From the NCBI GenBank assembly GCA_965178125.1, contig OZ237751.1:620001-684000 (forward strand): a stretch of DNA of 64,000 bases, given 5' to 3'. Positions 1-64,000 of this stretch are shown here, piece after piece; within the stretch, counting starts at the first letter, position 1, and each line of letters opens with the position of its first letter. The position numbers and the translations under genes were made by a program. The notes under the pieces are model-generated. The model made no database searches. It worked only from the letters and a program-made list of their open reading frames with translations, and was not told the origin of the DNA. The stretch comes from Bilabrum cf. latius. Lineage: Eukaryota.

Positions 1-3000
1 GATGGCGGCGTCGATGATGGGCGTTGTGCAGGCATCACGAGCGAGCTGCTGCGGTGTGAGGCTTGTGCGGGGCTGCCATGTGATGCTGTCCAACATGCCA
101 GCGTCAGCGTCAGCTCGAGCACGCATAGAGATGCTTGTAGGTGCAGTAACCCGGCCTCGTCGCTGCGGCTTGCGAGCCGGGACCAGGCTCTGGGGCATGT
201 AGTCAGGTATGTCGTTGACTTCAATCCCATCCGACGCGTCACAGTCGCCGTCCGACTCGCACGAGCCTGGCTCGCTGACGACCACATCATCCATTGAATG
301 TGCTCCATGAGCCGCGTCGTCCTTTGCCTGAATGCGTGCTTCAAAGCTCCTGTATCCGGAGTCAGAGCTATCGTCCCCAGCATCACTGCTGCTGCTGCTG
401 CTGTTGGATCTGGAACTTGCGATGGACGCTCCGTCCTCGCCGCTTGATGAGACCTCCTCATCCGAGAAACCAGAACGCATACCAGCACGATTGATGCGGG
501 ATTCGCTTGCCGCAGATGAGTCAGATTGTGAAGTCCATCCCGAATCAGAAGCAGACGACACCTCCGAGGACTCAGACGAGGCGTCTCGACGCCATTGTTT
601 GCCACGCCCCCGAGTTGTGCCATCGTGAAATCGACCGAGCTGCTTGCTCATTGCCACACTCTCAGCTAGCTTCACCAGCTTGCAAGCGGTGTGTTCTCTT
701 TCTGAAATAGCAGATGCCCCCATCGGAAGGCTTGGCGTGCTACTTGCATCGGGCCCTTCACGCTCCGAAGTGGATCTCATCCACCGATCGATTGCTTTGC
801 CAGGCGACACCGACCCATGCCGAAGCTGTCGCACAATGCGCCTGCGCCGCTTGAAGTACTTGAAGAGGCCTTCATCACGATCTTGAATGGCTGTGTGAAA
901 GTCAAGCGAAGGTATTGGCCAATCACTGGGATCATCACCTTCCCTGTTGCATGGCTCTACCGAAAGCGATCGGAATCTTGCTACTGCACTTGCCGTCCTG
1001 TCTGTGCTTCGCTCAAACCCCACTCCGAGATACCCCTTAGTCTGGACGTTGATGCCATGCAGAAGAGTTGGATGGCTGTCTAAAGATACTACATGATGGG
1101 TCGTAGATCTAGAGTCATGATCCGATACCCACAGCTAGCTCAGCGCAGAGCGACAAGCTGTGGCCCAGTCCAATCGAGCCCTATCCTATGACCGACTCCC
1201 TGACTTTTCAGAGTTGGGTTGTGCGTCACATGGATTGCATGGATCCGAGGGCTCGTTAAGCATGCTATATTCAGAACCACCAGCTGAAGGCTGCTATCTC
1301 GCTGCATGGAAAAGTGCACCGAGCGGCTAGTCGTACCTTGTTGACGGCTTAAGATCACTAGACTCGGACCGTTGCTCCTTGAGCAGCACGTCCAGCCAGT
1401 GCACACCATTCAGCTCAATGCTCAGGCTGGCTTCATCGTTGCGGTACACCGCCCGCCTGAGCTTCTGGTATTGCGACAGTGCAGTGCAGAGAATGTCGAC
1501 GGCTAGGAGACGCGCAACGACGTCCTGAATGCGATCAATACTGCCACCATTCGCATGGCTTGTAGCATGTTTACGTCTGTGCAACAATAGCTAAGCTGCT
1601 GATAGTGCACCTATGGATTGCAATTGCTGTCGCCAAGGCATCAGCTCCCCGTCCTGCCATTCCTCGACCCCATCAGGCACAAGAGCTGATGAAGACCTGA
1701 CGAACCACTCTATCTGCTGCCTCGACGCAAAACGCACGTGTACGAATACAAGCCGCTAGACTCTACTGTTTTGCATTGACTGGGTAACCTCATCCGGAGC
1801 ATAGAAGCCAAGCTGGTGCTTGGCCAGGCAGCCACGAATGGCCGAGCAGACCTTCTTCTTCCACCAGTTGGCCGACGAGCTGGGCCGAAGCAGCGTGCTC
1901 AGTAGCTGAGCCGTCGACTACTTTGGCTCAGCTGTTATGATGCGACCATTATCAAGTTCAGTCAACAGCGCGGTAGATCGAACCGCTTGCCACATGCTGG
2001 CTGGGAGCCCACCAGTCTGCTGAATCTCCGGATGACAGTCACAAAGCCGTCGCAACTACAAAAGTGGGTGATCTGCGTTGATTCGTTCCAAGCTATTCAG
2101 CATGGCAGCATTGGTTGGGTCAAACAGAAGTCGGATCTGCCTGTCGATCTTCTCTGGCATACGATGGGCCAACGCGACGGCCTGCTTGGAACCACTATCA
2201 AGAGGTGCGGCCGCATCGGTCGCCAGCACATCAGGGTTAAACGTCAGCCAATGCTCTACCTGCGACACACGCAGTCTGTCAAGAAAGTGCTGCATCGTTC
2301 GCTCTGTATCCTGTACGGAGTCAATCGAGCTGCTCGAATCACTGATGGTGCCGCTCGGGCGTTCGATTGCCTCGAGGACGCGTGCCAGTGGCCTGTGCTT
2401 GGTATCAGAGGATGGTACAGCCAGCGAAACAGCTGTGGAGCCTTCAGCCTACTATTGATGATTGACCTCATGGTTGCTGGATTGATGTTCGTCTAACATG
2501 GCAACAGATGCTTGAGCAGCGCTGGGTGACTATTCCTGAGGCCGCCTGCCACCAGGCAGCTGCGACACTTGTGCTGGGCCGATCGCATGCTCGGCAGAAT
2601 CCAACGAATCGGCGAAATTCTGTTTGTGCGTCCACATACCGCAATCGTAGGCATTCCGACCGGTGAGCGCAGCGACAAAATTAAATAGCTCGACGTGGTG
2701 CCCTTTGGAGGCGAAGTCTTCGTCCCTCAGAATCTCCCGTGCCCACATTTTCCCCATCGTGTCAGACCCAGTTTTGGCTAGCAGCGGCTGGACGAGATCC
2801 GCAGGGTTGCAAGAGCCACCAAACCGGCGGTAGTCAATTCCATTGCGCAAAAGTCGCAGCCTATACGGACCATGGAATTGAGCAAACGGTGCGCGTGCCG
2901 GGTAATGAAACGGATGCACGGCGCCTTCGGCTTTGCAATCCCGCGTGAAGTCAGGGTAGATAGAAAGACGCCTCCATGGCCATTCAATCTTAGGCTCAGT

Positions 3001-6000
3001 GTTCACTGGCGCTCGCACCGCAGTAGATAGCCTGGTCTCTGTAGATGCGTATCGCTCGTGGCCGATCGAGCAGGGTGGGCGCTGCAGCTCATACTGGTGG
3101 GCGAGATCCTGCAGAAACGTTGACTCTACCCATACCAGCTGAGAAACGAGTTCTTGCCTGAGATCCAGAGCGTCAAGCCGGCTTTTCTGATGCAGCACGG
3201 CCGTCCGTCTTCGAGTTCGATCGACGTACGACCGCCAGCGAAATAGGTAGTTGGACTTGTAGTCTGGATCCTGTCTGCTGCTCGAACCAAGTTCAAACTC
3301 AACCGGATTGGCAGGGGCTCGCACAACTTCAAGCACACTCCCGCCTTGGGCTCCTTTAAGGTCATGATCGGCATGGGGAGCCAAATCTTCAGCTCTTGCG
3401 TTGGCAATCGCGGCAGAAATCTCGTCTCGAACACACTCCATTTGATCATTGGAGCGTTGAGATCTACTCTCGACGGCTCCACGCCGCCACTACTGCCTAT
3501 CGTCTGTTGATGTGACAAACATCCCAGATGCTTGCGTCATCACCATTGAAGCTTCTGCAGGATCATCTTGCGTCGTGCGCAGAAGCTCAACAGCAGCACC
3601 TCCGCCCTTAAACAACATCGAAACCCACTCGCTATAACTGGTGCTGCGGTCCATAGACGGTTCATCATCGTCACTAACGTCAGAAGTACCGGTGTCTTGC
3701 ATGCTCGGCTGCGTTTTGCTGCCAGCTGTCACTGCATCCGATTGAGAGCTCTGAAGTGCTGGATGTGCTACCGGTGCAGCATCAGGTCTTGCCTTCCTGA
3801 TACCTTCCGATTCGGCATGGCTACTGCTGGTGCTACTGCTACTGCTGGCGCTGGTAGCACCTGCTACTGGGGACTCAAAGGCCGCCCGAGCCTCGCTTGA
3901 AGCCTGCTATAGCTCAGCTTTGCTACGGCTGGACCGACTTGCTGTTGCAAGTGACTACGGTCGGGTGACAAGCCGAGTTCTCAGTTGCATGGACTGCTCA
4001 TCAGCCGACCTTGACACAACAACAGCTTGAAGGAAGGTGGCCTCGTTCCGCTCTTCAGATGCCTGGCCGACACCTTGCAGTGCAATCTCAAATCGGGCGG
4101 TACCATCCCCTGCAGCCGCTGCTTTCTGCTTGATGATATCTTTCACTCTTTCCATTGCCTTCAGAACCTTGGTCCAATTTGGTTCTAAGGCCTGGAAGCG
4201 GAACAGCTGGCTTTCATCAGGCTCGATGTACGGACGAGAGGCGGGTCTAGCTGCCGATTCAGCCTGAACGTTGATCGCTGCGCTGCCGCGTGATGCTCGA
4301 GTAGGAGGCTCTAGCCGGCCTTCAAAGCTGCAGTCGCTTCGACTTGCAGCCCCAGAAAGCACTCTAACAGCTGTTTCAACCAGTTCGAGATCTCCTGCCT
4401 CGGATGATTGAGAGTTCCGCAAGAGGGTCTGTAGCTGACATACACCATTTGCAAAGCTGCGGCCGAGCTGCTCGAGTCTCTAGCCGGACCCTAAGCAAGC
4501 CGCATAGTTCGTCAGTGCCAAAAGTGCACCTCTTGCAACGGATGCTTGGTATTCAGGCTCCAAGTGAGGGTTGGAGACGCGTGTGTTGGACCCATCCTAG
4601 TCTCCTCTTGCGCGTTTTAGCGAACTAGAGGAGGTGGCTACAGCGTCTGCGGCCTTTTCCAAGCTATCGATCGTGGACTGCGCCCCTTGCTGCTCTTGGG
4701 AGTCCATCGTATCATGCGAATCACTCCCCTTCGTGTCAGCATTATCATCCCTCAAAACCAGCTGGTTGAGCCGGATGGTAGCTGCCCTGATCTTCTCGAG
4801 GACGGTCCATCGTGGGGTCCTGGGGTTGAACGGGTCGATCTGCTCGCAGGCGTCAGACAGCTCTTCCCGCGCTCGGTCCAGCGACTTCGCGTGCATTGAG
4901 GCACTAGAGCGAGGATGTGTGCTGGATCCTGCTCCCGATGCCGGTGCATCGTCATCGTCCTCCATTGGTAAAGTTCCGCCGATCGACGAGGCAACCGATC
5001 GGCTACGGCCTTCACCGACACTTGCGGGCTCATCGAGCTTGCACTCTGCTTGGATTCTCTCCAGTGCCCGCTCGTGTTGCTGAGCCCTAGACTTGAGTTT
5101 GACTCGTGCGGTTTCGAGCGCTGCCCGTAGGTCCTTGCTGCTAGCGACCGCAAGTGTGCGGACAGCAAACTATAGAGCCTCTAGCCGCGTCGTGCCAATC
5201 CTTGTCTGGAATGCCTTCCACAGCTTCTCTGGATCGCCATCCTGCGCCAACTTCATGTCTTGAAGCATGGAGACAGCACCCTTGAAGACTTGCTCCCTCG
5301 AGTAGCCCGTGTTCTTCAGGATGATGCCAAGCAGACGCTCCTGCTCATCGCACAGATGGAACTCGACCTTGCTGTCACCTCCAGCCTGGTCAGCTGCGGC
5401 TTGCCGGGGCCCAGATACCGACTGAAGCTCAGTGTGCGCGTCGTATTGCGTGCAAGAATCATCCAGATCTTCGGAGTCCAGCGCTCCATCGATCTCTGCC
5501 TGCATCGTGTCGCGGAGTTGACCGTGCACAGAGCTGCGGATGACGACCTCTCGACGCCGTGTCCCTGCAGAGTGCGCTGCGAAAGCACCGTACAGTGCGC
5601 TCTTCTTGGGGTGGTAGACGCGATCGACCACTGTACCATCTTTGCGGAGTCCGAGCGTGAGCTTCATGCCCACTCCGAGGGAGTTGGACGTGAGGTCTCG
5701 AACATGCACCTGCCTCTTGGTGCTGTGGCTCACTCCATCGAAGGCGTCAATCTCGAGCTGCATGGCGTGCTTTGCAATGGCAATCCGCGCTAAAGCAGGC
5801 CGTACTTCACGCAGCTTGGGGAGCACTTCCGTAAATGAACGCACCATGGTCCAGTTGCGAGGCTGTGCGAGCAGGTCTGAGCTCTCCAGAGGCGAGTGCT
5901 GCGAAGCTGGCACGTCGGGCAGGATCGGCCCGCAGTACCGGAACCACTCCATGGGGACCACTCCATTGGTAGGCATGGCATAGGGAAGCTCCTCTTCCAC

Positions 6001-8073
6001 GTTGTACAGGCTTGCTGCAGGCGCGTCAAACTCGAGGTCCAACAGCTGGACGCTGCTTGCTGAGCTGGCACCTGCGTGGATACGGCTGTCTCCGTGCATG
6101 CTTGGCTGGGTCTGGCTCTGCTTCTTTTCCGTCAGGACAGCTTGCTTGACCGCAGCCTCGATCAGCTTTTGCAGCTCAATGGTGGTGTCGTCCCTGTTGT
6201 CCAGCACCTCTGCCATCAGGTGGAGTTCCTCTGTCATCTGCCGCTGGAAGTCCGCCTTGCGCATGGCCTGCTCTTGCTTGACCATGGGCAGCAGTCGCAT
6301 GCGGAGCATGGAATCCATTCTTGTCTGGAGACTTCTCATTCGGCGAGTTCGTGCTGCTTCTGGGACATCTGTTTCCTTGCTCAGTACCCTGAGTCGCAGG
6401 CGGTTCACGCGCTCGACCGATTCTTCCACCGCAGCTATGACCTGCATGCGCTCCAGCTCAGCTTGGACGTGACCTGCACGGACATGAGACTCCAGCACGA
6501 GCGGACTGAGCCGTTCAGCGTCTTGCTTTGCCTGGGCTTTGATCCTCTCTAAGTGCCCGTCCTCTACCTGCCTCCTAAACATTGCGCCCATGGAGGCATC
6601 TGGCGGCAGGGGCGCTCTCTCCTCCGCGGTCGGTAGGACTTTGAGAAGACCCATTACCGGTGCTCCGTCGCGACCCAGCTGCGTCGGTGCGGTGGTCAGC
6701 TTTTGGACGCTCCCAAGTGGTGGAAGAGCCTGTTTGCCACCATGGCAAGCCGTCGTGCGAACGAACTGCGCCAGTGATGCAATTCTATTGTCCACCGGTG
6801 GCTTGTTCGGGCCGTAGTAGAGCTCAGCCATCATGGAACGCACTCGTTCGAGTCGTTCTGCGTCTACTCGTGTTCCTGAAGAGCTTGATACGATGCCCGC
6901 AGAGGATGAGTTGCCACTGTTCTCTCCGCCACCAACAGTTCCGACGTCGTCGTCTGAGTCACCATCGTCTTCCATGGCGTGGCTACCCGCACCAGCACTA
7001 GCTGATGCTGACGACTACATCGACGCTCCACCTGTAGCGGCTGTTCCACTCTTTGCAGCCTCTGAGGATCCATGTTCGTCCGGCTGCCGCGCGCTCCTCT
7101 TCGGCAGCGCCATTGCCTCGATCGCCGAGATAGGCCGCGCCGCCTCTGGGCTCGGCATACCAAGCGAGGACAGCATTTGGTCGAGCACCATGTGGGCCGC
7201 TGGGGATGCCACATGGCTGCGCACCTGCTAAATGCGCTTGTACTGCGCGTACATGGGCGACCTGCATGTCACCAGCGAGTCCTGTGCAGCCAGCTGCACG
7301 CCGGCGACCGTGGTCTCGTCCAGCATGGCATCGTGGTGAAGACGGAAGGAACGATATGCGTCCTTCTGGCACTGCTGCATGATATCTTCTCTGGCTTGAA
7401 GAAAGCCCATGAGCTGCATTGCCTCGTCGTGCAGCAGCACTCGGTACTGCGGGTGCATTGCCTCGAAGGCGGGCAGCTTCTTCTTCTTGGGAAACTTCTT
7501 GGTTTTGAGTCGGCGCAGCTCCTCCCAGCCCTCCTCCCTGGCAATCGTGCGGAGAGTGGAGCCCATGCAGCTCGCGCATGGGCACTTGCCTTTGCCATAC
7601 TCGTGCTCGTGGCAGTTGAAGCTCATGTCGTAGCCATTGACGAGCTCTTCCACAGTGGGGATACCCTCGAGAAGGTGCTTGCTCGCCTTGACGCCGTGAT
7701 CCCTGGCGCATTCCTCCCTCAGATTACGGAAGAAGCACACTCTTGCCCACTTGAGGTACAAGGGCATGTGCAGGGTCATCTTGGATCTCGCTCCCCAGCC
7801 GAGCGTCTCGAGAACCGCTTGGACGGGGTATCCCGTGGCGGTCGCGTCCACGAGGAACTGGGAGGCAAACAGAACAGAGGCACGACTAAAATGGTTCAAG
7901 AGAGCAATACAGCTGGTATTTACTGCATGGTGTGTCGCGAGCCGCGCATTGCGTGGCACGCGTTCCCGAGCCGGCTCAACAAGACAGCGAATTACGATGG
8001 CAATCAAGCGGAATCTCACGTTGTGATCGCAAATGTAGTCCCACGATAAGAGGCCGTGCTAAACATAGAGTTG
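1..8073 (-). CDS. Giant protein of unknown function (>2600 aa in this exon; 3' end lies beyond the left edge; probable extra short 5' exons up to ~8530)
   Basis: Track ORFs 7228-8019, 7015-7224, 5170-6975, 4597-4965, 3955-4422, 3490-3732, 2530-3441, 2056-2295 and 1327-1587 share one minus frame and each ends in TAG. I found no TAA/TGA in the gaps I read by hand. An acceptor-like ttaatttcacgcag ends near 8074. Contains coiled-coil and acidic/Ser-rich stretches. Confidence 0.8.
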
Positions 8074-8779
8074 CTGCGTGAAATTAAGCGAGCGGGAGTG
8101 CCCAAAACGACGACAAGGAGGGGCGCTATGATCTAAATGTGCCTGGGCGGTTTCGGGCGAGTACTTGCGCCGAACAGCAGATCAGCCTGTATCTCACCAT
8201 AGCCGCCTTCACAGTTGGATGGCACACCGACGTTGCAAAGCCTAGAACTTCCTTCTACGACATGAGGTGCTGGAACGTCGCCCTGAAGTGCACCTGCGAA
8301 GCAAATCGAGGCGATGGAGTACTGCAAGCGGGCGTCAGCGCTGCAGCGTGCACTCCCCCGACGATTTCAAAATTCTTACAGGTAGCTCAAGCGAAGCTGC
8401 CCCAACTGAGAAATCCCTGAGTTTAACCATCACGTCCGAAGGGTCGTGCTTGGAGCCTTTGCCTGACGGCTTTGATGGCCGAAGGGACGTCTCGGTGTAT
8501 CTGCGGCGACCAAAGCGCATCAGGCATCGGCGAAAATTAGCTTAATGCCGGCATCGAGCACGCGTTTACGCAGCTTTATAGTACTACCTCACCGAACACG
8601 CGGGATTTGCGCAAGTCTGCTCGATCGACGCCGCATGATTCTTGTCTGCTTTCAGTGGTGTGCGTCCGTCTCCGGCGATCGGGGCGCCGCGCACTATTCG
8701 CCGCGCAATTAGCGGAACCTATGTGCTGCGGAACATTCTCGCCGGTGCCCCGCTTTCAGATTCCTTTAATACGCTTCAT

Positions 8780-9214
8780 ATGGCAGCTGCTGGAGGGTTT
8801 GGCGCTGCGCCGGGCGGAGCAGTTGGTACTGGAACAGGGACAGGGGGTGTTGCCGGTGCTTCTACTGGAAGCTAGCCAATTCAGTATGTCTGTGGAGGTA
8901 AGTGATGCTTTCTAGCCAGCAACTGCTAACCGTGCTGCTTGGTCTCGCTCCATGAATTCGATAGTTTACACCAATGCATTTTTTCTTTTGCGCAGATTGC
9001 AACGCGATCAACCAGCTGCGCTCAAGGGATGACGTTCGATGCCATGCCTGCGGGTACCGGATTCTGTACAAGATGAGGACCCGACGCCGTGAGACAGATA
9101 GAAGCAGCGTAGAAATATGTAATTGCATGGAGATCTTTTGTGTACACACACTCTGTCCTTGCATTCGTTCGACCCAAGTCGTTGCTCGCAGTGACCTAGT
9201 ACGAAGCCAGATAA
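8780..9214 (+). CDS. RPB12: RNA polymerase I/II/III shared subunit RPABC4 (Rpb12); exons 8780-8897, 8996-9088, 9192-9214
   Basis: Spliced product ...GS(TAG=Q)PIQYVCGDCNAINQLRSRDDVRCHACGYRILYKMRTRRLT(TAG=Q)YEAR-TAA matches the Rpb12 zinc ribbon (CxxC...RCxxCGYRILYK...QFEAR). Introns are GT-AG. Confidence 0.95.
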
Positions 9215-9433
9215 CGAGAGTTCTGTCTTGTGGTGATTGCGCTGTTTCCAATAATCGTTTGTATCTTCTGCATGCGCATTCGACCGTACGTAGAGCTACC
9301 AAGCCGTGCAATGTGTGCCGTATCCCAGGCCGCACGCCCCCAAATTGCGATGTGAAGGCGGCCGGCGAGAACGGGGTTGCATTCAACCTGGCAGCAGAGT
9401 GCTTGCTCAGAACGGCATACCTGGCAGCACCGC

Positions 9434-11494
9434 TCACGTGCTCGCACCACCGGCCGCTGCACCGCCTGCCGCGGCAGCACTCTTCGCTGCAGGCGGCCTG
9501 GCAGGCACGCCAGCCTCGATGAGGTGCTTCTTCACCTCGTCGATTCCCACCTCCTTCCTGTGGAAGATCCCGGCCGCCAGCGCCGCTTCGCACCTCGTCG
9601 CCTCGAACACCGCGCTGAAGTGTTCCGGTTTTCCCGCCCCGGAGGACCCCACGACGGGGATCCCAACTCGGTCGCAGATCGCCCCCAGCAGCCCATGGTC
9701 AAACCCCTGCTTCTGACCGTCCTCGTCCACGCAGTTCACGAGGAGCTCACCGGCACCCATCTCCTCACACGCCCCCGCGAAAGCCACGGCACAGAGGTCC
9801 CTCCCCTCCCTCCCCCCGCGGATCGTGCACTGGTACCAGCAGAACTCCTCCCCCTTAGGCCCAGGCCTCTTAGCCTTGACCACGGTCTTGCCAGGTGCCG
9901 CCGATGCGTCCTCCACGTACACCCTGCGAGGGTCCACGCTGATCACGACTGCCTGCGCCCCGTACTTGGCGCTGATCTCCGAGATGGAGGAACTGGGGCT
10001 GGGCTTACCCTCCTCCTTCGCCTTGATGTGGGCCTCTGCAGCCAGCACCGCGTCGGACCCGATGCTGATCTTGTCAGCCCCAGCCCTAAAGTACCTGTCG
10101 GCGACCTGCACCGCGCTCCATACCTTGCCCTCGCTGTCGGTGTACCCCCGGATGCCCCCGCCCACCGTCATAGGCACGAAAATCTTCTCCGAAGCCGCCT
10201 CGAGCACGGCCAGCATGGGCTGGTCGGTCAGCGGGGAGTCCCTAAAGGCAGTAATGTTGAGGAAACACAGCTCGTCACACCCTTCGTCGTAGTAACGGCC
10301 GGCCAGTTCGACGGGTTTGCCCAGGTTCCTAACGCCCCGATCGTCGGATTTCTCCCTGACGTCATACTGGTCCCCTTTGGTTACAACCAGGTCACCAGCG
10401 TCGTTGGACCTGACATCTAGGCATGCAACCACCCTGCGCGTGCGGACCGTGGGCGTCCGCGCCGGGCCAAAAGCAGGCACAGCAGACGCCGCATCCGTCG
10501 CTTCGGCCAGCGGCTTAGACCCCAGCGAGCCATCGAAGGCGCTCGACAGGAACGACCTGAAGATCCCGAGCCCAACCTCGCCCGACTTCTCGGGGTGGAA
10601 CTGCGTGGCGCACACCCTCCCTTTCTGCACGCTAGAAATGTACTCCAAGCCCCCGTAATTCGTCGTGCTCAGCACCCAACCCTTGTTGTCTGCCGAAGGC
10701 ACGGCGCAGTAGCTGTGCACGAAGTACACGGTATCCTTGGCCGCTTTGCTCTCGTCTTCTGACGTCCAAGACTGCATCAGGGGCGACTGCTGCCACGGGT
10801 TGACGCCGTTCCACCCGATCTGAGGCACGGAAATGCCCTTGTCGGCGTCTCCCTCGAACTTCACAACCGTGCCCTTGATCACGCCCAGGCCCGGCTTGCC
10901 GGGGGCCTCCTCGGAGGCTTCGAAGAGCGTCTGCATGCCCAGACAGATCCCCAGGAAGGGCTTGTCGGCAGCAATATACCTGCAACGCATGAAAAATGGC
11001 TAGTGAGTGTGAACAATGCATGCATGGCTATGCATGGCTGGACTGGTAGAGCAAACGTGCTGCTCGGCCGTGTGGAATTCCAATTGGAGGCTAATACTCA
11101 GAACAAACGATCTCACGCTTTGAGTGCATCGGCAAATCCATCCTTAGCGAGAAAATCAGCGGCAGGACCAAACGACCCGACGCCCGGAAACACGAGAACC
11201 TCCGCAGTCTTGATGTCGTCCGCGGTGCGAATGTCCACCACCTCATATCCAACGCGCTTAATGGCATTCCTGCGCATACGAAAACAAATATTTACAAATG
11301 TTCCACAATATTTGCATCGTAGACGAGAAAAAGCGTCATGAAAACCTTTGAAAATGTAAAGATGCACGAGGGGCGAATGATGAATACATGTTTGAAGGCG
11401 TACTGCGTATCCTACAGACTTACCGGATGCTCCGCACGTTACCGGCACCATAATCGAGTAAGTGGACAACTTTTCGATCGCTAACACCCGCCAT
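9434..11494 (-). CDS. HIS7: Imidazole glycerol phosphate synthase, fused HisH-HisF; exons 11494-11424, 11269-11117, 10979-9434
   Basis: Motifs [87 protein letters not shown] stop. Confidence 0.96.
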
Positions 11495-11625
11495 ACTCTC
11501 CCAAATAGGCGATGACGGGATCTTTCTTGCATCACTCGTCAGCGTGTCGTGTATTGTGTATCTGCTCGCTACAATGAACTGCAACCGACATTTGCAAACT
11601 ATTCTCGACTCTCCTGCACGAACGT

Positions 11626-14600
11626 ATGGATTGGTAGCGACAGGGAGGTGGAAATGATGCTGGTATTCTAGGTAGATCCAGCAGGCGAGCTAAGATTCCG
11701 AGCCTAAGACCTAGAGAGCACGATTGGGACGATGTAGGTGAAAGATCACCTGCTTCTCGAGTTGGAATGGACCAGACTGCTTACTCGTTGGTGAACACGC
11801 AGCAAGCAAACGCGGGTCGATCATAGGCATTCCTGTCACCTGTAAACCCGCGCCGTGGGGGCGACGGATTCGGCGTGTTGCAGTCCCCGGGAGCCAGCAG
11901 TGCGTACGGTGCGCTGGACGGAGCTCCGCATGGCACTCCGTACGCAGCTGGAACCATGATACCGTCGAGGCCAGCATCTAGATTAGACCCATTGCCAGCC
12001 AGCACGCGCCCGCCCAGGCTGGCAAGGCAGCAGGGCACGGCTGGCGATGTGCACCGGCCCTCGTTGCGAGCAGGCCCCTCAACGGCAGGGAGCTACTACG
12101 GCAGGGCCGCGGGCGGCGAGCAAATCAAGTCTGCGTACTCCAGGGCGAGCACAGCGGGGAGCCAACCAGGCTCGTACTCAAAACGGTTCGGAAAGGCGGG
12201 GCGAAGACCGGCGGGCCCTCCTCCGGCAGGAAGCCTGCGGGGCACCGCGAGCAAGGGCTCCTCCTCTAGTAGCAGGGCCACTAGCAGCGGTGGAGGGAGG
12301 CTCCCTCAGGATGCTGCACTGGTGCTGCCGAAACGGGGCTACGGCGGGCATTCCGCGGGCATAGGTGGCTCAAAGGAGGAGCCCTACGACTATCAGGGTG
12401 CACCGCACGGTGGTGCAGGAGGCCTTGACACGCAGAGGTCATGGGAGCTGCAGAGCCTCGGGACGGAGGGGTCCATCACCGGAGATCATCTCGGTGTGAC
12501 GAGTGCGAGGGATCTGCAGGGACGGGGGGGTACTCGCGGCGGTGCTATTGTCCCCCACGGGTCCATCGATCGCTAGCTGAGGTACTGCACCAAGCACATG
12601 GGGCAGTGCGACGGGAAGCGGCTCGCCAGCCGGCTGTGCTTCAGCTGCAAGCGACTCACGCCCCAGGATCCCGACTCTGGCTTCTACTGCGACGCGTGCT
12701 TTCGGTTGAGGCACCCGTGGACGCGAGCCGCCCACACCTGGTCCTTTTACGAGCAGAAGCCGCCCCCGCCCAAGGCGGTGAGTGACAACGATCCGGCAGC
12801 CAAGAACATCGCAGTGGCGGAGGCGATGCACAGGGACACAAAGCAGCTGCAGACGATCCTGGGCGAGGCTGACAGGTCCACATTTGAAGAGCGAGACGGT
12901 GCGGCAAAGTCGTGCGACGCGCTGATGGCACGCATGGCCGAGATGCTGGACACGCTTCGGGACGACAAGAAGCGGCTGAGGCACGCGATGGCCAGGAGGG
13001 TGCAATCGCTGTGGAGGATCAGGAGGGCGAGGAGGAGGATCGTCAGCATGATGCGGCTGGTGTGGAGCAAGATCTTCGACCCTTCTTCCCAGCAGTTCTA
13101 CTACGTGAACAGGAAGACTGGTCACGTGCAGTGGGAGAAACCGAGAACCTTCTTTGGCACTTCGTTTGAGATTCCGGACTACCCCACCGTGGAGGCAAAG
13201 GACTTGTCACCGATGGTAGCCGCCCGCATGATCCAATCCGCCGTTCGGGGCTACATGGCCAGACAGAGGTTCAAGATGGCACTGGCTGCCGTGTGGAGAT
13301 CCGCCATCGACCGCGCGTCCGGCAAGAAGTACTACTACAACACGAGAACAGGGGTGGTGCAGTGGAAGAGGCCGGTCGTGATGGGCCCCGACTCACCCAG
13401 GGCCTCCACGAAGGAGGAGAGGCGCAGCTTTCGTGCCATGGTAGGCGACTAGGCGCCCGGAGGAGGGGCCTCCACCGGCCCAGCCACACCGGCCGTGTTG
13501 TCAGCCAGGTCGCATGGAAGCCAGCGGGACGCACTTGGGTCCGCAAGGCATCCACCTCCGGCATCGGCCACTGGCAAGGGCCAGGTGAGGGGAGAGACTG
13601 AAAGGGTTCCATCTGCTGGTGCCGCATAGCACGTGCAGAAGAATGACGAGTACTACGCTCTGCTTGTGCAGCGGCTCTGGCGAGGCTTCAAGGGCAGGAT
13701 CAAGTTCCGGTGCCAGCTGGAGCAGACCATCCTCAAGTACTACGACGAGGACCAGGAAGCGTACTACTACTACAACCAGCTGACGGGACAGTCCAGCTGG
13801 GAGGCGCCCAAGGTTCTGGGCTCCGAATCGATCGTCGCGCTGGATGGGCCCTCGGCTGGGCTGAGCCCAGACGGCACCAACGGGTTCTGGAGAGACAAGC
13901 TCAGGGGGAGGGACCACCGGCTGTACGGCACAGGTCACTCGAAGGAAGACCAGAGAGTTCTCACGGAAACAGTGGGGGGGAGTCCGGAGGGACAGGATAA
14001 CAGCGTGTCGGGTGCAGGCAGCGCCAGTGCAGCGGGCTCGGCTCTCTCTGGCACTGCTGCCGACGATTCGGCCGCATTTCGCCGCTTGCCTGCCTCCATC
14101 GTGTTCCCTGTGGGGATCCGTCCGGGACACCGAGCCGGTGACATGTCGGAAGAGCAGGCGCGGCTGGTGCTGCAGTCCTTCGCTCGCATGCTAGGCGCGA
14201 GGCGCAAGGCCTCCAGGAGAGCCACGCGGGCCTACATCAAGGTGCTGGACGAGCAGTACGGTGTGCCCTACTACTTCAACCGGTACGCTGGCACCTCTCA
14301 CTGGGAGAAGCCGTGGCTGCTGCAGGATCTAGACAAGGACACTGTTTCCGTGGGCAGCATGGCAGAGGACCTGCAGTCAGTAGTTACGTCTGCTCGCTCT
14401 AGCAAGGCTCCGGATGGCTCTGTGGACGCAGCCAAGGCGAGACACGCCAGGGATCGGGGTGGCACCAGATCGATAGCGGGCAGCGCGGGCGGCATGTACT
14501 CTGCCAGAATGTCGGCCAGGACGTCGGCGCGGCCCTCCGCGCGGGAATCGGGTGCGCTGCCGCCCAAGGGCGACGCGGCTGCGAGGCGGGTCTGGTCTGC

Positions 14601-17600
14601 GAGCGGCAGGGCGCGAGGGAGCGGCCCGGGTGCTGCTGGAGGCGCCGGATTCGAGTCGCCTGGGACGGCTGTGGGATCGCTGCCCAAGGCATCGCCGTCT
14701 GCGTCGCCGGTCGGGTCGGGTGGCGCAGCTGTTGGGGCCGGCGCTCGCGGCGGCGGTGCCACTGGCAGCAGCAGCAGCAGCATTGCGTCTGGATCGAGGC
14801 CTGGCTCGGTGCCGGCATCCCCCGCCGATTCCGGGATCGAATCAGCGCTCGTCACGTCGCCGCAGCTGAAGTCTCCGCCTCACCAGACTGTCGGCAATAA
14901 GCATGTCTTCGGCGCGGATGGTCCTCAGGTCACACCCACCTTGGAATCGCCTGCTGATTCAGGTGGACCTGACGGCGGTTTGCAAGCCGGTTCCTTGCCG
15001 GCATCTGCTGGAATCTCTGCCCTGCGATTGCAGTCGATGTGGCGGGGATTTAAGGCCAGGCGCAAGGCCGTAGACATGGCCAAGCAAGTGTACGAGAAAG
15101 CGGTGGATCCCACCTACAACGCTGTCTACTACTACAACAACAAGACGGGCGAGTCTAGGTGGACCAAGCCTATGCTTCTAGGGTCTGACGACTGCGAAAC
15201 GGTTAAGGACGGTTCCAGCCGGGGCGGCGCGGCGTCGGCCCGCAGCATGGGCCCCACTCCACGCGTGGATCCCACCAGCACGCAGGACGCATCGATTCCC
15301 CGGACCCCGCGCGATGCCGGTGAGGAGGCAGTTAGGCGTTTCAGGGCGGCAAGACACCTCTAGCGGTTAGCGAGGGGTATCCGCGGCAGATTGCGGGCCC
15401 GCGCAGCCGTGCGGCGCATGTACGAGAGGGTGTATGACGAGGAGAACAAGGCACACTTCATCTACTGCATGGTGAGCGGAGAGTCGAGCTGGAGGATGCC
15501 CGCGCTGCTGCTGAAGCTGTTCGGCCACCTCGCCACCGTGGCAGAGGCTGCTGCCGCTGCCAGAGAGGAGCTCAAGGAGCTCGGTGCTCCTCCCGAGGAA
15601 GAGCCCACGGAGGAGAGGATGCAGCTCGCACTGGAACGGCTGGTGGGCGACAGGATGTTTGTGACGCCGGCCATGGCTTCCGTGGCGGTCGGGCTGATGG
15701 CACGACCGAACCGGGTTCGCACTGGGCGCCGCGCCGCGGACATGACCGAGGAGCAGGCGGCGGGTCACCTTCAGAGCGCCTTTCGGATGTGGAAGGCGAG
15801 GTCACACGCTCGCGCCAAAGCCACGGTTAGGTGGGTGAAATAGTACGACGACCAGTGGCAGCTGTACTACTACTTTGACATATACAGATCTGAGGCGCAG
15901 TGGCTGTGTCCCGCTCTCCTCAAAGATGAGGAAATCCCTGAGCTCGGGTCGAGGGAAGCAGACGCGCTGTTCCAAGCCGCGCACAAGAGCCCAGAAGCAG
16001 CCAAGGCCGCCATGCAGAGAGCAGCCTCTGTCCGCACCCAGTCTCCGGAAGATGCCGCCGATGCCGCTGTCGCTGCGACGCACGGTCCCGGCGAGACGAC
16101 GCCGTCCGTCGCTGGCTCTGCCTCTGGCTCAGGGGCCAAGTCGGACAGCGCGTCGGAGGGGTCTTCCCTACTCCACCTGCACACGGGGGGGCCAAAGCTG
16201 GGTGCACCCCCCAACGTGGGGTCACTGACCGGCAGGCAGTCGCTCAGGCTCACTAGCAGACCAGGCACGGCGAGGTCACAGCAGTTGGAGACGCACTTGG
16301 AGCAGCGAGGACTCGCGCTCTACAGCCCTGCCAGGCATTCCCGCAGCAAGTCCCACTCTCCCGGGGTACAGGAAATCATGGCATTTTCCAGGCCAGGCAC
16401 GGCTGGCAGCATGGTCTCTGCCCGAACCAGCGCGGACAACCAGTCTGTCATGTCCTCAGGTACCTTGCTCCGGCTCCCGCCGAAGCCTATGGGCACCCCA
16501 GACGCCGCAGGGAGGAATTCTTCCTCGTCCTCTGGCGGTGTGCCCCGACTCAAGTTCTCGTTCGGAGGCGCTGGTGCCAACGGCAAGTCCTTCCGTGGGA
16601 TGCCATTCGAAGGCGCTGCATCAGCGATTGCAGAGGAGGACGAAGATGAGGACGCAGCGGGTATCGGTGGGAAGCAGCACTAGCGTCAGGGTGATCACCA
16701 TGACAGCCGCGAGAGCTCTGCTCCTGCCACGCCCAAGCCCAGGGGGAGCGCAGCGGGGACGCGGCAAGGCGAGAAACCGCACAGTTCCCCGTCCCCGGGA
16801 GCGAAAAGCATCGAGTCACCAAGGAGCAAGAGTGGGGTCACCACCGGGGAACACAGCCGGGCCAGCAGCCCAGGGCTGACTGTGCTCAGCGAAGATGGGG
16901 GCGGCTTCCGGCCGGGCTCCAGTGCCTCCCAGCTGAGGCCGCAGCACGGCGCATCATCAGCTAGGCCTTCCAGCCGACCGCTGTCTCCAGGGACGACTCA
17001 CTCGCGGGCTTCCGATGAGGAGAAGCCCGTGCTGTCTCCACGCTCCGTCGCTTACATCCACACGCAGGAGGCCGCCGCACTGCTGATCGACCGCGGCGTG
17101 TGCCAGCAGAGGACAGACGCGGCGCAGCTTACCTTCGCCTGGTTGAAAGAGGCCGGCTTGCGGGGCTTCTGGAAGAAGGTGGCCAGTGTGACGAGTGAGG
17201 AGGCGGCGCGGACATCCCGTGAAGTTGCCTTGGAGGGCGTGGACGCGGCAGAGCAGGCGCTGCTGGCCGCCGGAGAGCAAGGGGGTGGGGCGGCCGGCAC
17301 GGACAGAGGGGAAGAGATGCTCGGCGGGATGTTCGCGCCCCTGCCTCTCAACGAGGAGAATCCGTCCACCAGGGCGACGGATGTGCTGCTGGATAAAGCC
17401 GACGAGGTGCAGGAGCGGGAGGGCGCGTCACTACTTCAGTTGGGAGGCGCTTCTCCCCCCGCTGGCGGCGTTCAAGCGAGCGGCGCTGCAACGAGCTCCG
17501 GCGGAGCGGAGGGGTTCGGTGTCAGGCAGCTCGCCGCTTCAGTGAGGCAGGATCCCCGCACAGCTGCCGCGTTGGGTGTCGCATCGCAACGCGTGGTAGG

Positions 17601-17982
17601 GGAAAATCAGGCGGGGGTGGGTAAACTCGGGAACGGCGATACCGCCGAGGAGGACGGCGCGCTGGATGCAGCGTCCGTCTCGCGTGCTTCAGTGGGTGGC
17701 ATGAAGGGTAGGGAGAGAGATGGCGCGCCTTTGGATGCAGGGCGCATGGATACAGGCGCACTGAGACAAGACGTGGCTGAGCCTCGTCTGCGGGGAGATC
17801 CCGGGGAGGCGGGAGGTGCTCGCTCAGGAGAAGGTGCTCGAGACGAGGGAGCGAGCATCGGAGGCGACACACTGGCGAGCAGGGGGCTCGAGCCGAGTGC
17901 AGCCGATGGGGTGCAAGAATCAATCGATCGGGCGCGGGAGTTCTATGCCAGGCTCCCTGGAAAGGTTGGGGCCAGGAAGTAA
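11626..17982 (+). CDS. Large WW-domain/IQ-motif repeat protein with a B-box-like Cys/His cluster (~2118 aa)
   Basis: ORFs 11875, 12598, 13633, 15391, 16012 and 16882 are in one frame and joined by TAGs; ends in TAA. Repeated YYYNxxTGxxxWxxP (WW) and IQ-like (IQSAVRG, VQRLWRG, LQSMWRG, L[TAG]RLARG) motifs. Start ATG is tentative. Confidence 0.88.
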
Positions 17983-18145
17983 GCTGTTGCGGCTGGTCAA
18001 CCGATAGTTTGCGACCACGGACAGGAGATGCAACTTCGAGCGTTGCGCCGCAGGCAGGGCGAATTCATACCACTAGCTTGCCAAACAACTTTCGCATCAC
18101 ACTTACTAGTCTAGAACCAAATTCAATTCGATCGTCTTGTGTGAC

Positions 18146-20281
18146 ATGTCAGACGTGCACGAGAGGCTGAGCAAGGCGTTCGCTGAAGGACATCTTGAGT
18201 CGGTTGAAGCTTTGATTCACGAAGACCCCGCGGCGCTGAGCAATAATGCGTACTTTCAGCGATACCTTAATATTGGCATATACCATGGCCATACTGAGCT
18301 AGTCCGCTATATCCTTGAGCTAGAGGAAACGAGTTGCTCCAGCCGATGCGATTGTATCGTGTTGCGTGCAGCCTTGGCTTTAGCGTGCCGGCATGGGCAC
18401 GCTGAAATTGTCAAGATACTAAACATACAATACGGGGCGATCTGTGGGGCCGGGGGAGTGGGTACGCCTGGGGAGCATGCGCGCGAGATGGGCCTAAGTG
18501 GTGCGTGCTAGAACGGGCACACCGAGGTCGTCGAGTACCTCCTCTCCTTACAAGACGATAGCAGAGTTGACGCACGGTACAATAGCAACAATGCTTTCTG
18601 TATGGCATGCCAAGGTGGCCATACAGGCATAGTGTTGCTCCTTCTCTAGCTGCGAGGAGATCGCAGGATAGATCCGACCGCAAGCGGTTCGAGGGCCCTG
18701 AAGTTGGCTGCACAGAACGATCACATCGAAGTGGTGAAGCTATTGCTAGACCTTGGCGGCGGATTGGATGCAATGGTTCTTCCGGAAGACGGAGAACCTG
18801 AGGATGATGCAGTCGACGCTGCCTGTAGTGGCATGTCGGCCCTGTTCGGGGACAGCAGCAGCGAGGAGCCTGAGGAGGAGGATGGTGATGAGGAGGAGGA
18901 CGAGGAGGCGGGACAGAGGGAAGTGTGCAGCGATGATGAGTGCCACGGCGACAGCATGGCCAGCGAAGCACCTGATGCGGCCGATGCCTAGGGCAGTGCA
19001 AGCAGGGCGGCCGCAGGCGGCAGTGGTGGTGGTGCAGCCGACCAGAAAGAGCACGCGGAGGACTGGAGGCTCCAGCACCCTTGCGTCGATGTCACAGTGT
19101 ACAAAAACAATCCAGGGGACTGGGTCGTGCTTCTGGCAGCGGCCAGGGCAGGTGACCTGCAGCTGCTCAAGGACGTGCTCCGGGTGCGCCGCCGCTTCGG
19201 GAGGGAGGACACGCCGAGCTCACTGCTAGGTGCTGCGTCACGTGCAGGCCAGATGGAAGTCCTGCAATACCTGCTCGGATTAGAAGGCAGTGAGGCAGTG
19301 GATGTCCGCTACGGTGGGGATTCTGCGCTTCGTGGTGCGTTCGACTCTTGCAGGCGCGATATAGTAGACTTGCTGGTGACCCACGGTGCAAGCCTCGATA
19401 CGGTGCTTGCGAGCAGCCCCGACCTGCTGCTACACCAGCCGTGCCTGAAGGGAGATATAGGCATGGTGGATTACATATTGTCGCTGGAAGTGGAAGCGAC
19501 CGGGCATCGCGTCCCTCCATTCTACGACGGCAGGCATATTCTCGCGGTAGCGTGCCTGGGCGAGCAGCTCGAGCTAGCCAAGCACTTGCTCGAGGCAGAC
19601 GCGGAGGCCAAGCTCGTCCCACGGACCTCGCTCAACCAAGCCCTATACTCAACTATCAGAAGCGGCAACATGGAACTGCTGGATCTGCTGCTGCGGCAGT
19701 AGGTTGAGCATCTTCGGGTGGACCTGAAGGGCGATTATCACACCTTGTCACCTGTCTACCAAGCCTCCGCTGACCTGAGATCAGACGTCATGAAAGTGCT
19801 ACTTGCCATCGACGATGAGCGGTGGATTGACATGCGCGAGTACGAGGGCCTTGTTTTTCAATTCGCTGCAGAGAGAATGTCGTACGCTGCTGCAGCTGTT
19901 GATGAGTTCTTTCGGGTGGTGATGACCCGCCCAAGGCCAAGGTGGGACGAATCAGAGCGCCTGAAGGGATGGCTTCCTACACGAAAACTCTATCAGAGCC
20001 ATTGCCGCGACTGGGCAGAGCCCTACGAGTACTGGGTGCACTGGCATCCCCGACCACTTGCCAGTCGGCTGTGCATGTTTCGGGCTGCGAGCGACGCGCA
20101 CCGGGACGCAGACATCGCGAGCCATTGCTGTTCGGAGGGCCGCCCACTGGAGCTTTCGAAGCGTATGCGGCTGGGTCGACTTGCGATGGGCGAGAGCACT
20201 TTGCGGGCGCTGCTCGCATCAGCAGAGGCCGGCGAGCACGGAGACTGTGCGGCTGTGATGCGTGAAGTGATCGGCAGGTGA
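18146..20281 (+). CDS. Ankyrin repeat protein (~711 aa)
   Basis: ORFs 18137, 18704, 19097 and 19718 are in frame and joined by TAGs. Ankyrin motifs ACRHGHAEIV, AC[TAG]NGHTEVV, ACQGGHTGIV, AAQNDHIEVV, ASRAGQMEVL; TGA stop. Confidence 0.88.
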
Positions 20282-20368
20282 CTGCTGAACGACAGATGCC
20301 CTAGTGCTCGGTGCATCAAAAATCCCTTGGTGCATGATATTTCACTTGGAACTTCGTTGAACGTGTCC

Positions 20369-23300
20369 ATGTCACGATCTGGTATACTAGCAATTCACAC
20401 GTTTCAAACGAGTGCAGGCCACGATGGCGCAGCGTCACACCCCTATCCGCCGGCGATCGCGTACCAATCCAAGGGCGAATTGGAGGATATTTCCAGAATA
20501 ACGCGCATTTGTTGCTAGCTCTTCGGTGTTCCTTATCAGCTACTGCGTTTGTGTGTCCTCGCTGCTCCGTGCGGGTGAACAGGAGCATTGCGGAAGTCCT
20601 AGCGCTCAGTTCCAACGCTGGACTATATTACGCAGAACCAGAGCACGTGGAAATCCTTGCCCTACTATAAGTGTGAAGCAATATGGCAGCTTTGTCTACT
20701 CGAAGCAGGTCTTCGGTCTCGCTGTCGTTAACCTCGGAGATTCAGTCGGGGCTGAGTGGGTGGGCTGGAATCTTAGAAAAGGGGATTTTTGGTTCGTTTG
20801 CAGTCCTTGCAGAATCAAAGAACTCTGGCAGATAGCCAGTTTCCCCGCTTCAAATCTACCTCGAAGTATTGGGGATCGTTATTGATGCGCTACAGTTGGT
20901 AGGGATCGTTATTGGGTCGGACTTTCGTTGGCCGAAGCAGTACTTCTCATGGGCCTCCCGATTCCTAAACCTCATCGAGCTGCTTCTACCTGAACACGTG
21001 TTTCCTATCGTGTTTGGGCTCGTCATGGCGTTCGTTTGGTCGGGCATCGCAGATGCGGCGTACTGCACCTACGCATTCTCACAGGGCTCTCACCGTGCCA
21101 TTTGGCCCATAGTCATGCTTCAAGTAGTGTGGGTATTTCTCGGCTCTGTGGCCTTCATACCAATCCTAGAGCTCAACATAAGGGCGGCTGTGGATCCCAA
21201 AGAAGCGTTTTCGGCTCTAGATATGTCAGACGGTACCGCTGGCTTCATAGCGGCTGGAGCAGTGATCACAGCATCCCTGCTTGTACCCTACTGCGTGCTG
21301 TTCTCTTTGCTGTACTACGATAGCAACCCACGAAGCCTTTCTCCAGGCGCAAAGCCGTCTGGAAGGGTCAGCTTGCTCGACACGGTCCTGCGAGCAGGCT
21401 TCGTGCTCCTCTCACAGGTCGTGCTCGTGCCGAGCACTCGATGGTTCGTGTCTCTGCTCTTCACCGCATCGACGGGTGCAATGGCCTACCAGATGTACCG
21501 ACTGCCCCATTACAAGCTATGGGTGGACCAGCTGCGGTGTGCCGCGTACATGGGGATCGCATGGCTGTCCCTGGCCTCGTTCATCCTGTCCATCGTGGCT
21601 GCCTACCACTCGCAAGACACGGCTGACCAGGTGGCTTTCGATTTCACGTGGCGGTGGCTCGCCTGCACGCCCATTGCAGTAGTAGTGGGAGCAATTTTAC
21701 CTGCCTGGAGGGCGTACAGCCTGCGAGAAGAGGCGAAGCTGGTGCTTGCCCTCCATTTCGGCGGCTCGCAGTACCGGCACGAGGTGCTGCGGACCTCAAC
21801 TTCATCCAGCGTTGCGCTGGGGCAATGCACCATGGACTGCATGGAAGGGGTGGCCCATGCACTGTCTCGATGCACGCGATCGTCAGTTGGACTATGCAAG
21901 TCTCTGTGCTGCGCATGCTGCAGCGGCGGCAATGACCAGCACGCGGCGAGGGTGCATCCGCATTCGGCCCTGGAAGGGCTGACATACGGTGACATTCTCA
22001 GGAGCAACGACAGACCTGGAGGGTCATTATCATTCCACGACATTGTCGAGGCAACCTAGGCAGACGAACAAAAGCGGCACTCTGTCAGCGTATCAGCGAA
22101 GCATGCTCCTCGCAGTGAGCAAAGGACTGGGGGTCAGGACAACAGAAGGACCAGCGTTGCTGCAAGTAGCACCGCAGTATCAACAGGTCCAGCTGGTACC
22201 AAAGAAGGCTCAGGGTCGCACCCATCATTCCTAACCGACACGGCACATGTGGTTGGATCCGCTGATAGCTTGCAGCTGGCAAGAGCTCAGGGTCTTGGCC
22301 CGGTCGTGAGCGTGGGCGGGTCACCAAGCCCTGAAGATGCCGCAGTGCCAGTCGATACTGCATCTGCAAATAGTCTTGCAGAGCCCGAAGCCAAGCTGGT
22401 GCTTCAATCTGCTCCCAAACGTCTGGTACCAGAGGGTCCACTGCCATCCGAAGAGGCTAAGCACTCCTCCGACAGCGGAAACGAGTCCCATTCAACCGCC
22501 GAGCGTGGAGGAGGCTTCACATCGAACGTATCTGCGGACGCAGCAAATCAACCAGCAGGCCCTGAACTCAAAGATGTACTTCGAGGCGGTGCTTCGCCCG
22601 AAAGGCGGACCAGCGTTGAGCACGACAAGCCCGCGCTGACGACCGAATCCGCCGGAAGATCCAACCTGAAGAGCGGGAAAAGCCTTCGAAAGGGCTCTGC
22701 GAGGAAGTCCACGGGCTCTTCTGCTCTGAAGCGAGTAGGATTCAGAGGCCGTTCTGGCGGCAGCGGCTCAATAGGTGGGTCGTTCAGGCCGCAACGAGGT
22801 CTTGCACACCAGCCATCGTTCAACTTCAAGTCCGGGGTGGAGCTAGATGAAGGCCGCCCCACCATCTACAGCGAGTACGACGTAGAGCGAATGGCCAGAG
22901 CAGTCGTGATCTCAGGGCCGACCAGGGAGAACCTGAACGCCGCCCTTCACGTGTACGCAGTGGGGATGCGGGAGCATCCCGAATCTGCCTACGTGCGCGT
23001 GTGCTACGCTGCCTTTCTGGAGTCGTACCACTAGGACCAGCTTCGGGGCATGTCCATGCTGCGAGCCGCATCCAAGATCAAGGCGCCACTCGACGTGAGG
23101 TTTCTTATCTTCAACAGGGCTAAGCTGGCAGAGCAGTTCAGACATTCTTCGCAGATCGGCGAGAGCATTAGCACCATCGGTGTGATTGAGTACAAAAAAC
23201 TGCTAGCGGACGCCACACGGAAGCACTACCGAGCCGTGTTTCAGCTGACCAAGCTCTGGGACGTATGCAAGCGCCGGCTGCAAACCGCTGGCAGCATCGA

Positions 23301-26300
23301 CGTGTCCGATTCGGCCCACATCAGCAAGAGGCTTCGCTAGTTCCAGTCGCTTCGCGACGGCGCCACAAAGTCGTACGCCCAGCTCCTGCGCAAATATCCG
23401 AACGCGCAGGCCGTGCTGCGGTCCTACGGCACGTTCGTGCTCGACGTTTTGAATCGGCCGGATGCTGCTGATGCGTACTTTGCTCGAGCGGACGAGCTAG
23501 AGGAGGATGAGTCTAGGGTAGAGACCGGCGGCAAAGCGGAGCGAGAGTCGCAGGCGGACCGCCGCACCGAGTCTCGCTTCTCCAAAGCCCACAGCCACGC
23601 CACCATGAGCACTTCAACAGGTTCCGGACTCACTGTTCTCCCTAGGAAGGAGTTCCTCATCAAGTCGGACGATTCAGACGCGGTCTTTGGCATGGCACTC
23701 GGGGTGCAAAGGGGACTCAGCGCCCTTGGCATGCTGAGCTTCGTCGTGTTCGGCGTCCTCATCTTCATGCTGACTCATTTTCAGGGCAACATTGACGCCA
23801 CGTACAAGGCGTCCAGGCGCCGAGCACTCATCGAGCAGGGCGCTTTCTTCACCCGACGGCTGCAGCTTGCCAGCCAGGAGTACAACGGGTCAGTGGCAGA
23901 AAAGTCCAGGCAAAGGCTTTCACTTATTTCCGAAGAGCTGCACGACATCCACACGTACTTACATGGCAAGTAGAAGTTCGATTCAGTGGTAGAATTCATG
24001 CAAGACAGGAACATTGACGTGCTGGAGCTGGTGTCCGGTCCCGGAAGCGCGGAGCTGCGGTTTGAGAACGCTACGCTGTCGCCCTACGATGGCATCATGT
24101 TCTACATCTCTGTTCTTCGACACGTGCACAGTCTCGAGGATGAAGGCTTCCAGTGGCCGTCGCGCATTCGTACTAACCCTGATTGGCGCTTCGTGATGGA
24201 CAACGTGCTGGGCAGCACCATGGAAGCGATGCAGCACTCCGTGCAGCTGTATTAGAGCATGGACTTTGTGGTAGCTGATCAGTTTCACTACATTTAGATT
24301 GCGATTTTTGCCATGATGCTTTCGCTCGTTGCCTACCTTGGGCTTGGGGTGTACTATCCCGCTGCCTCTCGAGTGGCCAACACCAAGGTGGGCGTGGTTG
24401 ACATCGCGAAGAGCTTGCGATCCAGAAGCATTCGTCGCTTGCACAAGTATTTCTCCAAGGCGTACAAGAGGTTGAATGGAGCTGACCAGGACACGGCGAG
24501 CGAGTCGGACTTGTCAAGCGACAGCGACTCTGATGACGGCGATGGAGCAGGCTAGGATGATACTGCCGCTGGAGCCATCTCTCGGAAAACCTCTTTTGCC
24601 TTTGGAAAGCGAAAACTGGCACTCTCTATGGACAACGTTGAAGATCCAGAGGCGGCAATGGGTGAGACTGTGGGCAAAAACATCTCGATGCGGGACAGCT
24701 CCATGCTAAGCGCTGCTGCCAGTGATAGAGCTTACCCCGATTCCGGGCCTGCGCAACCAAATCGACGACGCGTCTCGCTCGGCCTCCGCCAGGTAGACCA
24801 CTTACACAGGCCAACATAGAGCGGTGGCAGCGAGGAACATGCCATGCCTCGCATCGGACTGCCCCTCACCGAAGAAGCCTTGGATCTGCACCAGGGAGCC
24901 ATCCAGGAGATCGAGTCGAAATCGCTGGCATCGAGCTCAAAGCCAGCATCCAAGGCATCGATGGAAGGGTCGAGCACCGGCCACAAAGGGTCAAGCGAAG
25001 ACACAGAGGGTGATGATGCCACCACTTTGAGCAGCAGCGCGGGAGCGGAATCAAGCTACCGAGAGAACTTGAAACACAGCTCAGACGATGTGTAGGAAAC
25101 CCGCGTCCCTGCGAGTGACAGTGATGATGGTGACGACAGCGAGTCTGGAAGCGACCAGTCACAACCCCATGCACACGCAGCTTCTGGAACTCTGGAGCAC
25201 ACGTTGGATCCGTCAAAAACAACTCCAGACTCAAGGCACAGATCCGCTGGAGCAGGTCCAGATGCAACCTCCCAGGGCGTCGCAACGCCAGCACGCAACT
25301 CTGGCTCGCTCAGTCCGCGAGAAAAAGGACGTTAGTTCGTACGAGCGCAGCGCTCCAAGCGGGGCTTAGTGCACGCGACTCCCGAGCAGGCCTAGCGTGC
25401 AATACGGCTGATTGGGTCTGCGAGCCCCAGCGTCACGGCAGGCAAACAAACGCCGGGAGGACTCAAGCCGAAGCTGCGAAGCAGTCTGGGACTTGGCGGC
25501 AGCCGACACGAAGCCAATGGCAGTGGTGGGGTATCTCGGTTCCCCAGCCACCCGCAGAGCTCTGCAGAACATCCCGAGGATCCAGTCGCTCTCGCTGGCA
25601 CGGTGGCGCGAGCAGTTGGAAAGAAGAATGTGTTGGACGAAGAGCTGCCCGTGGGAGGCAGGCAGGCTAGTGCTGAGGGCGGGGCAGCTGGCCCGCAGCG
25701 GCAAAGCACCTCCGCACACTAGTCAATCGCGCTGGTGCAGGCGCTTTCGATTCGAGTTGCCTTCGTCCTTCTGCTGATTGCTGGCCTGCAGAGCATCGTC
25801 TTCTACACGTCATATCACACAATTGAGCTGGCAAAGCTCGAGGCTGCCGAGATCAGTGCATCGGGCGAACTCTCTTTCCGTGTCCGCGAGTCCGCCTTTG
25901 TGGCGTAGGAGAGCCTCATCGGCGACGGAGAATTCCACCCTGACCAATGCGACCTGAGCCATCTGTTGCAGTACAACTTGCACGAGCTGGACGAGCTGAG
26001 CCACGGGTTGCGGTTTGGAGACGCCAGTCGGAAGCTCAAGGGCAGCGATTACAGATACGGGCCGCAGACTCAATTGCAATATGGTGAAGGTATCGGACCA
26101 ACCAGCAGCAGTGCGGGTGTAGGCGACATCACTGGATTGCTAGCCCAGGGCGGGCGGCATGCAGCTGCAGGGCAGCAGCTCTTGGAGAACATGGTGCTGC
26201 AGGACGGCTTTGTTGCCGCTCTTGTTCACTTTGTGGAATTCGGGAAACGGCTAGCTACGCTAGTTCGCCAAGGGGAGAGGAGGCTCGGGCTTGAGTGCCC

Positions 26301-26853
26301 GGACTGGAGCCCGGGGCTGGACGAGGCTGCTTCACGCAGGCAGCTGATTGGGCTACGTTCACCTTCAATAGATGCAAAACTCGTTCAAGGCGGGGCCTAT
26401 ACTACCGAGCTTTTTTCTAGGCGACTGGTGGGAGGCAGTATGCTGGACCATGTTTTGCCCGAAGATACCGCACTGCGAGTAGGCAGAGAATACTTGATCG
26501 GTCACAATCGCTCCATGCTTGCGAGGCATCCGCTGCTCGGATACTTGCTTGCTGGGTCAATGGGTCCCGTGGGCTAGGCCGCAGATAGGTCAATGGAGCT
26601 GTACCTTGAGGAGTCTGCAGAGAACGTGCAGCGGGAGCTGCTGACCATCGGCCTGGTGCTCGCCGGTAACCTCATGGTGCTTCTTCTCGTGTACTTTATG
26701 GCCCTCCAGGGCATGATCCAGAGGCTGGTGGATGAGAGTAGGCTGAATCACACCTTCTTGGACATTTTGCCACTGCGGCTGATTCGAAGGAGTAGGGCAC
26801 TACAGAGGTTCTACATACGGGAGGAGGACGACGACCAGATGGGCGAGCAGTGA
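20369..26853 (+). CDS. TmcB/TmcC (tiny macrocysts)-like multi-pass membrane protein; 5' exon structure (20369-20868) uncertain
   Basis: 20869-26853 is one frame interrupted only by TAG. N-terminal multi-TM block, TPR-like segments (YAQLLRKYPNAQAVLRSYGTFVLDVLN), later TM pairs and a C-terminal TM followed by FLDILPL; TGA stop. Confidence 0.75.
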
Positions 26854-27283
26854 TATTGATAGTCAGAATTATTGTGGAACATAAAAACAACCTTTATCGT
26901 ACCAACACTTTCAGGCGCGGGCTGCATCTCACCAATACCACCTAAATCGTCCCCACCCTTTCAAGTAGCTGAACGCTGGTCCACTGGCATGGGTCTGGCT
27001 TCTGGCGGCCTCCGATATCTCAAATGGCCTGTCCCTGCGAGTACCAGCCAGGGCCCGCACGAGCAGTGCCTAGTTTGAATGCAAACACGCATCAGCCAAG
27101 TTTATGCGCACATTGAATCCGATACTGTGACACAGAGTAGGCGCTACTGGCACGAGACACGATCGTTGCAGGTGCTTGTTAGGCAGAGTGAGTGAAATAC
27201 ATCTCAGGTAGTGTCAAGGTCAACTGAATGCAAAAGCAAAAGTCAACCCTGCTTCAGCATACACCACATGCCTCCGTCAAGGC

Positions 27284-27958
27284 TTAGACGGGTGGGACAT
27301 GCTACTGGCTCGTGCTGGGGTATCCAGTCGGCACCGCGGCAGGACCATCGTAGGCGGACTCGTCTGTGAGATGCACGGTCGCATTGCCCATCGTCCCGTT
27401 GTAAGCATCACTTCGGTTGCCCGGCACCTCGCATGCGATGCTGCAAGGCTCCTGCACGCCCACCTCTCGGGCCACCTGGACGACCGAGCAGCAGGTGCAG
27501 CAGCAGCTCAAGAACAGATCTTCGCAGTCAGAGCGCTGCATGCCGTAGTACTCGCGCACGTTGATGCGCAGCATGTACACGGTGTATATCATGAACAGAT
27601 TCACCAGGGTAGTGAAGAAGTTCATCATAGCAGTGACACCGGCGGACGCCTCGCCTTGGAGCTCTAGCTGGACAATAGTCTGCCCAACCGCGTTGAAGGA
27701 TGACAGGGCTACGGTCATCAGCACCCACCGCCCAAACGACTCGCTAAACGTCTTAGCTCCCAGAACATACCGCCCGCCTGAGCGCGCACCGGCCTGACTT
27801 ACCATGCAAGGCCAGCAAATTGCACAGCATCCTGCACAGCAGTGCGCCGGGGATTCATAGCACGAGCAGATTCCAGTCTGAAAGCCCACTCGCTGCTCTG
27901 GTGCATCGGCTGGCTGTCCTGCCTTTGAGAACTGGATTGACCCCTGCTGCGATGCCAT
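27284..27958 (-). CDS. PLAC8-family cysteine-rich protein
   Basis: FQTGICSC...CCAGCC..WPC and LRINVREYYGM...CEDLFLSCCCTCCSVVQVARE; reads through TAG at 27302-27304 to TAA at 27284-27286. Confidence 0.88.
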
Positions 27959-28676
27959 TGTTCGGTGCTTTGAAGTGACTGAGAAAAGCTAGCGTGAGGT
28001 ATGCGGATGAGCTCGGATCCGGAAAAGATGGATCGATCACCCGCGAGCTGGACAAAATCTGTATCCCGGGATCCGGGATGCACAAGCAAGCGATATTCTC
28101 GCTGTTTTCTCGCCCCTGCTTGCACATACGATTCCATGTCTCTCTCAGACATGGAAAACAGTGACTCGTTATGCCGCGAGTAGCTCAGACCCTGGCTGGC
28201 AGCGTGGAGGCGCAACTTCCACCCCGGCACGCACTGTATCACAAGATGCGCAGCCCCTCCAGTGTGTCCTCCCTCGCTCATGTAACTGGCAAAAGCTTCC
28301 ATCTCAAAGTCTTCCATACAAGTTTATACTGAGCTCCCTCGGCTGAGTCCCACCTCATGTATTCAAGCTGGCGGAGCCTGCCGTTCCGCGGTCCGCTTGC
28401 TTGCAGCACCACTCGTCGGTGCTCAAGACGGATTACTGCCGCAAGCGACTCGGAAACAGCCTGCGGGTACCATGTGCTTGTATGTAAAATTAGGTAAGAG
28501 GTACCATGTAGACGAAACAATATCATGATGATCACTGTATGCACGGGCGGAGCACACTCCGGATCGTTGAGGTAATTGGCTATTTTCTCCTACATTTAAA
28601 AGAAAACTCAAGACAAAGAGGGCCACGGTTTTACGTCTGATCTCTTGACATGGGAATAGGTGGTATATCTATCAAC

Positions 28677-29903
28677 ATGAAGTATTACTGCGCTGTTCTG
28701 GGACTGCTACTGGTTGCGGTAGGAGTTGCAGTTGCAGATCCTGTGGAACTGACCGACGTGTTCCAATCGAAAGTCGGGGGGTATTCGTGCTACAGAGTGC
28801 CTTCACTCATTGCCAGCAATGGCGCGCTGCATGTATTTGTGGAAGCACGCAGGCCCAGCTGCGACGATCAAGCGCCGAAGGATATCCTGATGGCATCGAG
28901 CTTTGACGGAGGCTCGACTTGGCCAGCGAGGCAGCTCGTTGTCGGCCATTCTTTTGGAAATCAGACCTACCGCAATCCATACGCGATTGCACTGAACAAT
29001 GGCAGCATTCTTCTGCAATTCGTGAATTCGACGATGGCTCCTTGGACCAGCCATCAAACACGGTCAGATGACGGCGGGCTCACTTGGAGCGAACCCACAG
29101 CGCAGACAGGGCTACCCATTTGGATTGATGGCATCTTGGCTGGCCCAGGAACCGGCATTGTCCTGGGGCGAATTGCAGGAAAGTCGGCGCCGCGCACCGG
29201 TCGCTTGCTCAGTTGCGGAACCACTGGGTACCAGGCAGGACGGAACATGACCGCTGCGGCCTGGTACAGCGACGACGGTGGTGCGTCGTGGACCATGTCT
29301 GAGCCAGTGTTCCCCGGCATGGCAGAGTGCCAGGTGGCCGAGCTGGCTGACGGCACCGTGCTGATCAACTTCCGGGGTCGTCACGAGAACCCGTGCGACT
29401 GCAGGGCGCAAGCGAGCAGCAGCGACGGAGGTGCGACTTGGTCGCAGATCGAATGGGTGCCCGCTCTCGTGGAGCCAGTGTGCTCCGCCGGTCTCGTGTC
29501 GGATGCAGCTGCAGGGTGCCCCCAAGCGCAGGACCCCCAGCAGGTCCCGCTGATCTTCTCCAACCCAGCCACCAAGAAATCGAGGGTGAACATGACAGCC
29601 CGGGCTTCTTACGACGGTGGCAAGACTTGGGAGTGGGAGCAGCTGCTGTGGCAGGGCCCATCCGCCTACTCATGCCTCGCTGCTCTCGACGCTCCATGGG
29701 CCCTGAGGCTGCCTACTGCCAGTGGCGGCAACTTGGAGCGTGTCGGCTTGCGTTCGAATGGAGCGGCCGGTGAGGGTGCAGCAGGGGATTCAAATGGATG
29801 CCCCGGACGAATCGGCATTGTGTTTGAGCGAGGCGTGCAATCGGACTACGAGTACCTGACCTTCGCAGTGATTCAGCCGCCGCCGCTGTCATCGGGGTCG
29901 TGA
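28677..29903 (+). CDS. Secreted sialidase/neuraminidase (GH33, BNR/Asp-box)
   Basis: Signal peptide, YRVP (FRIP-like) motif and five Asp boxes (SFDGGSTW, SDDGGLTW, SDDGGASW, SSDGGATW, SYDGGKTW); TGA stop. Alternative in-frame ATG at 28650. Confidence 0.92.
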   Translation: MKYYCAVLGLLLVAVGVAVADPVELTDVFQSKVGGYSCYRVPSLIASNGALHVFVEARRPSCDDQAPKDILMASSFDGGSTWPARQLVVGHSFGNQTYRNPYAIALNNGSILLQFVNSTMAPWTSHQTRSDDGGLTWSEPTAQTGLPIWIDGILAGPGTGIVLGRIAGKSAPRTGRLLSCGTTGYQAGRNMTAAAWYSDDGGASWTMSEPVFPGMAECQVAELADGTVLINFRGRHENPCDCRAQASSSDGGATWSQIEWVPALVEPVCSAGLVSDAAAGCPQAQDPQQVPLIFSNPATKKSRVNMTARASYDGGKTWEWEQLLWQGPSAYSCLAALDAPWALRLPTASGGNLERVGLRSNGAAGEGAAGDSNGCPGRIGIVFERGVQSDYEYLTFAVIQPPPLSSGS

Positions 29904-30079
29904 ACGCGGCATCGAACAGATCCTGCTTGCTTGCTATATGTACACAATGACAATGCAAATAATGGCAAGTTTCCTAATTTGGCGGGCTGTTCACCGGCTG
30001 TTCATCAGCTGCAGCCTGCAGTTCTCTTGCGGAACCTTATTTGTCGCGGCGCCGCACAAGGATCCTGAAACGTCTAAAC

Positions 30080-30230
30080 CATTCTAGTCGTCTGATGTTT
30101 ACTACACGGAGTGGCGGTGGTTTCCCACCTCCACCCATCATCCCATGAGTTGTGTTGAGTTGGCCCCCTGGTTGGCCCGCCCCGGCTAGGCGCGGCGTCG
30201 TGCCGGCGCTGCTCTTGTCGGGGCTTATGC
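30080..30230. repeat. Split direct repeat A, copy 1 (151 bp)
   Basis: Identical by eye to 30449-30599 (cattctagtcgtctgatg...ggggcttatgc). Confidence 0.95.
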
Positions 30231-30288
30231 CGGGCAGGGGGTCGGAGGGTGCCCCCAGAACTAGAGTAATGGGGGCTGGGATGGTGGG

Positions 30289-30448
30289 TGGAACAGAAGA
30301 ACTTGAGAGTTGTTCTGTGATAATAATACTTACTTTGTTCCTCTGTTTTTAGGTAAGAGTGGCACGAGTGGTCCGGCGTGCTGGGCTCGGATCAATGTTG
30401 CGTGCACTTGCAGGCGCTAGAATGCCGTATAACTGGAAGTGATGAGCA
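30289..30448. repeat. Split direct repeat B, copy 1 (160 bp)
   Basis: Identical by eye to 37169-37328 (tggaacagaagaacttg...gaagtgatgagca). Confidence 0.95.
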
Positions 30449-30599
30449 CATTCTAGTCGTCTGATGTTTACTACACGGAGTGGCGGTGGTTTCCCACCTC
30501 CACCCATCATCCCATGAGTTGTGTTGAGTTGGCCCCCTGGTTGGCCCGCCCCGGCTAGGCGCGGCGTCGTGCCGGCGCTGCTCTTGTCGGGGCTTATGC
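30449..30599. repeat. Split direct repeat A, copy 2 (abuts B copy 1)
   Basis: Direct copy of 30080-30230. Confidence 0.95.
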
Positions 30600-30723
30600 T
30601 AACTTGGCCGGCCAAGGGGCCAAATCGGTTGGGTTGTAGTGTGTGTGACCGTTGCGGGACCGAATGGGTTAGCTACGGTTAGGGCGCTGTAGCAGCGCCC
30701 ATGGACAAACCGCCGGGGTTGTC

Positions 30724-31462
30724 TATGTCACTGAGGACAGCCCCCCTCGTGGGCTCGTCCCTTGACGATCTGAACAGATCAGGGCGACGGCAGCATGACA
30801 TCGGCGGTCGCAGCGTTGCGGGCCGTGGTCTCCGGTGGGGTTGGCCGGATGGGATGTCGGCACCGCTTGCGTCAGTTTCGGTGCGATGTGTATGTCACTG
30901 GGGACAGCCCCCCTCGTGGGCTCGTCCCTTGACGATCTGAACAGATCAGGGCGACGGCAGCATGACATCGGCGGTCGCAGCGTTGCGGGCCGTGGTCTCC
31001 GGTGGGGTTGGCCGGTTTGGATGTCGGTGCCACGCGCGGCGGGTGCGGTGCGGTGGCTGAGTCCCAGGGGACCGCCCCCTTCGTGGGTTCGTCCGTTGAC
31101 GATATGAACAGATCAGAGCAATGCATCAGGGCAGCGGCCATCGCAGCGTTGCGGGGCTTGGTTGGCCGTGGCGGGGCCGATATGGCTAGCTACGGCCGGG
31201 TCGCCAGTGGTTCGGCAAGCCGGTACCCGGACCGCACGAGCCACGGTGACGCCGCGGCTTCGTGCCGCAGAGTTGGCGATAAGCTGCCGAGTCTGGGAAT
31301 CGGCAGGGACCGCCCTAGTACAGTCCGTCATGGGTGTCTATGTCACTTTGGACAGCCCCCCTTGTGGGCTCGTCCTTTGACGATCTGAGCATATCGGAGA
31401 ATGGCATCAGAATAGCGGCAGTCGCAGCGTTGCGGGCCGTGGTCACCGGTGGGGTCGGCCGG
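30724..31462. repeat. ~167-bp repeat family: two near-identical and two degenerate copies
   Basis: tatgtcactg(a/g)ggacagcccccctcgtgggctcgtcccttgacgatctgaacagatc starts at 30724 and 30891; diverged copies near 31061 and 31339. Confidence 0.85.
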
Positions 31463-31531
31463 AACAATAATTTGGATGCCGCTCCATTCAGGTGGCAGTA
31501 GATGCTAACCATACGTAACTTAAACTAAGCT

Positions 31532-34500
31532 CAGTATGAGGCCGAGCCAATCAAGGCAAGCAGCGATCAGACGATCAGCTGCAGTCGTAGGCCAGTACGT
31601 GGCCGAGCCAATCAAGGCAAGCAGCGATCAGGCGATCAGCTGCACTGCGAGGCTCTCGAGCCGAGCCCGCACGAGGCCAGTATGTGACCGAGCCAATCAG
31701 GGCAAGCAGCGATCCAGCGATCAACTGCACTGCGAGGCTCGCCGAGCCGAGCCAGGACGAGGCCAGTATGTGGCCGAGTCAATCAAGGCAAGCAGCGATC
31801 CAATGATCAGCTGCACTGCAAGGCTCTCGATCCGAGCCAGCCAAAGGCCAGTACGTGGCCGAGCCAATCAAGGCAAGCAGCGATCAGACGATCAGCTGCA
31901 GTCGTAGGCCAGTACGTGGCCGAGCCAATCAGGGCAAGCAGCGATCAGGCGATCAACTGCACTGCGAGGCTCTCGAGCCGAGCCCGCACGAGGCCAGTAT
32001 GTGGCCGAGCCAATCAGGGCAAGCAGCGATCCAGCGATCAACTGCACTGCGAGGCTCGCCGAGCCGAGCCCTCACGAGGCCAGTATGTGGCCGAGCCAAT
32101 CAAGGCAAGCAGCGATCCGGCGATCAGCTGCACTGCGAGGCTCGCCGAGCCGAGCCCTCACGAGGCCAGTATGTGGCCGAGCCAATCAAGGCAAGCAGCG
32201 ATCCAGCGATCAGCTGCACTGCGAGGCTCTCAAGTCGAGCCCGCACGAGGCCAGTACGTGGCCGAGCCAATCAGGGCAAGCAGCGATCAGGCGATCAGCT
32301 GCACTGCGAGGCTCTCGAGCCGAGCCAGCCAAAGGCCAGTACGTGGCCGAGCCAATCAGGGCAAGCAGCGATCAGGCGATCAGCTGCACTGCGAGGCTCG
32401 CCGAGCCGAGCCAGGACGAGGCCAGTATGTGGCCGAGCCAATCAAGGCAAGCAGCGATCCAGCGATCATCTGCACTGCGAGGCTCTCAAGTCGAGCCCGC
32501 ACGAGGCCAGTACGTGGCCGAGCCAATCAGGGCAAGCAGCGATCCAACGATCAGCTGCACTGCGAGGCTCTCGAGCCGAGCCAGCCAAAGGCCAGTACGT
32601 GGCCGAGCCAGTCAAGGCAAGCAGCGATCAGACGATCAGCTGCACTGCGAGGCTCTCGAGCCGAGCCAGCCAAAGGCCAGTACGTGGCCGAGCCAATCAG
32701 GGCAAGCAGCGATCCAGCGATCAGCTGCACTGCGAGGCTCTCAAGCCGAGCCAGGACCAGGCCAGTATGTGGCCGAGCCAATCAGGGCAAGCAGCGATCC
32801 AGCGATCAGCCGCACTGCGAGGCTCTCGAGCCGAGCCAGCCAAAGGCCAGTACGTGGCCGAGCCAATCAAGGCAAGCAGCGATCCAGCGATCAGCTGCAC
32901 TGCGAGGCTCTCAAGCCGAGCCCTCACCAGGCCAGTATGTGGCCGAGCCAATCAGGGCAAGCAGCGATCCGGCGATCAGCTGCTCTGCAAGGCTCTCGAT
33001 CCGAGCCAGGACGAGGCCAGTATGTGGCCGAGCCAATCAAGGCAAGCAGCGATCAGGCGATCAGCTGCACTGCGAGGCTCGCCGAGCCGAGCAAGGACGA
33101 GGCCAGTATGTGGCCGAGCCAATCAAGGCAAGCAGCGATCCGGCGATCAGCTGCACTGCGAGGCTCTCGAGCCGAGCCAGCCAAAGGCCAGTACGTGGCC
33201 GAGCCAATCAAGGCAAGCAGCGATCCGGCGATCAGCTGCACTGCGAGGCTCTCAAGCCGAGCCAGCACGAGGCCAGTATGTGGCCGAGCCAATCAAGGCA
33301 AGCAGCGATCAGGCGATCAGCTGCACTGCGAGGCTCTCGAGCCGAGCCAGGACCAGGCCAGTACGTGGCCGAGCCAATCAAGGCAAGCAGCGATCCGGCG
33401 ATCAGCTGCATTGCGAGGCCCTCCAGCCGAGCCAGGACGAGGCCAGTACGTGGCCGAGCCAATCAGGGCAAGCAGCGATCCAGCGATCAGCTGCACTGCG
33501 AGGCTCTCGAGCCGAGCCCGCACGCGGCCAGTGCGTGGCCGAGCCAATCAAGGCAAGCAGCGATCCGGCGATCAGCTGCACTGCGAGGCTCTCGAGCCGA
33601 GCCAGCCTAAGGCCAGTATGTGGCCGAGCCAATCAAGGCAAGCAGCGATCCGGCGATCAGCTGCACTGCGAGGCCCTCCAGCCGGGCCAGCCAAAGGCCA
33701 GTACGTGGCCGAGCCAATCAGGGCAAGCAGCGATCAGGCGATCAGCTGCACTGCGAGGCTCTCAAGCCGAGCCCGCACGAGGCCAGTACGTGGCCGAGCC
33801 AATCAGGGCAAGCAGCGATCCCGCGATCAACTGCCTGCAAGGCTCGCCGAGCCGAGCCTGCACAAGGCCAGTATGTGGCCGAGCCAATCAAGGCAAGCAG
33901 CGATCCAGCGATCAGCTGCACTGCAAGGCTCTCGAGCCGAGCCAGGACCAGGCCAGTACGTGGCCGGGCCAATCAAGGCAAGCAGCGATCCGGCGATCAG
34001 CTGCACTGCGAGGCTCTCGAGCCGAGCCAGCCTAAGGCCAGTATGTGGCCGAGCCAATCAAGGCAAGCAGCGATCCGGCGATCAGCTGCACTGCGAGGCC
34101 CTCAAGCCGAGCCAGCCAAAGGCCAGTACGTGGCCGAGCCAATCAGGGCAAGCAGCGATCAGGCGATCAGCTGCACTGCGAGGCTCTCAAGCCGAGCCCG
34201 CACGAGGCCAGTACGTGGCCGAGCCAATCAGAGCAAGCAGCGATCCGGCGATCAACTGCCTGCAAGGCTCGCCGAGCCGAGCCTGCACAAGGCCAGTATG
34301 TGGCCGAGCCAATCAAGGCAAGCAGCGATCCGGTGATCAGCTGCACTGCGAGGCTCTCGAGCCGAGCCCTCACGAGGCCAGTACGTGGCCGAGCCAATCA
34401 GGGCAAGCAGCGATCAGGCTCTCAAGCCGAGCCCGCACGAGGCCAGTACGTGGCCGAGCCAATCAGGGCAAGCAGCGATCCGGCGATCAACTGCCTGCAA

Positions 34501-35977
34501 GGCTCGCCGAGCCGAGCCTGCACAAGGCCAGTATGTGGCCGAGCCAATCAAGGCAAGCAGCGATCCGGTGATCAGCTGCACTGCGAGGCTCTCGAGCCGA
34601 GCCCGCACGAGGCCAGTATGTGGCCGAGCCAATCAGGGCAAGCAGCGATCCCGCGATCAACTGCCTGCAAGGCTCGCCGAGCCGAGCCAGGACGAGGCCA
34701 GTACGTGGCCGAGCCAATCAAGGCAAGCAGCGATCCGGCGATCGGCTGCACTGCGAGGCTCGCCGAGCCGAGCCAGGACGAGGCCAGTACGTGGCCGAGC
34801 CAATCAAGGCAAGCAGCGATCAGGCGATCAGCTGCACTGCGAGGCTCTCGAGCCGAGCCAGCCTAAGGCCAGTACGTGGCCGAGCCAATCAAGGCAAGCA
34901 GCGATCAGGCGATCAGCTGCACTGCGAGGCCCTCAAGCCGAGCCAGCCAAAGGCCAGTACGTGGCCGAGCCAATCAGGGCAAGCAGCGATCCGGCGATCA
35001 GCTGCACTGCGAGGCTCTCGAGCCGAGCCCTCACGAGGCCAGTACGTGGCCGAGCCAATCAAGGCAAGCAGCGATCCGGCGATCGGCTGCACTGCGAGGC
35101 TCGCCGAGCCGAGCCAGGACGAGGCCAGTACGTGGCCGAGCCAATCAAGGCAAGCAGCGATCCGGCGATCAACTGCACTGCGAGGCTCGCCGAGCCGAGC
35201 CAGGACGAGGCCAGTACGTGGCCGAGCCAATCAAGGCAAGCAGCGATCCGGCGATCAACTGCCTGCAAGGCTCGCCGAGCCGAGCCTGCACAAGGCCAGT
35301 ATGTGGCCGAGCCAATCAAGGCAAGCAGCGATCCGGTGATCAGCTGCACTGCGAGGCTCTCGAGCCGAGCCCTCACGAGGCCAGTATGAGGCCGAGCCAA
35401 TCAAGGCAAGCAGCGATCCGGCGATCGGCTGCACTGCGAGGCTCGCCGAGCCGAGCCAGGACGAGGCCAGTACGTGGCCGAGCCAATCAAGGCAAGCAGC
35501 GATCAGACGATCAGCTGCACTGCGAGGCTCTCGAGCCGAGCCAGGACGATGCCAGTACGTGGCCGAGCCAGTCAAGGCAAGCAGCGATCCGGCGATTAGC
35601 TGCACCGCGAGGCTCTCGAGCCGAGCCCGCACGAGGCCAGTATGTGGCCTTTGTCAATCAAGGCAAGCAGCGATCAGGCGATCAGCTGCACTGCGAGGCT
35701 CGCCGAGCCGAGCCAGGACGAGGCCAGTATGTGGCCTAGCCAATCAAGGCAAGCAGCGAGCCGGCGATCAGCTGCGCTGCGAGGCTCGCCGAGCCGAGCA
35801 AGGACGAGGCCAGTACGTGGCCGAGCCAATCAAGGCAAGCAACGATCCGGCGATCAGCTGCACTGCGAGGCTCTCGAGCCGAGGCAGGACGAGGCCAGTA
35901 TGTGGCCGCACCAATCAAGGCAAGCAGCGATCAGGCGATCAGCTGCACTGCAAGGCTCGCGAGTTAGCACGAGGCCA
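31532..35977. repeat. 85-bp tandem satellite, about 52 units
   Basis: Consensus ggccagta(c/t)gtggccgagccaatca(a/g)ggcaagcagcgatcNNNcgatcagctgcactgcgaggctctcgagccgagcc plus a variable ~7-8 nt linker; a few units are truncated. Confidence 0.97.
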
Positions 35978-36283
35978 TCATGCCGTCGGTGAGGAGCGTA
36001 GGTCCGTTATCGGGTGTTGCCGATTGGTGGAGCGTATGCTTGATAGCCGTTTTGTAGCGGATGCTTGCTGCACAAAACCCTTGGCGTTGCCCGGCACTTG
36101 GATAGCGGCCGCGTGGCATGTGGCCCGGTTGCAGATCGCACGCCCGTTTTGGGGCGTCTCACAACGACGGACCCAGGGTCCAAAGAAGCGCTTGATAGCA
36201 GCATGCTTGATTTCTTATTTCGTTTTGACATGATCGAATGTTTCTGTGGCTTAGCGCCGTGCCAGGTGCGCAGGGTGCGCACA

Positions 36284-37075
36284 ATGTGTCCCGACGCCGG
36301 AACACAAAAATGGGGTTAGCAACCCCAGCCTCACAACAGAGGACTTATTCACACGCTATCATAGCGGTGTTTGAACCCAAGGTTCAGCTGCTGGCACCGC
36401 GGTAGGTGCACAGCCGGGCTACGGACCGGCACGGCCCGAATAGCTCAGAAATGTGTCCGGACGCCGGAACACAAAAATGGGGTTAGCAACCCCAGCCTCA
36501 CAACAGAGGACTTATTCACACGCTATCATAGCGGTGTTTGAACCCAAGGTTCAGCGACTGGCACCGCGGTAGGTGCACAGCCGGGCTACGGACCGGCACG
36601 GCCCGATAGCTCAGAAATGTGTCCGGACGCCGGAACACAAAAATGGGGTTAGCAACCCCAGCCTCACAACAGAGGACTTATTCACACGCTATCATAGCGG
36701 TGTTTGAACCCAAGGTTCAGCAGCTGGCACCGCGGTAGGTGCACAGCCGGGCTACGGACCGGCACGGCCCGAATAGCTCAGAAATGTGTCCGGACGCCGG
36801 AACACAAAAATGGGGTTAGCAACCCCAGCCTCACAACAGAGGACTTATTCACACGCTATCATAGCGGTGTTTGAACCCAAGGTTCAGCGACTGGCACCGC
36901 GGTAGGTGCACAGCCGGGCTACGGACCGGCACGGCCCGATAGCTCAGAAATGTGTCCGGACGCCGGAACACAAAAATGGGGTTAGCAACCCCAGCCTCAC
37001 AACAGAGGACTTATTCACACGCTATCATAGCGGTGTTTGAACCCAAGGTTCAGCAGCTGGCACCGTGCAGGTGCC
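36284..37075. repeat. 166/167-bp tandem repeat, about 4.7 copies
   Basis: Units start with atgtgtcc at 36284, 36451, 36617, 36784 and 36950. Confidence 0.96.
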
Positions 37076-37168
37076 TACGCAGCAGCCGGGAACGGTCCCG
37101 CAACTGTCACGCAAACAACAACCCAATCTTCCGTAGGAATGAGACACAATGCGGACACAGTGGGTGTT

Positions 37169-37328
37169 TGGAACAGAAGAACTTGAGAGTTGTTCTGTGA
37201 TAATAATACTTACTTTGTTCCTCTGTTTTTAGGTAAGAGTGGCACGAGTGGTCCGGCGTGCTGGGCTCGGATCAATGTTGCGTGCACTTGCAGGCGCTAG
37301 AATGCCGTATAACTGGAAGTGATGAGCA
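37169..37328. repeat. Split direct repeat B, copy 2
   Basis: Direct copy of 30289-30448. Confidence 0.95.
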
Positions 37329-37362
37329 TATTCACACAAATATATACTCAGATAGGAATAGC

Positions 37363-38720
37363 ATGCTAACCACATTGGCTATTCTCGGTGCTATGGCTCT
37401 TTCGTCGGCCAACGCTGCTAGCCAAGGCCTGTTTGGCATGTCGGAGCAGATTCAGCTCGGCAAGATCGACACGAAAGCTGGAACATTCTCTGGAATTGGT
37501 GCGCCATGCCCTTATGAGGCGCAGGCCCAAGAGCTCTCTTCGATCGATTCGAAGAAAGGTAAGCTGACAACTACAGTAGGCGCAAGGCGCTACGACATCG
37601 CGTATTCGATGCTCCAAGATGCAGTCGACTCACAAAGCAATTATTGAAATAATCAATCATAATCTTCAATGCCCATCTACGTACGCAGGCGTTTACTACA
37701 TCATTGGTAAGACATGTGCTGCAATGGCGGTGGATAAGCGCCGCACATGCCGTGACAATTCAGAGTTGCTTGGCACCTTGATGAGGGCACGATGCGATGC
37801 CAAGCCTCATCCAGGACCTGTGTTTCGATCATCCCCGCAGGCTACGAGCTTATTGCAGCGAAGCCAAACCTGGTCGGCATCGATGTCTCTAGCGGCCAGG
37901 TGGTCACCAATGTAACACTACCGTTCGCTGGTAAGGGCTTGCTGGTCTGGTCTCATCTCGTCCCGCCTCGTCCGGGCAAAAGCGCAAGACAATGCACCGA
38001 TTTCAGCATCCTCGAACCGATTCGGCCCTGGCACATTAACAATTGAATTTGTACGCAGAGAGCGCGTTCGTGGGCGTCGGCCAGCAGATTGACATCGACC
38101 CTACCACCGGGCACGTGTTCGCCGGCGGTAGGCTAGTCCCCAAAGGACCCCACACCGTGGGCACTGTGGATCCCGCCACTGGTGACTTCACCAAGATCGC
38201 CTCCATCAACGGGACCTACTTGCCCGTGCTAGGCGGCGCCTCTGCCTACGACCCCACCACGAACCAGCTGATGCTGCAGCTCGGGGTCGCGGACGCCATC
38301 GACATCTTTGTGGTCGAGACGACCACAGGAACGATTTAGAAGATTGACGAGGACCCCGAGGAGGGGCGCGTGCTCACCACGCTGCAGTACAACCCCAAGG
38401 ACGCGCTCGTGTACGGCCTGGGCATCAAGCCCAACGGCAAGGGTGGCATCGAGCGCACGCTCGTCACACTTGACCTCAAGACCAAGGCATACAACACCGT
38501 GTGCGAGATCACCGACTTTTTGATCGAGTCCGGCGGCGAATCCGCCCTCGATTATGACGCCGGCGTGCTGACCTGGATCGGACAGAAGGCAGGCGCCAAG
38601 CCGACCGATCCCTTCAACCTCATCTCCACGGACATCAAGACCTGCAAGACGGTCAATGCACCCCAGCTGTGCTCTTCGGACGCGTCCTGCCCCTGGAGCA
38701 TCGAGTACCGGATGGTGTGA
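37363..38720 (+). CDS. Secreted, probably beta-propeller protein; exons 37363-37558, 37689-37706, 37841-37930, 38059-38720
   Basis: Signal peptide MLTTLAILGAMALSSANA; three GTAAG...CGCAG introns keep the frame; repeated IDPTTG/YDPTT strand motifs; one in-frame TAG at 38337; TGA stop. Confidence 0.8.
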
Positions 38721-39130
38721 AAGAAGCGCTGATGCGGAGCAGCTGCTTTTTTGGGCGAGCACAGGGAGTGGTCTTGAAACGGAGCTCTCCCTGCAGCCCT
38801 TCATTGCCCCGGCGAGCAGGCCTCGGGGTGCGGTCCAGAGTTTCAATTATCCTGGTCTCGGCAAATCATCGATGCCTCTCGCATGCGGGTTGCGTGTACT
38901 TTTTGCATCTTGCAGCGCGCGCTCGGCGCCATTGGGTCCTTGGATCAACTTCAACCAGGTGATGCGGTTGCTTGCTTGAAGTCCACACGCGCGTTTGTCC
39001 TATTTATTACAGTCAACGCCCCGACCGCGACGGCGTGGCAGCCGCGGCTCCAGCCACCACTGGCAAACGAACCTTGACCGAACCTTGCGAACCATGCCGC
39101 GGCAAAAATTGCTTGCCACACGGCCCAAGC

Positions 39131-40939
39131 ATGTTTGTTGCGACTATTCTTCTTTTCGAGATAGCTCTCGCGTCTAGTTGCAACCCATCGATGCCCTCTA
39201 TGCGGCCTGCCGTCGAAGATCGCCTGTTTCAGAGCCCGACCGTGGAGTCTTTCGTTGCTCTTGTCGCTGACAAAATCAAGGATCCGGACCTGCAAACCCT
39301 GTTCAAGAATACTTTTCCAAATACGCTGGATACCACTGTTCTCTCCCACGTAAGGGCGCCTGCATCGCTGGGGTGGCAGCAGGCCGAGGTTGTTCCTGAG
39401 TAGCAGGGCAACCCCAGCATGCGGCTTGGAACCGAGAGCAGCGGCGTTGGGCTTGCTGCAGACGGTGGGAATGACACATTCATAGTAACGGGGGACATTC
39501 ATGCGATGTGGCTCCGCGATAGTTACAATCAGGTCAAGCCATACATCGATGTGCTGAGTTCGCTCCGCCGAGGCTTTTCGCACGCCAAGCGCACGGGAGC
39601 GACCGCGGCGGGTAGCACCGAGCAGATCCCAGCATGGGTTCTTCACTCGGGTTTGCAAGTAGAGCAGCCCGATGCACTCGACGAGGCGTTCGCTCGAGCA
39701 GCGCTCCGGGACGGCGCAAACGGCGAGGAGCTTCTGTTTCTGGTCAGCGGGCTCATAGCCCGACAGGCGTCCCAGGTGGCCTTCGACCCGTACGCCAACG
39801 CGTTCTCCATCTCGGCTGACGTCCCGAGCCCGCACGCCGACGACTCCACCACCCGCCCGGCATTCGCCGGCACCACCATTGACGCCATGCAGTCGCCCGT
39901 GTTCGAGCGGAAGTATGAGCTAGACAGCCTCTGCGCCTTTCTGAGGCTTTCTGCAGACTACTACGCCGCCACGGGAGACGTGGGTCCCTTTCTCCAGGGA
40001 ACAACGCAGGGGGACGCCTGGTTGCGCGCCGTGCAGACCGTCCTTGCCACCATGAAGCTGCAGCAGATCGACAGCGCCACGGAAGGGGGAAACCCCCCCT
40101 ACTTCTTCCAGAGAACAACGTCAGAGCCCACGGATTCCCTCGAACACGGGCGGGGTGCCCCCTGCAAGCACACGGGGCTGATCAAGACGGGCTTCCGAGG
40201 GAGCGATGATGCAAGCACATTCCCTTACCTTATCCCTTCCAACGTGATGGCGGTGGGAGCTCTTACCCAGGTGCAGGCCGTGCTGAATGGGCCGGCAGGC
40301 GCGCCCAAGCTGGCAGAAGAGGCCCAGGCCCTGGCGAAGGAAGTGTCAGACGCAATCGAAGCGCACGCACTCATCACACCGGCAGCACCAGCACACTCGT
40401 CACAGTCGCTCCCTGCCCAGTACGCCTACGAGATCGACGGGTTTGGGAACGTGTTCATCGCGGACGATGCAAACATCCCCTCTTTGCTCTCCCTGCCCTT
40501 GCTCAAGCACCCAGGCATCAACGCCAGCACGCCTGCCTACAAGGCTACCCGCGAAGCCGTGCTATCCACCCGAAATCCCTACTACTACAGCGGGTCCGCA
40601 GCGTCGGGGATCGGGGGTCCGCACAACGGCCAGGGCTGGATCTGGCCCATGAGCATCGCGGCCCAGTCGCTCACGAGCGAGGACGAGAAGGAGGTGGGGG
40701 AGTGCCTCGGTACGCTCTTGCAGTCGAGTGCGTGCACAGGGCTGATCCATGAGAGCTTTCGCCTGGATTCATTCGGAACGTTTACCAGGCCTTGGTTCGC
40801 GTGGGCGAACAGCCTTTTTGGGCAGGTTGTCGTGGACGTTTCCCGGCGATTTCCCGGGCTGCTCTCGGAGAAGTCCACTGGCGATTCAACTGCAGCTAGC
40901 GGCAACCGGTTGCGTTCTTGGCGCGACCAGCGGCGGTGA
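39131..40939 (+). CDS. Glycoside hydrolase family 125 (exo-alpha-1,6-mannosidase-like)
   Basis: FPNTLDTTV, TGDIHAMWLRDS, ERKYELDSL, FRGSDD, DDANIPSLL, TRPWFAWANSLF; ORFs 38972 and 39419 are joined by TAG at 39401; signal-like N-terminus. Confidence 0.92.
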
Positions 40940-41252
40940 GCAGGTACAACTGCGATAAGTCGTTTATTGATTGCATTGCGAGGGATATTTTTGCGTTTGC
41001 TTGCTTCAATGTGGGATGGCAGAAGGCCTCGAGACCAGTTCAGGCCACTGGTAGCGGCCTCCCAGGCAGCAGCTGTCACCTTGAATCGCCAAAGGCGAGG
41101 CTCATGCTCGCCGCACGACTAGTGCATCACCGGGATGACGCAATCGCACGGAATGAGCAAAGTCGATCGGTGGACTGATAGGGTGCAGTGCACTACAACG
41201 CCCCGGCTGATGGCGAGGATGAAACTGCACTCGCTCTGGTTTATTTCAAGGC

Positions 41253-43255
41253 ATGTGCAGGCTATTATTGTACAAGGTATGAATCAGTCATTCATAAATT
41301 GTGGTCGCTGGATACCTCCATCGGACGCGTGCTTTATCTTGAGTATTTCGTATTTGCACACACCGCAGGGTCGAACCAAGCGGTAGTCAGTCAGAGCGTC
41401 TGACCTCGTGGTGCACCCGTCCCACTCAATCGTAAAGCAATCATTTGCGTGCACGGAGCGCACATAGTCAGGGGCCGGGGGAGTGCCTCCGCAACTGAAT
41501 GGCGATGGGTTCGGTCTTGCATTCTACTCGGAAAGTCGGCAGGATGCCACAGGAACGGATGCGCCCTCAATGAGCGCGAAAGCACCCACTTCTATGGCCT
41601 TTGCTTAGAACCGGGACGAGGTACCGGGCGTCCTTCGGTCTATCTCGCCTGCATGGAACGACAGCAACCTCAGGTCCATCTCTGAGACCATTTTCACGCG
41701 CACTCTCCTTGCTCACGTGAGGGCCGCCAGTCCGGGCAGCTTGGTCTCTGAAAGCGGATGCCACCCGTTTTCAGCTGGACGGTACTCGTTCATGCACAAC
41801 GGATACATTGCTGGGTACAAGTACGTCAGGAAGGCGATGCTTGCGGCAACCTCGGAGCTGGCGTTCGAGCAAGTGCGCAGCGCCGTGGACAGCGAGGCCA
41901 TGTTCGGCTTAATCCTCACAGAAATCGAGAAGGAAGCACCGAGGAACGAGTACCTTTCCCCGGATCGCCTGGGCGACTGCGTGCGCCGATCCATCCGCAT
42001 ACTGGAAGGGATATGCGCGAGTGTTGGGCGAGGAGCTGGTATCGGCTCGCTGCTCAACCTGGTCCTGACAGACGGGAAGAGCGTGGTGGTGACCCGCTAC
42101 GCGATCGGAATGGAAACCACGCCGGCTAGTCTGTACTACGCAGTCGGGACGGATTGGGTTCGGCTGGACGATGCCCGTGGCGACGCTCCCAGTGGTCCAA
42201 GTGCCTGTAGCCGGGCGGGGGCACAGGCAGCGAAAGCAGTAGAAGAGGAAGAACAAGAGGCCAGCGATGAATACACCATGCTGTGCAGCCGTAGACATCC
42301 CGACGTGCTGATCGTCGCATCGGAGAGGCTCACATCCGGCTCATATTGGAGGTCCGTGCCCAAGAACTCCATGATGGTGTGCGACGAGAACGTGGTGCTC
42401 TCCATCCTGCCCGTCCCGCAGCACCGCGTCGCTAGCCATGGGGTTGCCACTGATGGTGTGACGAGTGGTATTATGGACTCCGAGTCGGAAGGAGCCGGTC
42501 CGCTCGCCATCGGCGCCGTCACAAAGATCATCCTTCACCCCCAGGTGCACCCGCGTCCACCCTCAGAGGCCGCTGCTCGGGGAGCCAGAGCCAGCGATGA
42601 CAGCGCGGGCGAAGAATCGCCCGTGCGGACGTATAGTCACCGCAAATTGTCGTAGAGAGACCTTGGCAGAGGTACCGGCACGTTGGGCTTGCTGGCTGCT
42701 GCACCACCCGAGCCAGCCACCGACGCATCGGTCGTACTACCGTCACTGGCAGGGGGGTCTCCAGAGCAAGCGGGCGACAGAGACGACAGCAGCAGTATCA
42801 GTGCAAGCACGGTAGACGTACCGGAAGTAGAATACGTTGCATCGCACGGTGCAGCTGTCGACGACGATTCTGACGAACAGATCGGTGCCGGTGATCCCCT
42901 GCAGGCAACGTTGGCGCAGGACCGCGCATGGCTCGCTCGGAACAACGCCATTCGACAGCTCGCGGAACAGGCGCAATTTGCAAGATAGGCTGCCATGGAG
43001 GCGGGAGAAGGGCCTCCCGCGGGGCATTGTCTCGGCGGTGCGGGGCTACTTCGCCAGTCGCCTGGCAGTCGCCGGGAGTCTGCGGCCAGCTAGAATTCCA
43101 GCAATGGCGGGGCCTCCAGGGCACACCGGATGCTTTCCGACGGAGAACTGGTAGGGCGACTCGCTAGCCTTCGGAGGTAGCCGAGCGAGCTGTTTGCTAG
43201 GCCGATGGCCGGTCCTAGGGCGGGGAGCTCGGTGGAGGTGGAGGGCGGCACGTGA
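41253..43255 (+). CDS. Class II (Ntn) glutamine amidotransferase, DUG3/EgtC-like; exons 41253-41276, 41369-43255
   Basis: N-terminal MCR, NGDGFG, PAWNDSNL, AHVRAA, CHPF, FMHNG, VDSE, VASERL; several in-frame TAGs; first TGA at 43253. Confidence 0.88.
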
Positions 43256-43610
43256 TCCTTCTCTTGGGATCGTGGAAGTGAGAGCGAATCGATCCTAATT
43301 CTAACGCCGTATGAGGTTCGTTGTTGATGTCAGAGTGGGAGCGCGGGAACGTCTCGTTGGGTTCCGCTGGCGGTCGCAACCGGTCGCAACAGGGAAGGTG
43401 CGACCAAGCCAACGGATTGCTTTACGATGGATCGCATGTCCTCTCTGTGTTCAAGAGAGGGGCGGAAATTGGCAGATTTTTTTTGAAATTCCCGGCTTCA
43501 TATCCCATGAAAATAGGAATGTCACAATGGCTACCGCCGGGACCGGCAAGCGGGCGCCTTCTCGAGATACCAGCACCACTGTCAACTCGACCTTACATGT
43601 TGTTGCCAAT

Positions 43611-44863
43611 TCACTCCTTCAGGACCCGCTTGCCCATGTTCATGAAGCTGTAGGGGTAGGGTGCCTCCACGCTGCTCTTCTCGTCGAGTGCCTTGAGCTC
43701 CTCCTCCGTGAGCTTGGGCGCGTGCTCTCCAGCGTATCCCGCCTTCATGTTGTCCTCCAAGTGGGCCATTTTCTTGGCTCCGATGAGGATCGATGACACT
43801 GGGGCGTGCTTTTGGTCCAGCAGCCAGCGCAGTGCCATGGTAGGGGTGCTCTGCTTCTTGCCCTCTGCGATCGTCTTGAGCTCGTCGATGACGTCCCACG
43901 CGAAGTGGGAGCCGTCCTCGATCTTGGGCAGGTTGTTGCCGCTGCCTCCCGCCTTGGCGTACGTCGCGAGCCTCCCTTCGGATTTCTCGGCCTCTGCCGT
44001 GCCCGGCCTCGCGTACTTGCCGCTGAGCAGGCCACCGCTGAGCGGGCTCCAGGGAACAACGCCCAGGCCCTCCTCCTCGCACACTCGGAGCACCTCCCAT
44101 TCGGTGGAGCGGCACAGGAGCGAGTACTGGGCCTGGACGCACACGGGGCGGGGGCAGCCGTGGCGGTCGCAAGCGTAGAGGAGCTTCATGATCTAGAAGC
44201 CAGCAAAGTTGCTCAGCCCCCAATGGTGGATTTTTCCAGATGCGATCAGATCCCGGAAGGTCATCGCCACGCGGTCCACGTCAACAGACGAATCGACCAC
44301 GTGAATGTACAGTAGGTCGATGGTCTTTACTCCGAGACGCTTCAGGGATCCGCCCACAGCAGTATTTACCCACTTTCGGCCGGTTCCCCTCATGTTTGGG
44401 GTGGGCCCCTTGGGGAACGATAGCTTCGTGGCAAGGACGATTTCACTGCGGACTGCCTCGGTTTGCTTGTTGAGCCACCGCCCGACAATCTCCTCGGATT
44501 GACCACCAGTATCTGCTTTTAATAAGCAATTTAATTTTGCGGGGCTTCATGCAGAGGTAGCGGCAAGACATGTCGCACTAGCACGTCCTGCCTCGAAAGA
44601 TCGCAGTCGGGAAGAGTCTCAGAACGGCAGGTCTCACATCCGTCAGCAGTGTCGATGTGGTTGCCACCGGCGGCAAGGTATGTATCAAGAAGTTTGTGAG
44701 CCGCTTCTTCGTCAACGCCGCCCATCAGGCCGCGCACCGACAGGTCTCCGAAGGTCATTGTCCCGAAGCCTATGGTGCTCACTGCAAGCCCCGATTTGCC
44801 GAGGAAACGATATCCGAGCTTCGGCTTGGCCTCTCCGGCGCCTCCACTTGCTGCTGAAGCCAT
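43611..44863 (-). CDS. Aldo/keto reductase; exons 44863-44638, 44512-43611
   Basis: LGKSGLAVSTIGFGTMTFG, DTADGY, VLATK, SLKRLGVKTIDLLYIH, GLSNFAGF[TAG]IMK, QAQYSLL, PWSPLSGGLL; TGA stop. Confidence 0.94.
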
Positions 44864-45184
44864 CGCGATCCACTTGGGGGGCTCGAAAGAATGGGAGAAT
44901 GATGCGTGACGGGGCAATCATGTCGACGTCACCGTAGAATTGTTCGGTGCGGTTCTGCTGACTCGCCGGCGGGAATTCGATTTGTTCGAATTTCTCGGCT
45001 GCGGCTCCTTGGTGCATGCACACTGGACTGGATGCAAGAGAGCGAACACAGAAGATAGTGAGTCCGACACTCTTGAACAGAGTATCTCATAACATAATGC
45101 AAGATGCAAGCGCGCTTAGTGCATTACGGCATGTTGCGGCACTCGGGTCCGCCGCACACGCACGCACTATGTGCTGATCAACAA

Positions 45185-48100
45185 TTACGGGTTGTAGTTG
45201 GTAAACCCAGCCGGCTGTCCTCCCGGCGGGGATCCAACACCCATGGCAGGTCCTCCACCACCAATCGGTGCCGCAAACCCGGGCCCACCCGCGGTCAGCG
45301 GCTGCGGGGCAGCACCGGCTCCGCCACCAGCTGGTGGCTGCGACAAATTTGCTCCATTCGCAGCAGCTAGGTCCGCACCGGGGTACCCCACCGCCGGTCC
45401 TACAGGCGCACCAGCTCCGTTCTGCCCCGCCCCGGTCATGGGGTTCTGGATCGTCTCCTCCGTGGCGTTGGGCCCCTTGTACGATGAGATGCCCTTGGAT
45501 TTGCTGCCAAAGCAGGGCTCCAAGAACCCCGGCACCGGCTGCTTCATGATCGCGAACCAGTAGTACGCCCCGCCCACACCTCCTAGCAGCAGCACCACCA
45601 CAATCACCGCCGCGATGATCCCACCGGACCCGCCCCCGCCCTTATCCCCGCCGCCTGTGCCGTTACCCGCCGCGGAGGGCGACGGGCTCGAGCCGAAGGA
45701 CGGCGAGACGCTCGGCGTTACGGAGGGCGTGGGCGACACTGATGGGGATGGCGAGGGTGCCAGTGCGCCAGAGATCCCGCCACCGACGTCCCTAAGGTAC
45801 GGCGAGCCGCTGTCGCATAGAGGCTGCTCGTCGGCGGACTGGGGAACAAGGTACAGCTGCGGCAGGATGGAGCATGTGCCAGTCCCCGGGTCGATCTCAC
45901 CCTTGCGCATCTCCAGTCGGAACCCGTTGGATCCCGAAACCCTCTGAAACTCGAGGCACGTGGTGCCGTCCTCGATCAGCTGTGTCTGTCCCGCGTTGTT
46001 CCTCCTGAACTGCCACAGGCTGCCGAAGAGCCTGAGCCTGGAGCTCGTGGATCCCGCGCCTGGCTCCATGGTCAGCAGTGCGGTCATGTTGATCATCTGC
46101 TCCTCGATTTCCTGTAGGTTGGACGTATCAGGCCGGATGGAGTTCCACACCGCCTGCCCTCGAACCGCGATGTCGATGCAGTCGCCCACGTCTGGCCTGC
46201 GCTGGTACACGCCCAGCAACTCGAATGGGATGTTGGCCGTGGCGAACTCGCCGTCGCGGAACTGGAATGGACACGACACCTCCCCGCCGTCCAGCTCGTA
46301 TATGGTCCTGTACTCCATGGGCAGCTGGTCCGGACAGGGTGCGGCAAGATCCAGATCAAGTGCCAGGCCGGCCTCTCTCACCTGCGTGGCATTTGTGCTC
46401 ATGAACATGGCGGGCCCGGACCCATCCGCGCCCGTCCGGCGGATCAGCACGCACTTCCGCGACTGCGTGGGCTGCCCCTCGGAGTCTCTCTCCTCCGGTG
46501 GCACCTCAACTAGCGAAATGACCCTGTACCACCCTGCGTATGGGCCAGACGTGATCTCGCCGGCGCCGATGACCCGGTCCAGCTCTTCTTGCAGGGGCTG
46601 CACCCCGTTGCTAGGATCCACGATCCTCGACGCGACCGACAGGGTGCTTCCTGCGTCCTCAGGGTCCACGTTAATCTCGATGCATCCGGAGGAGCCCGTG
46701 GGCAGCACCTGACTCGTGAAGTTGAGCGTCTCGCCGCCGAAGACGCCCCAGAACTCTTCCTCCACTGTGCCGGGGCTTGGGGGCCCGGTCGGCTCCCTGG
46801 TGCATTTGTTGGACACGGTGCTCTGCACGAATACCTGGGTAGCCCCCGCATCCCGAGCGGCATCCGAGGGACATCCGTCGGGAGTGCTGGCACCCGAGTT
46901 CTCCTGCGACCCAAGGATCATCAGCAGCGTCTTGCCGCCCGCAAAGTCCTCCTCCTTGATGTACCCGCACGTGAGCTGGGAACCCTGGTCAACGGCCTCG
47001 CCCTCGATCGTGAAGTACTCCCTGTGCTCGATGGCCTGGAATTTGATCCAGTCCTTCCACGCGCCTTCAGTGACGTTCTGCGCGGTACTAATGAAGTAGC
47101 TGTCCTCCGTGGCGTTACGGGTGGACAGCTGCCTGTAGATGCGCAGGCTGGTGCTGAACACGTCAACCCCGAGGCAGTCCACGCCCCCTCCCCCAACACC
47201 CTTGAAGTACCCCTGCACACTGGCTGAGAGGGTCGTCCCGGGGGTGTCTCCGGCCGAGGGGCCCTGCGGCCCACGGGCGCCCGGGGCGCGGCCGTCCTCC
47301 ATGCATTGCACTGCAGGCGACTCCCGGTAGCCCACGAACCTGTCCGTGTCGGAGCGCCCCTCCGTTGGGGACTCCATGCACGTCTTGCGCGGGTCTGGAT
47401 TCAGCTGGGCGGTGATCTCCTGCTTTGAGGAATCAAAAAAGAGGTAGGCACACCCCTGGAACGACTCTGCGGTGGACGGTTCCGAGTTGCCTGCCTGCAG
47501 CGTGGACACGCTAATCGGGCCGGTCACGCGGGTCCACCCCGCCCAGGGCTCTGCCACCTCCGAGCTGGGGCTGGGCGTGGGACTCACGGAGGGTGTTGCC
47601 GAGCTTGAAGTACCCGGGGTCGTGCTTGCCGTGGGAGACGGCGAGCTCGTCACATTGGAGGTGGGGCTCGCGCTCGTGGTGGGGGCCGGGGTGGAGCTGG
47701 ATGAGGGCGAGGGCAGAACCACCGCGGTGGCCGTCTCAAACTCCATGCTGTAGTTCTGCTGCACCTTCTGCCCTGATCCGAGCACATACCTTTGCCTGTA
47801 TGCAAGGGATCCCGAGATCCTGCCCCCCGGGTTTCCGCTCGTTTGCCTCGTCCCGAAATCGAGCTGCCTGCAGCCGCGGTTCCGGGAGCCCTCTGGCACG
47901 TCGTCCACAGAGACGAAATGACCACCAAAGAGGCCCTGCGGGTCGGTCAGATTAGCTCTCGAGGTGATCTAGAGAGGGCTGTTGCGAGCGTCGAGGCATG
48001 CCCTTGCAGTATCCGTCGTCAGGTGCAGCAATGACATGCTCCGCATGTCAGCGGGGCAGGTGCCGTCGGTGCGCACTGCCACCATGACGGACCTCCCCTC

Positions 48101-48511
48101 GTCCACGATCCGCAAATAGGCGCACACAAGTGCATCATTGCCTGGCTGGAACGCCTGCGGCCTGCTGTACGTGTTGGTTTCGTACGACGCTGGAAGCACT
48201 GTCACGTTGACCCAACCAGCCCACATCGTGCTGTTGTCGGCCAGTGATACGGTCCTCGAGTTCCTTTGACTGGTCCATCGATTGATACGGTCCTAATTAA
48301 ATGACAACTCCGAAGATACCAGCTGAAAATTATCTAAGCCGGCACTGAAGTCCACGGACACACAGCTTCGTGTGGCAATACTTTGCCCTTCGAATATGGT
48401 CTCAACGTTCCTGTCAAACACCCATTTTCCACCTAGCGTAGGAACATCTTGAGACATTACAGAGAGAGCCAAGGCTCCGAATAACAGCAGCGCTCCCTGA
48501 GAGCGCTGCAT
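45185..48511 (-). CDS. Type I membrane/cell-surface protein with Cys-containing ectodomain modules and S/P/T linkers (~1108 aa)
   Basis: Signal peptide MQRSQGALLLFGALALSVMS; ORFs 48293, 47969 and 45185 share a frame and are joined by TAGs; TM IIAAVIVVVLLLGGVGGAYYW; TAA stop. Confidence 0.85.
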
Positions 48512-48847
48512 GGCTGTTTGCACTCCACGTGAAGTTGCTAGCCGTGATCGTTCTGGAGCGAGTGGATGCATCATGGTGCCCCCACGGATACCTTTGGGTG
48601 TCAACTAGATTATTTACTAGTTAGATACAGTGGTTGTAGGTCCCCTTATCGAGAATTGCACTCCCCTTGCTAATCCTGGCCTGATTTGACTATGACGCGG
48701 CGCTTGGCGCGCCCAACGGAAGGTGTGCGGAACCAACGCGCGGCGCCGATGCATATCCGGAATCCGACAAACAGAATCGTATTTTGCCGCTGAACAACAG
48801 TTTGATTGCTCCTGCTTGACTTTGCTATGTAGAATGATCAATACAGT

Positions 48848-49891
48848 ATGAGTGGGGTGGCGAGATAGGCGTGGTTGGCCGCGAGGCCTTTCGTTGCGGG
48901 TGCGATGGCAACCACCGGCGCTGTGATCCTTTCCAATCCGGCTGAGACTGTGAAAACCAGGCTGTAGCTTGCGAGAGAGCTAGGTGTATCATCCGGTGGG
49001 GCTCAGTACCGGGGCTTTTTCGATGCTTTCCGCTAGATTGTTCGCAACGAGGGTCTGGCAGGTTTGCAAGGCGGGCTGGCGCCTGCGATCTTGTTCTAGG
49101 TCGCGATGAATGGGACCCGGCTTGGATCGTACCCATTCTTTGAGAATTTTTATAGGACCGCGCTGGGCTTGCCTGAACACGGTTAGCTGGGTCGGGATGA
49201 TGGGGCAGGCCAGATGCAGAGCAGGCTGTCCACCTTTGGTGCTAAACTTGGCGCTGGCGGCACGGCAGGCATGCTTGGTGCGTTTGTCGGGTCACCGTTC
49301 AACCTCGTGAAATGCAGGTTGCAAGGGCAGAGCTCGCACTTCAAGGCCAGGGAGAGCTACAACTACTCTGGATTCGGCGAGGCGTTGAGGGACATCTACA
49401 GAGAGGGCGGGGTCCGAGGGCTGTGGCGGGGCGCCACGGCCTCCATGATGCGAATAGCAGTGGGAAGTGCGGTGCAGCTGTCCGTGTACGATTCAATCAA
49501 AGGAGCTATCCTGCATTGGACCGGCGCGTCCGAGGGGGTCGGCGTTCACCTGGGAGCCTCCCTGCTAACCGGAGTTATCGTCACGGTGTGCATGAATCCA
49601 TTGGATGTCGTAAGCACACGTGTGTACAATGCCAGGCCTGGATTTTACAAGGGTCTCGGAGATTGCTTCCGACGGACGCTAGCGGCAGAGGGCGTGACCG
49701 GACTCTACAAAGGTCTCGCCGCCCACTACATTAGGCTGGGTCCCCACACCGTGTACACGTTTGTTTTGCTGGAGCAATGCAAGATTCTTCTGGGGATACA
49801 ACCGCGGTAGGTGAGCAGAGCTACAGCTGGAAGCTCAAGCGGTGTTGGCAGTGTGGCTGCCACTGGCACGGGGTCCGACAAGTCTGCATGA
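48848..49891 (+). CDS. Mitochondrial carrier (SLC25), OAC1/SLC25A34-35-like
   Basis: Three carrier signatures: NPAETVKTRL[TAG]L, SPFNLVKCRLQ, NPLDVVSTR; also GLQGGLAPAILF[TAG]VAMNGTRLG and RLGPHT. 3' end assumes readthrough of TAG at 49808 to TGA at 49889. Confidence 0.9.
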
Positions 49892-50280
49892 AAAATAGTG
49901 TGCTTAGCTTGAAGTGTACACCCTATTTTCTTTTTTGTGTCGCTAATTAATGCCAATTTTCATGCTGAAGTGGAACTGCGTGGAATTCAGCTGCCTGGTT
50001 GCGAATGCGACCACCCTGCCACCATAAGACGACGACAAAGCGCGCACTTTGTCTTTCTTATTGACGAGGGGGGAGGGCTAGTCTTGCCATGTCTGCAGCG
50101 ACTCGCTGCATTCATGGGTTGATTGCATTGGATTGATTCGGTTGCGGCCACGCTTCGATCTGATAGTGGACCCTTGCAGGCCGTCCTTCGGGGAATGTCA
50201 CAGCGAACCTAAAAAAGTACAAATGCAAGCGACAAGCGATCCATCTTGACATGATGAAAAGATTGAGCTTAGAGCCAGTC

Positions 50281-53200
50281 TTACCCCTCACCAGCCGCAG
50301 GCCCTGCACTAGAACCATCCCCTGCACTAGAACCATCCCCTGCACTACAACCAGCCGCAGCTCCAGCGCCAGCTCCAGCGGCATCGCTATCCTCGTCCCC
50401 ATCCTCTCTGTCATCGGCCAGTGGCTGAAAAATTTCGTCCTTAATGCTAGCAACGACTCCGTCGAACGCCTGGCGATCGCCCGTGGCGATCCACGCGGCA
50501 GCTGCCTGGAGCATCTGATTGTGCAGGTGCTACAAGATTTGTCCAAGAAGCTTGTAGCGGTTGTGCGGAGACGATTGCAGCGCCACCAACGCAGCCCCAA
50601 GCTCCACGCCGGACTCCTCTTTAGCCTGTTTACAGATGTCTGGCTGGCTTTGCAACGCCGCCTGCAGCAAAGCCTCGGCCGCTGAGGATTTGCCCGCGTG
50701 CTCCGGCATCAACCGCTCGACATGGCCTCGAACAGTCTCTACGGTTATATAGTTAACAGCCTTGAGGCACCGAAGGGCCTTTGCGATGCTCACGGCTGAC
50801 TTGCCGATGCACAGCAAGCCAGACACGGAGCACTGCATTGGGTCGGCTGCATCGTTCCCGCTGTTGAGCATGCTGTTGTCAACCGCGAGCTACACCGCAG
50901 CTTTCAGCCGTTCGTCCGTCTAATTAAAGGTCATCAGCTTGCATAGTTGCTCTCGCAGAAGCACTAGTGCATGTTTCCCGGGGAAAACAGGCCCTCCTTG
51001 GTCTTGCTCTGACCTGCCAGGTCCTGCACCCGCGGCAGCCTTGGAATCCTCTCCGGCGCCAGGCTCACTGCCAGAGCTTCCCTAGGCCTCAGCAGACTCC
51101 ATTTCGCGAGCCCTGGGAAGTCGTCTCCACGCATCGGCTACCACATCGCTTGAGAGTCCACACGCCTCGCATGAGCCCCTGATGAACTCACGCACCTTCA
51201 TCAGCACTCCATCGGACACCCTGCCAAACGTGTCATGGTCCACGTCTTGCATTGCATCGATTGGCATGGCCTCCTGCTTGCCTAGGAACAGCGCAAGTGC
51301 TAGCACAGAACACGATATCCTCACCCCCTTTTCCATCCCTTTGAAATCTGCTTCCATCTTGTCCTGCATAGGAAACTCGGCGATCATCCTGTCCACTAGT
51401 GGGACCACAGTCGCATGCAGCTGCTTCTGCTTCATAGCCAAAATGTCATACAGCTGCAGCCTGCATGTTTTCAGGTCCTCGGACCCATCACCATCGGCAG
51501 CAGCCCTCTCCCACTGGGCCTTCAACACGCTGATCGGCACGCCGCACAAAGTGGCTATTGTACCGATCGTGGAAGGGAGCTGCTGGAACATCACGCGCAG
51601 CAGCACCCCAGCGTCTACCTGGCCTTCATTTGTAGCTGTTAGCTGCGCCATGGCTTGCTACATGACCATTACAAGCCTCAAGTTCATCACGCGCAGTTGG
51701 TTGCACACGGCCAGCTCGTCCGCATCGATGCCCTCGAGGCCGCCTCTGTCACCGGCTGGCACCTCGCCGCCCGAGCCCCCCGCAGCGTGCGCCTCACCCT
51801 CACCACTCTTGTCATCACCGCCTTTTTTAGCTCCCTCTCCCTTCTTCATTCCCGCTGCGCCCAGCACCCCATGCCTCTTCAGGTCCTCCCAATCGAAGAC
51901 AATGCTGCCGGGTATGGCATCTGCCCCGGGTGCTTCTTTCGCCTTGGCAGCCGCTTCGTCCAGGGCGCCGCGCATCGCAGGCAGTATGTTCCGCTTTGCC
52001 TGCATCTGCAGCAGGTTGTCCTGCCTCGCGGCGTCGACATGCTTCCTAAAGGCAGCGTCCAGTCGCGTAGACAGCGAGTCCCACAGCTGGCCAAGGAACT
52101 GTCCGACGTCTTTGGTGCGGTCAATGGGCAGGCTCATGAGCGGGCGCTCCACAAGCATATCAACCAGTTGCATTGGTTCCCGAAGAGCCGACACCAACTC
52201 GCTCGAGACGGCCTGTTCGCCGCTGAGGGTCTTCCTCGCGGCAGTGCTCCCCTGCAGGAACGAGTGGCAGCGTACTTTGCACGCGAATAGGTCGCCCCCG
52301 GCGCTCCCTTCTGCTGCTTCGGCAATCTCACGCACCCTGTTTCCCTTGCACCCAGCGAGAGCCTGCCGCGCGGCGTTGCACAGGTGTCCGGCAGCGCAAG
52401 CCTCATGGATCATGTAGTCGCCGTCGCTGTCCCGAGGCAGCAGCACCAGCAACTCCCGAACGCGAGCCTGAACCAGGGAATCACTCGCAGACTTATGATT
52501 AGGCTCCGAATTGTGCCCGATGCTCCCTTGTGTGCCCGCAGTTCCGTCTGAGCGTGCGATTGCGCTGGCAGCACCGCCCACAGCTGGAGCGGGCATGCAG
52601 GCGCCCGCTGGTCCGGAGCTTGCCAGAACGGCTTCGCGTGCGCGCGCAGCCAGGACCTTGTCGCTGCAAAAATATTTGTCCATGGTAGATGTACCAGTTT
52701 GCGCCCCACCTGTGCTGTCGCTGTCTTTTGCAAGCGCGGATTCAGTGTCCCAAACGGAAGGCTGCCAGTGCGGCGGAAGCAGCTAACTGGCAGATCGGGC
52801 TGATCGCAGCGCACCACCAACCGCGGCTCCAGAGACACGGGTAGGACGGCTGGTAGAAGCATCGTGAGACTCTACTGATGCTTCCGCGGCAGTTTTGGAC
52901 AGTGCTTCATGCTGCGCCTGGCGAAACCTGGCGAGATGCCCTGCCACGGCCAAGATGCCCACGGAAAAGGCCCTAAGCGCCGGCAGGGCACCGGGAGCAA
53001 ATTGGCACCATTTTATCCCGGATGAGTTCTTGTAGAGCATGGATGCAGATCGCACTGCGAGGCGCTCTCTTGATTCGTACTGGGAAAAAGCAGTCTCCCA
53101 ACCGGGACACCGCTCAGAGCCAGCAGCCGCAGATGGGTCTAAACTTACTGCACAAAATAATGCATGAATGCTTTGGAAATCACGTCTTTCCTGCACGGCG

Positions 53201-53688
53201 GCTTGTAGATGCCAAACAGGTATTTTGCAGACCTGGCACGCTCGCTCCACACCTCGTCGTGCAGCGACAGCTATTGATTCTTGGCGCTGCGCTAATCCAT
53301 CAGCCGAAACAGTATTCGAATCGTGAATGAACTTTTGCTTCACCAATGCTGCAGCGGCTAAGCCCTCCATCATAATTTGAACCGCAGTCTTGCCTTTCAC
53401 GGATCCCGTCGGTGTTAGCAAGCTATCATGCACTGCGCAGTCCGTCCTCAGCGCATCAATAGGAACAACTCCGAGAACATTGATCATATACCTGATGCAT
53501 TCAGCTCGGGCAGGAATGTCGTCAAAGGGGTCCACAGACCCATCGAATCCACTCGCTGCAGCAGCAGTCGATGAAGCCGACGAGAGATCTTGTGGCTACG
53601 CCTGCTTAGCTTCAGCACAAGCTCTGCTGAGATCCGCCATCGATTGAAATACGTGCGACATTGGCAATGATTCGGCTGCTCCTGCCAT
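50281..53688 (-). CDS. Large helical protein of unknown function (~1135 aa; possible upstream ATG at 53784)
   Basis: ORFs 53596, 52783, 51658, 51082, 50530 and 50281 share one frame and are joined by TAGs; ends in TAA at 50281. Confidence 0.75.
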
Positions 53689-54050
53689 TTTGATCGACGC
53701 GGACTTGAGCTGAGAATATATTTTCAGATCTTGGCGTGCTTGGCGCCACGCATTGGCGATTGCGGAACCGGAGCGATGAAGCATGGAGAGAGCGCATTAT
53801 TGCATCGCAGGGTTGCTATAATAATGCGTTATAGGATTATATGTGCTTCAGTGCCAGGTACCACCCAGTTAGTGCCGAGACTTCGGGCAACAAGATAGAG
53901 CAAACGCACTTTTGAATCCCTGGGTGTCTCACATTAGGCAAAATGCCTTGTTCGCATGAACAAACCAGCCTCCGCACTTTGGCTCCTGCATCCAGGTGCG
54001 AAAATGCAAGAGTCATTTAACAAACGCACATAAATATTCAACGTTGTGTA

Positions 54051-57000
54051 TTAGTCTGCGCCACTTGGGCCATATTCGATCGAAATACCCTCTGCAACTG
54101 CCGCCCGTATGAGCCTGGCAACCTCGTCCTCGCCATCATGCTCATATTCACCAGGTAAAATAGAATGAGCTGAATGGGCACTTACCAGACCAAGTGCCCC
54201 ATCTTGGTGCGAAGAGTCCTGCCCTACCTATACGGTGCGCCTGTGTGACTCAAGCACATCCGAATCGCTGCCTGGCGCATCTCCTGCAGCGGTCGCGCAC
54301 CGGCTGTCACGTGCTTCGCGTGCGGTCCCGAATGTAGGCATGCTGCCTTGGCTTTGAGGCACTATCATGAGCTCTGAAGCAGTCGCGTCTTCGCGCTGTT
54401 GCCCTCCAGGTGGCAAGCCTTGCCCCGCATCCACGTCTTCGGTAGACTCCACTGCGACCAGGTGGCGATTGCGATGAGTCGAGCTGGCAACGACCAGCTC
54501 GTGTGACCCAGCTGAACCCATGTCGATCAAAACACCGGGGTCGGAGCTCCGGCGAGATCGTTCCCGTGCATCCAAACCGATTACGTGACGGTGGGGCGAA
54601 GAAGAGACTGCATTGCCAGCAGCCATTCTGCGTTGTGGACCCGCGCACCCAACAACGTCCCTGTGCAAACCATCATCATCGATGGCAACGACACCAACGT
54701 CTTGCACAACGAATGAGTCAGCTGCCAGATTCTTCATAGGACCGTCGTGGTCGCTCACCTTGCTTGCTCCCGCACCAGCGTCCACAATACTGTGCGCGCC
54801 TACCGCCTCCCTTGCTGTAAGCGCAACCCCTAGGGACTGCGCCCTTTGCTTACTTGCAAGGGGTTCACTGCGATCATGCCTACTGGATGTGCCCCCCGCT
54901 TGTTCTCTTGACTGGATGTCCATCGTGGCGATGGCTTGCACTTTCATCGGCGTAGTGTCCCGACCAGAATCCGCTACAGCATCGTCCTGAGACTCCAGGT
55001 CACTGTCACCGAATGGATCCGTGTCGATCCTGGTGGCGTGCATTGGGCTAGCGTCCTCAGAACTAGCGGCAGTTCCGAGCAAGAATGCAGGCTAGGAGCG
55101 CCGCCTCGACCGCGGCGAGCGTGTCGCGGAATTGCGCGCAGATGATCGAGGCTTCGAAGACTCGCCGGAGTCGCGACACTCGGCTGTCGGGGCAGCCACT
55201 GGATGATGATTCGACCCAGTGTCTACGTTGACTGTTTGGAGGCCTCTCTGCAGCAGCGTGGGCGAACCACCTTGACGCCCAGCCAGCGCACGCCTTGCAG
55301 TAGCTGACATGAGTGTCTCCATAGCAGCTTCTCTCAGCTGCCTACGGCTAGCACGACGTTCCATTGTGGAGCCTCGTATCTCTACACTTGGATGCTGTGC
55401 ACCAACACCAAAGCCACGTGGACTCCGCTGATTCATCATGGTTGACATACCCGCAGAGTTAGTGCGAAGGATACCTGCTTGATCCTGCTCCAAGATACCC
55501 GTGCCGTAGGAACTAGACTGTAGCATACCAGGTCCTTCGCCAGATTCATGCCTGGTCATGCTTGAGTGACGAGTGCTCATGGATACCCGTGCTCCGCTCT
55601 CCCAGGCAGCGCTCATCCTGCTGCTGCCGTTGCGACGGCCTAGAGAATCAGCACCGCGAATGGCGTACGATCCGGGTCCGAAGAGGTTTCTGTTCGCACG
55701 TGAGGATCGCCCGACACCTTCCCCAACTACTGAAGGCAATCCTTCTGCTGTTACCTCCGAGGAAGCCCGAGAGGATGCACGCGCAGGGCCCCGCAGCTGG
55801 CCATCGTCCTTGCCTCTACCGCTACGAGCAACCTAGAGCCTTCTGTTTGATCGTGCCAGCGCAACCTCACGATCTCCATCGCCTTCATCCCCGTCCAGCG
55901 CGTCAGCATTTGCTATCTCTTCCTGTATCCTATGGGCCTCGTCCATTTCGGCTTGCACCGCCGCGGACTGTCTCGCTCCCATGTACCAGAGTCCAGCGAA
56001 GACTAAACCAACGAACAGGGCAGTCGCACTCACGAAGACAACGATGCCCACCACCAGCTCACGGGTAGTGAAGTCTATCTGCTAGCCGAGCTGCAAGGGA
56101 CTGCCATCGTCCCCGCTTGTGCTGTTCCCCACGCTAGGATCGGGATCGATCGAGTCGATCACTCGTACCGCTGCCACAATGCCGACCAGCACAGCATCAC
56201 TGGGCGCGCCGTTCGAATCGCTGCTGAAAAGGGTAGGGCCATTGGCGTATAGCTGCCTTGCAAATGTCTGGTCACTAAATGCGTTTATTAGGTCCTGCAT
56301 GAGCATAGACGAGGGGTCATCCGTTTGGTTCGCTGGCACGATAGTTGCATTCGTGCCAGATGAGGTGGTATCAGTGGATCCAGCTAGGACAGAGTCTGAC
56401 ACAGCAAGCCTAGATTTAACGATAAAGTACATTTCGACCCTGACGAATGGGACCTGTACCCGGATCGGCAGCGAGCTATCATTTCTTGTCAACTCGGCTT
56501 CAGAACTCGTTGCATTGCTTGACTCGTTCGTGGCCTAAAGAAGTCTAGTGGTCTTGTTATCTCCGATTTTGGGACGAAATTTTGACAGCATCCTGCGTTC
56601 AGACACCCCGACCTACTCCGATGAAAGCTATTCAGATGCAGGTGTAGCCTATGCCGCACTCGATCCAGCGCTAGCTGTTGAAACTGACAAAGCACCAGAC
56701 GGGCCAAACTCACCAGATGGACCGAAGGTGCTCTACGCATGGCGCTACGATGCATAGTTTGGCGGTGATTCATGCAATACCAAGCCCAACTATGCACCGC
56801 TATCACCGTGCCCGTAGGTCTAAGCTCTGACCCACATGGCAGCGCCGGCATCCACGTCCCCAGAGCCCACGGTCCCGTCCTGGAGGCCCCACTGAATGCT
56901 ACCACCAAGGGATCCCAGCAGACAGCCGCCGACAAGTCGCTCGATCTTACTTCGCGTGGATTGAAACTAAAGCGCATCCTGCGGCCCGTCCAGGTCCGAT

Positions 57001-60000
57001 ACGACCGAGCCAAACACAGACAAGGTAACGGTACCGTTCAGCTGCACCTCGGTCCACACCATGCCGGCAGGAGGCAGCTGCTACGGTCCTGCAGGCACTG
57101 CGTCTCTGATTGTGGGTGGGATGGATGAAAACGGGGTGGGATAGTTGCTGGGGGATGGGCTCGGGCTAGATGATGGCATGCTGCTGCTGGCTGCAGGCGG
57201 AGAAGAGCTGGCTGTCGTGCTGCTGGTAGAACTTGGCGCCGCAGACGCCCACGGTGCTGCATCTACAGACAATAAAGCTGCCAGGCCACCCCCTTCGGCA
57301 CCGGACGCAGCTGAGATAATCAATCCATCTCTAGTGCCCGCCTCCGCGATGGCTCCAATGGAGCCGTGTGGTACTTCTGATCTAGCAGATGCTACCAGCC
57401 TGTCGAGCAACTGACCGGCCCCAAATCGATCTGCGGTATCCACTGCTCGGATCAAATGCACCCGATCTACGGAGCGAGGGCCCAGCTCCAATACGTACAC
57501 TGCCGAAGCAGCCAGGACCTGCTGTGAATTTGCAACACCAACGGAGGTGGAGTTGAAAAGAGGGGGCGCCCCCACGACTGCCAGCACAGAATGCGAATCG
57601 TGACGAAGGGCAGGTGCAATCGCTGCTACGGAGACTCCAAACTGGCTGCCTGGCAGAAGTGACAGGTCCAGACCTCCAAATTGCGAGCCAATTGCCACGA
57701 CATTCTGCGCTGAACCAGTTGTGCCCCTCACAGTGATCAATGACACGGTGCCTGCAGCTGCGTCACTTTCGTTCAACATTTGATCATCACCATCCCAGAT
57801 ATCAATTGTACCTTCATCTTGGTTGCCTGGTTGGCCCACTGCAATCCGCATAAGGCAGGGCTATTGCTGCCCCACCGGTGGTGGGTACGACCGCCAACCC
57901 CGGTGATCACCAAGTCTCAGGGCCAATTGTGCATTGTCCGAAGCAACACAGCTGGACGGACCAAGCCGAGCTAGCGATGCACCAAACCGCAATCCAGCAG
58001 GCACCGATCGAACTCGGTTGATCCACTTGAACGATGAAACGGTCATATCTCTGGCCAATGTAGCCAGACCTACTCGACCAGCGCTGGGTCCGGGCGCACC
58101 GATGATTAGATCAGGCACCGAGTCACCGTTCATGTCGATTTCGGGGCCTCCCAGCAGCGAGGCGCCAAACTCGGTAGCCACCGAAAGACCCGTATCCATT
58201 CCACCGGAGAAAGAGCCGATCTTTGTTACGCTAATGGGAGCATCTGCAGTCTCATTGAGCCGGATCAGAAATACCGCACCTTCTTGGGCTCGTGCACCGG
58301 GGGCGCCCACCGCGATATCAACGAATCCATCGCCGTCAATATCGCCCGCAAATGTGACGGCGGCACCAAACCGGAGTGGAACTACTAGCACTTGCTAAGT
58401 CAACATGTTGTGGAACCCACCTCCTGTAGCCGCCCCGCCAATCAGGGACTTGACGGTAAACGCAGTGCCGTTCGCATCAACTGCTTCAAGCACTAGCACA
58501 GCTCCCAAATCGAAGGCACCAGGAAGTCCCATGAGCCTGTCTGGCAGCGTGTCGCCCGAGAGTAGACCGGGGCCAGAATATATGGTGGTAGTATTGCTCC
58601 CCTCTAGCTGGGTCAGCATGGTCTGCAGCGTAGCATTCAGAACTGTGATAGCCTCAAGACCAGTAAGCTGTACAGATGCAACTGGTGACGCGCTTGGTGC
58701 ATGGGTTGGCCTTTTTGTTGAAGCCGATGCTGTAGAGCTAGTGCTGCTGGTGCTGGTATAGCTAGCCGTGGCCGTGGCCGTGGCGGTGCTGGTGCTGGTG
58801 CTGGTATAGCTGGCCGTGGGCGTGGCGGTGCTGGTGCTGGTGCTGATGCTGGTATAGCTGGCCGTGGGCGTGGCGGTGCTGGTGCTGGTGCTGGTGCTGG
58901 TGCTGGTGCTGGTGCTGGTGCTGGTATAGCTGGCCGTGGGCGTGGCGGTGCTGGTGCTGGTGCTGGTGCTGGTGCTGGTATAGCTGGCCGTGGGCGTGGC
59001 GGTGCTGGTGCTGGTGCTGGTATAGCTGGCCGTGGGCGTGGCAGTGCCGGAACTCGTCACAGATGTAGACACGGACGGCGTCGCGGGCAGAGTCGTAGAA
59101 GGTGATGCAGTACAGCTCGGCGTGATACTCGAGCTAGGGCTGCTGGTGGGACTCGAAGTTGGTGGCATGCTTGGCGACTGGCTCGGCGTTCCACTGGGGC
59201 TTGCTATCGCACCCCATGAAAAGGACGAGAATCGAACCAGACGAAGCGCCGAAGTCGTCGGCGTGCAGACCTCCGACTACCAGAGCGTTTCGACCGCTGT
59301 GATCCAAGTCGCCAAGGTTGGCCACGAACCCGAACTAGTCCCCTGCAGCAATCGAGCTCCCAAACGCGCCGCCAGCTGCATCGAGCACTGCAAAAGACCC
59401 GACCGATGTCACAGTGCTGTTTGCTTCCAGGAATAGAATAAACACCGCCCCGGCACCCGAAGCCGCGGCATTATCGCTAGGAGCTCCAACAGCTAGGTCT
59501 TCCTCCCCATTTCCGTCCATGTCACCGGCGTTTACCAAAGATCTGCCGAAAGCGACAGCCTGTGCAACTCGCGCAGAGGGCAGTCCTTGGTTTCCTCCGA
59601 TCACCGACTCTTCGCCCAACAGAGTGCCATTGCGGCTGAGGTGCTGCACAAACACCTTGCGCTGATTGGTGGATCCAAATGCCAACCGAGCCGGAGAATC
59701 AGGGCGGCGAGGCGGAAGCGCAGCAAGGCCGCCCCCGATGTTGCACCCGATGCAATCGCTCCATCCGGCGGCCTGGAGGATCGAAATGTGCTCCCGCGCA
59801 GTGTCGTCAGCGTTCAAGAACACTACATAGAGCTCACCGCTATCGGAACCAGCTGCATCCTCTCGCGCAGCACCAACAACAATATCATTCAAACCGTCCA
59901 GATCCACGTCACCAATGCTGCCAAGTACGCCAAGACCAAGCCGAATGGCACCTGCACTCCCATACGCACCTGACTCACTGAGTGCCTAGTGAGCTATCGT

Positions 60001-63000
60001 GCCGTTGCTGTATAGCCGCAACACAAAGAATCGGCCCTGTCCATCCACGAGATCTTTCATCTTAAATGCACCAACCACCAGGCGTAGGAGCAGTGGATCA
60101 TCGCCCGCTGGTTGATGAAGAGCAGAGAGTCCGACCCCAAACCCGGGATTGGTCTCGTTGAGCACTTGCAGTCCGCCTGCGACTCCACTTACTTCTTGGT
60201 ACCACTTAACCGTGCCATTTCGGCGCAAAAATAGAATGTATATTGCACCCCGGTCAACTCCGCCGGCTTCTGTGCCTGATGCCCCGACGGCAACATCAGG
60301 AACTTGGTCCCCGTCCAAATCGCCGAGGCCAGCGACCCCCCTTCCAAACCAGTCACCAGGGGACAATCGGGGGAACTCGCCAAATATACTCTCTACACCG
60401 GGACGCACAATGCTACGTAGTGTACCTGCAGCTGGCTGGGACGGTGTCGCACTGGTGCTTGAAGTTATGCTAGGGCTTGGCGTCGCACTTGCCGTGCTTG
60501 ATGCAGAAGAGCTCGGGCTAGTACTGGGTGTCACGGATGAGGTTACTGATGGGGTCACTGATGAGGTTATAGAAGGCTATACAGTACAGCTCGGCGTGAT
60601 ACTCGAGGTAGGGCTGCTAGTGGGACTCGAACTTGGGCTAGGACTGGAAGAGGGACTCGGGCTGATGCTTGGGCTTGGGCTGCTGCTGGCCGCCGCACCA
60701 CCCATGAACAACACCAGCGCAGTGCCAGTGTCCGTACCAAAGTCGTCGTTCGTGAAGGCACCAATCACCTAATCGGGCCTAGAATCGCCGTCAATGTCAC
60801 CAAGCATAGAGACTGGACCGATGCGATCCCCACCAATCCCACCAATTATCAGGCTAACCGGCATAGTGTCACCGCCGATCCTCTCGAAGTTGTGCACCCA
60901 CGTGTCCGTTGAGTTGCTCTGCAGGAACAGTATGTAGACTGCTCCGTCGAATGGCTAGTAGTTGCCATCCTGCCGTGCTCCCACGGCCAAGTCGCACTCC
61001 GAGTCGCCATCGGCGTCTCCGATTGCAGCCACGTGACTGCCAAACTCGTCAGCATGCTACATGTACGACCCTATCGGGTTCGTGGTCCCATCGAGAGACC
61101 TGCTCCACTTCGCCATCACCGCATCTACCGTGCCGTTGCCAGCCAGCTGCAGCACTGCTACCGCCTGGTAGTTTGATCCGATCACTAACCGAGGTAGGGT
61201 GTACCCGCTTGAGGACGCTGGTGGCAGGGCAGCCACAGACACGACCACCTCCTGCAAGGGCGAGCTGTATATGTCCAGCCCACCGCCGACTGCCTGAGAG
61301 AGAATGATAGTCTAGCTGACGGTATCGTCGGCTCGCATGTACATGACAAGCAACCCCCCGCCAGCTGGCACGCCAAGCTAGGCCCGTTTCGGCGCAGCCG
61401 CAATATCGTTCAAGCCGTCCGAGTTCAAATCACCCAAATCGCCAGTAATGGCGCCACCGAAGTGATTTTCAACCGCTGGATCAAGCAAGAAGTTATCGGT
61501 AGATGGAACATTCTGCCCACTTAGTTCTGTCTAATGAGACACTGTACCATTTCTAGCTAATCGTAGCACCCACACCTTGCCCTGCCTCTCTGCACCTCCT
61601 ACCCAACCGCGGTACTCTCCTACTAGCAACCTCGCAGAGGTTCCATCATCACCGTAAGGCTGGCTCAAAATACCCAGGGCTTCACCGAAGCGGCTGTTGG
61701 CATTCGTCTCATTGTGCACAAGCCCGCCTTCCAGGGCGCTAATTTTCTGGGCTGCTTTGCACGTTCCATTGCGGTGTAGCAACAAAACCCACACAGCACC
61801 CTAGTTAGTAGCACCATCGTCATCATAAAAAGCACTAACGGCCACGTCGGGCACGCCGTCCAGGTTGATGTCCGGCAGACCCTGCACCGCCCTTCCAAAT
61901 CCAACGCCGGCATCGAGGTCAAGTCCGGATCCTGTTGACCCGTCTGCCACAAATTGGTGGGCTCGTACCACAGTACCGGGGGCGGCAGGATTCGGGGAAG
62001 CTGAAGGAGTCGAAGATGGCGTAGGACTCGTGCTGGGGCTTGGCACAGCGCCGCCCATAAACAGAACGAGGGCGCCACCGCTATTGGATTCCGCGGTGTT
62101 GCTTGTCTCGGCCCCAATCATCAGATCTGTTCGCCCATCTCCATCAAGGTCACCAATCGCACTTACAGCTGCAATCCGGTCAGCGTTCCCCGTACCCAGG
62201 AGGGGAAGCACTGCGGGGGTGTCACCACTAATAACCATAAAATCTCGTACCCATGTGTCCGTTGAGTTGCTTTCTAGGAGAAGAATGTACACCTGCCCAT
62301 CGTTAGAGCGGTAGTTGCCATCCTGCCGTGCTCCCACGGCCAGGTCGTACTCCGAGTCGCCATCGGCGTCTCCGATTGTAGCCACGTGGCTGCCAAACTC
62401 GTCAGCATGCTACATGTACGACCCTATCGGGTTCGTGGTCCCATCGAGAGACCTGCTCCACTTTGCCATCACCGCATCTACCGTGCCGTTGCCAGCCAGC
62501 TGCAGCACTGCAACAGCTTCGCTGCTGGATCCGACAACAAGACGAGGCAGCGCATAACCAGGCGAAGGAGGCAAGCAATCGACAGAAATAACCACCTCTT
62601 CCAAGAGCGGGTTGTATATGTCCAGCCCACCACCGGTTGCTTGGGTCAACGCAGCAGCCTCTCGGACCGTGTCGTCGGCTCGCATGTACAAGAGGATGAG
62701 GGCGCCCCCTTTAGACCGTCCGGCGTCTGCCCTCCGGGCCGCTGCAGCAATATCGTTGAAGCCATCCCCGTCTAAATCGCCCAGACCACCATTGACTGCC
62801 CCGCCTAGCTCATCCTCGCTCGAGTCGCCCAGCTAGAAGCTGCCGTGGAGCTGAATGCTCCTCTTGTTGAGCTCCGTCTGGTTTGCAACACTCCCGTTTC
62901 GAGCAAGCCGCAGCACCCAGACCCTTCCACTCTTCGAATCGCCATCCACTTCACCGCGGGGCTCGCCTACCAGCAATCGGACAAGGCTGCCGGCCTACCC

Positions 63001-64000
63001 ATTCGGCTGTGTCATGGTCCCGAGAGATTCGCCAAAGTGGCTGTCTGATTTGAGCTCACTATGCACGAGCCCGCCCTCCAGGGCGCTAATTTTCTGGGCT
63101 GCTTTGCACGTTCCGTTACGGTGTAGCAACAACACCCACACAGCGCCTTGGTGAGACTTGCCATCGTTGTCAAGATACGCACCAACAGCCACGTCGGGCA
63201 CGCCATCCAGATCAACGTCACGCAGGCCTTGCACCGCCCTGCCAAACCGATCACCTTCATCCAGATGCAGCCCTGATCCGCTCGAGCCATCTGTCACGAA
63301 TTGGTGCGCTCGTACAACCGTGCCGGCAGCAGCAGGGCTAGTGGAAGGCGTAATCGAGGGAGTTGGGATGGTGGACGCTGTCGCCGATGGCGTGGGTGTT
63401 CTCGTGGGACTTACTGTGGGCGATGACGAAGCCGTGGGAGACGGGCTCGGGAAGACCGACTCCTGATCTACCGCGATGGTCAGCAGAGCAACTGCTCCAG
63501 AGGCACTACCGAATTGGCTATCGTAGTACGGGAGGCCGACAGCAACGACAGTCCCACAGTCGGGTGAGCTGTCATAGATGCGCCCAATAGCAGCCAAGGA
63601 GTGCCCAAACCACGCTTGCGATTGTATTCCCCCGCCTACAGTATCGCTAAGGGAGTCTCTGTCGTACCTCATGGCGGCAGCCATCGAACCGTTGCTGCTG
63701 TGGATCGAGAGCATGAACACCGCACCGTCGTCCACACCGCCCGTTCGGCTGAATCCAGAGGCACCCACAAGCACTTCTGGCGTATCATCGCCGTTAAGAT
63801 CACCCATGAACACCACAGAAGACCCAAACAAGTCAAAATTCTGCGCCAAATCTACCTCCATGCCGTTCAAGCCTGGGGCAATGACACTTGCATTGAGGAG
63901 CCGAACCCCGGCACCAGGGTCACTGGCATTGCCAGTGTGCCCCAGGGAGATCAGGACGACCGCCCCGCGGTTGACCCCGCCTATGGTGGATTCCTACGCT
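54051..64000 (-). CDS. Giant FG-GAP/integrin-alpha-like beta-propeller repeat surface protein (5' partial) with a frameshift at ~59213
   Basis: Many GDxDGDGxxDxxVGA motifs in ~1350-bp units separated by S/P/T linkers; TM (LVVGIVVFVSATALFVGLVFAGLWY) near 56000; long cytoplasmic tail; TAA at 54051. 64000-59216 and 59212-54051 are each a single frame if TAG=Gln. Confidence 0.85.
58738..59045. repeat. Coding micro/minisatellite: (GTGCTG)n interleaved with a 24-bp unit, encoding a TSTSTS-ATPTASY mucin-like linker
   Basis: Runs of gtgctg separated by gtatagctggccgtgggcgtggcg. Confidence 0.9.

Follow-up and report, generated by a model that had tools for sequence, protein, structure and literature searches.

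Sense UAG read as glutamine, with UAA and UGA kept as stops: a rare genetic-code variant in GC-rich eukaryotic DNA

Introduction

In the fornicate Iotanema spirale UAG encodes glutamine, UAA and UGA are stops, and UAA is the predominant stop (Panek et al. 2017, PMC5304391). We analysed a 64-kb stretch of DNA (hereafter the window), which has the same three codon meanings and in which sense UAG likewise aligns with Gln. The window encodes mitochondrial carriers and histidine biosynthesis at 56-65% GC, whereas Iotanema is a metamonad that lives anaerobically; the commoner stop is TGA in the window (10 of 16) and UAA in Iotanema (PMC5304391). McGowan et al. (2024, PMC11687900) list UAG as Gln for the ciliate Protocruzia tuzeti and for two lineages of phyllopharyngeans, and the window resembles these in the move of UAG alone to Gln. 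It is set apart from the ciliates with UAG = Gln by its multi-gene content over 64 kb, its introns, which are 98-154 nt long, and its high GC; contigs of a DNA run reach 225 kb. Phyllopharyngean macronuclei are made up of gene-sized chromosomes.

The aphelid Amoeboaphelidium protococcarum is described by citing papers (PMC6299283, PMC5304391, PMC6394959) as reading both TAG and TAA as Gln. As portrayed there, it shares with the window a stop-to-Gln change outside ciliates, and the carrier tree places the window next to Fungi, where aphelids sit; possible algal company of the window's organism is a further likeness, as a lead only. Unlike in Amoeboaphelidium, TAA is a terminator in the window, the affinities suggested by HisHF and the amidotransferase are with stramenopiles and Cercozoa, and the sequencing runs strongly matching the window are all dated 2025. 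UAG has likewise parted from UAA in the nuclear genomes of two non-ciliates, the rhizarian exLh (UAG = Leu) and Scotinosphaera (UAG = Ser), but the evidence for UAG in the window points to Gln. Genetic code 15 of crAss-like phages (TAG = Gln, TAA and TGA = stops; PMC9523058) is identical in these three meanings as set out in that source; those are bacteriophage genomes, whereas the genes of the window are eukaryotic, with spliceosomal introns.

Results

Reading frames and genes

The data consisted of the window and one 10-kb relative, the metagenome contig L001. Under the standard code the longest stop-to-stop frame in the window was 928 codons. With TAG as sense, frames of 2727, 2135, 2059, 1786, 1782, 1172, and 1143 codons were obtained, reported without mutual overlap, and a code with TAA or TGA as sense opened only the satellite array at 31.5-36.2 kb. 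The features of the window are as follows.

1..8181, minus strand: open frame of 2727 codons, leaving the window at its low end; 20 in-frame TAGs, no Pfam family, longest standard-code piece 615 codons
8780..9214, plus strand: RPB12/RPABC4; exons 8780-8897, 8996-9088, and 9192-9214, 77 codons plus stop when spliced; TAGs 8873 and 9197, TAA 9212; exon 2 similar to chains of Pol II subunit K/RPB12 (E down to 4e-9)
9434..11500 (upper bound approximate), minus strand: HisHF (imidazole glycerol phosphate synthase); Pfam His_biosynth and GATase, homologues up to 62% identical; introns 10980-11116 and 11270-11423; last exon with 0 TAG in 513 codons; TGA 9434
11578..17982, plus strand: IQ-motif and WW-domain protein of seven modules; Pfam WW x5 and IQ; 8 TAGs; TAA 17980
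17765..20281, plus strand: ankyrin-repeat protein; Pfam Ank_2 (E 1.4e-35); 7 TAGs; TGA 20279
20677..26853, plus strand: TmcB-like TPR membrane protein; Pfam TPR_TmcB (E 1.6e-16); 15 TAGs; TGA 26851
27284..28036, minus strand: PLAC8-family gene; Pfam PLAC8; 2 TAGs (one 6 codons ahead of TAA 27284)
28641..29903, plus strand: BNR/sialidase-like gene; Pfam BNR_2; 0 TAG; TGA 29901
37237..38720, plus strand: multi-exon gene, no family given; frames only, with putative exon joins; last exon frame 38040-38720; TGA 38718
38963..40939, plus strand: GH125 alpha-mannosidase; Pfam Glyco_hydro_125 (E 1e-131); 1 TAG (codon 147), in an insertion left unaligned by the PDB alignment, which reaches residue 625 of 658; TGA 40937
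40940..43255, plus strand: class-II glutamine amidotransferase protein; Pfam GATase_4/6, 2166 homologues found; 8 TAGs; TGA 43253
43611..44546, minus strand: aldo-keto reductase, last exon frame; Pfam Aldo_ket_red and PDB alignments; TAG 44193; TGA 43611
45185..48613, minus strand: Ser/Thr/Pro-rich membrane protein, no family assigned; 3 TAGs within the first 215 codons; TAA 45185
48806..49891, plus strand: mitochondrial carrier (SLC25A34/35 or oxaloacetate-carrier type); Pfam Mito_carr x3, PDB, 120 homologues; 7 TAGs (codons 9, 21, 54, 77, 98, 127, and 335); TGA 49889
50281..53796, minus strand: frame of 1171 codons; no Pfam family; 7 TAGs; TAA 50281
54051..59408, minus strand: FG-GAP repeat membrane protein; Pfam FG-GAP; 17 TAGs; TAA 54051
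58654..63999, minus strand: second FG-GAP repeat protein with tandem paralogous modules; Pfam FG-GAP x7; 17 TAGs; TGA 58654

The preliminary description had named seven in-frame TAGs, and each was found in its place: 8873 and 9197 in RPB12, 15361 in an IQ motif, 18509 within an ankyrin repeat (codon 249), 44193 in the aldo-keto reductase (codon 118), and 48965 and 49097 in the carrier (codons 54 and 98). The TAA and TGA ends listed above had also been named, with the exception of the further TGA at 58654, and all those named are genuine frame ends.

Frame 0 of 15 frames (16,668 codons) contained 112 TAG, 0 TAA, and 0 TGA, the two zeros being partly circular because those codons delimited the frames. 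The corresponding counts in frames 1 and 2 were 162 and 136 for TAG, 53 and 63 for TAA, and 292 and 367 for TGA. Of the Gln-like codons in the examined frames, about 14% were TAG. This share varied among genes (chi-square 36.6, 14 df, p 8e-4), with its lowest values where GC3 was highest. The analysis supports a rare departure from the standard code in this GC-rich eukaryotic DNA, in which UAG is reassigned to Gln, and UAA and UGA are stops.

Transcript contigs and a related locus

Contigs from four runs, of RNA and of DNA, were identical in sequence to the window. The two RPB12 introns (98 and 103 nt, GT..AG) and likewise the two HisHF introns were spliced out in contigs of the public runs X6, X7, and X8, and retained in DNA run X5. 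We treated X6 as RNA, against its automatic label of 'probably DNA', solely on the grounds that splicing is visible in its contigs, which end where genes end. Three X6 contigs (11619-18070, 18080-20301, and 20458-26899) matched the window with 0 differing letters and 0 gaps and terminated 88, 20, and 46 nt past the TAA or TGA of the IQ-WW, ankyrin, and TmcB-like genes, respectively. With TAG as sense, the reading frame covered 99, 99, and 96% of these contigs, compared with 27, 32, and 19% under the standard code. The spliced RNA contigs carry the TAGs unchanged.

L001 is syntenic with the window. Its carrier is 77% identical, the ortholog of the neighbouring 45185..48613 gene is 59% identical, and it holds the orthologous C-terminal half of the amidotransferase; the aldo-keto reductase is missing from L001 at the corresponding position. 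An amino-acid transporter on L001 has 3 TAGs within its Pfam match. Judged from these sequences, the reading of UAG as Gln is common to the window and at least one related metagenomic organism.

Termination codons

All 16 complete genes terminated at TAA (6) or TGA (10), which bears out the proposal that UAA and UGA are still terminators. In RPB12 exon 3 the sense TAG 9197 and the stop TAA 9212 lie 15 nt apart, both at the coordinates first given, and the TAA falls exactly at the C-terminus of the family. Seven residues separate the exon-2 block from this TAA, and the same spacing to the chain end was seen in 11 of 12 eukaryotic RPB12 chains.

UAG might have a dual meaning, as Gln inside genes and as an occasional stop near the 3' end of mRNAs, or be read through with an efficiency that is high yet short of complete, along the lines of the context-dependent codes known from some ciliates and Blastocrithidia. 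We consider this unlikely. TAG was located 6, 25, 27, and 28 codons ahead of the final TAA or TGA in 4 of 15 frames, and the L001 carrier has a TAA one codon from TAG335 of the window carrier, which continues for 26 low-complexity codons after it; occasional UAG termination near 3' ends is possible because of these two observations. The variation of TAG share between genes, with its minimum at the highest GC3, would also suit a codon that is costly to decode. However, the four frames with a late TAG are near the ~2.7 expected from overall TAG density, and in P0002, the nearest protein relative, the TAG335 column is Q and the tail is similar in length and make-up. Conserved C-termini coincide with TAA or TGA, and no gene in the window needs a TAG stop.

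Very unlikely, in our view, is a code in which UAA and UAG both encode Gln and UGA is the sole stop (the ciliate/Hexamita type, as attributed to Amoeboaphelidium protococcarum). Such a code is cited for this algal parasitoid adjoining Fungi (PMC6299283, PMC5304391), the carrier tree sets the window's clade beside Fungi, and a run labelled 'algae metagenome' contains 5% of sampled words, which is a lead only. TAA is rare in the GC-rich DNA of the window, and sense TAA could therefore be scarce. Against this, besides the RPB12 terminus, the 45185..48613 gene ends with TAA at the same residue where its L001 ortholog ends with TGA. The X6 transcript contig stops 88 nt after TAA 17980, ahead of the next TGA at 18144. 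Adding TAA as sense joined no two coding frames in the window outside the satellite, and the in-frame codons held 187 CAA against 0 TAA, a partly circular comparison.

Glutamine as the encoded residue

With UAA and UGA as the stops, the amino acid at UAG was assessed from homologues and paralogues. In the carrier alignment Q occupied the TAG54 column in 108 of 110 homologues and the TAG98 column in 114 of 114; UCP1 and UCP2 have Q at both. Five of 272 well-filled columns were at least 90% Gln, and the window has TAG at two of them and CAG or CAA at three. As only three carrier TAGs lie in well-filled columns, the chance of at least two of three on the five Gln columns was ~8e-4 (hypergeometric). 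The L001 carrier again has TAG at both invariant-Gln columns. In the protein of seven IQ-WW modules, the IQ position is Q in six and TAG in one. TAG 9197 of RPB12 lies in LT[TAG]YEAR, which may correspond to LVQFEAR of yeast RPB12, the comparison made in the preliminary description.

TAG and Gln codons also exchanged between orthologues: TAG77 and TAG107 of the window correspond to CAG and CAA in L001, and CAG546 and CAG784 to TAG. In well-aligned window-L001 columns the non-TAG partners of TAG were Q 3, T 2, R 1, E 1, A 1, and S 1, with Q the best-fitting residue (lnL −20.3 vs −25.0 for T). In the tandem FG-GAP modules (66% identical internally) TAG was paired with Q 2, D 2, L 2, E 1, and R 1, and one TAG-TAG pair was present.

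Many TAGs lie on variable or gappy columns and have partners other than Gln. The carrier TAG77 column (n = 113) held T 42, V 16, and A 15, and TAGs 9, 21, 127, and 335 fell in gappy columns. One WW-module TAG aligns with I/A/Y/V. TAG149 and TAG176 of the amidotransferase lie in the conserved N-terminal domain, flanked by the catalytic Cys region and the NGDGFG motif; the TAG149 column contained E 16, P 15, Q 11, and D 11 in an alignment of 90 homologues beginning MC.

The partners D, L, E, R, T, S, and A among paralogues and orthologues would fit another residue at UAG (Glu, Leu, Ser, Tyr, or Lys, with parallels in UAG reassignments elsewhere, or pyrrolysine), and nuclear codes with UAG = Leu and UAG = Ser are known (PMC5304391, PMC11687900). 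We regard such a residue as extremely improbable, since the near-invariant columns at which TAG occurs are Gln only (108/110, 114/114, and 6/6) and Q is both the commonest partner and the best fit, with TAG swapping with CAG and CAA. That TAG is a true stop, with the in-frame TAGs as pseudogenes, assembly errors, or RNA-edited sites, has nothing in its favour except the standard-code expectation and is scarcely credible against the 112 in-frame TAGs with 0 TAA or TGA, the identity of RNA and DNA contigs, the TAG kept at invariant-Gln columns in a second organism, and the expression and splicing of the genes. The claim that UAG is a glutamine codon was upheld by homologue columns, paralogues, the L001 locus, spliced RNA contigs, and gene ends.

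Decoding and placement

The window very probably comes from the nuclear genome of a eukaryote with high GC and few introns, in which UAG is an ordinary, fairly rare Gln codon and only UAA and UGA terminate. A tRNA gene search of the window and L001 returned none, and the data contain no eRF1 gene either; we therefore only infer the decoding mechanism. UAG would be decoded by a tRNA-Gln whose anticodon is CUA and which probably arose from tRNA-Gln(CUG), and the recognition of UAG by eRF1 may have been lost or weakened, with recognition of UAA and UGA retained. New TAG codons would arise mainly by CAG to TAG changes (C-to-T) in genes under weak codon-usage selection.

The impression that the window is not ciliate-like agreed with its 56-65% GC and multi-gene content over 64 kb, and no ciliate was the nearest named relative of any window protein searched. 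No description of a lineage with such a code was found in the texts of openly accessible papers; the reassignment may be independent and undescribed. Window proteins grouped with stramenopile, cercozoan, or fungal sequences, HisHF and the amidotransferase with stramenopiles and Cercozoa. The single-gene trees disagree: the HisHF tree placed the window with a stramenopile clade, and the carrier tree next to Fungi. The closest proteins in the searched collections, environmental ones excepted, were 62% (HisHF) and 57% (carrier) identical.

Reading frames and gene content

Reading UAG as glutamine, with UAA and UGA kept as stops, very probably describes the nuclear code used in this window of Bilabrum cf. 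latius (64 kb, GC 56–65%, no N). No stop-to-stop frame exceeded 928 codons under the standard code. When TAG was read as an amino acid (TAG-sense), non-overlapping frames of 2727, 2135, 2059, 1786, 1782, 1172, and 1143 codons were obtained. When TAA or TGA was given a sense meaning instead, the satellite region at 31.5–36.2 kb alone opened, and the TGA-sense reading opened repeat or antisense frames only. The satellite block (30720–37065) consists of an 85-bp unit repeated about 50 times over 31589–35960 (85–91% matches), flanked by 167-bp repeats at 30720–31162 and 36283–37065 (98% matches). It is open in all frames and so gives spurious long ORFs under any code.

Fifteen frames (16,668 codons) contained 112 TAG, 496 CAG, and 187 CAA codons in frame 0. 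For the carrier, the amidotransferase, and the ankyrin, TmcB, and FG-GAP proteins, in-frame TAGs fell inside the Pfam domains. The preliminary description gave seven TAG positions and a set of stops, and on re-reading of the window each of these coordinates proved correct.

Genes of the window with Pfam matches
9434–11143, minus strand, HisHF
11578–17982, plus strand, five WW domains and IQ
17765–20281, plus strand, ankyrin
20677–26853, plus strand, TPR_TmcB
27284–28036, minus strand, PLAC8
28641–29903, plus strand, BNR sialidase-like
38963–40939, plus strand, GH125
40940–43255, plus strand, class-II amidotransferase
43611–44546, minus strand, aldo-keto reductase (AKR)
48806–49891, plus strand, mitochondrial carrier
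54051–59408 and 58654–63999, minus strand, FG-GAP

The TmcB region (residues 760–1330) gave no homologues in a protein search at E ≤ 1e-5. The TAG-free part of the Ser/Thr/Pro-rich membrane protein gene at 45185–48613 (minus strand; the 45185 gene) gave a single match in the protein atlas, with a score of 0.75, which was uninformative. The two giant FG-GAP genes lie in tandem at 54051–63999 (minus strand), and their frames overlap by 755 nt (58654–59408) in different phases; in the upstream gene, modules of about 450 residues are duplicated in tandem with 66% identity. The GH125 and amidotransferase frames share a phase, with one TGA between them (40937–40942), which we take as coincidence because no homology runs across the junction. 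The Met-Cys expected at the amidotransferase N-terminus is not in frame; the frame has Ala-Cys there, and a further exon or an intron probably lies upstream.

Transcript evidence

Four public runs (X5, a DNA run, and X6, X7, and X8) were compared with positions 8001–28000 as assembled contigs rather than reads, in which rare variants are dropped. X6, X7, and X8 were taken as RNA from their splicing; X6 is labelled 'probably DNA' by the run classification, and no matching run is recorded as RNA. Two GT..AG introns, 8898–8995 (98 nt) and 9089–9191 (103 nt), were missing from the X6, X7, and X8 contigs, and these are exactly the RPB12 introns proposed from the sequence in the preliminary description. 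Two HisHF introns were skipped in X6, one of them also in X8, whereas the X5 contigs kept the RPB12 and HisHF introns alike. The RPB12 and HisHF introns had GTAAGT or GTGAGA at the 5' end and CAG at the 3' end. The joints 9615>12758, 10225>10580, and 12418>18886, with sides of only 20–24 nt, were rejected as repeat artefacts.

Three X6 contigs (11619–18070, 18080–20301, and 20458–26899) matched the window with no other letters and no gaps, and broke at gene borders. They ended 88, 20, and 46 nt, respectively, past the TAA or TGA closing the TAG-sense frame, which filled 99, 99, and 96% of their length. Under the standard code 27, 32, and 19% was filled, with identical values when TAA was read as sense, and under the TGA-sense reading 35, 66, and 19%. 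Annotating this genome, or those of related organisms, with the standard code would break most long genes; that code recovers only 19–32% of these three transcripts. Over 8001–28000 the contigs of all four runs had no other letters than the window, and TAG is therefore present in the mRNA, without editing or assembly error, as a sense reading of the codon supposes.

Amino acid encoded by UAG

The identification of the amino acid as glutamine, first made from a few conserved motifs, agrees with the carrier columns, the sister IQ motifs, and an orthologue comparison, although few TAGs fall on informative columns. For the carrier (TAGs numbered as codons of the frame starting at 48806) the best 120 of 155 homologues were aligned. 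Of the filled rows, 108 of 110 had Q at the TAG54 column and all 114 had it at the TAG98 column. A Q frequency of 90% or more was reached in only five of the 272 well-filled carrier columns, of which two have TAG in the window and three CAG or CAA. The UCP1 and UCP2 structures have Q at both TAG columns. The TAG77 column was variable (T 42, V 16, A 15, and K 11 of 113), and those of TAG9, TAG21, TAG127, and TAG335 were gappy, with 28, 38, 13, and 59 of 120 rows filled, respectively.

The WW/IQ protein contains seven IQ-plus-WW modules. Six of them have Q at the IQ position and the remaining one has TAG there (nt 15361); another TAG, in module seven, faces I, A, Y, V, A, and V in the sister modules. 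The AKR TAG is aligned with H in one bacterial AKR of the PDB and with Q in another. Self-BLAST of the window frames paired mainly low-complexity Ser/Thr/Pro stretches, with no Q opposite TAG; for this reason it was replaced by an explicit alignment of two modules repeated in tandem in the second FG-GAP gene (66% identical), where the TAG partners were Q (2), D (2), L (2), E (1), and R (1), with one TAG-TAG pair. GH125 TAG147 and amidotransferase TAG223, TAG176, and TAG149 fell in variable or gappy columns and were uninformative.

A related metagenome contig

Scanning metagenome contigs with the carrier yielded L001, a contig of 10,317 bp (54–61% GC) from a related organism, whose carrier is 77% identical to that of the window. 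Both sequences carry the amidotransferase, the 45185 gene or its homologue, and the carrier in that order. Glutamine codons and TAG exchanged in both directions when the two were compared codon by codon.

Codons compared between the window and L001
Carrier TAG54: TAG in L001
Carrier TAG98: TAG in L001
Carrier TAG77: CAG in L001
45185 gene TAG107: CAA in L001
45185 gene CAG546: TAG in L001
45185 gene CAG784: TAG in L001

In well-aligned columns the non-TAG partners were Q (3), T (2), and R, E, A, and S (one each). A fit based on the substitution frequencies of these alignments ranked Q first as the residue for TAG (lnL −20.3), ahead of T (−25.0) and S (−25.5). The L001 amino-acid transporter has three TAGs inside its Pfam match. 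The database protein closest to the carrier pair, P0002, starts at a Met directly after the TAG98 column, so metagenome gene callers already seem to start the carrier of one relative just past a TAG. At the TAG335 column P0002 carries Q, and the tail beyond it is similar in make-up. An amidotransferase fragment, P0241, is 92% identical and comes from another public assembly.

In the window the AKR gene stands between the amidotransferase and the 45185 gene (43611–45185), and it is not at the matching place in L001 (1240–1792, about 550 bp). Its best solved relatives are bacterial-type AKRs, and it looks like a candidate for insertion, loss, or transfer.

UAA and UGA as terminators

Of the 16 complete genes, six close with TAA and ten with TGA; none needs TAG as a stop. 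UAA had been described as a remaining stop, and this is borne out, for six TAA ends in one window, by the RPB12 C-terminus, a TAA/TGA exchange, a transcript end, and the behaviour of the frames. The spliced RPB12 frame has 77 codons, and its exon-2 block is followed by seven residues and TAA; eukaryotic RPB12 chains in the PDB have seven residues after the same block in 11 of 12 cases and eight in one. The second RPB12 TAG lies four codons before this TAA. The 45185 gene stops with TAA and its L001 orthologue with TGA at the same residue, and the L001 carrier also ends in TAA. With TAA added as a sense codon, coding frames beyond the satellite stayed separate and only gained tails of 17–125 codons, one of which would overrun the end of its transcript contig. 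The same role claimed for UGA holds for the ten TGA gene ends: the AKR and GH125 stops lie 4–33 residues from the end of the PDB alignments, and the two X6 contigs that end 20 and 46 nt past a stop do so after TGA.

Late UAGs may sometimes terminate in rare cases. Four of 15 frames have a TAG 6–28 codons before the stop, with about 2.7 such frames expected from TAG density. The carrier continues for 26 low-complexity codons past TAG335 to its TGA (49808–49891), and the L001 TAA (6483–6485) comes one codon after the aligned position; the carrier tail could be a read-through gain at a former stop, or lineage variation. A code with UAR as glutamine (ciliate, Hexamita, Amoeboaphelidium; table 6) was rejected, as UAA is not a sense codon inside the window genes.

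Uneven use of TAG

The TAG share of glutamine-like codons was uneven across the 15 frames (chi-square 36.6, 14 df, p 8e-4). Values were 0 for the last exon of HisHF and for BNR, 0.03–0.05 for GH125 and for the 45185 gene, and 0.41 for the carrier, with the lowest shares in the genes of highest GC3. In our reading TAG is a non-preferred codon; alternatively, the pattern could reflect a decoding cost. By analogy with reassignments known elsewhere, a tRNA-Gln(CUA) would decode UAG, and changes in the eRF1 N-domain would weaken its recognition as a stop. No tRNA gene was found in the 64-kb window or in L001, the eRF1 gene is absent from both, and Rfam gave no matches in the window at gathering thresholds.

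Comparison with known codes

The window code corresponds to the Iotanema type ('table 15' meaning), with UAG as glutamine and UAA and UGA as stops. The only cases that PMC5304391 and PMC11687900 name with UAG as glutamine and UAA as stop are Iotanema spirale, Protocruzia tuzeti, and two lineages of phyllopharyngean ciliates; UAG is given as leucine for a rhizarian and as serine for Scotinosphaera. Nuclear codes that separate UAG from UAA are rare, and these two papers have them in one fornicate, one rhizarian, one genus of green algae, and a few lineages of ciliates. Amoeboaphelidium is cited as reading both TAG and TAA as glutamine (PMC5304391, PMC11687900, PMC6299283). A search of full-text literature, with subscription papers, primary aphelid papers, and supplements outside its range, returned no description of a GC-rich non-ciliate with UAG as glutamine and UAA and UGA as stops.

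The code is of a known kind, carried by a probably new lineage. We give slightly less than an even chance to a tentative proposal: that this code arose independently, in an origin not yet published, within a GC-rich, intron-poor lineage outside ciliates and metamonads, and is common to at least two species known from environmental sequence alone. If true, the lineage would be a rare non-AT-rich and probably culturable system for the uncoupling of UAG and UAA. As a further independent data point, from a compact GC-rich genome whose genes are expressed and spliced and whose code is shared by at least one relative, the case would bear on the evolution of eRF1 specificity and suppressor tRNAs and on base composition as a possible driver.

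Placement of the lineage

Ciliate macronuclear DNA was rejected as a source: GC is 56–65%, and the nearest named relatives, by single genes, are stramenopiles, Cercozoa, early fungi, and Amoebozoa. The earlier impression that the genome does not resemble a ciliate is upheld on both counts, and the sequence is also not metamonad-like. Amoeboaphelidium was rejected as the source, since TAA terminates genes in the window and aphelids are not linked to it by any marker.

The nearest named HisHF sequences came from stramenopiles, first Cafeteria (60%), then oomycetes and brown algae (56–60%), with those of Chlamydomonas and Desulfobulbales-type bacteria similarly close. In a HisHF tree of 40 rows the window grouped with Cafeteria and other sequences (SH-aLRT 82, and 95 for a clade of 11 rows) on a long branch. 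In the carrier tree (40 rows), the window, L001, and six environmental proteins formed a clade (95) adjoining fungi of the chytrid, blastoclad, and zoopagalean groups (89) and separate from ochrophytes. The two trees therefore conflict on placement. The 'algae metagenome' run shared 0.05 of sampled words, which is no evidence of habitat.

Among the 20 top clusters for the amidotransferase the named members were only Platysulcus tardus, a Cercozoa MAG, and Soliformovum. Thirty homologue clusters carried only the names Platysulcus tardus, Cercozoa sp. M6MM, Soliformovum irregulare, and a Symbiodinium sp. KB8 record. The HisHF homologue P0140 has a mate in its 90%-identity cluster that is filed under a Symbiodinium assembly.

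Follow-up and report, generated by a model that had tools for sequence, protein, structure and literature searches.

The closest described precedent for a gene-less split-repeat retroelement with internal arrays is TOC1 of Chlamydomonas reinhardtii. In the available sections of the sources, it is described as a non-autonomous version of the tyrosine-recombinase (YR) retroelement TOC3 (PMC5613634) with an unusual LTR arrangement and an internal array of 76-bp repeats (Day and Rochaix, 1991, cited in PMC3623635). The initial annotation of the locus considered here had rightly named it as a relative with internal tandem repeats. According to the available sections of another paper, the Ngaro elements of Cafeteria burkhardae are about 6 kb long, follow the order A1-[ORFs]-B1A2B2 and comprise several mutually unalignable types per genome as well as solo AB repeats (PMC8547959). 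The terms 'non-autonomous' and 'tandem repeat' do not occur in these sections. In general, the mechanism of split-repeat YR retrotransposons has received little study.

The window, a stretch of 64,000 nt from contig OZ237751.1 of Bilabrum cf. latius, contains an element of 7,249 bp at positions 30080-37328 (Table 1), designated C17 in family comparisons. It is very probably a non-autonomous split-direct-repeat YR retrotransposon of the TOC1 type that is transcribed from the minus strand, has replaced its ORFs by growing and shrinking tandem arrays and is mobilised by a helper. As the initial annotation had stated, repeats A (151 bp) and B (160 bp) are arranged as A..BA......B, with 0 mismatches in both pairs. 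Read on the minus strand, this yields the A1..B1A2B2 order of Ngaro, PAT and VIPER. The left end had been placed correctly, but the right end is 37328 and not 37333; the five extra bases belong to the flank and have partial similarity to the first bases of A. The proposed table-15 code (TAG = Gln) is supported for this genome.

Table 1. Features of the element and its left flank (window coordinates).
Feature	Position	Strand	Remarks
Sialidase-like (BNR_2) host gene, left flank, outside the element	28641..29903	+	Pfam PF13088, E 4.9e-25
Repeat A copy 1, 'B2' 3'-terminal repeat (Ngaro nomenclature, sense)	30080..30230	-	identical to 30449-30599
Hairpin with 10-bp stem, ~35 nt from the inferred 3' end	30111..30134	-	second copy 30480-30503
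58-bp unique spacer separating the last two repeats	30231..30288	-	57 bp in C16, 54 bp in C24
Repeat B copy 1, internal version of the 5'-terminal repeat	30289..30448	-	identical to 37169-37328
Internal end-to-start junction (30448/30449), model of the circle junction	30417..30456		8-bp inverted arms (30417-30424, 30449-30456) with 24 nt between them
Repeat A copy 2	30449..30599	-	identical to 30080-30230
Array 1, 167-bp unit	30720..31162		2.7 copies, 86% matches
Central array, 85-bp unit	31531..35960		~52 copies (50 anchor motifs), non-coding, T-rich on the inferred sense strand
Array 3 (5' in sense), 167-bp unit unrelated to array 1	36283..37065		4.7 copies, 98% matches
Repeat B copy 2, 'A1' 5'-terminal repeat in sense; true right boundary 37328	37169..37328	-	last base constant at 11 external junctions

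The genome-wide search for A and B that had been recommended revealed other copies: The family comprises 33 matches on 17 contigs and includes further array-bearing copies of the same layout. This agrees with the claim of a dispersed non-autonomous family. Perfect repeats and long arrays are error-prone in assembly, and the read check relied on assembled contigs of four public runs, with array lengths taken as assembled. Nevertheless, local duplication or misassembly is almost certainly the wrong explanation, since copies of the same layout are dispersed, the junction between left flank and A is crossed by contigs of three of the four runs with 0 letter differences and 32 of the 34 central units of exactly 85 bp differ from one another in sequence. 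The A-spacer-B stretch is covered by contigs of two runs.

Within C17, C16, C33 and C24, the repeat pairs are 100% identical, as are the A pairs within C11 and within C7. Between C17 and C16, the termini share only 78-83% identity over part of their length, and the exact C17 subfamily is represented by one full copy in the assembly. C24 is a tandem dimer. Together with C7 it forms a distant subfamily whose 204-bp array is related and lies on the same strand. This subfamily also retains a YR remnant with frameshifts (E 2.2e-5 against the YR of C9, see below), which directly precedes the internal repeats, in the order known for Ngaro elements. In neither C24 nor C7 was an RT remnant found. Short solo A-spacer-B copies also occur. 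In the studied copy, 15 gag/pol/YR ORFs of the same genome yielded no credible tblastn match (best E 0.21), in keeping with its annotation as gene-less. Therefore, its RT/YR ancestry rests on the relatives, and it is not an autonomous Ngaro, as gag, RT/RNase H and YR are absent. The element is a young protein-less member of a YR retrotransposon family, a real but largely known kind.

The ends are precise. The first base of A is identical at 16 external junctions with different flanks (after manual removal of 13 of 32 A-start regex rows that were judged to be chance or internal matches) and also in loose ends of all four runs, and the last base of B is constant at 11. These 16 left and 11 right flanks display neither a target consensus nor a short match between target and circle junction. 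A trinucleotide match of this type has been described for DIRS1, i.e. for DIRS elements and not for split-repeat ones (PMC7192593). Target duplications are absent from the flanks of complete copies. At one of 12 family loci tested, a paralogous empty site was obtained: An 823-bp family copy on C6 interrupts the gag-like ORF of another retrotransposon (C33 family), and in the intact paralogue of this ORF both flanks are contiguous without duplication. This means insertion occurred without target-site duplication (TSD). The suggested search for an empty allele of the studied site found none among the pieces listed from the four runs. The X6 contig of this flank ends at 29945 with a junction depth of 3, which is uninterpretable. 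The family has the A1-[interior]-B1A2B2 order of Ngaro and, like YR retrotransposons of the DIRS order, integrates without a TSD. The YR remnant of the C24/C7 relatives bears out the postulated YR-element ancestry.

Lack of a TSD and a YR remnant without an RT remnant in C24/C7 would also fit a DNA-only YR transposon with Crypton-like copy-in, in which gene conversion keeps the repeat pairs identical. This is very improbable: In the literature consulted (PMC4157794) as well as in this genome, split direct repeats accompany RT-encoding YR elements, and several independent copies have two identical repeat pairs each, with 6.9 kb between the members of one pair. Moreover, Cryptons rely on a short match between donor and target (10.1101/2022.05.23.493040), whereas the family has no target consensus. 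Even less credible is a non-autonomous Penelope-like element (PLE) in which partial-tandem insertion gives the appearance of terminal repeats, a case known from MRC1. PLEs do form pseudo-LTRs, tandem repeats occur in some Chlamys families (PMC8557442), and the dimeric C24 could be read in the same way. However, PLE pseudo-LTRs result from variable 5' truncation, while the family ends are base-exact across loci and two separate repeat pairs surround a unique spacer. In addition, a relative carries the YR remnant, and Rfam returned 0 matches at E<=0.1 for the element sequence, hammerhead included. The Penelope-like reading is largely refuted.

The interior of the YR retroelement consists, as annotated, almost wholly of three tandem arrays, which account for 5,657 of 6,569 bases (86%) in three blocks. 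An additional degenerate unit of array 1 is located at 31333-31452, and the unit of array 3 is present once, with 92% identity, in the relative C33. The central array is composed of units of 85 bp (34), 86 bp (10), 170 bp (2) and 61, 65 and 87 bp. Its sense strand contains 43-48 stops per frame. On the plus strand, long frames cover the array; a coding role was rejected because 85 bp is not divisible by three and the units vary in length, and the three open frames are explained by a stop-free unit. Pfam searches of the array frames gave two sub-threshold matches and 0 stretches passing. Folding three units on the sense strand resulted in z = -4.2, which was not counted as support, since repeats of a palindrome-bearing unit inflate this value.

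In the initial annotation, the arrays were regarded as satellite cargo. In a capture scenario, a pre-existing 85-bp genomic satellite would have been picked up by split-repeat elements, which spread it and swap it between subfamilies. Two observations point in this direction. Between subfamilies, the termini are less conserved than the 85-bp unit (mean identity of the unit, C17 to C16/C33, 86-87%), and C33 is a mosaic in which divergent termini enclose an interior of the C17 type, including a vestigial stretch of C17-type B; this points to module exchange. Yet all eight contigs with matches to the unit (a lower bound, nine candidates scored) have family termini at the very same locus, and no free-standing array was found among them. 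Furthermore, the sister copy C36 has ~2 units compared to ~52 in C17, which shows expansion inside the element, and the autonomous C22 family natively has a 5' array. Hence, cargo capture is improbable, and the arrays seem to be an intrinsic part of the element that expands within it rather than captured free satellites.

A second, unrelated family shows the same conversion of genes to arrays. The termini of the element at C14:771608-781153 are ~99% identical to those of the RT/YR-coding C22 family. It retains the 5' array of 329/333-bp units, a 128-bp array of 35 copies replaces the ORFs, and clean empty paralogues exist for it, too. The 85-bp and the 128-bp units are at most weakly related (5 of 300 shuffles score as high). 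Thus, two unrelated families in this genome have converted their coding interior to arrays, one of them beside its autonomous parent.

Concerning the helper, whose RT and YR had been invoked in the initial annotation, this genome does contain several autonomous gag/RT/YR split-repeat elements. C9:404762-412484 encodes RT and YR and has the same layout as the studied element; its YR has one match among public proteins, which is unnamed. Profile searches gave 22 matches for PF00589 and 84 for PF00078, single YR queries 8 and 4. However, none of 11 YR-adjacent terminal regions matches the family termini clearly above shuffles. Two scores are marginal (C22: 29, shuffle maximum 28; C25: 28 versus 27), while family members reach 36-186. 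This search, in which 23 of 27 hairpin sites were inspected, provides a lower bound. RT/YR matches near family termini at C6 and C43 were discarded as other elements or nesting. The hints at the helper conflict: The YR remnant points to the C9 clade, the junction geometry to C27.

Two short signals are retained across the divergent termini. The hairpin pattern has 27 sites genome-wide compared to 1 in the control; in 13 copies, 94.6% of the cells are paired, with no significant covariation (56/500 shuffles). The inverted junction arms occur at an offset of 23-24 in five of five family junctions examined, and in C24 they are changed yet still complementary. A similar geometry is found in the autonomous C27, which is otherwise unalignable. 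The helper probably recognises these short cis-signals, junction arms and 3' hairpin, and not long terminal homology.

Following the Ngaro/PAT model, a transcript would run from within the 5' repeat to within the 3' repeat and be reverse-transcribed by the RT of the helper, presumably an autonomous split-repeat element of the same genome. Due to the internal B1A2 junction, both ends could be rebuilt from a single template, which would explain the identical repeat pairs of each copy. The circular DNA would then be integrated by the helper YR. For the presumed RNA and circular intermediates, these identical pairs are an indirect indication. ORFs would have been lost and tandem arrays have taken their place, altering their length inside the element by slippage, unequal exchange or RT template jumps. 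Solo A-spacer-B copies might result from recombination between the B copies. A bolder and rather doubtful proposal regards the central array as an RNA cis-module under selection (packaging or Gag scaffold), which replaced the ORFs and is swapped between subfamilies by template switching, with the helper reading the junction geometry shared with C27 instead of terminal sequence. If true, this would define minimal cis-signals for split-repeat replication, a cycle that is poorly understood, as well as a general path from retrotransposon genes to tandem arrays.

An ORF-less family with two retained signals offers cis-elements amenable to mutation, and two array-converted families, one beside its autonomous parent, provide a natural series for the origin of arrays in retroelements. 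Such elements are readily misannotated as plain tandem repeats: In one curated pipeline, families with >60% tandem overlap are reclassified in this way (PMC12477816).

Among the systems compared, other non-autonomous elements whose internal arrays vary in copy number are the DTC84 MITE and Tetris, in the material available on them inverted-repeat DNA transposons and not split-direct-repeat YR retroelements. VIPER/SIRE of Trypanosoma cruzi share split direct repeats, some 100% identical; SIRE, a non-coding terminal-repeat derivative comparable to the solo A-spacer-B copies, is short, devoid of arrays and of debated mobility in the sections available (PMC6681497). The likeness to the Cafeteria burkhardae Ngaro is one of structural description, not of sequence comparison, and these elements, as far as the available text goes, encode gag/RT-RH/YR, some without ORF1 (PMC8547959), while the studied element is gene-less. 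In the main texts of the open literature, no paper on an array-dominated non-autonomous Ngaro was found beyond the TOC1 citation. TOC1 is the nearest in being gene-less, with split repeats, an internal tandem array, dispersed copies and a similar size (>5.6 kb in the sources available). Its array is a minor part of the element, unlike the three blocks here that make up 86% of the interior. TOC1 has a recognised autonomous partner, whereas none of the 11 terminal regions compared clearly matches those of the studied family. TOC3 is of the PAT type, which is told from Ngaro by its methyltransferase (MT) domain and by RT phylogeny; in this genome, three of three pol ORFs scanned from autonomous elements lack an MT family match at E<=0.01. 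The kind of element is already known from TOC1, and the family studied here is a further case.

The element in the window carries two perfect direct repeat pairs, A and B. Exact extension verified both their lengths and the arrangement A..BA......B that the initial annotation had reported. Of its span 30080..37333, the left end was correct, but the right boundary lies at 37328. Tandem arrays account for 5,657 of the 6,569 interior bases (86%). The element lies 176 bp past a sialidase-like gene. Since contigs of the public sequencing runs X2, X4 and X5 cross the junction from flank into A without differences, this junction is genuine and an assembly artefact is ruled out.

Components of the element in the window and of its array-bearing or partial relatives, named after their contigs
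Feature	Position	Size or copy number	Remarks
Repeat A	30080-30230 = 30449-30599	151 bp	0 mismatches (exact extension)
Repeat B	30289-30448 = 37169-37328	160 bp	0 mismatches (exact extension)
Spacer between A copy 1 and B copy 1		58 bp	
Interior	30600-37168		three tandem arrays
Array, 167-bp unit		2.7 copies	
Array, 85-bp unit		~52 units	as assembled
Array, second 167-bp unit		4.7 copies	unrelated to first 167-bp unit
C16 copy		3,943 bp	array-bearing, same layout
C33 copy		2,935 bp	array-bearing, same layout
C11 copy		2,162 bp	array-bearing, same layout, short 5' repeat
C24 copy	C24:375817-391393 (L081-L082)	7.6-kb unit	array-bearing, same layout, head-to-tail tandem dimer
C7 copy			array-bearing, same layout
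C10 and C36 copies			partial

As the initial annotation had supposed, the element belongs to a dispersed family: In the eukaryotic assembly (48.6 Mb, 111 contigs), its termini have at least 33 matches on at least 17 contigs, array-bearing relatives included. The remaining family copies that were examined amount to ends only, short solo or truncated ones. The termini of the window's copy (C17) and C16 share 78-83% identity over part of their length only, and those of C33 and C24 barely align. Each copy has identical repeat pairs (C16, 155 and 166 bp; C33, 153 and 169 bp; C24, 167 and 174 bp). Therefore, each insertion is young. Such identity despite divergent subfamilies would be predicted if both repeats were rebuilt from one template per jump. 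The C24 dimer units are 99.9% identical with one internal junction in common, which would fit either a circle integrating into its own end or unequal recombination.

At 16 external junctions for the start of A and 11 for the end of B, the element ends do not vary by a single base; 13 of 32 regex rows were left out of the A-start count as chance or internal matches. No flank consensus was found at these junctions. Among 12 family loci tested, only the 823-bp C6 copy has an uninterrupted counterpart, a paralogous gag-like ORF of the C33 family. Both flanks are contiguous there, so the insertion was precise and TSD-less, adding the element without duplication or loss. No empty allele of the window element's own site was seen in four public sequencing runs.

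The relatives C24 and C7 have tyrosine recombinase (YR) ancestry. On the same strand as the 85-bp unit, both contain a related array of 204/206 bp (E down to 1e-18). A frameshifted YR remnant lies directly ahead of their internal repeats; it includes an H-x-x-R region and matches the C9 YR (E 2.2e-5). A hairpin motif ~35 nt from the 3' end is common to C24, C7 and the window's element. It occurs at 27 sites genome-wide (23 inspected) versus 1 in the control; pairing amounts to 94.6%, and covariation is not significant. In addition, short inverted arms 23-24 nt apart are present at all five family internal junctions examined. In C24, their sequence is changed and complementarity is kept.

The element itself is gene-less, as annotated. 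Comparison with 15 gag-, pol- and YR-like ORFs of the same genome yielded no credible match (best E 0.21), and Rfam yielded none. With TAG read as glutamine, every frame of the central array contains 43-48 stops on the minus strand, the inferred sense. Plus-strand frames are open solely because the unit is stop-free, and the varying lengths of individual units (85, 86, 61, 65 and 87) disrupt the frame. Use of table 15 by the host was likewise confirmed: Long ORFs merge under it, TAA and TGA are stops in the nuclear code, and a mitochondrial carrier gene has two TAG codons at positions where nearly all homologues have Q (58/64 and 61/64). None of these 64 homologues came from a close named relative. 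On stramenopile use of this code, nothing specific was found in the literature searched. The TAG = Gln reading covers window 48827-49813 and most window genes. At 54051-63999 (minus strand), two very long ORFs combine Ser/Thr/Pro-rich linkers with repeats that look FG-GAP/integrin-like.

Related 85-bp arrays are found on at least 8 contigs, each with family termini. The C36 sister copy, 88-97% identical in unique parts, has ~2 units versus ~52 in the window's element, and C33 has only one unit of the 5' 167-bp repeat. These differences indicate that array expansion happens inside the element. The suggestion that satellites are spread as cargo holds only in a small sense: The arrays seen total ~20 kb. 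Two points speak for some module traffic between subfamilies: The 85-bp unit is 86-87% alike across them, above termini similarity, and in the mosaic C33, foreign termini surround a C17-type interior.

C14:771608-781153 (L139-L140) is a non-autonomous split-repeat element unalignable to the window's family. Its termini are ~99% identical to the reverse transcriptase (RT)/YR-coding C22 family (L121-L122), whose native 5' 329/333-bp array it retains. A 128-bp unit (x35) with the same strand skew (-0.37 vs -0.36) occupies the former ORF position. To judge by these sequences, the C14/C22 family displays the entire path from genes to arrays. C14:482485-485841 is a 3,357-bp YR-only deletion derivative. 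The autonomous elements L127, L129, L135 and L137 carry in-frame tandem repeats (units of 96, 45, 51 and 30 bp) in ORFs ahead of RT, approximately where non-autonomous copies have the central array.

Read on the minus strand, the element has the order X1 - interior - Y1 X2 - 58 bp - Y2, which is also the repeat order of ORF-bearing elements of this genome, among them C9:404762-412484 (RT E 0.003, YR E 2e-6) and a C22 element (RT E 5e-8, YR E 2e-11). None of 11 YR-adjacent terminal regions aligned with family termini beyond shuffles (two were marginal). The internal-junction geometry recurs in C27 (a 6-bp arm, offset 23), alone among six autonomous families. As leads only, the YR remnant may point to the C9 clade as helper and the junction geometry to C27. 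C12:332597-333700 (L136), an unrelated 1,104-bp split-repeat mini-element in AT-rich DNA, has identical pairs of 131 and 178 bp. At C14:277000-300000 (L130-L132), C12:319000-334000 (L135-L136) and the C7-copy flank, AT-rich gene-dense DNA is broken by GC-rich Ngaro-like elements, a pattern that calls to mind the endogenous virophage-like elements of Cafeteria.

Helper-driven retrotransposition with circle integration by YR, and solo copies by recombination, is the most likely mechanism, and we consider it highly probable. We infer a minus-strand transcript, a cDNA, a circle and a helper. The helper RT would reverse-transcribe the transcript, and the internal junction would be where the repeats are rebuilt. 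The helper YR would then integrate the resulting circular DNA without target duplication. Solo copies would arise through B-B recombination. A circle model is described for DIRS (PMC7192593, excerpt).

The minus-strand order equals the A1-[ORFs]-B1A2B2 structure given in excerpts for Ngaro (PMC8547959), PAT (PMC4157794) and VIPER elements (PMC6681497). Ngaro elements are diverse in stramenopiles, according to the part consulted of PMC12477816. The initial non-autonomous Ngaro/PAT-type reading agrees with layout, dispersal and the YR remnant in relatives; a helper with matching termini was not found among the 11 regions compared. The element works like Ngaro/PAT, but its missing coding capacity sets it apart from their members. 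In the literature within scope, which excluded key subscription papers, no report was found of a genome in which array-dominated interiors arose twice. The cited TOC1 precedent holds: The YR retroelement TOC3 has in TOC1 a non-autonomous version (PMC5613634, PMC9940879), whose interior includes a tandem array of 76-bp units (title as cited in PMC3623635). It is well supported that the element is real and of a kind already known, and the most fitting label for it is a non-autonomous derivative of TOC1-like type.
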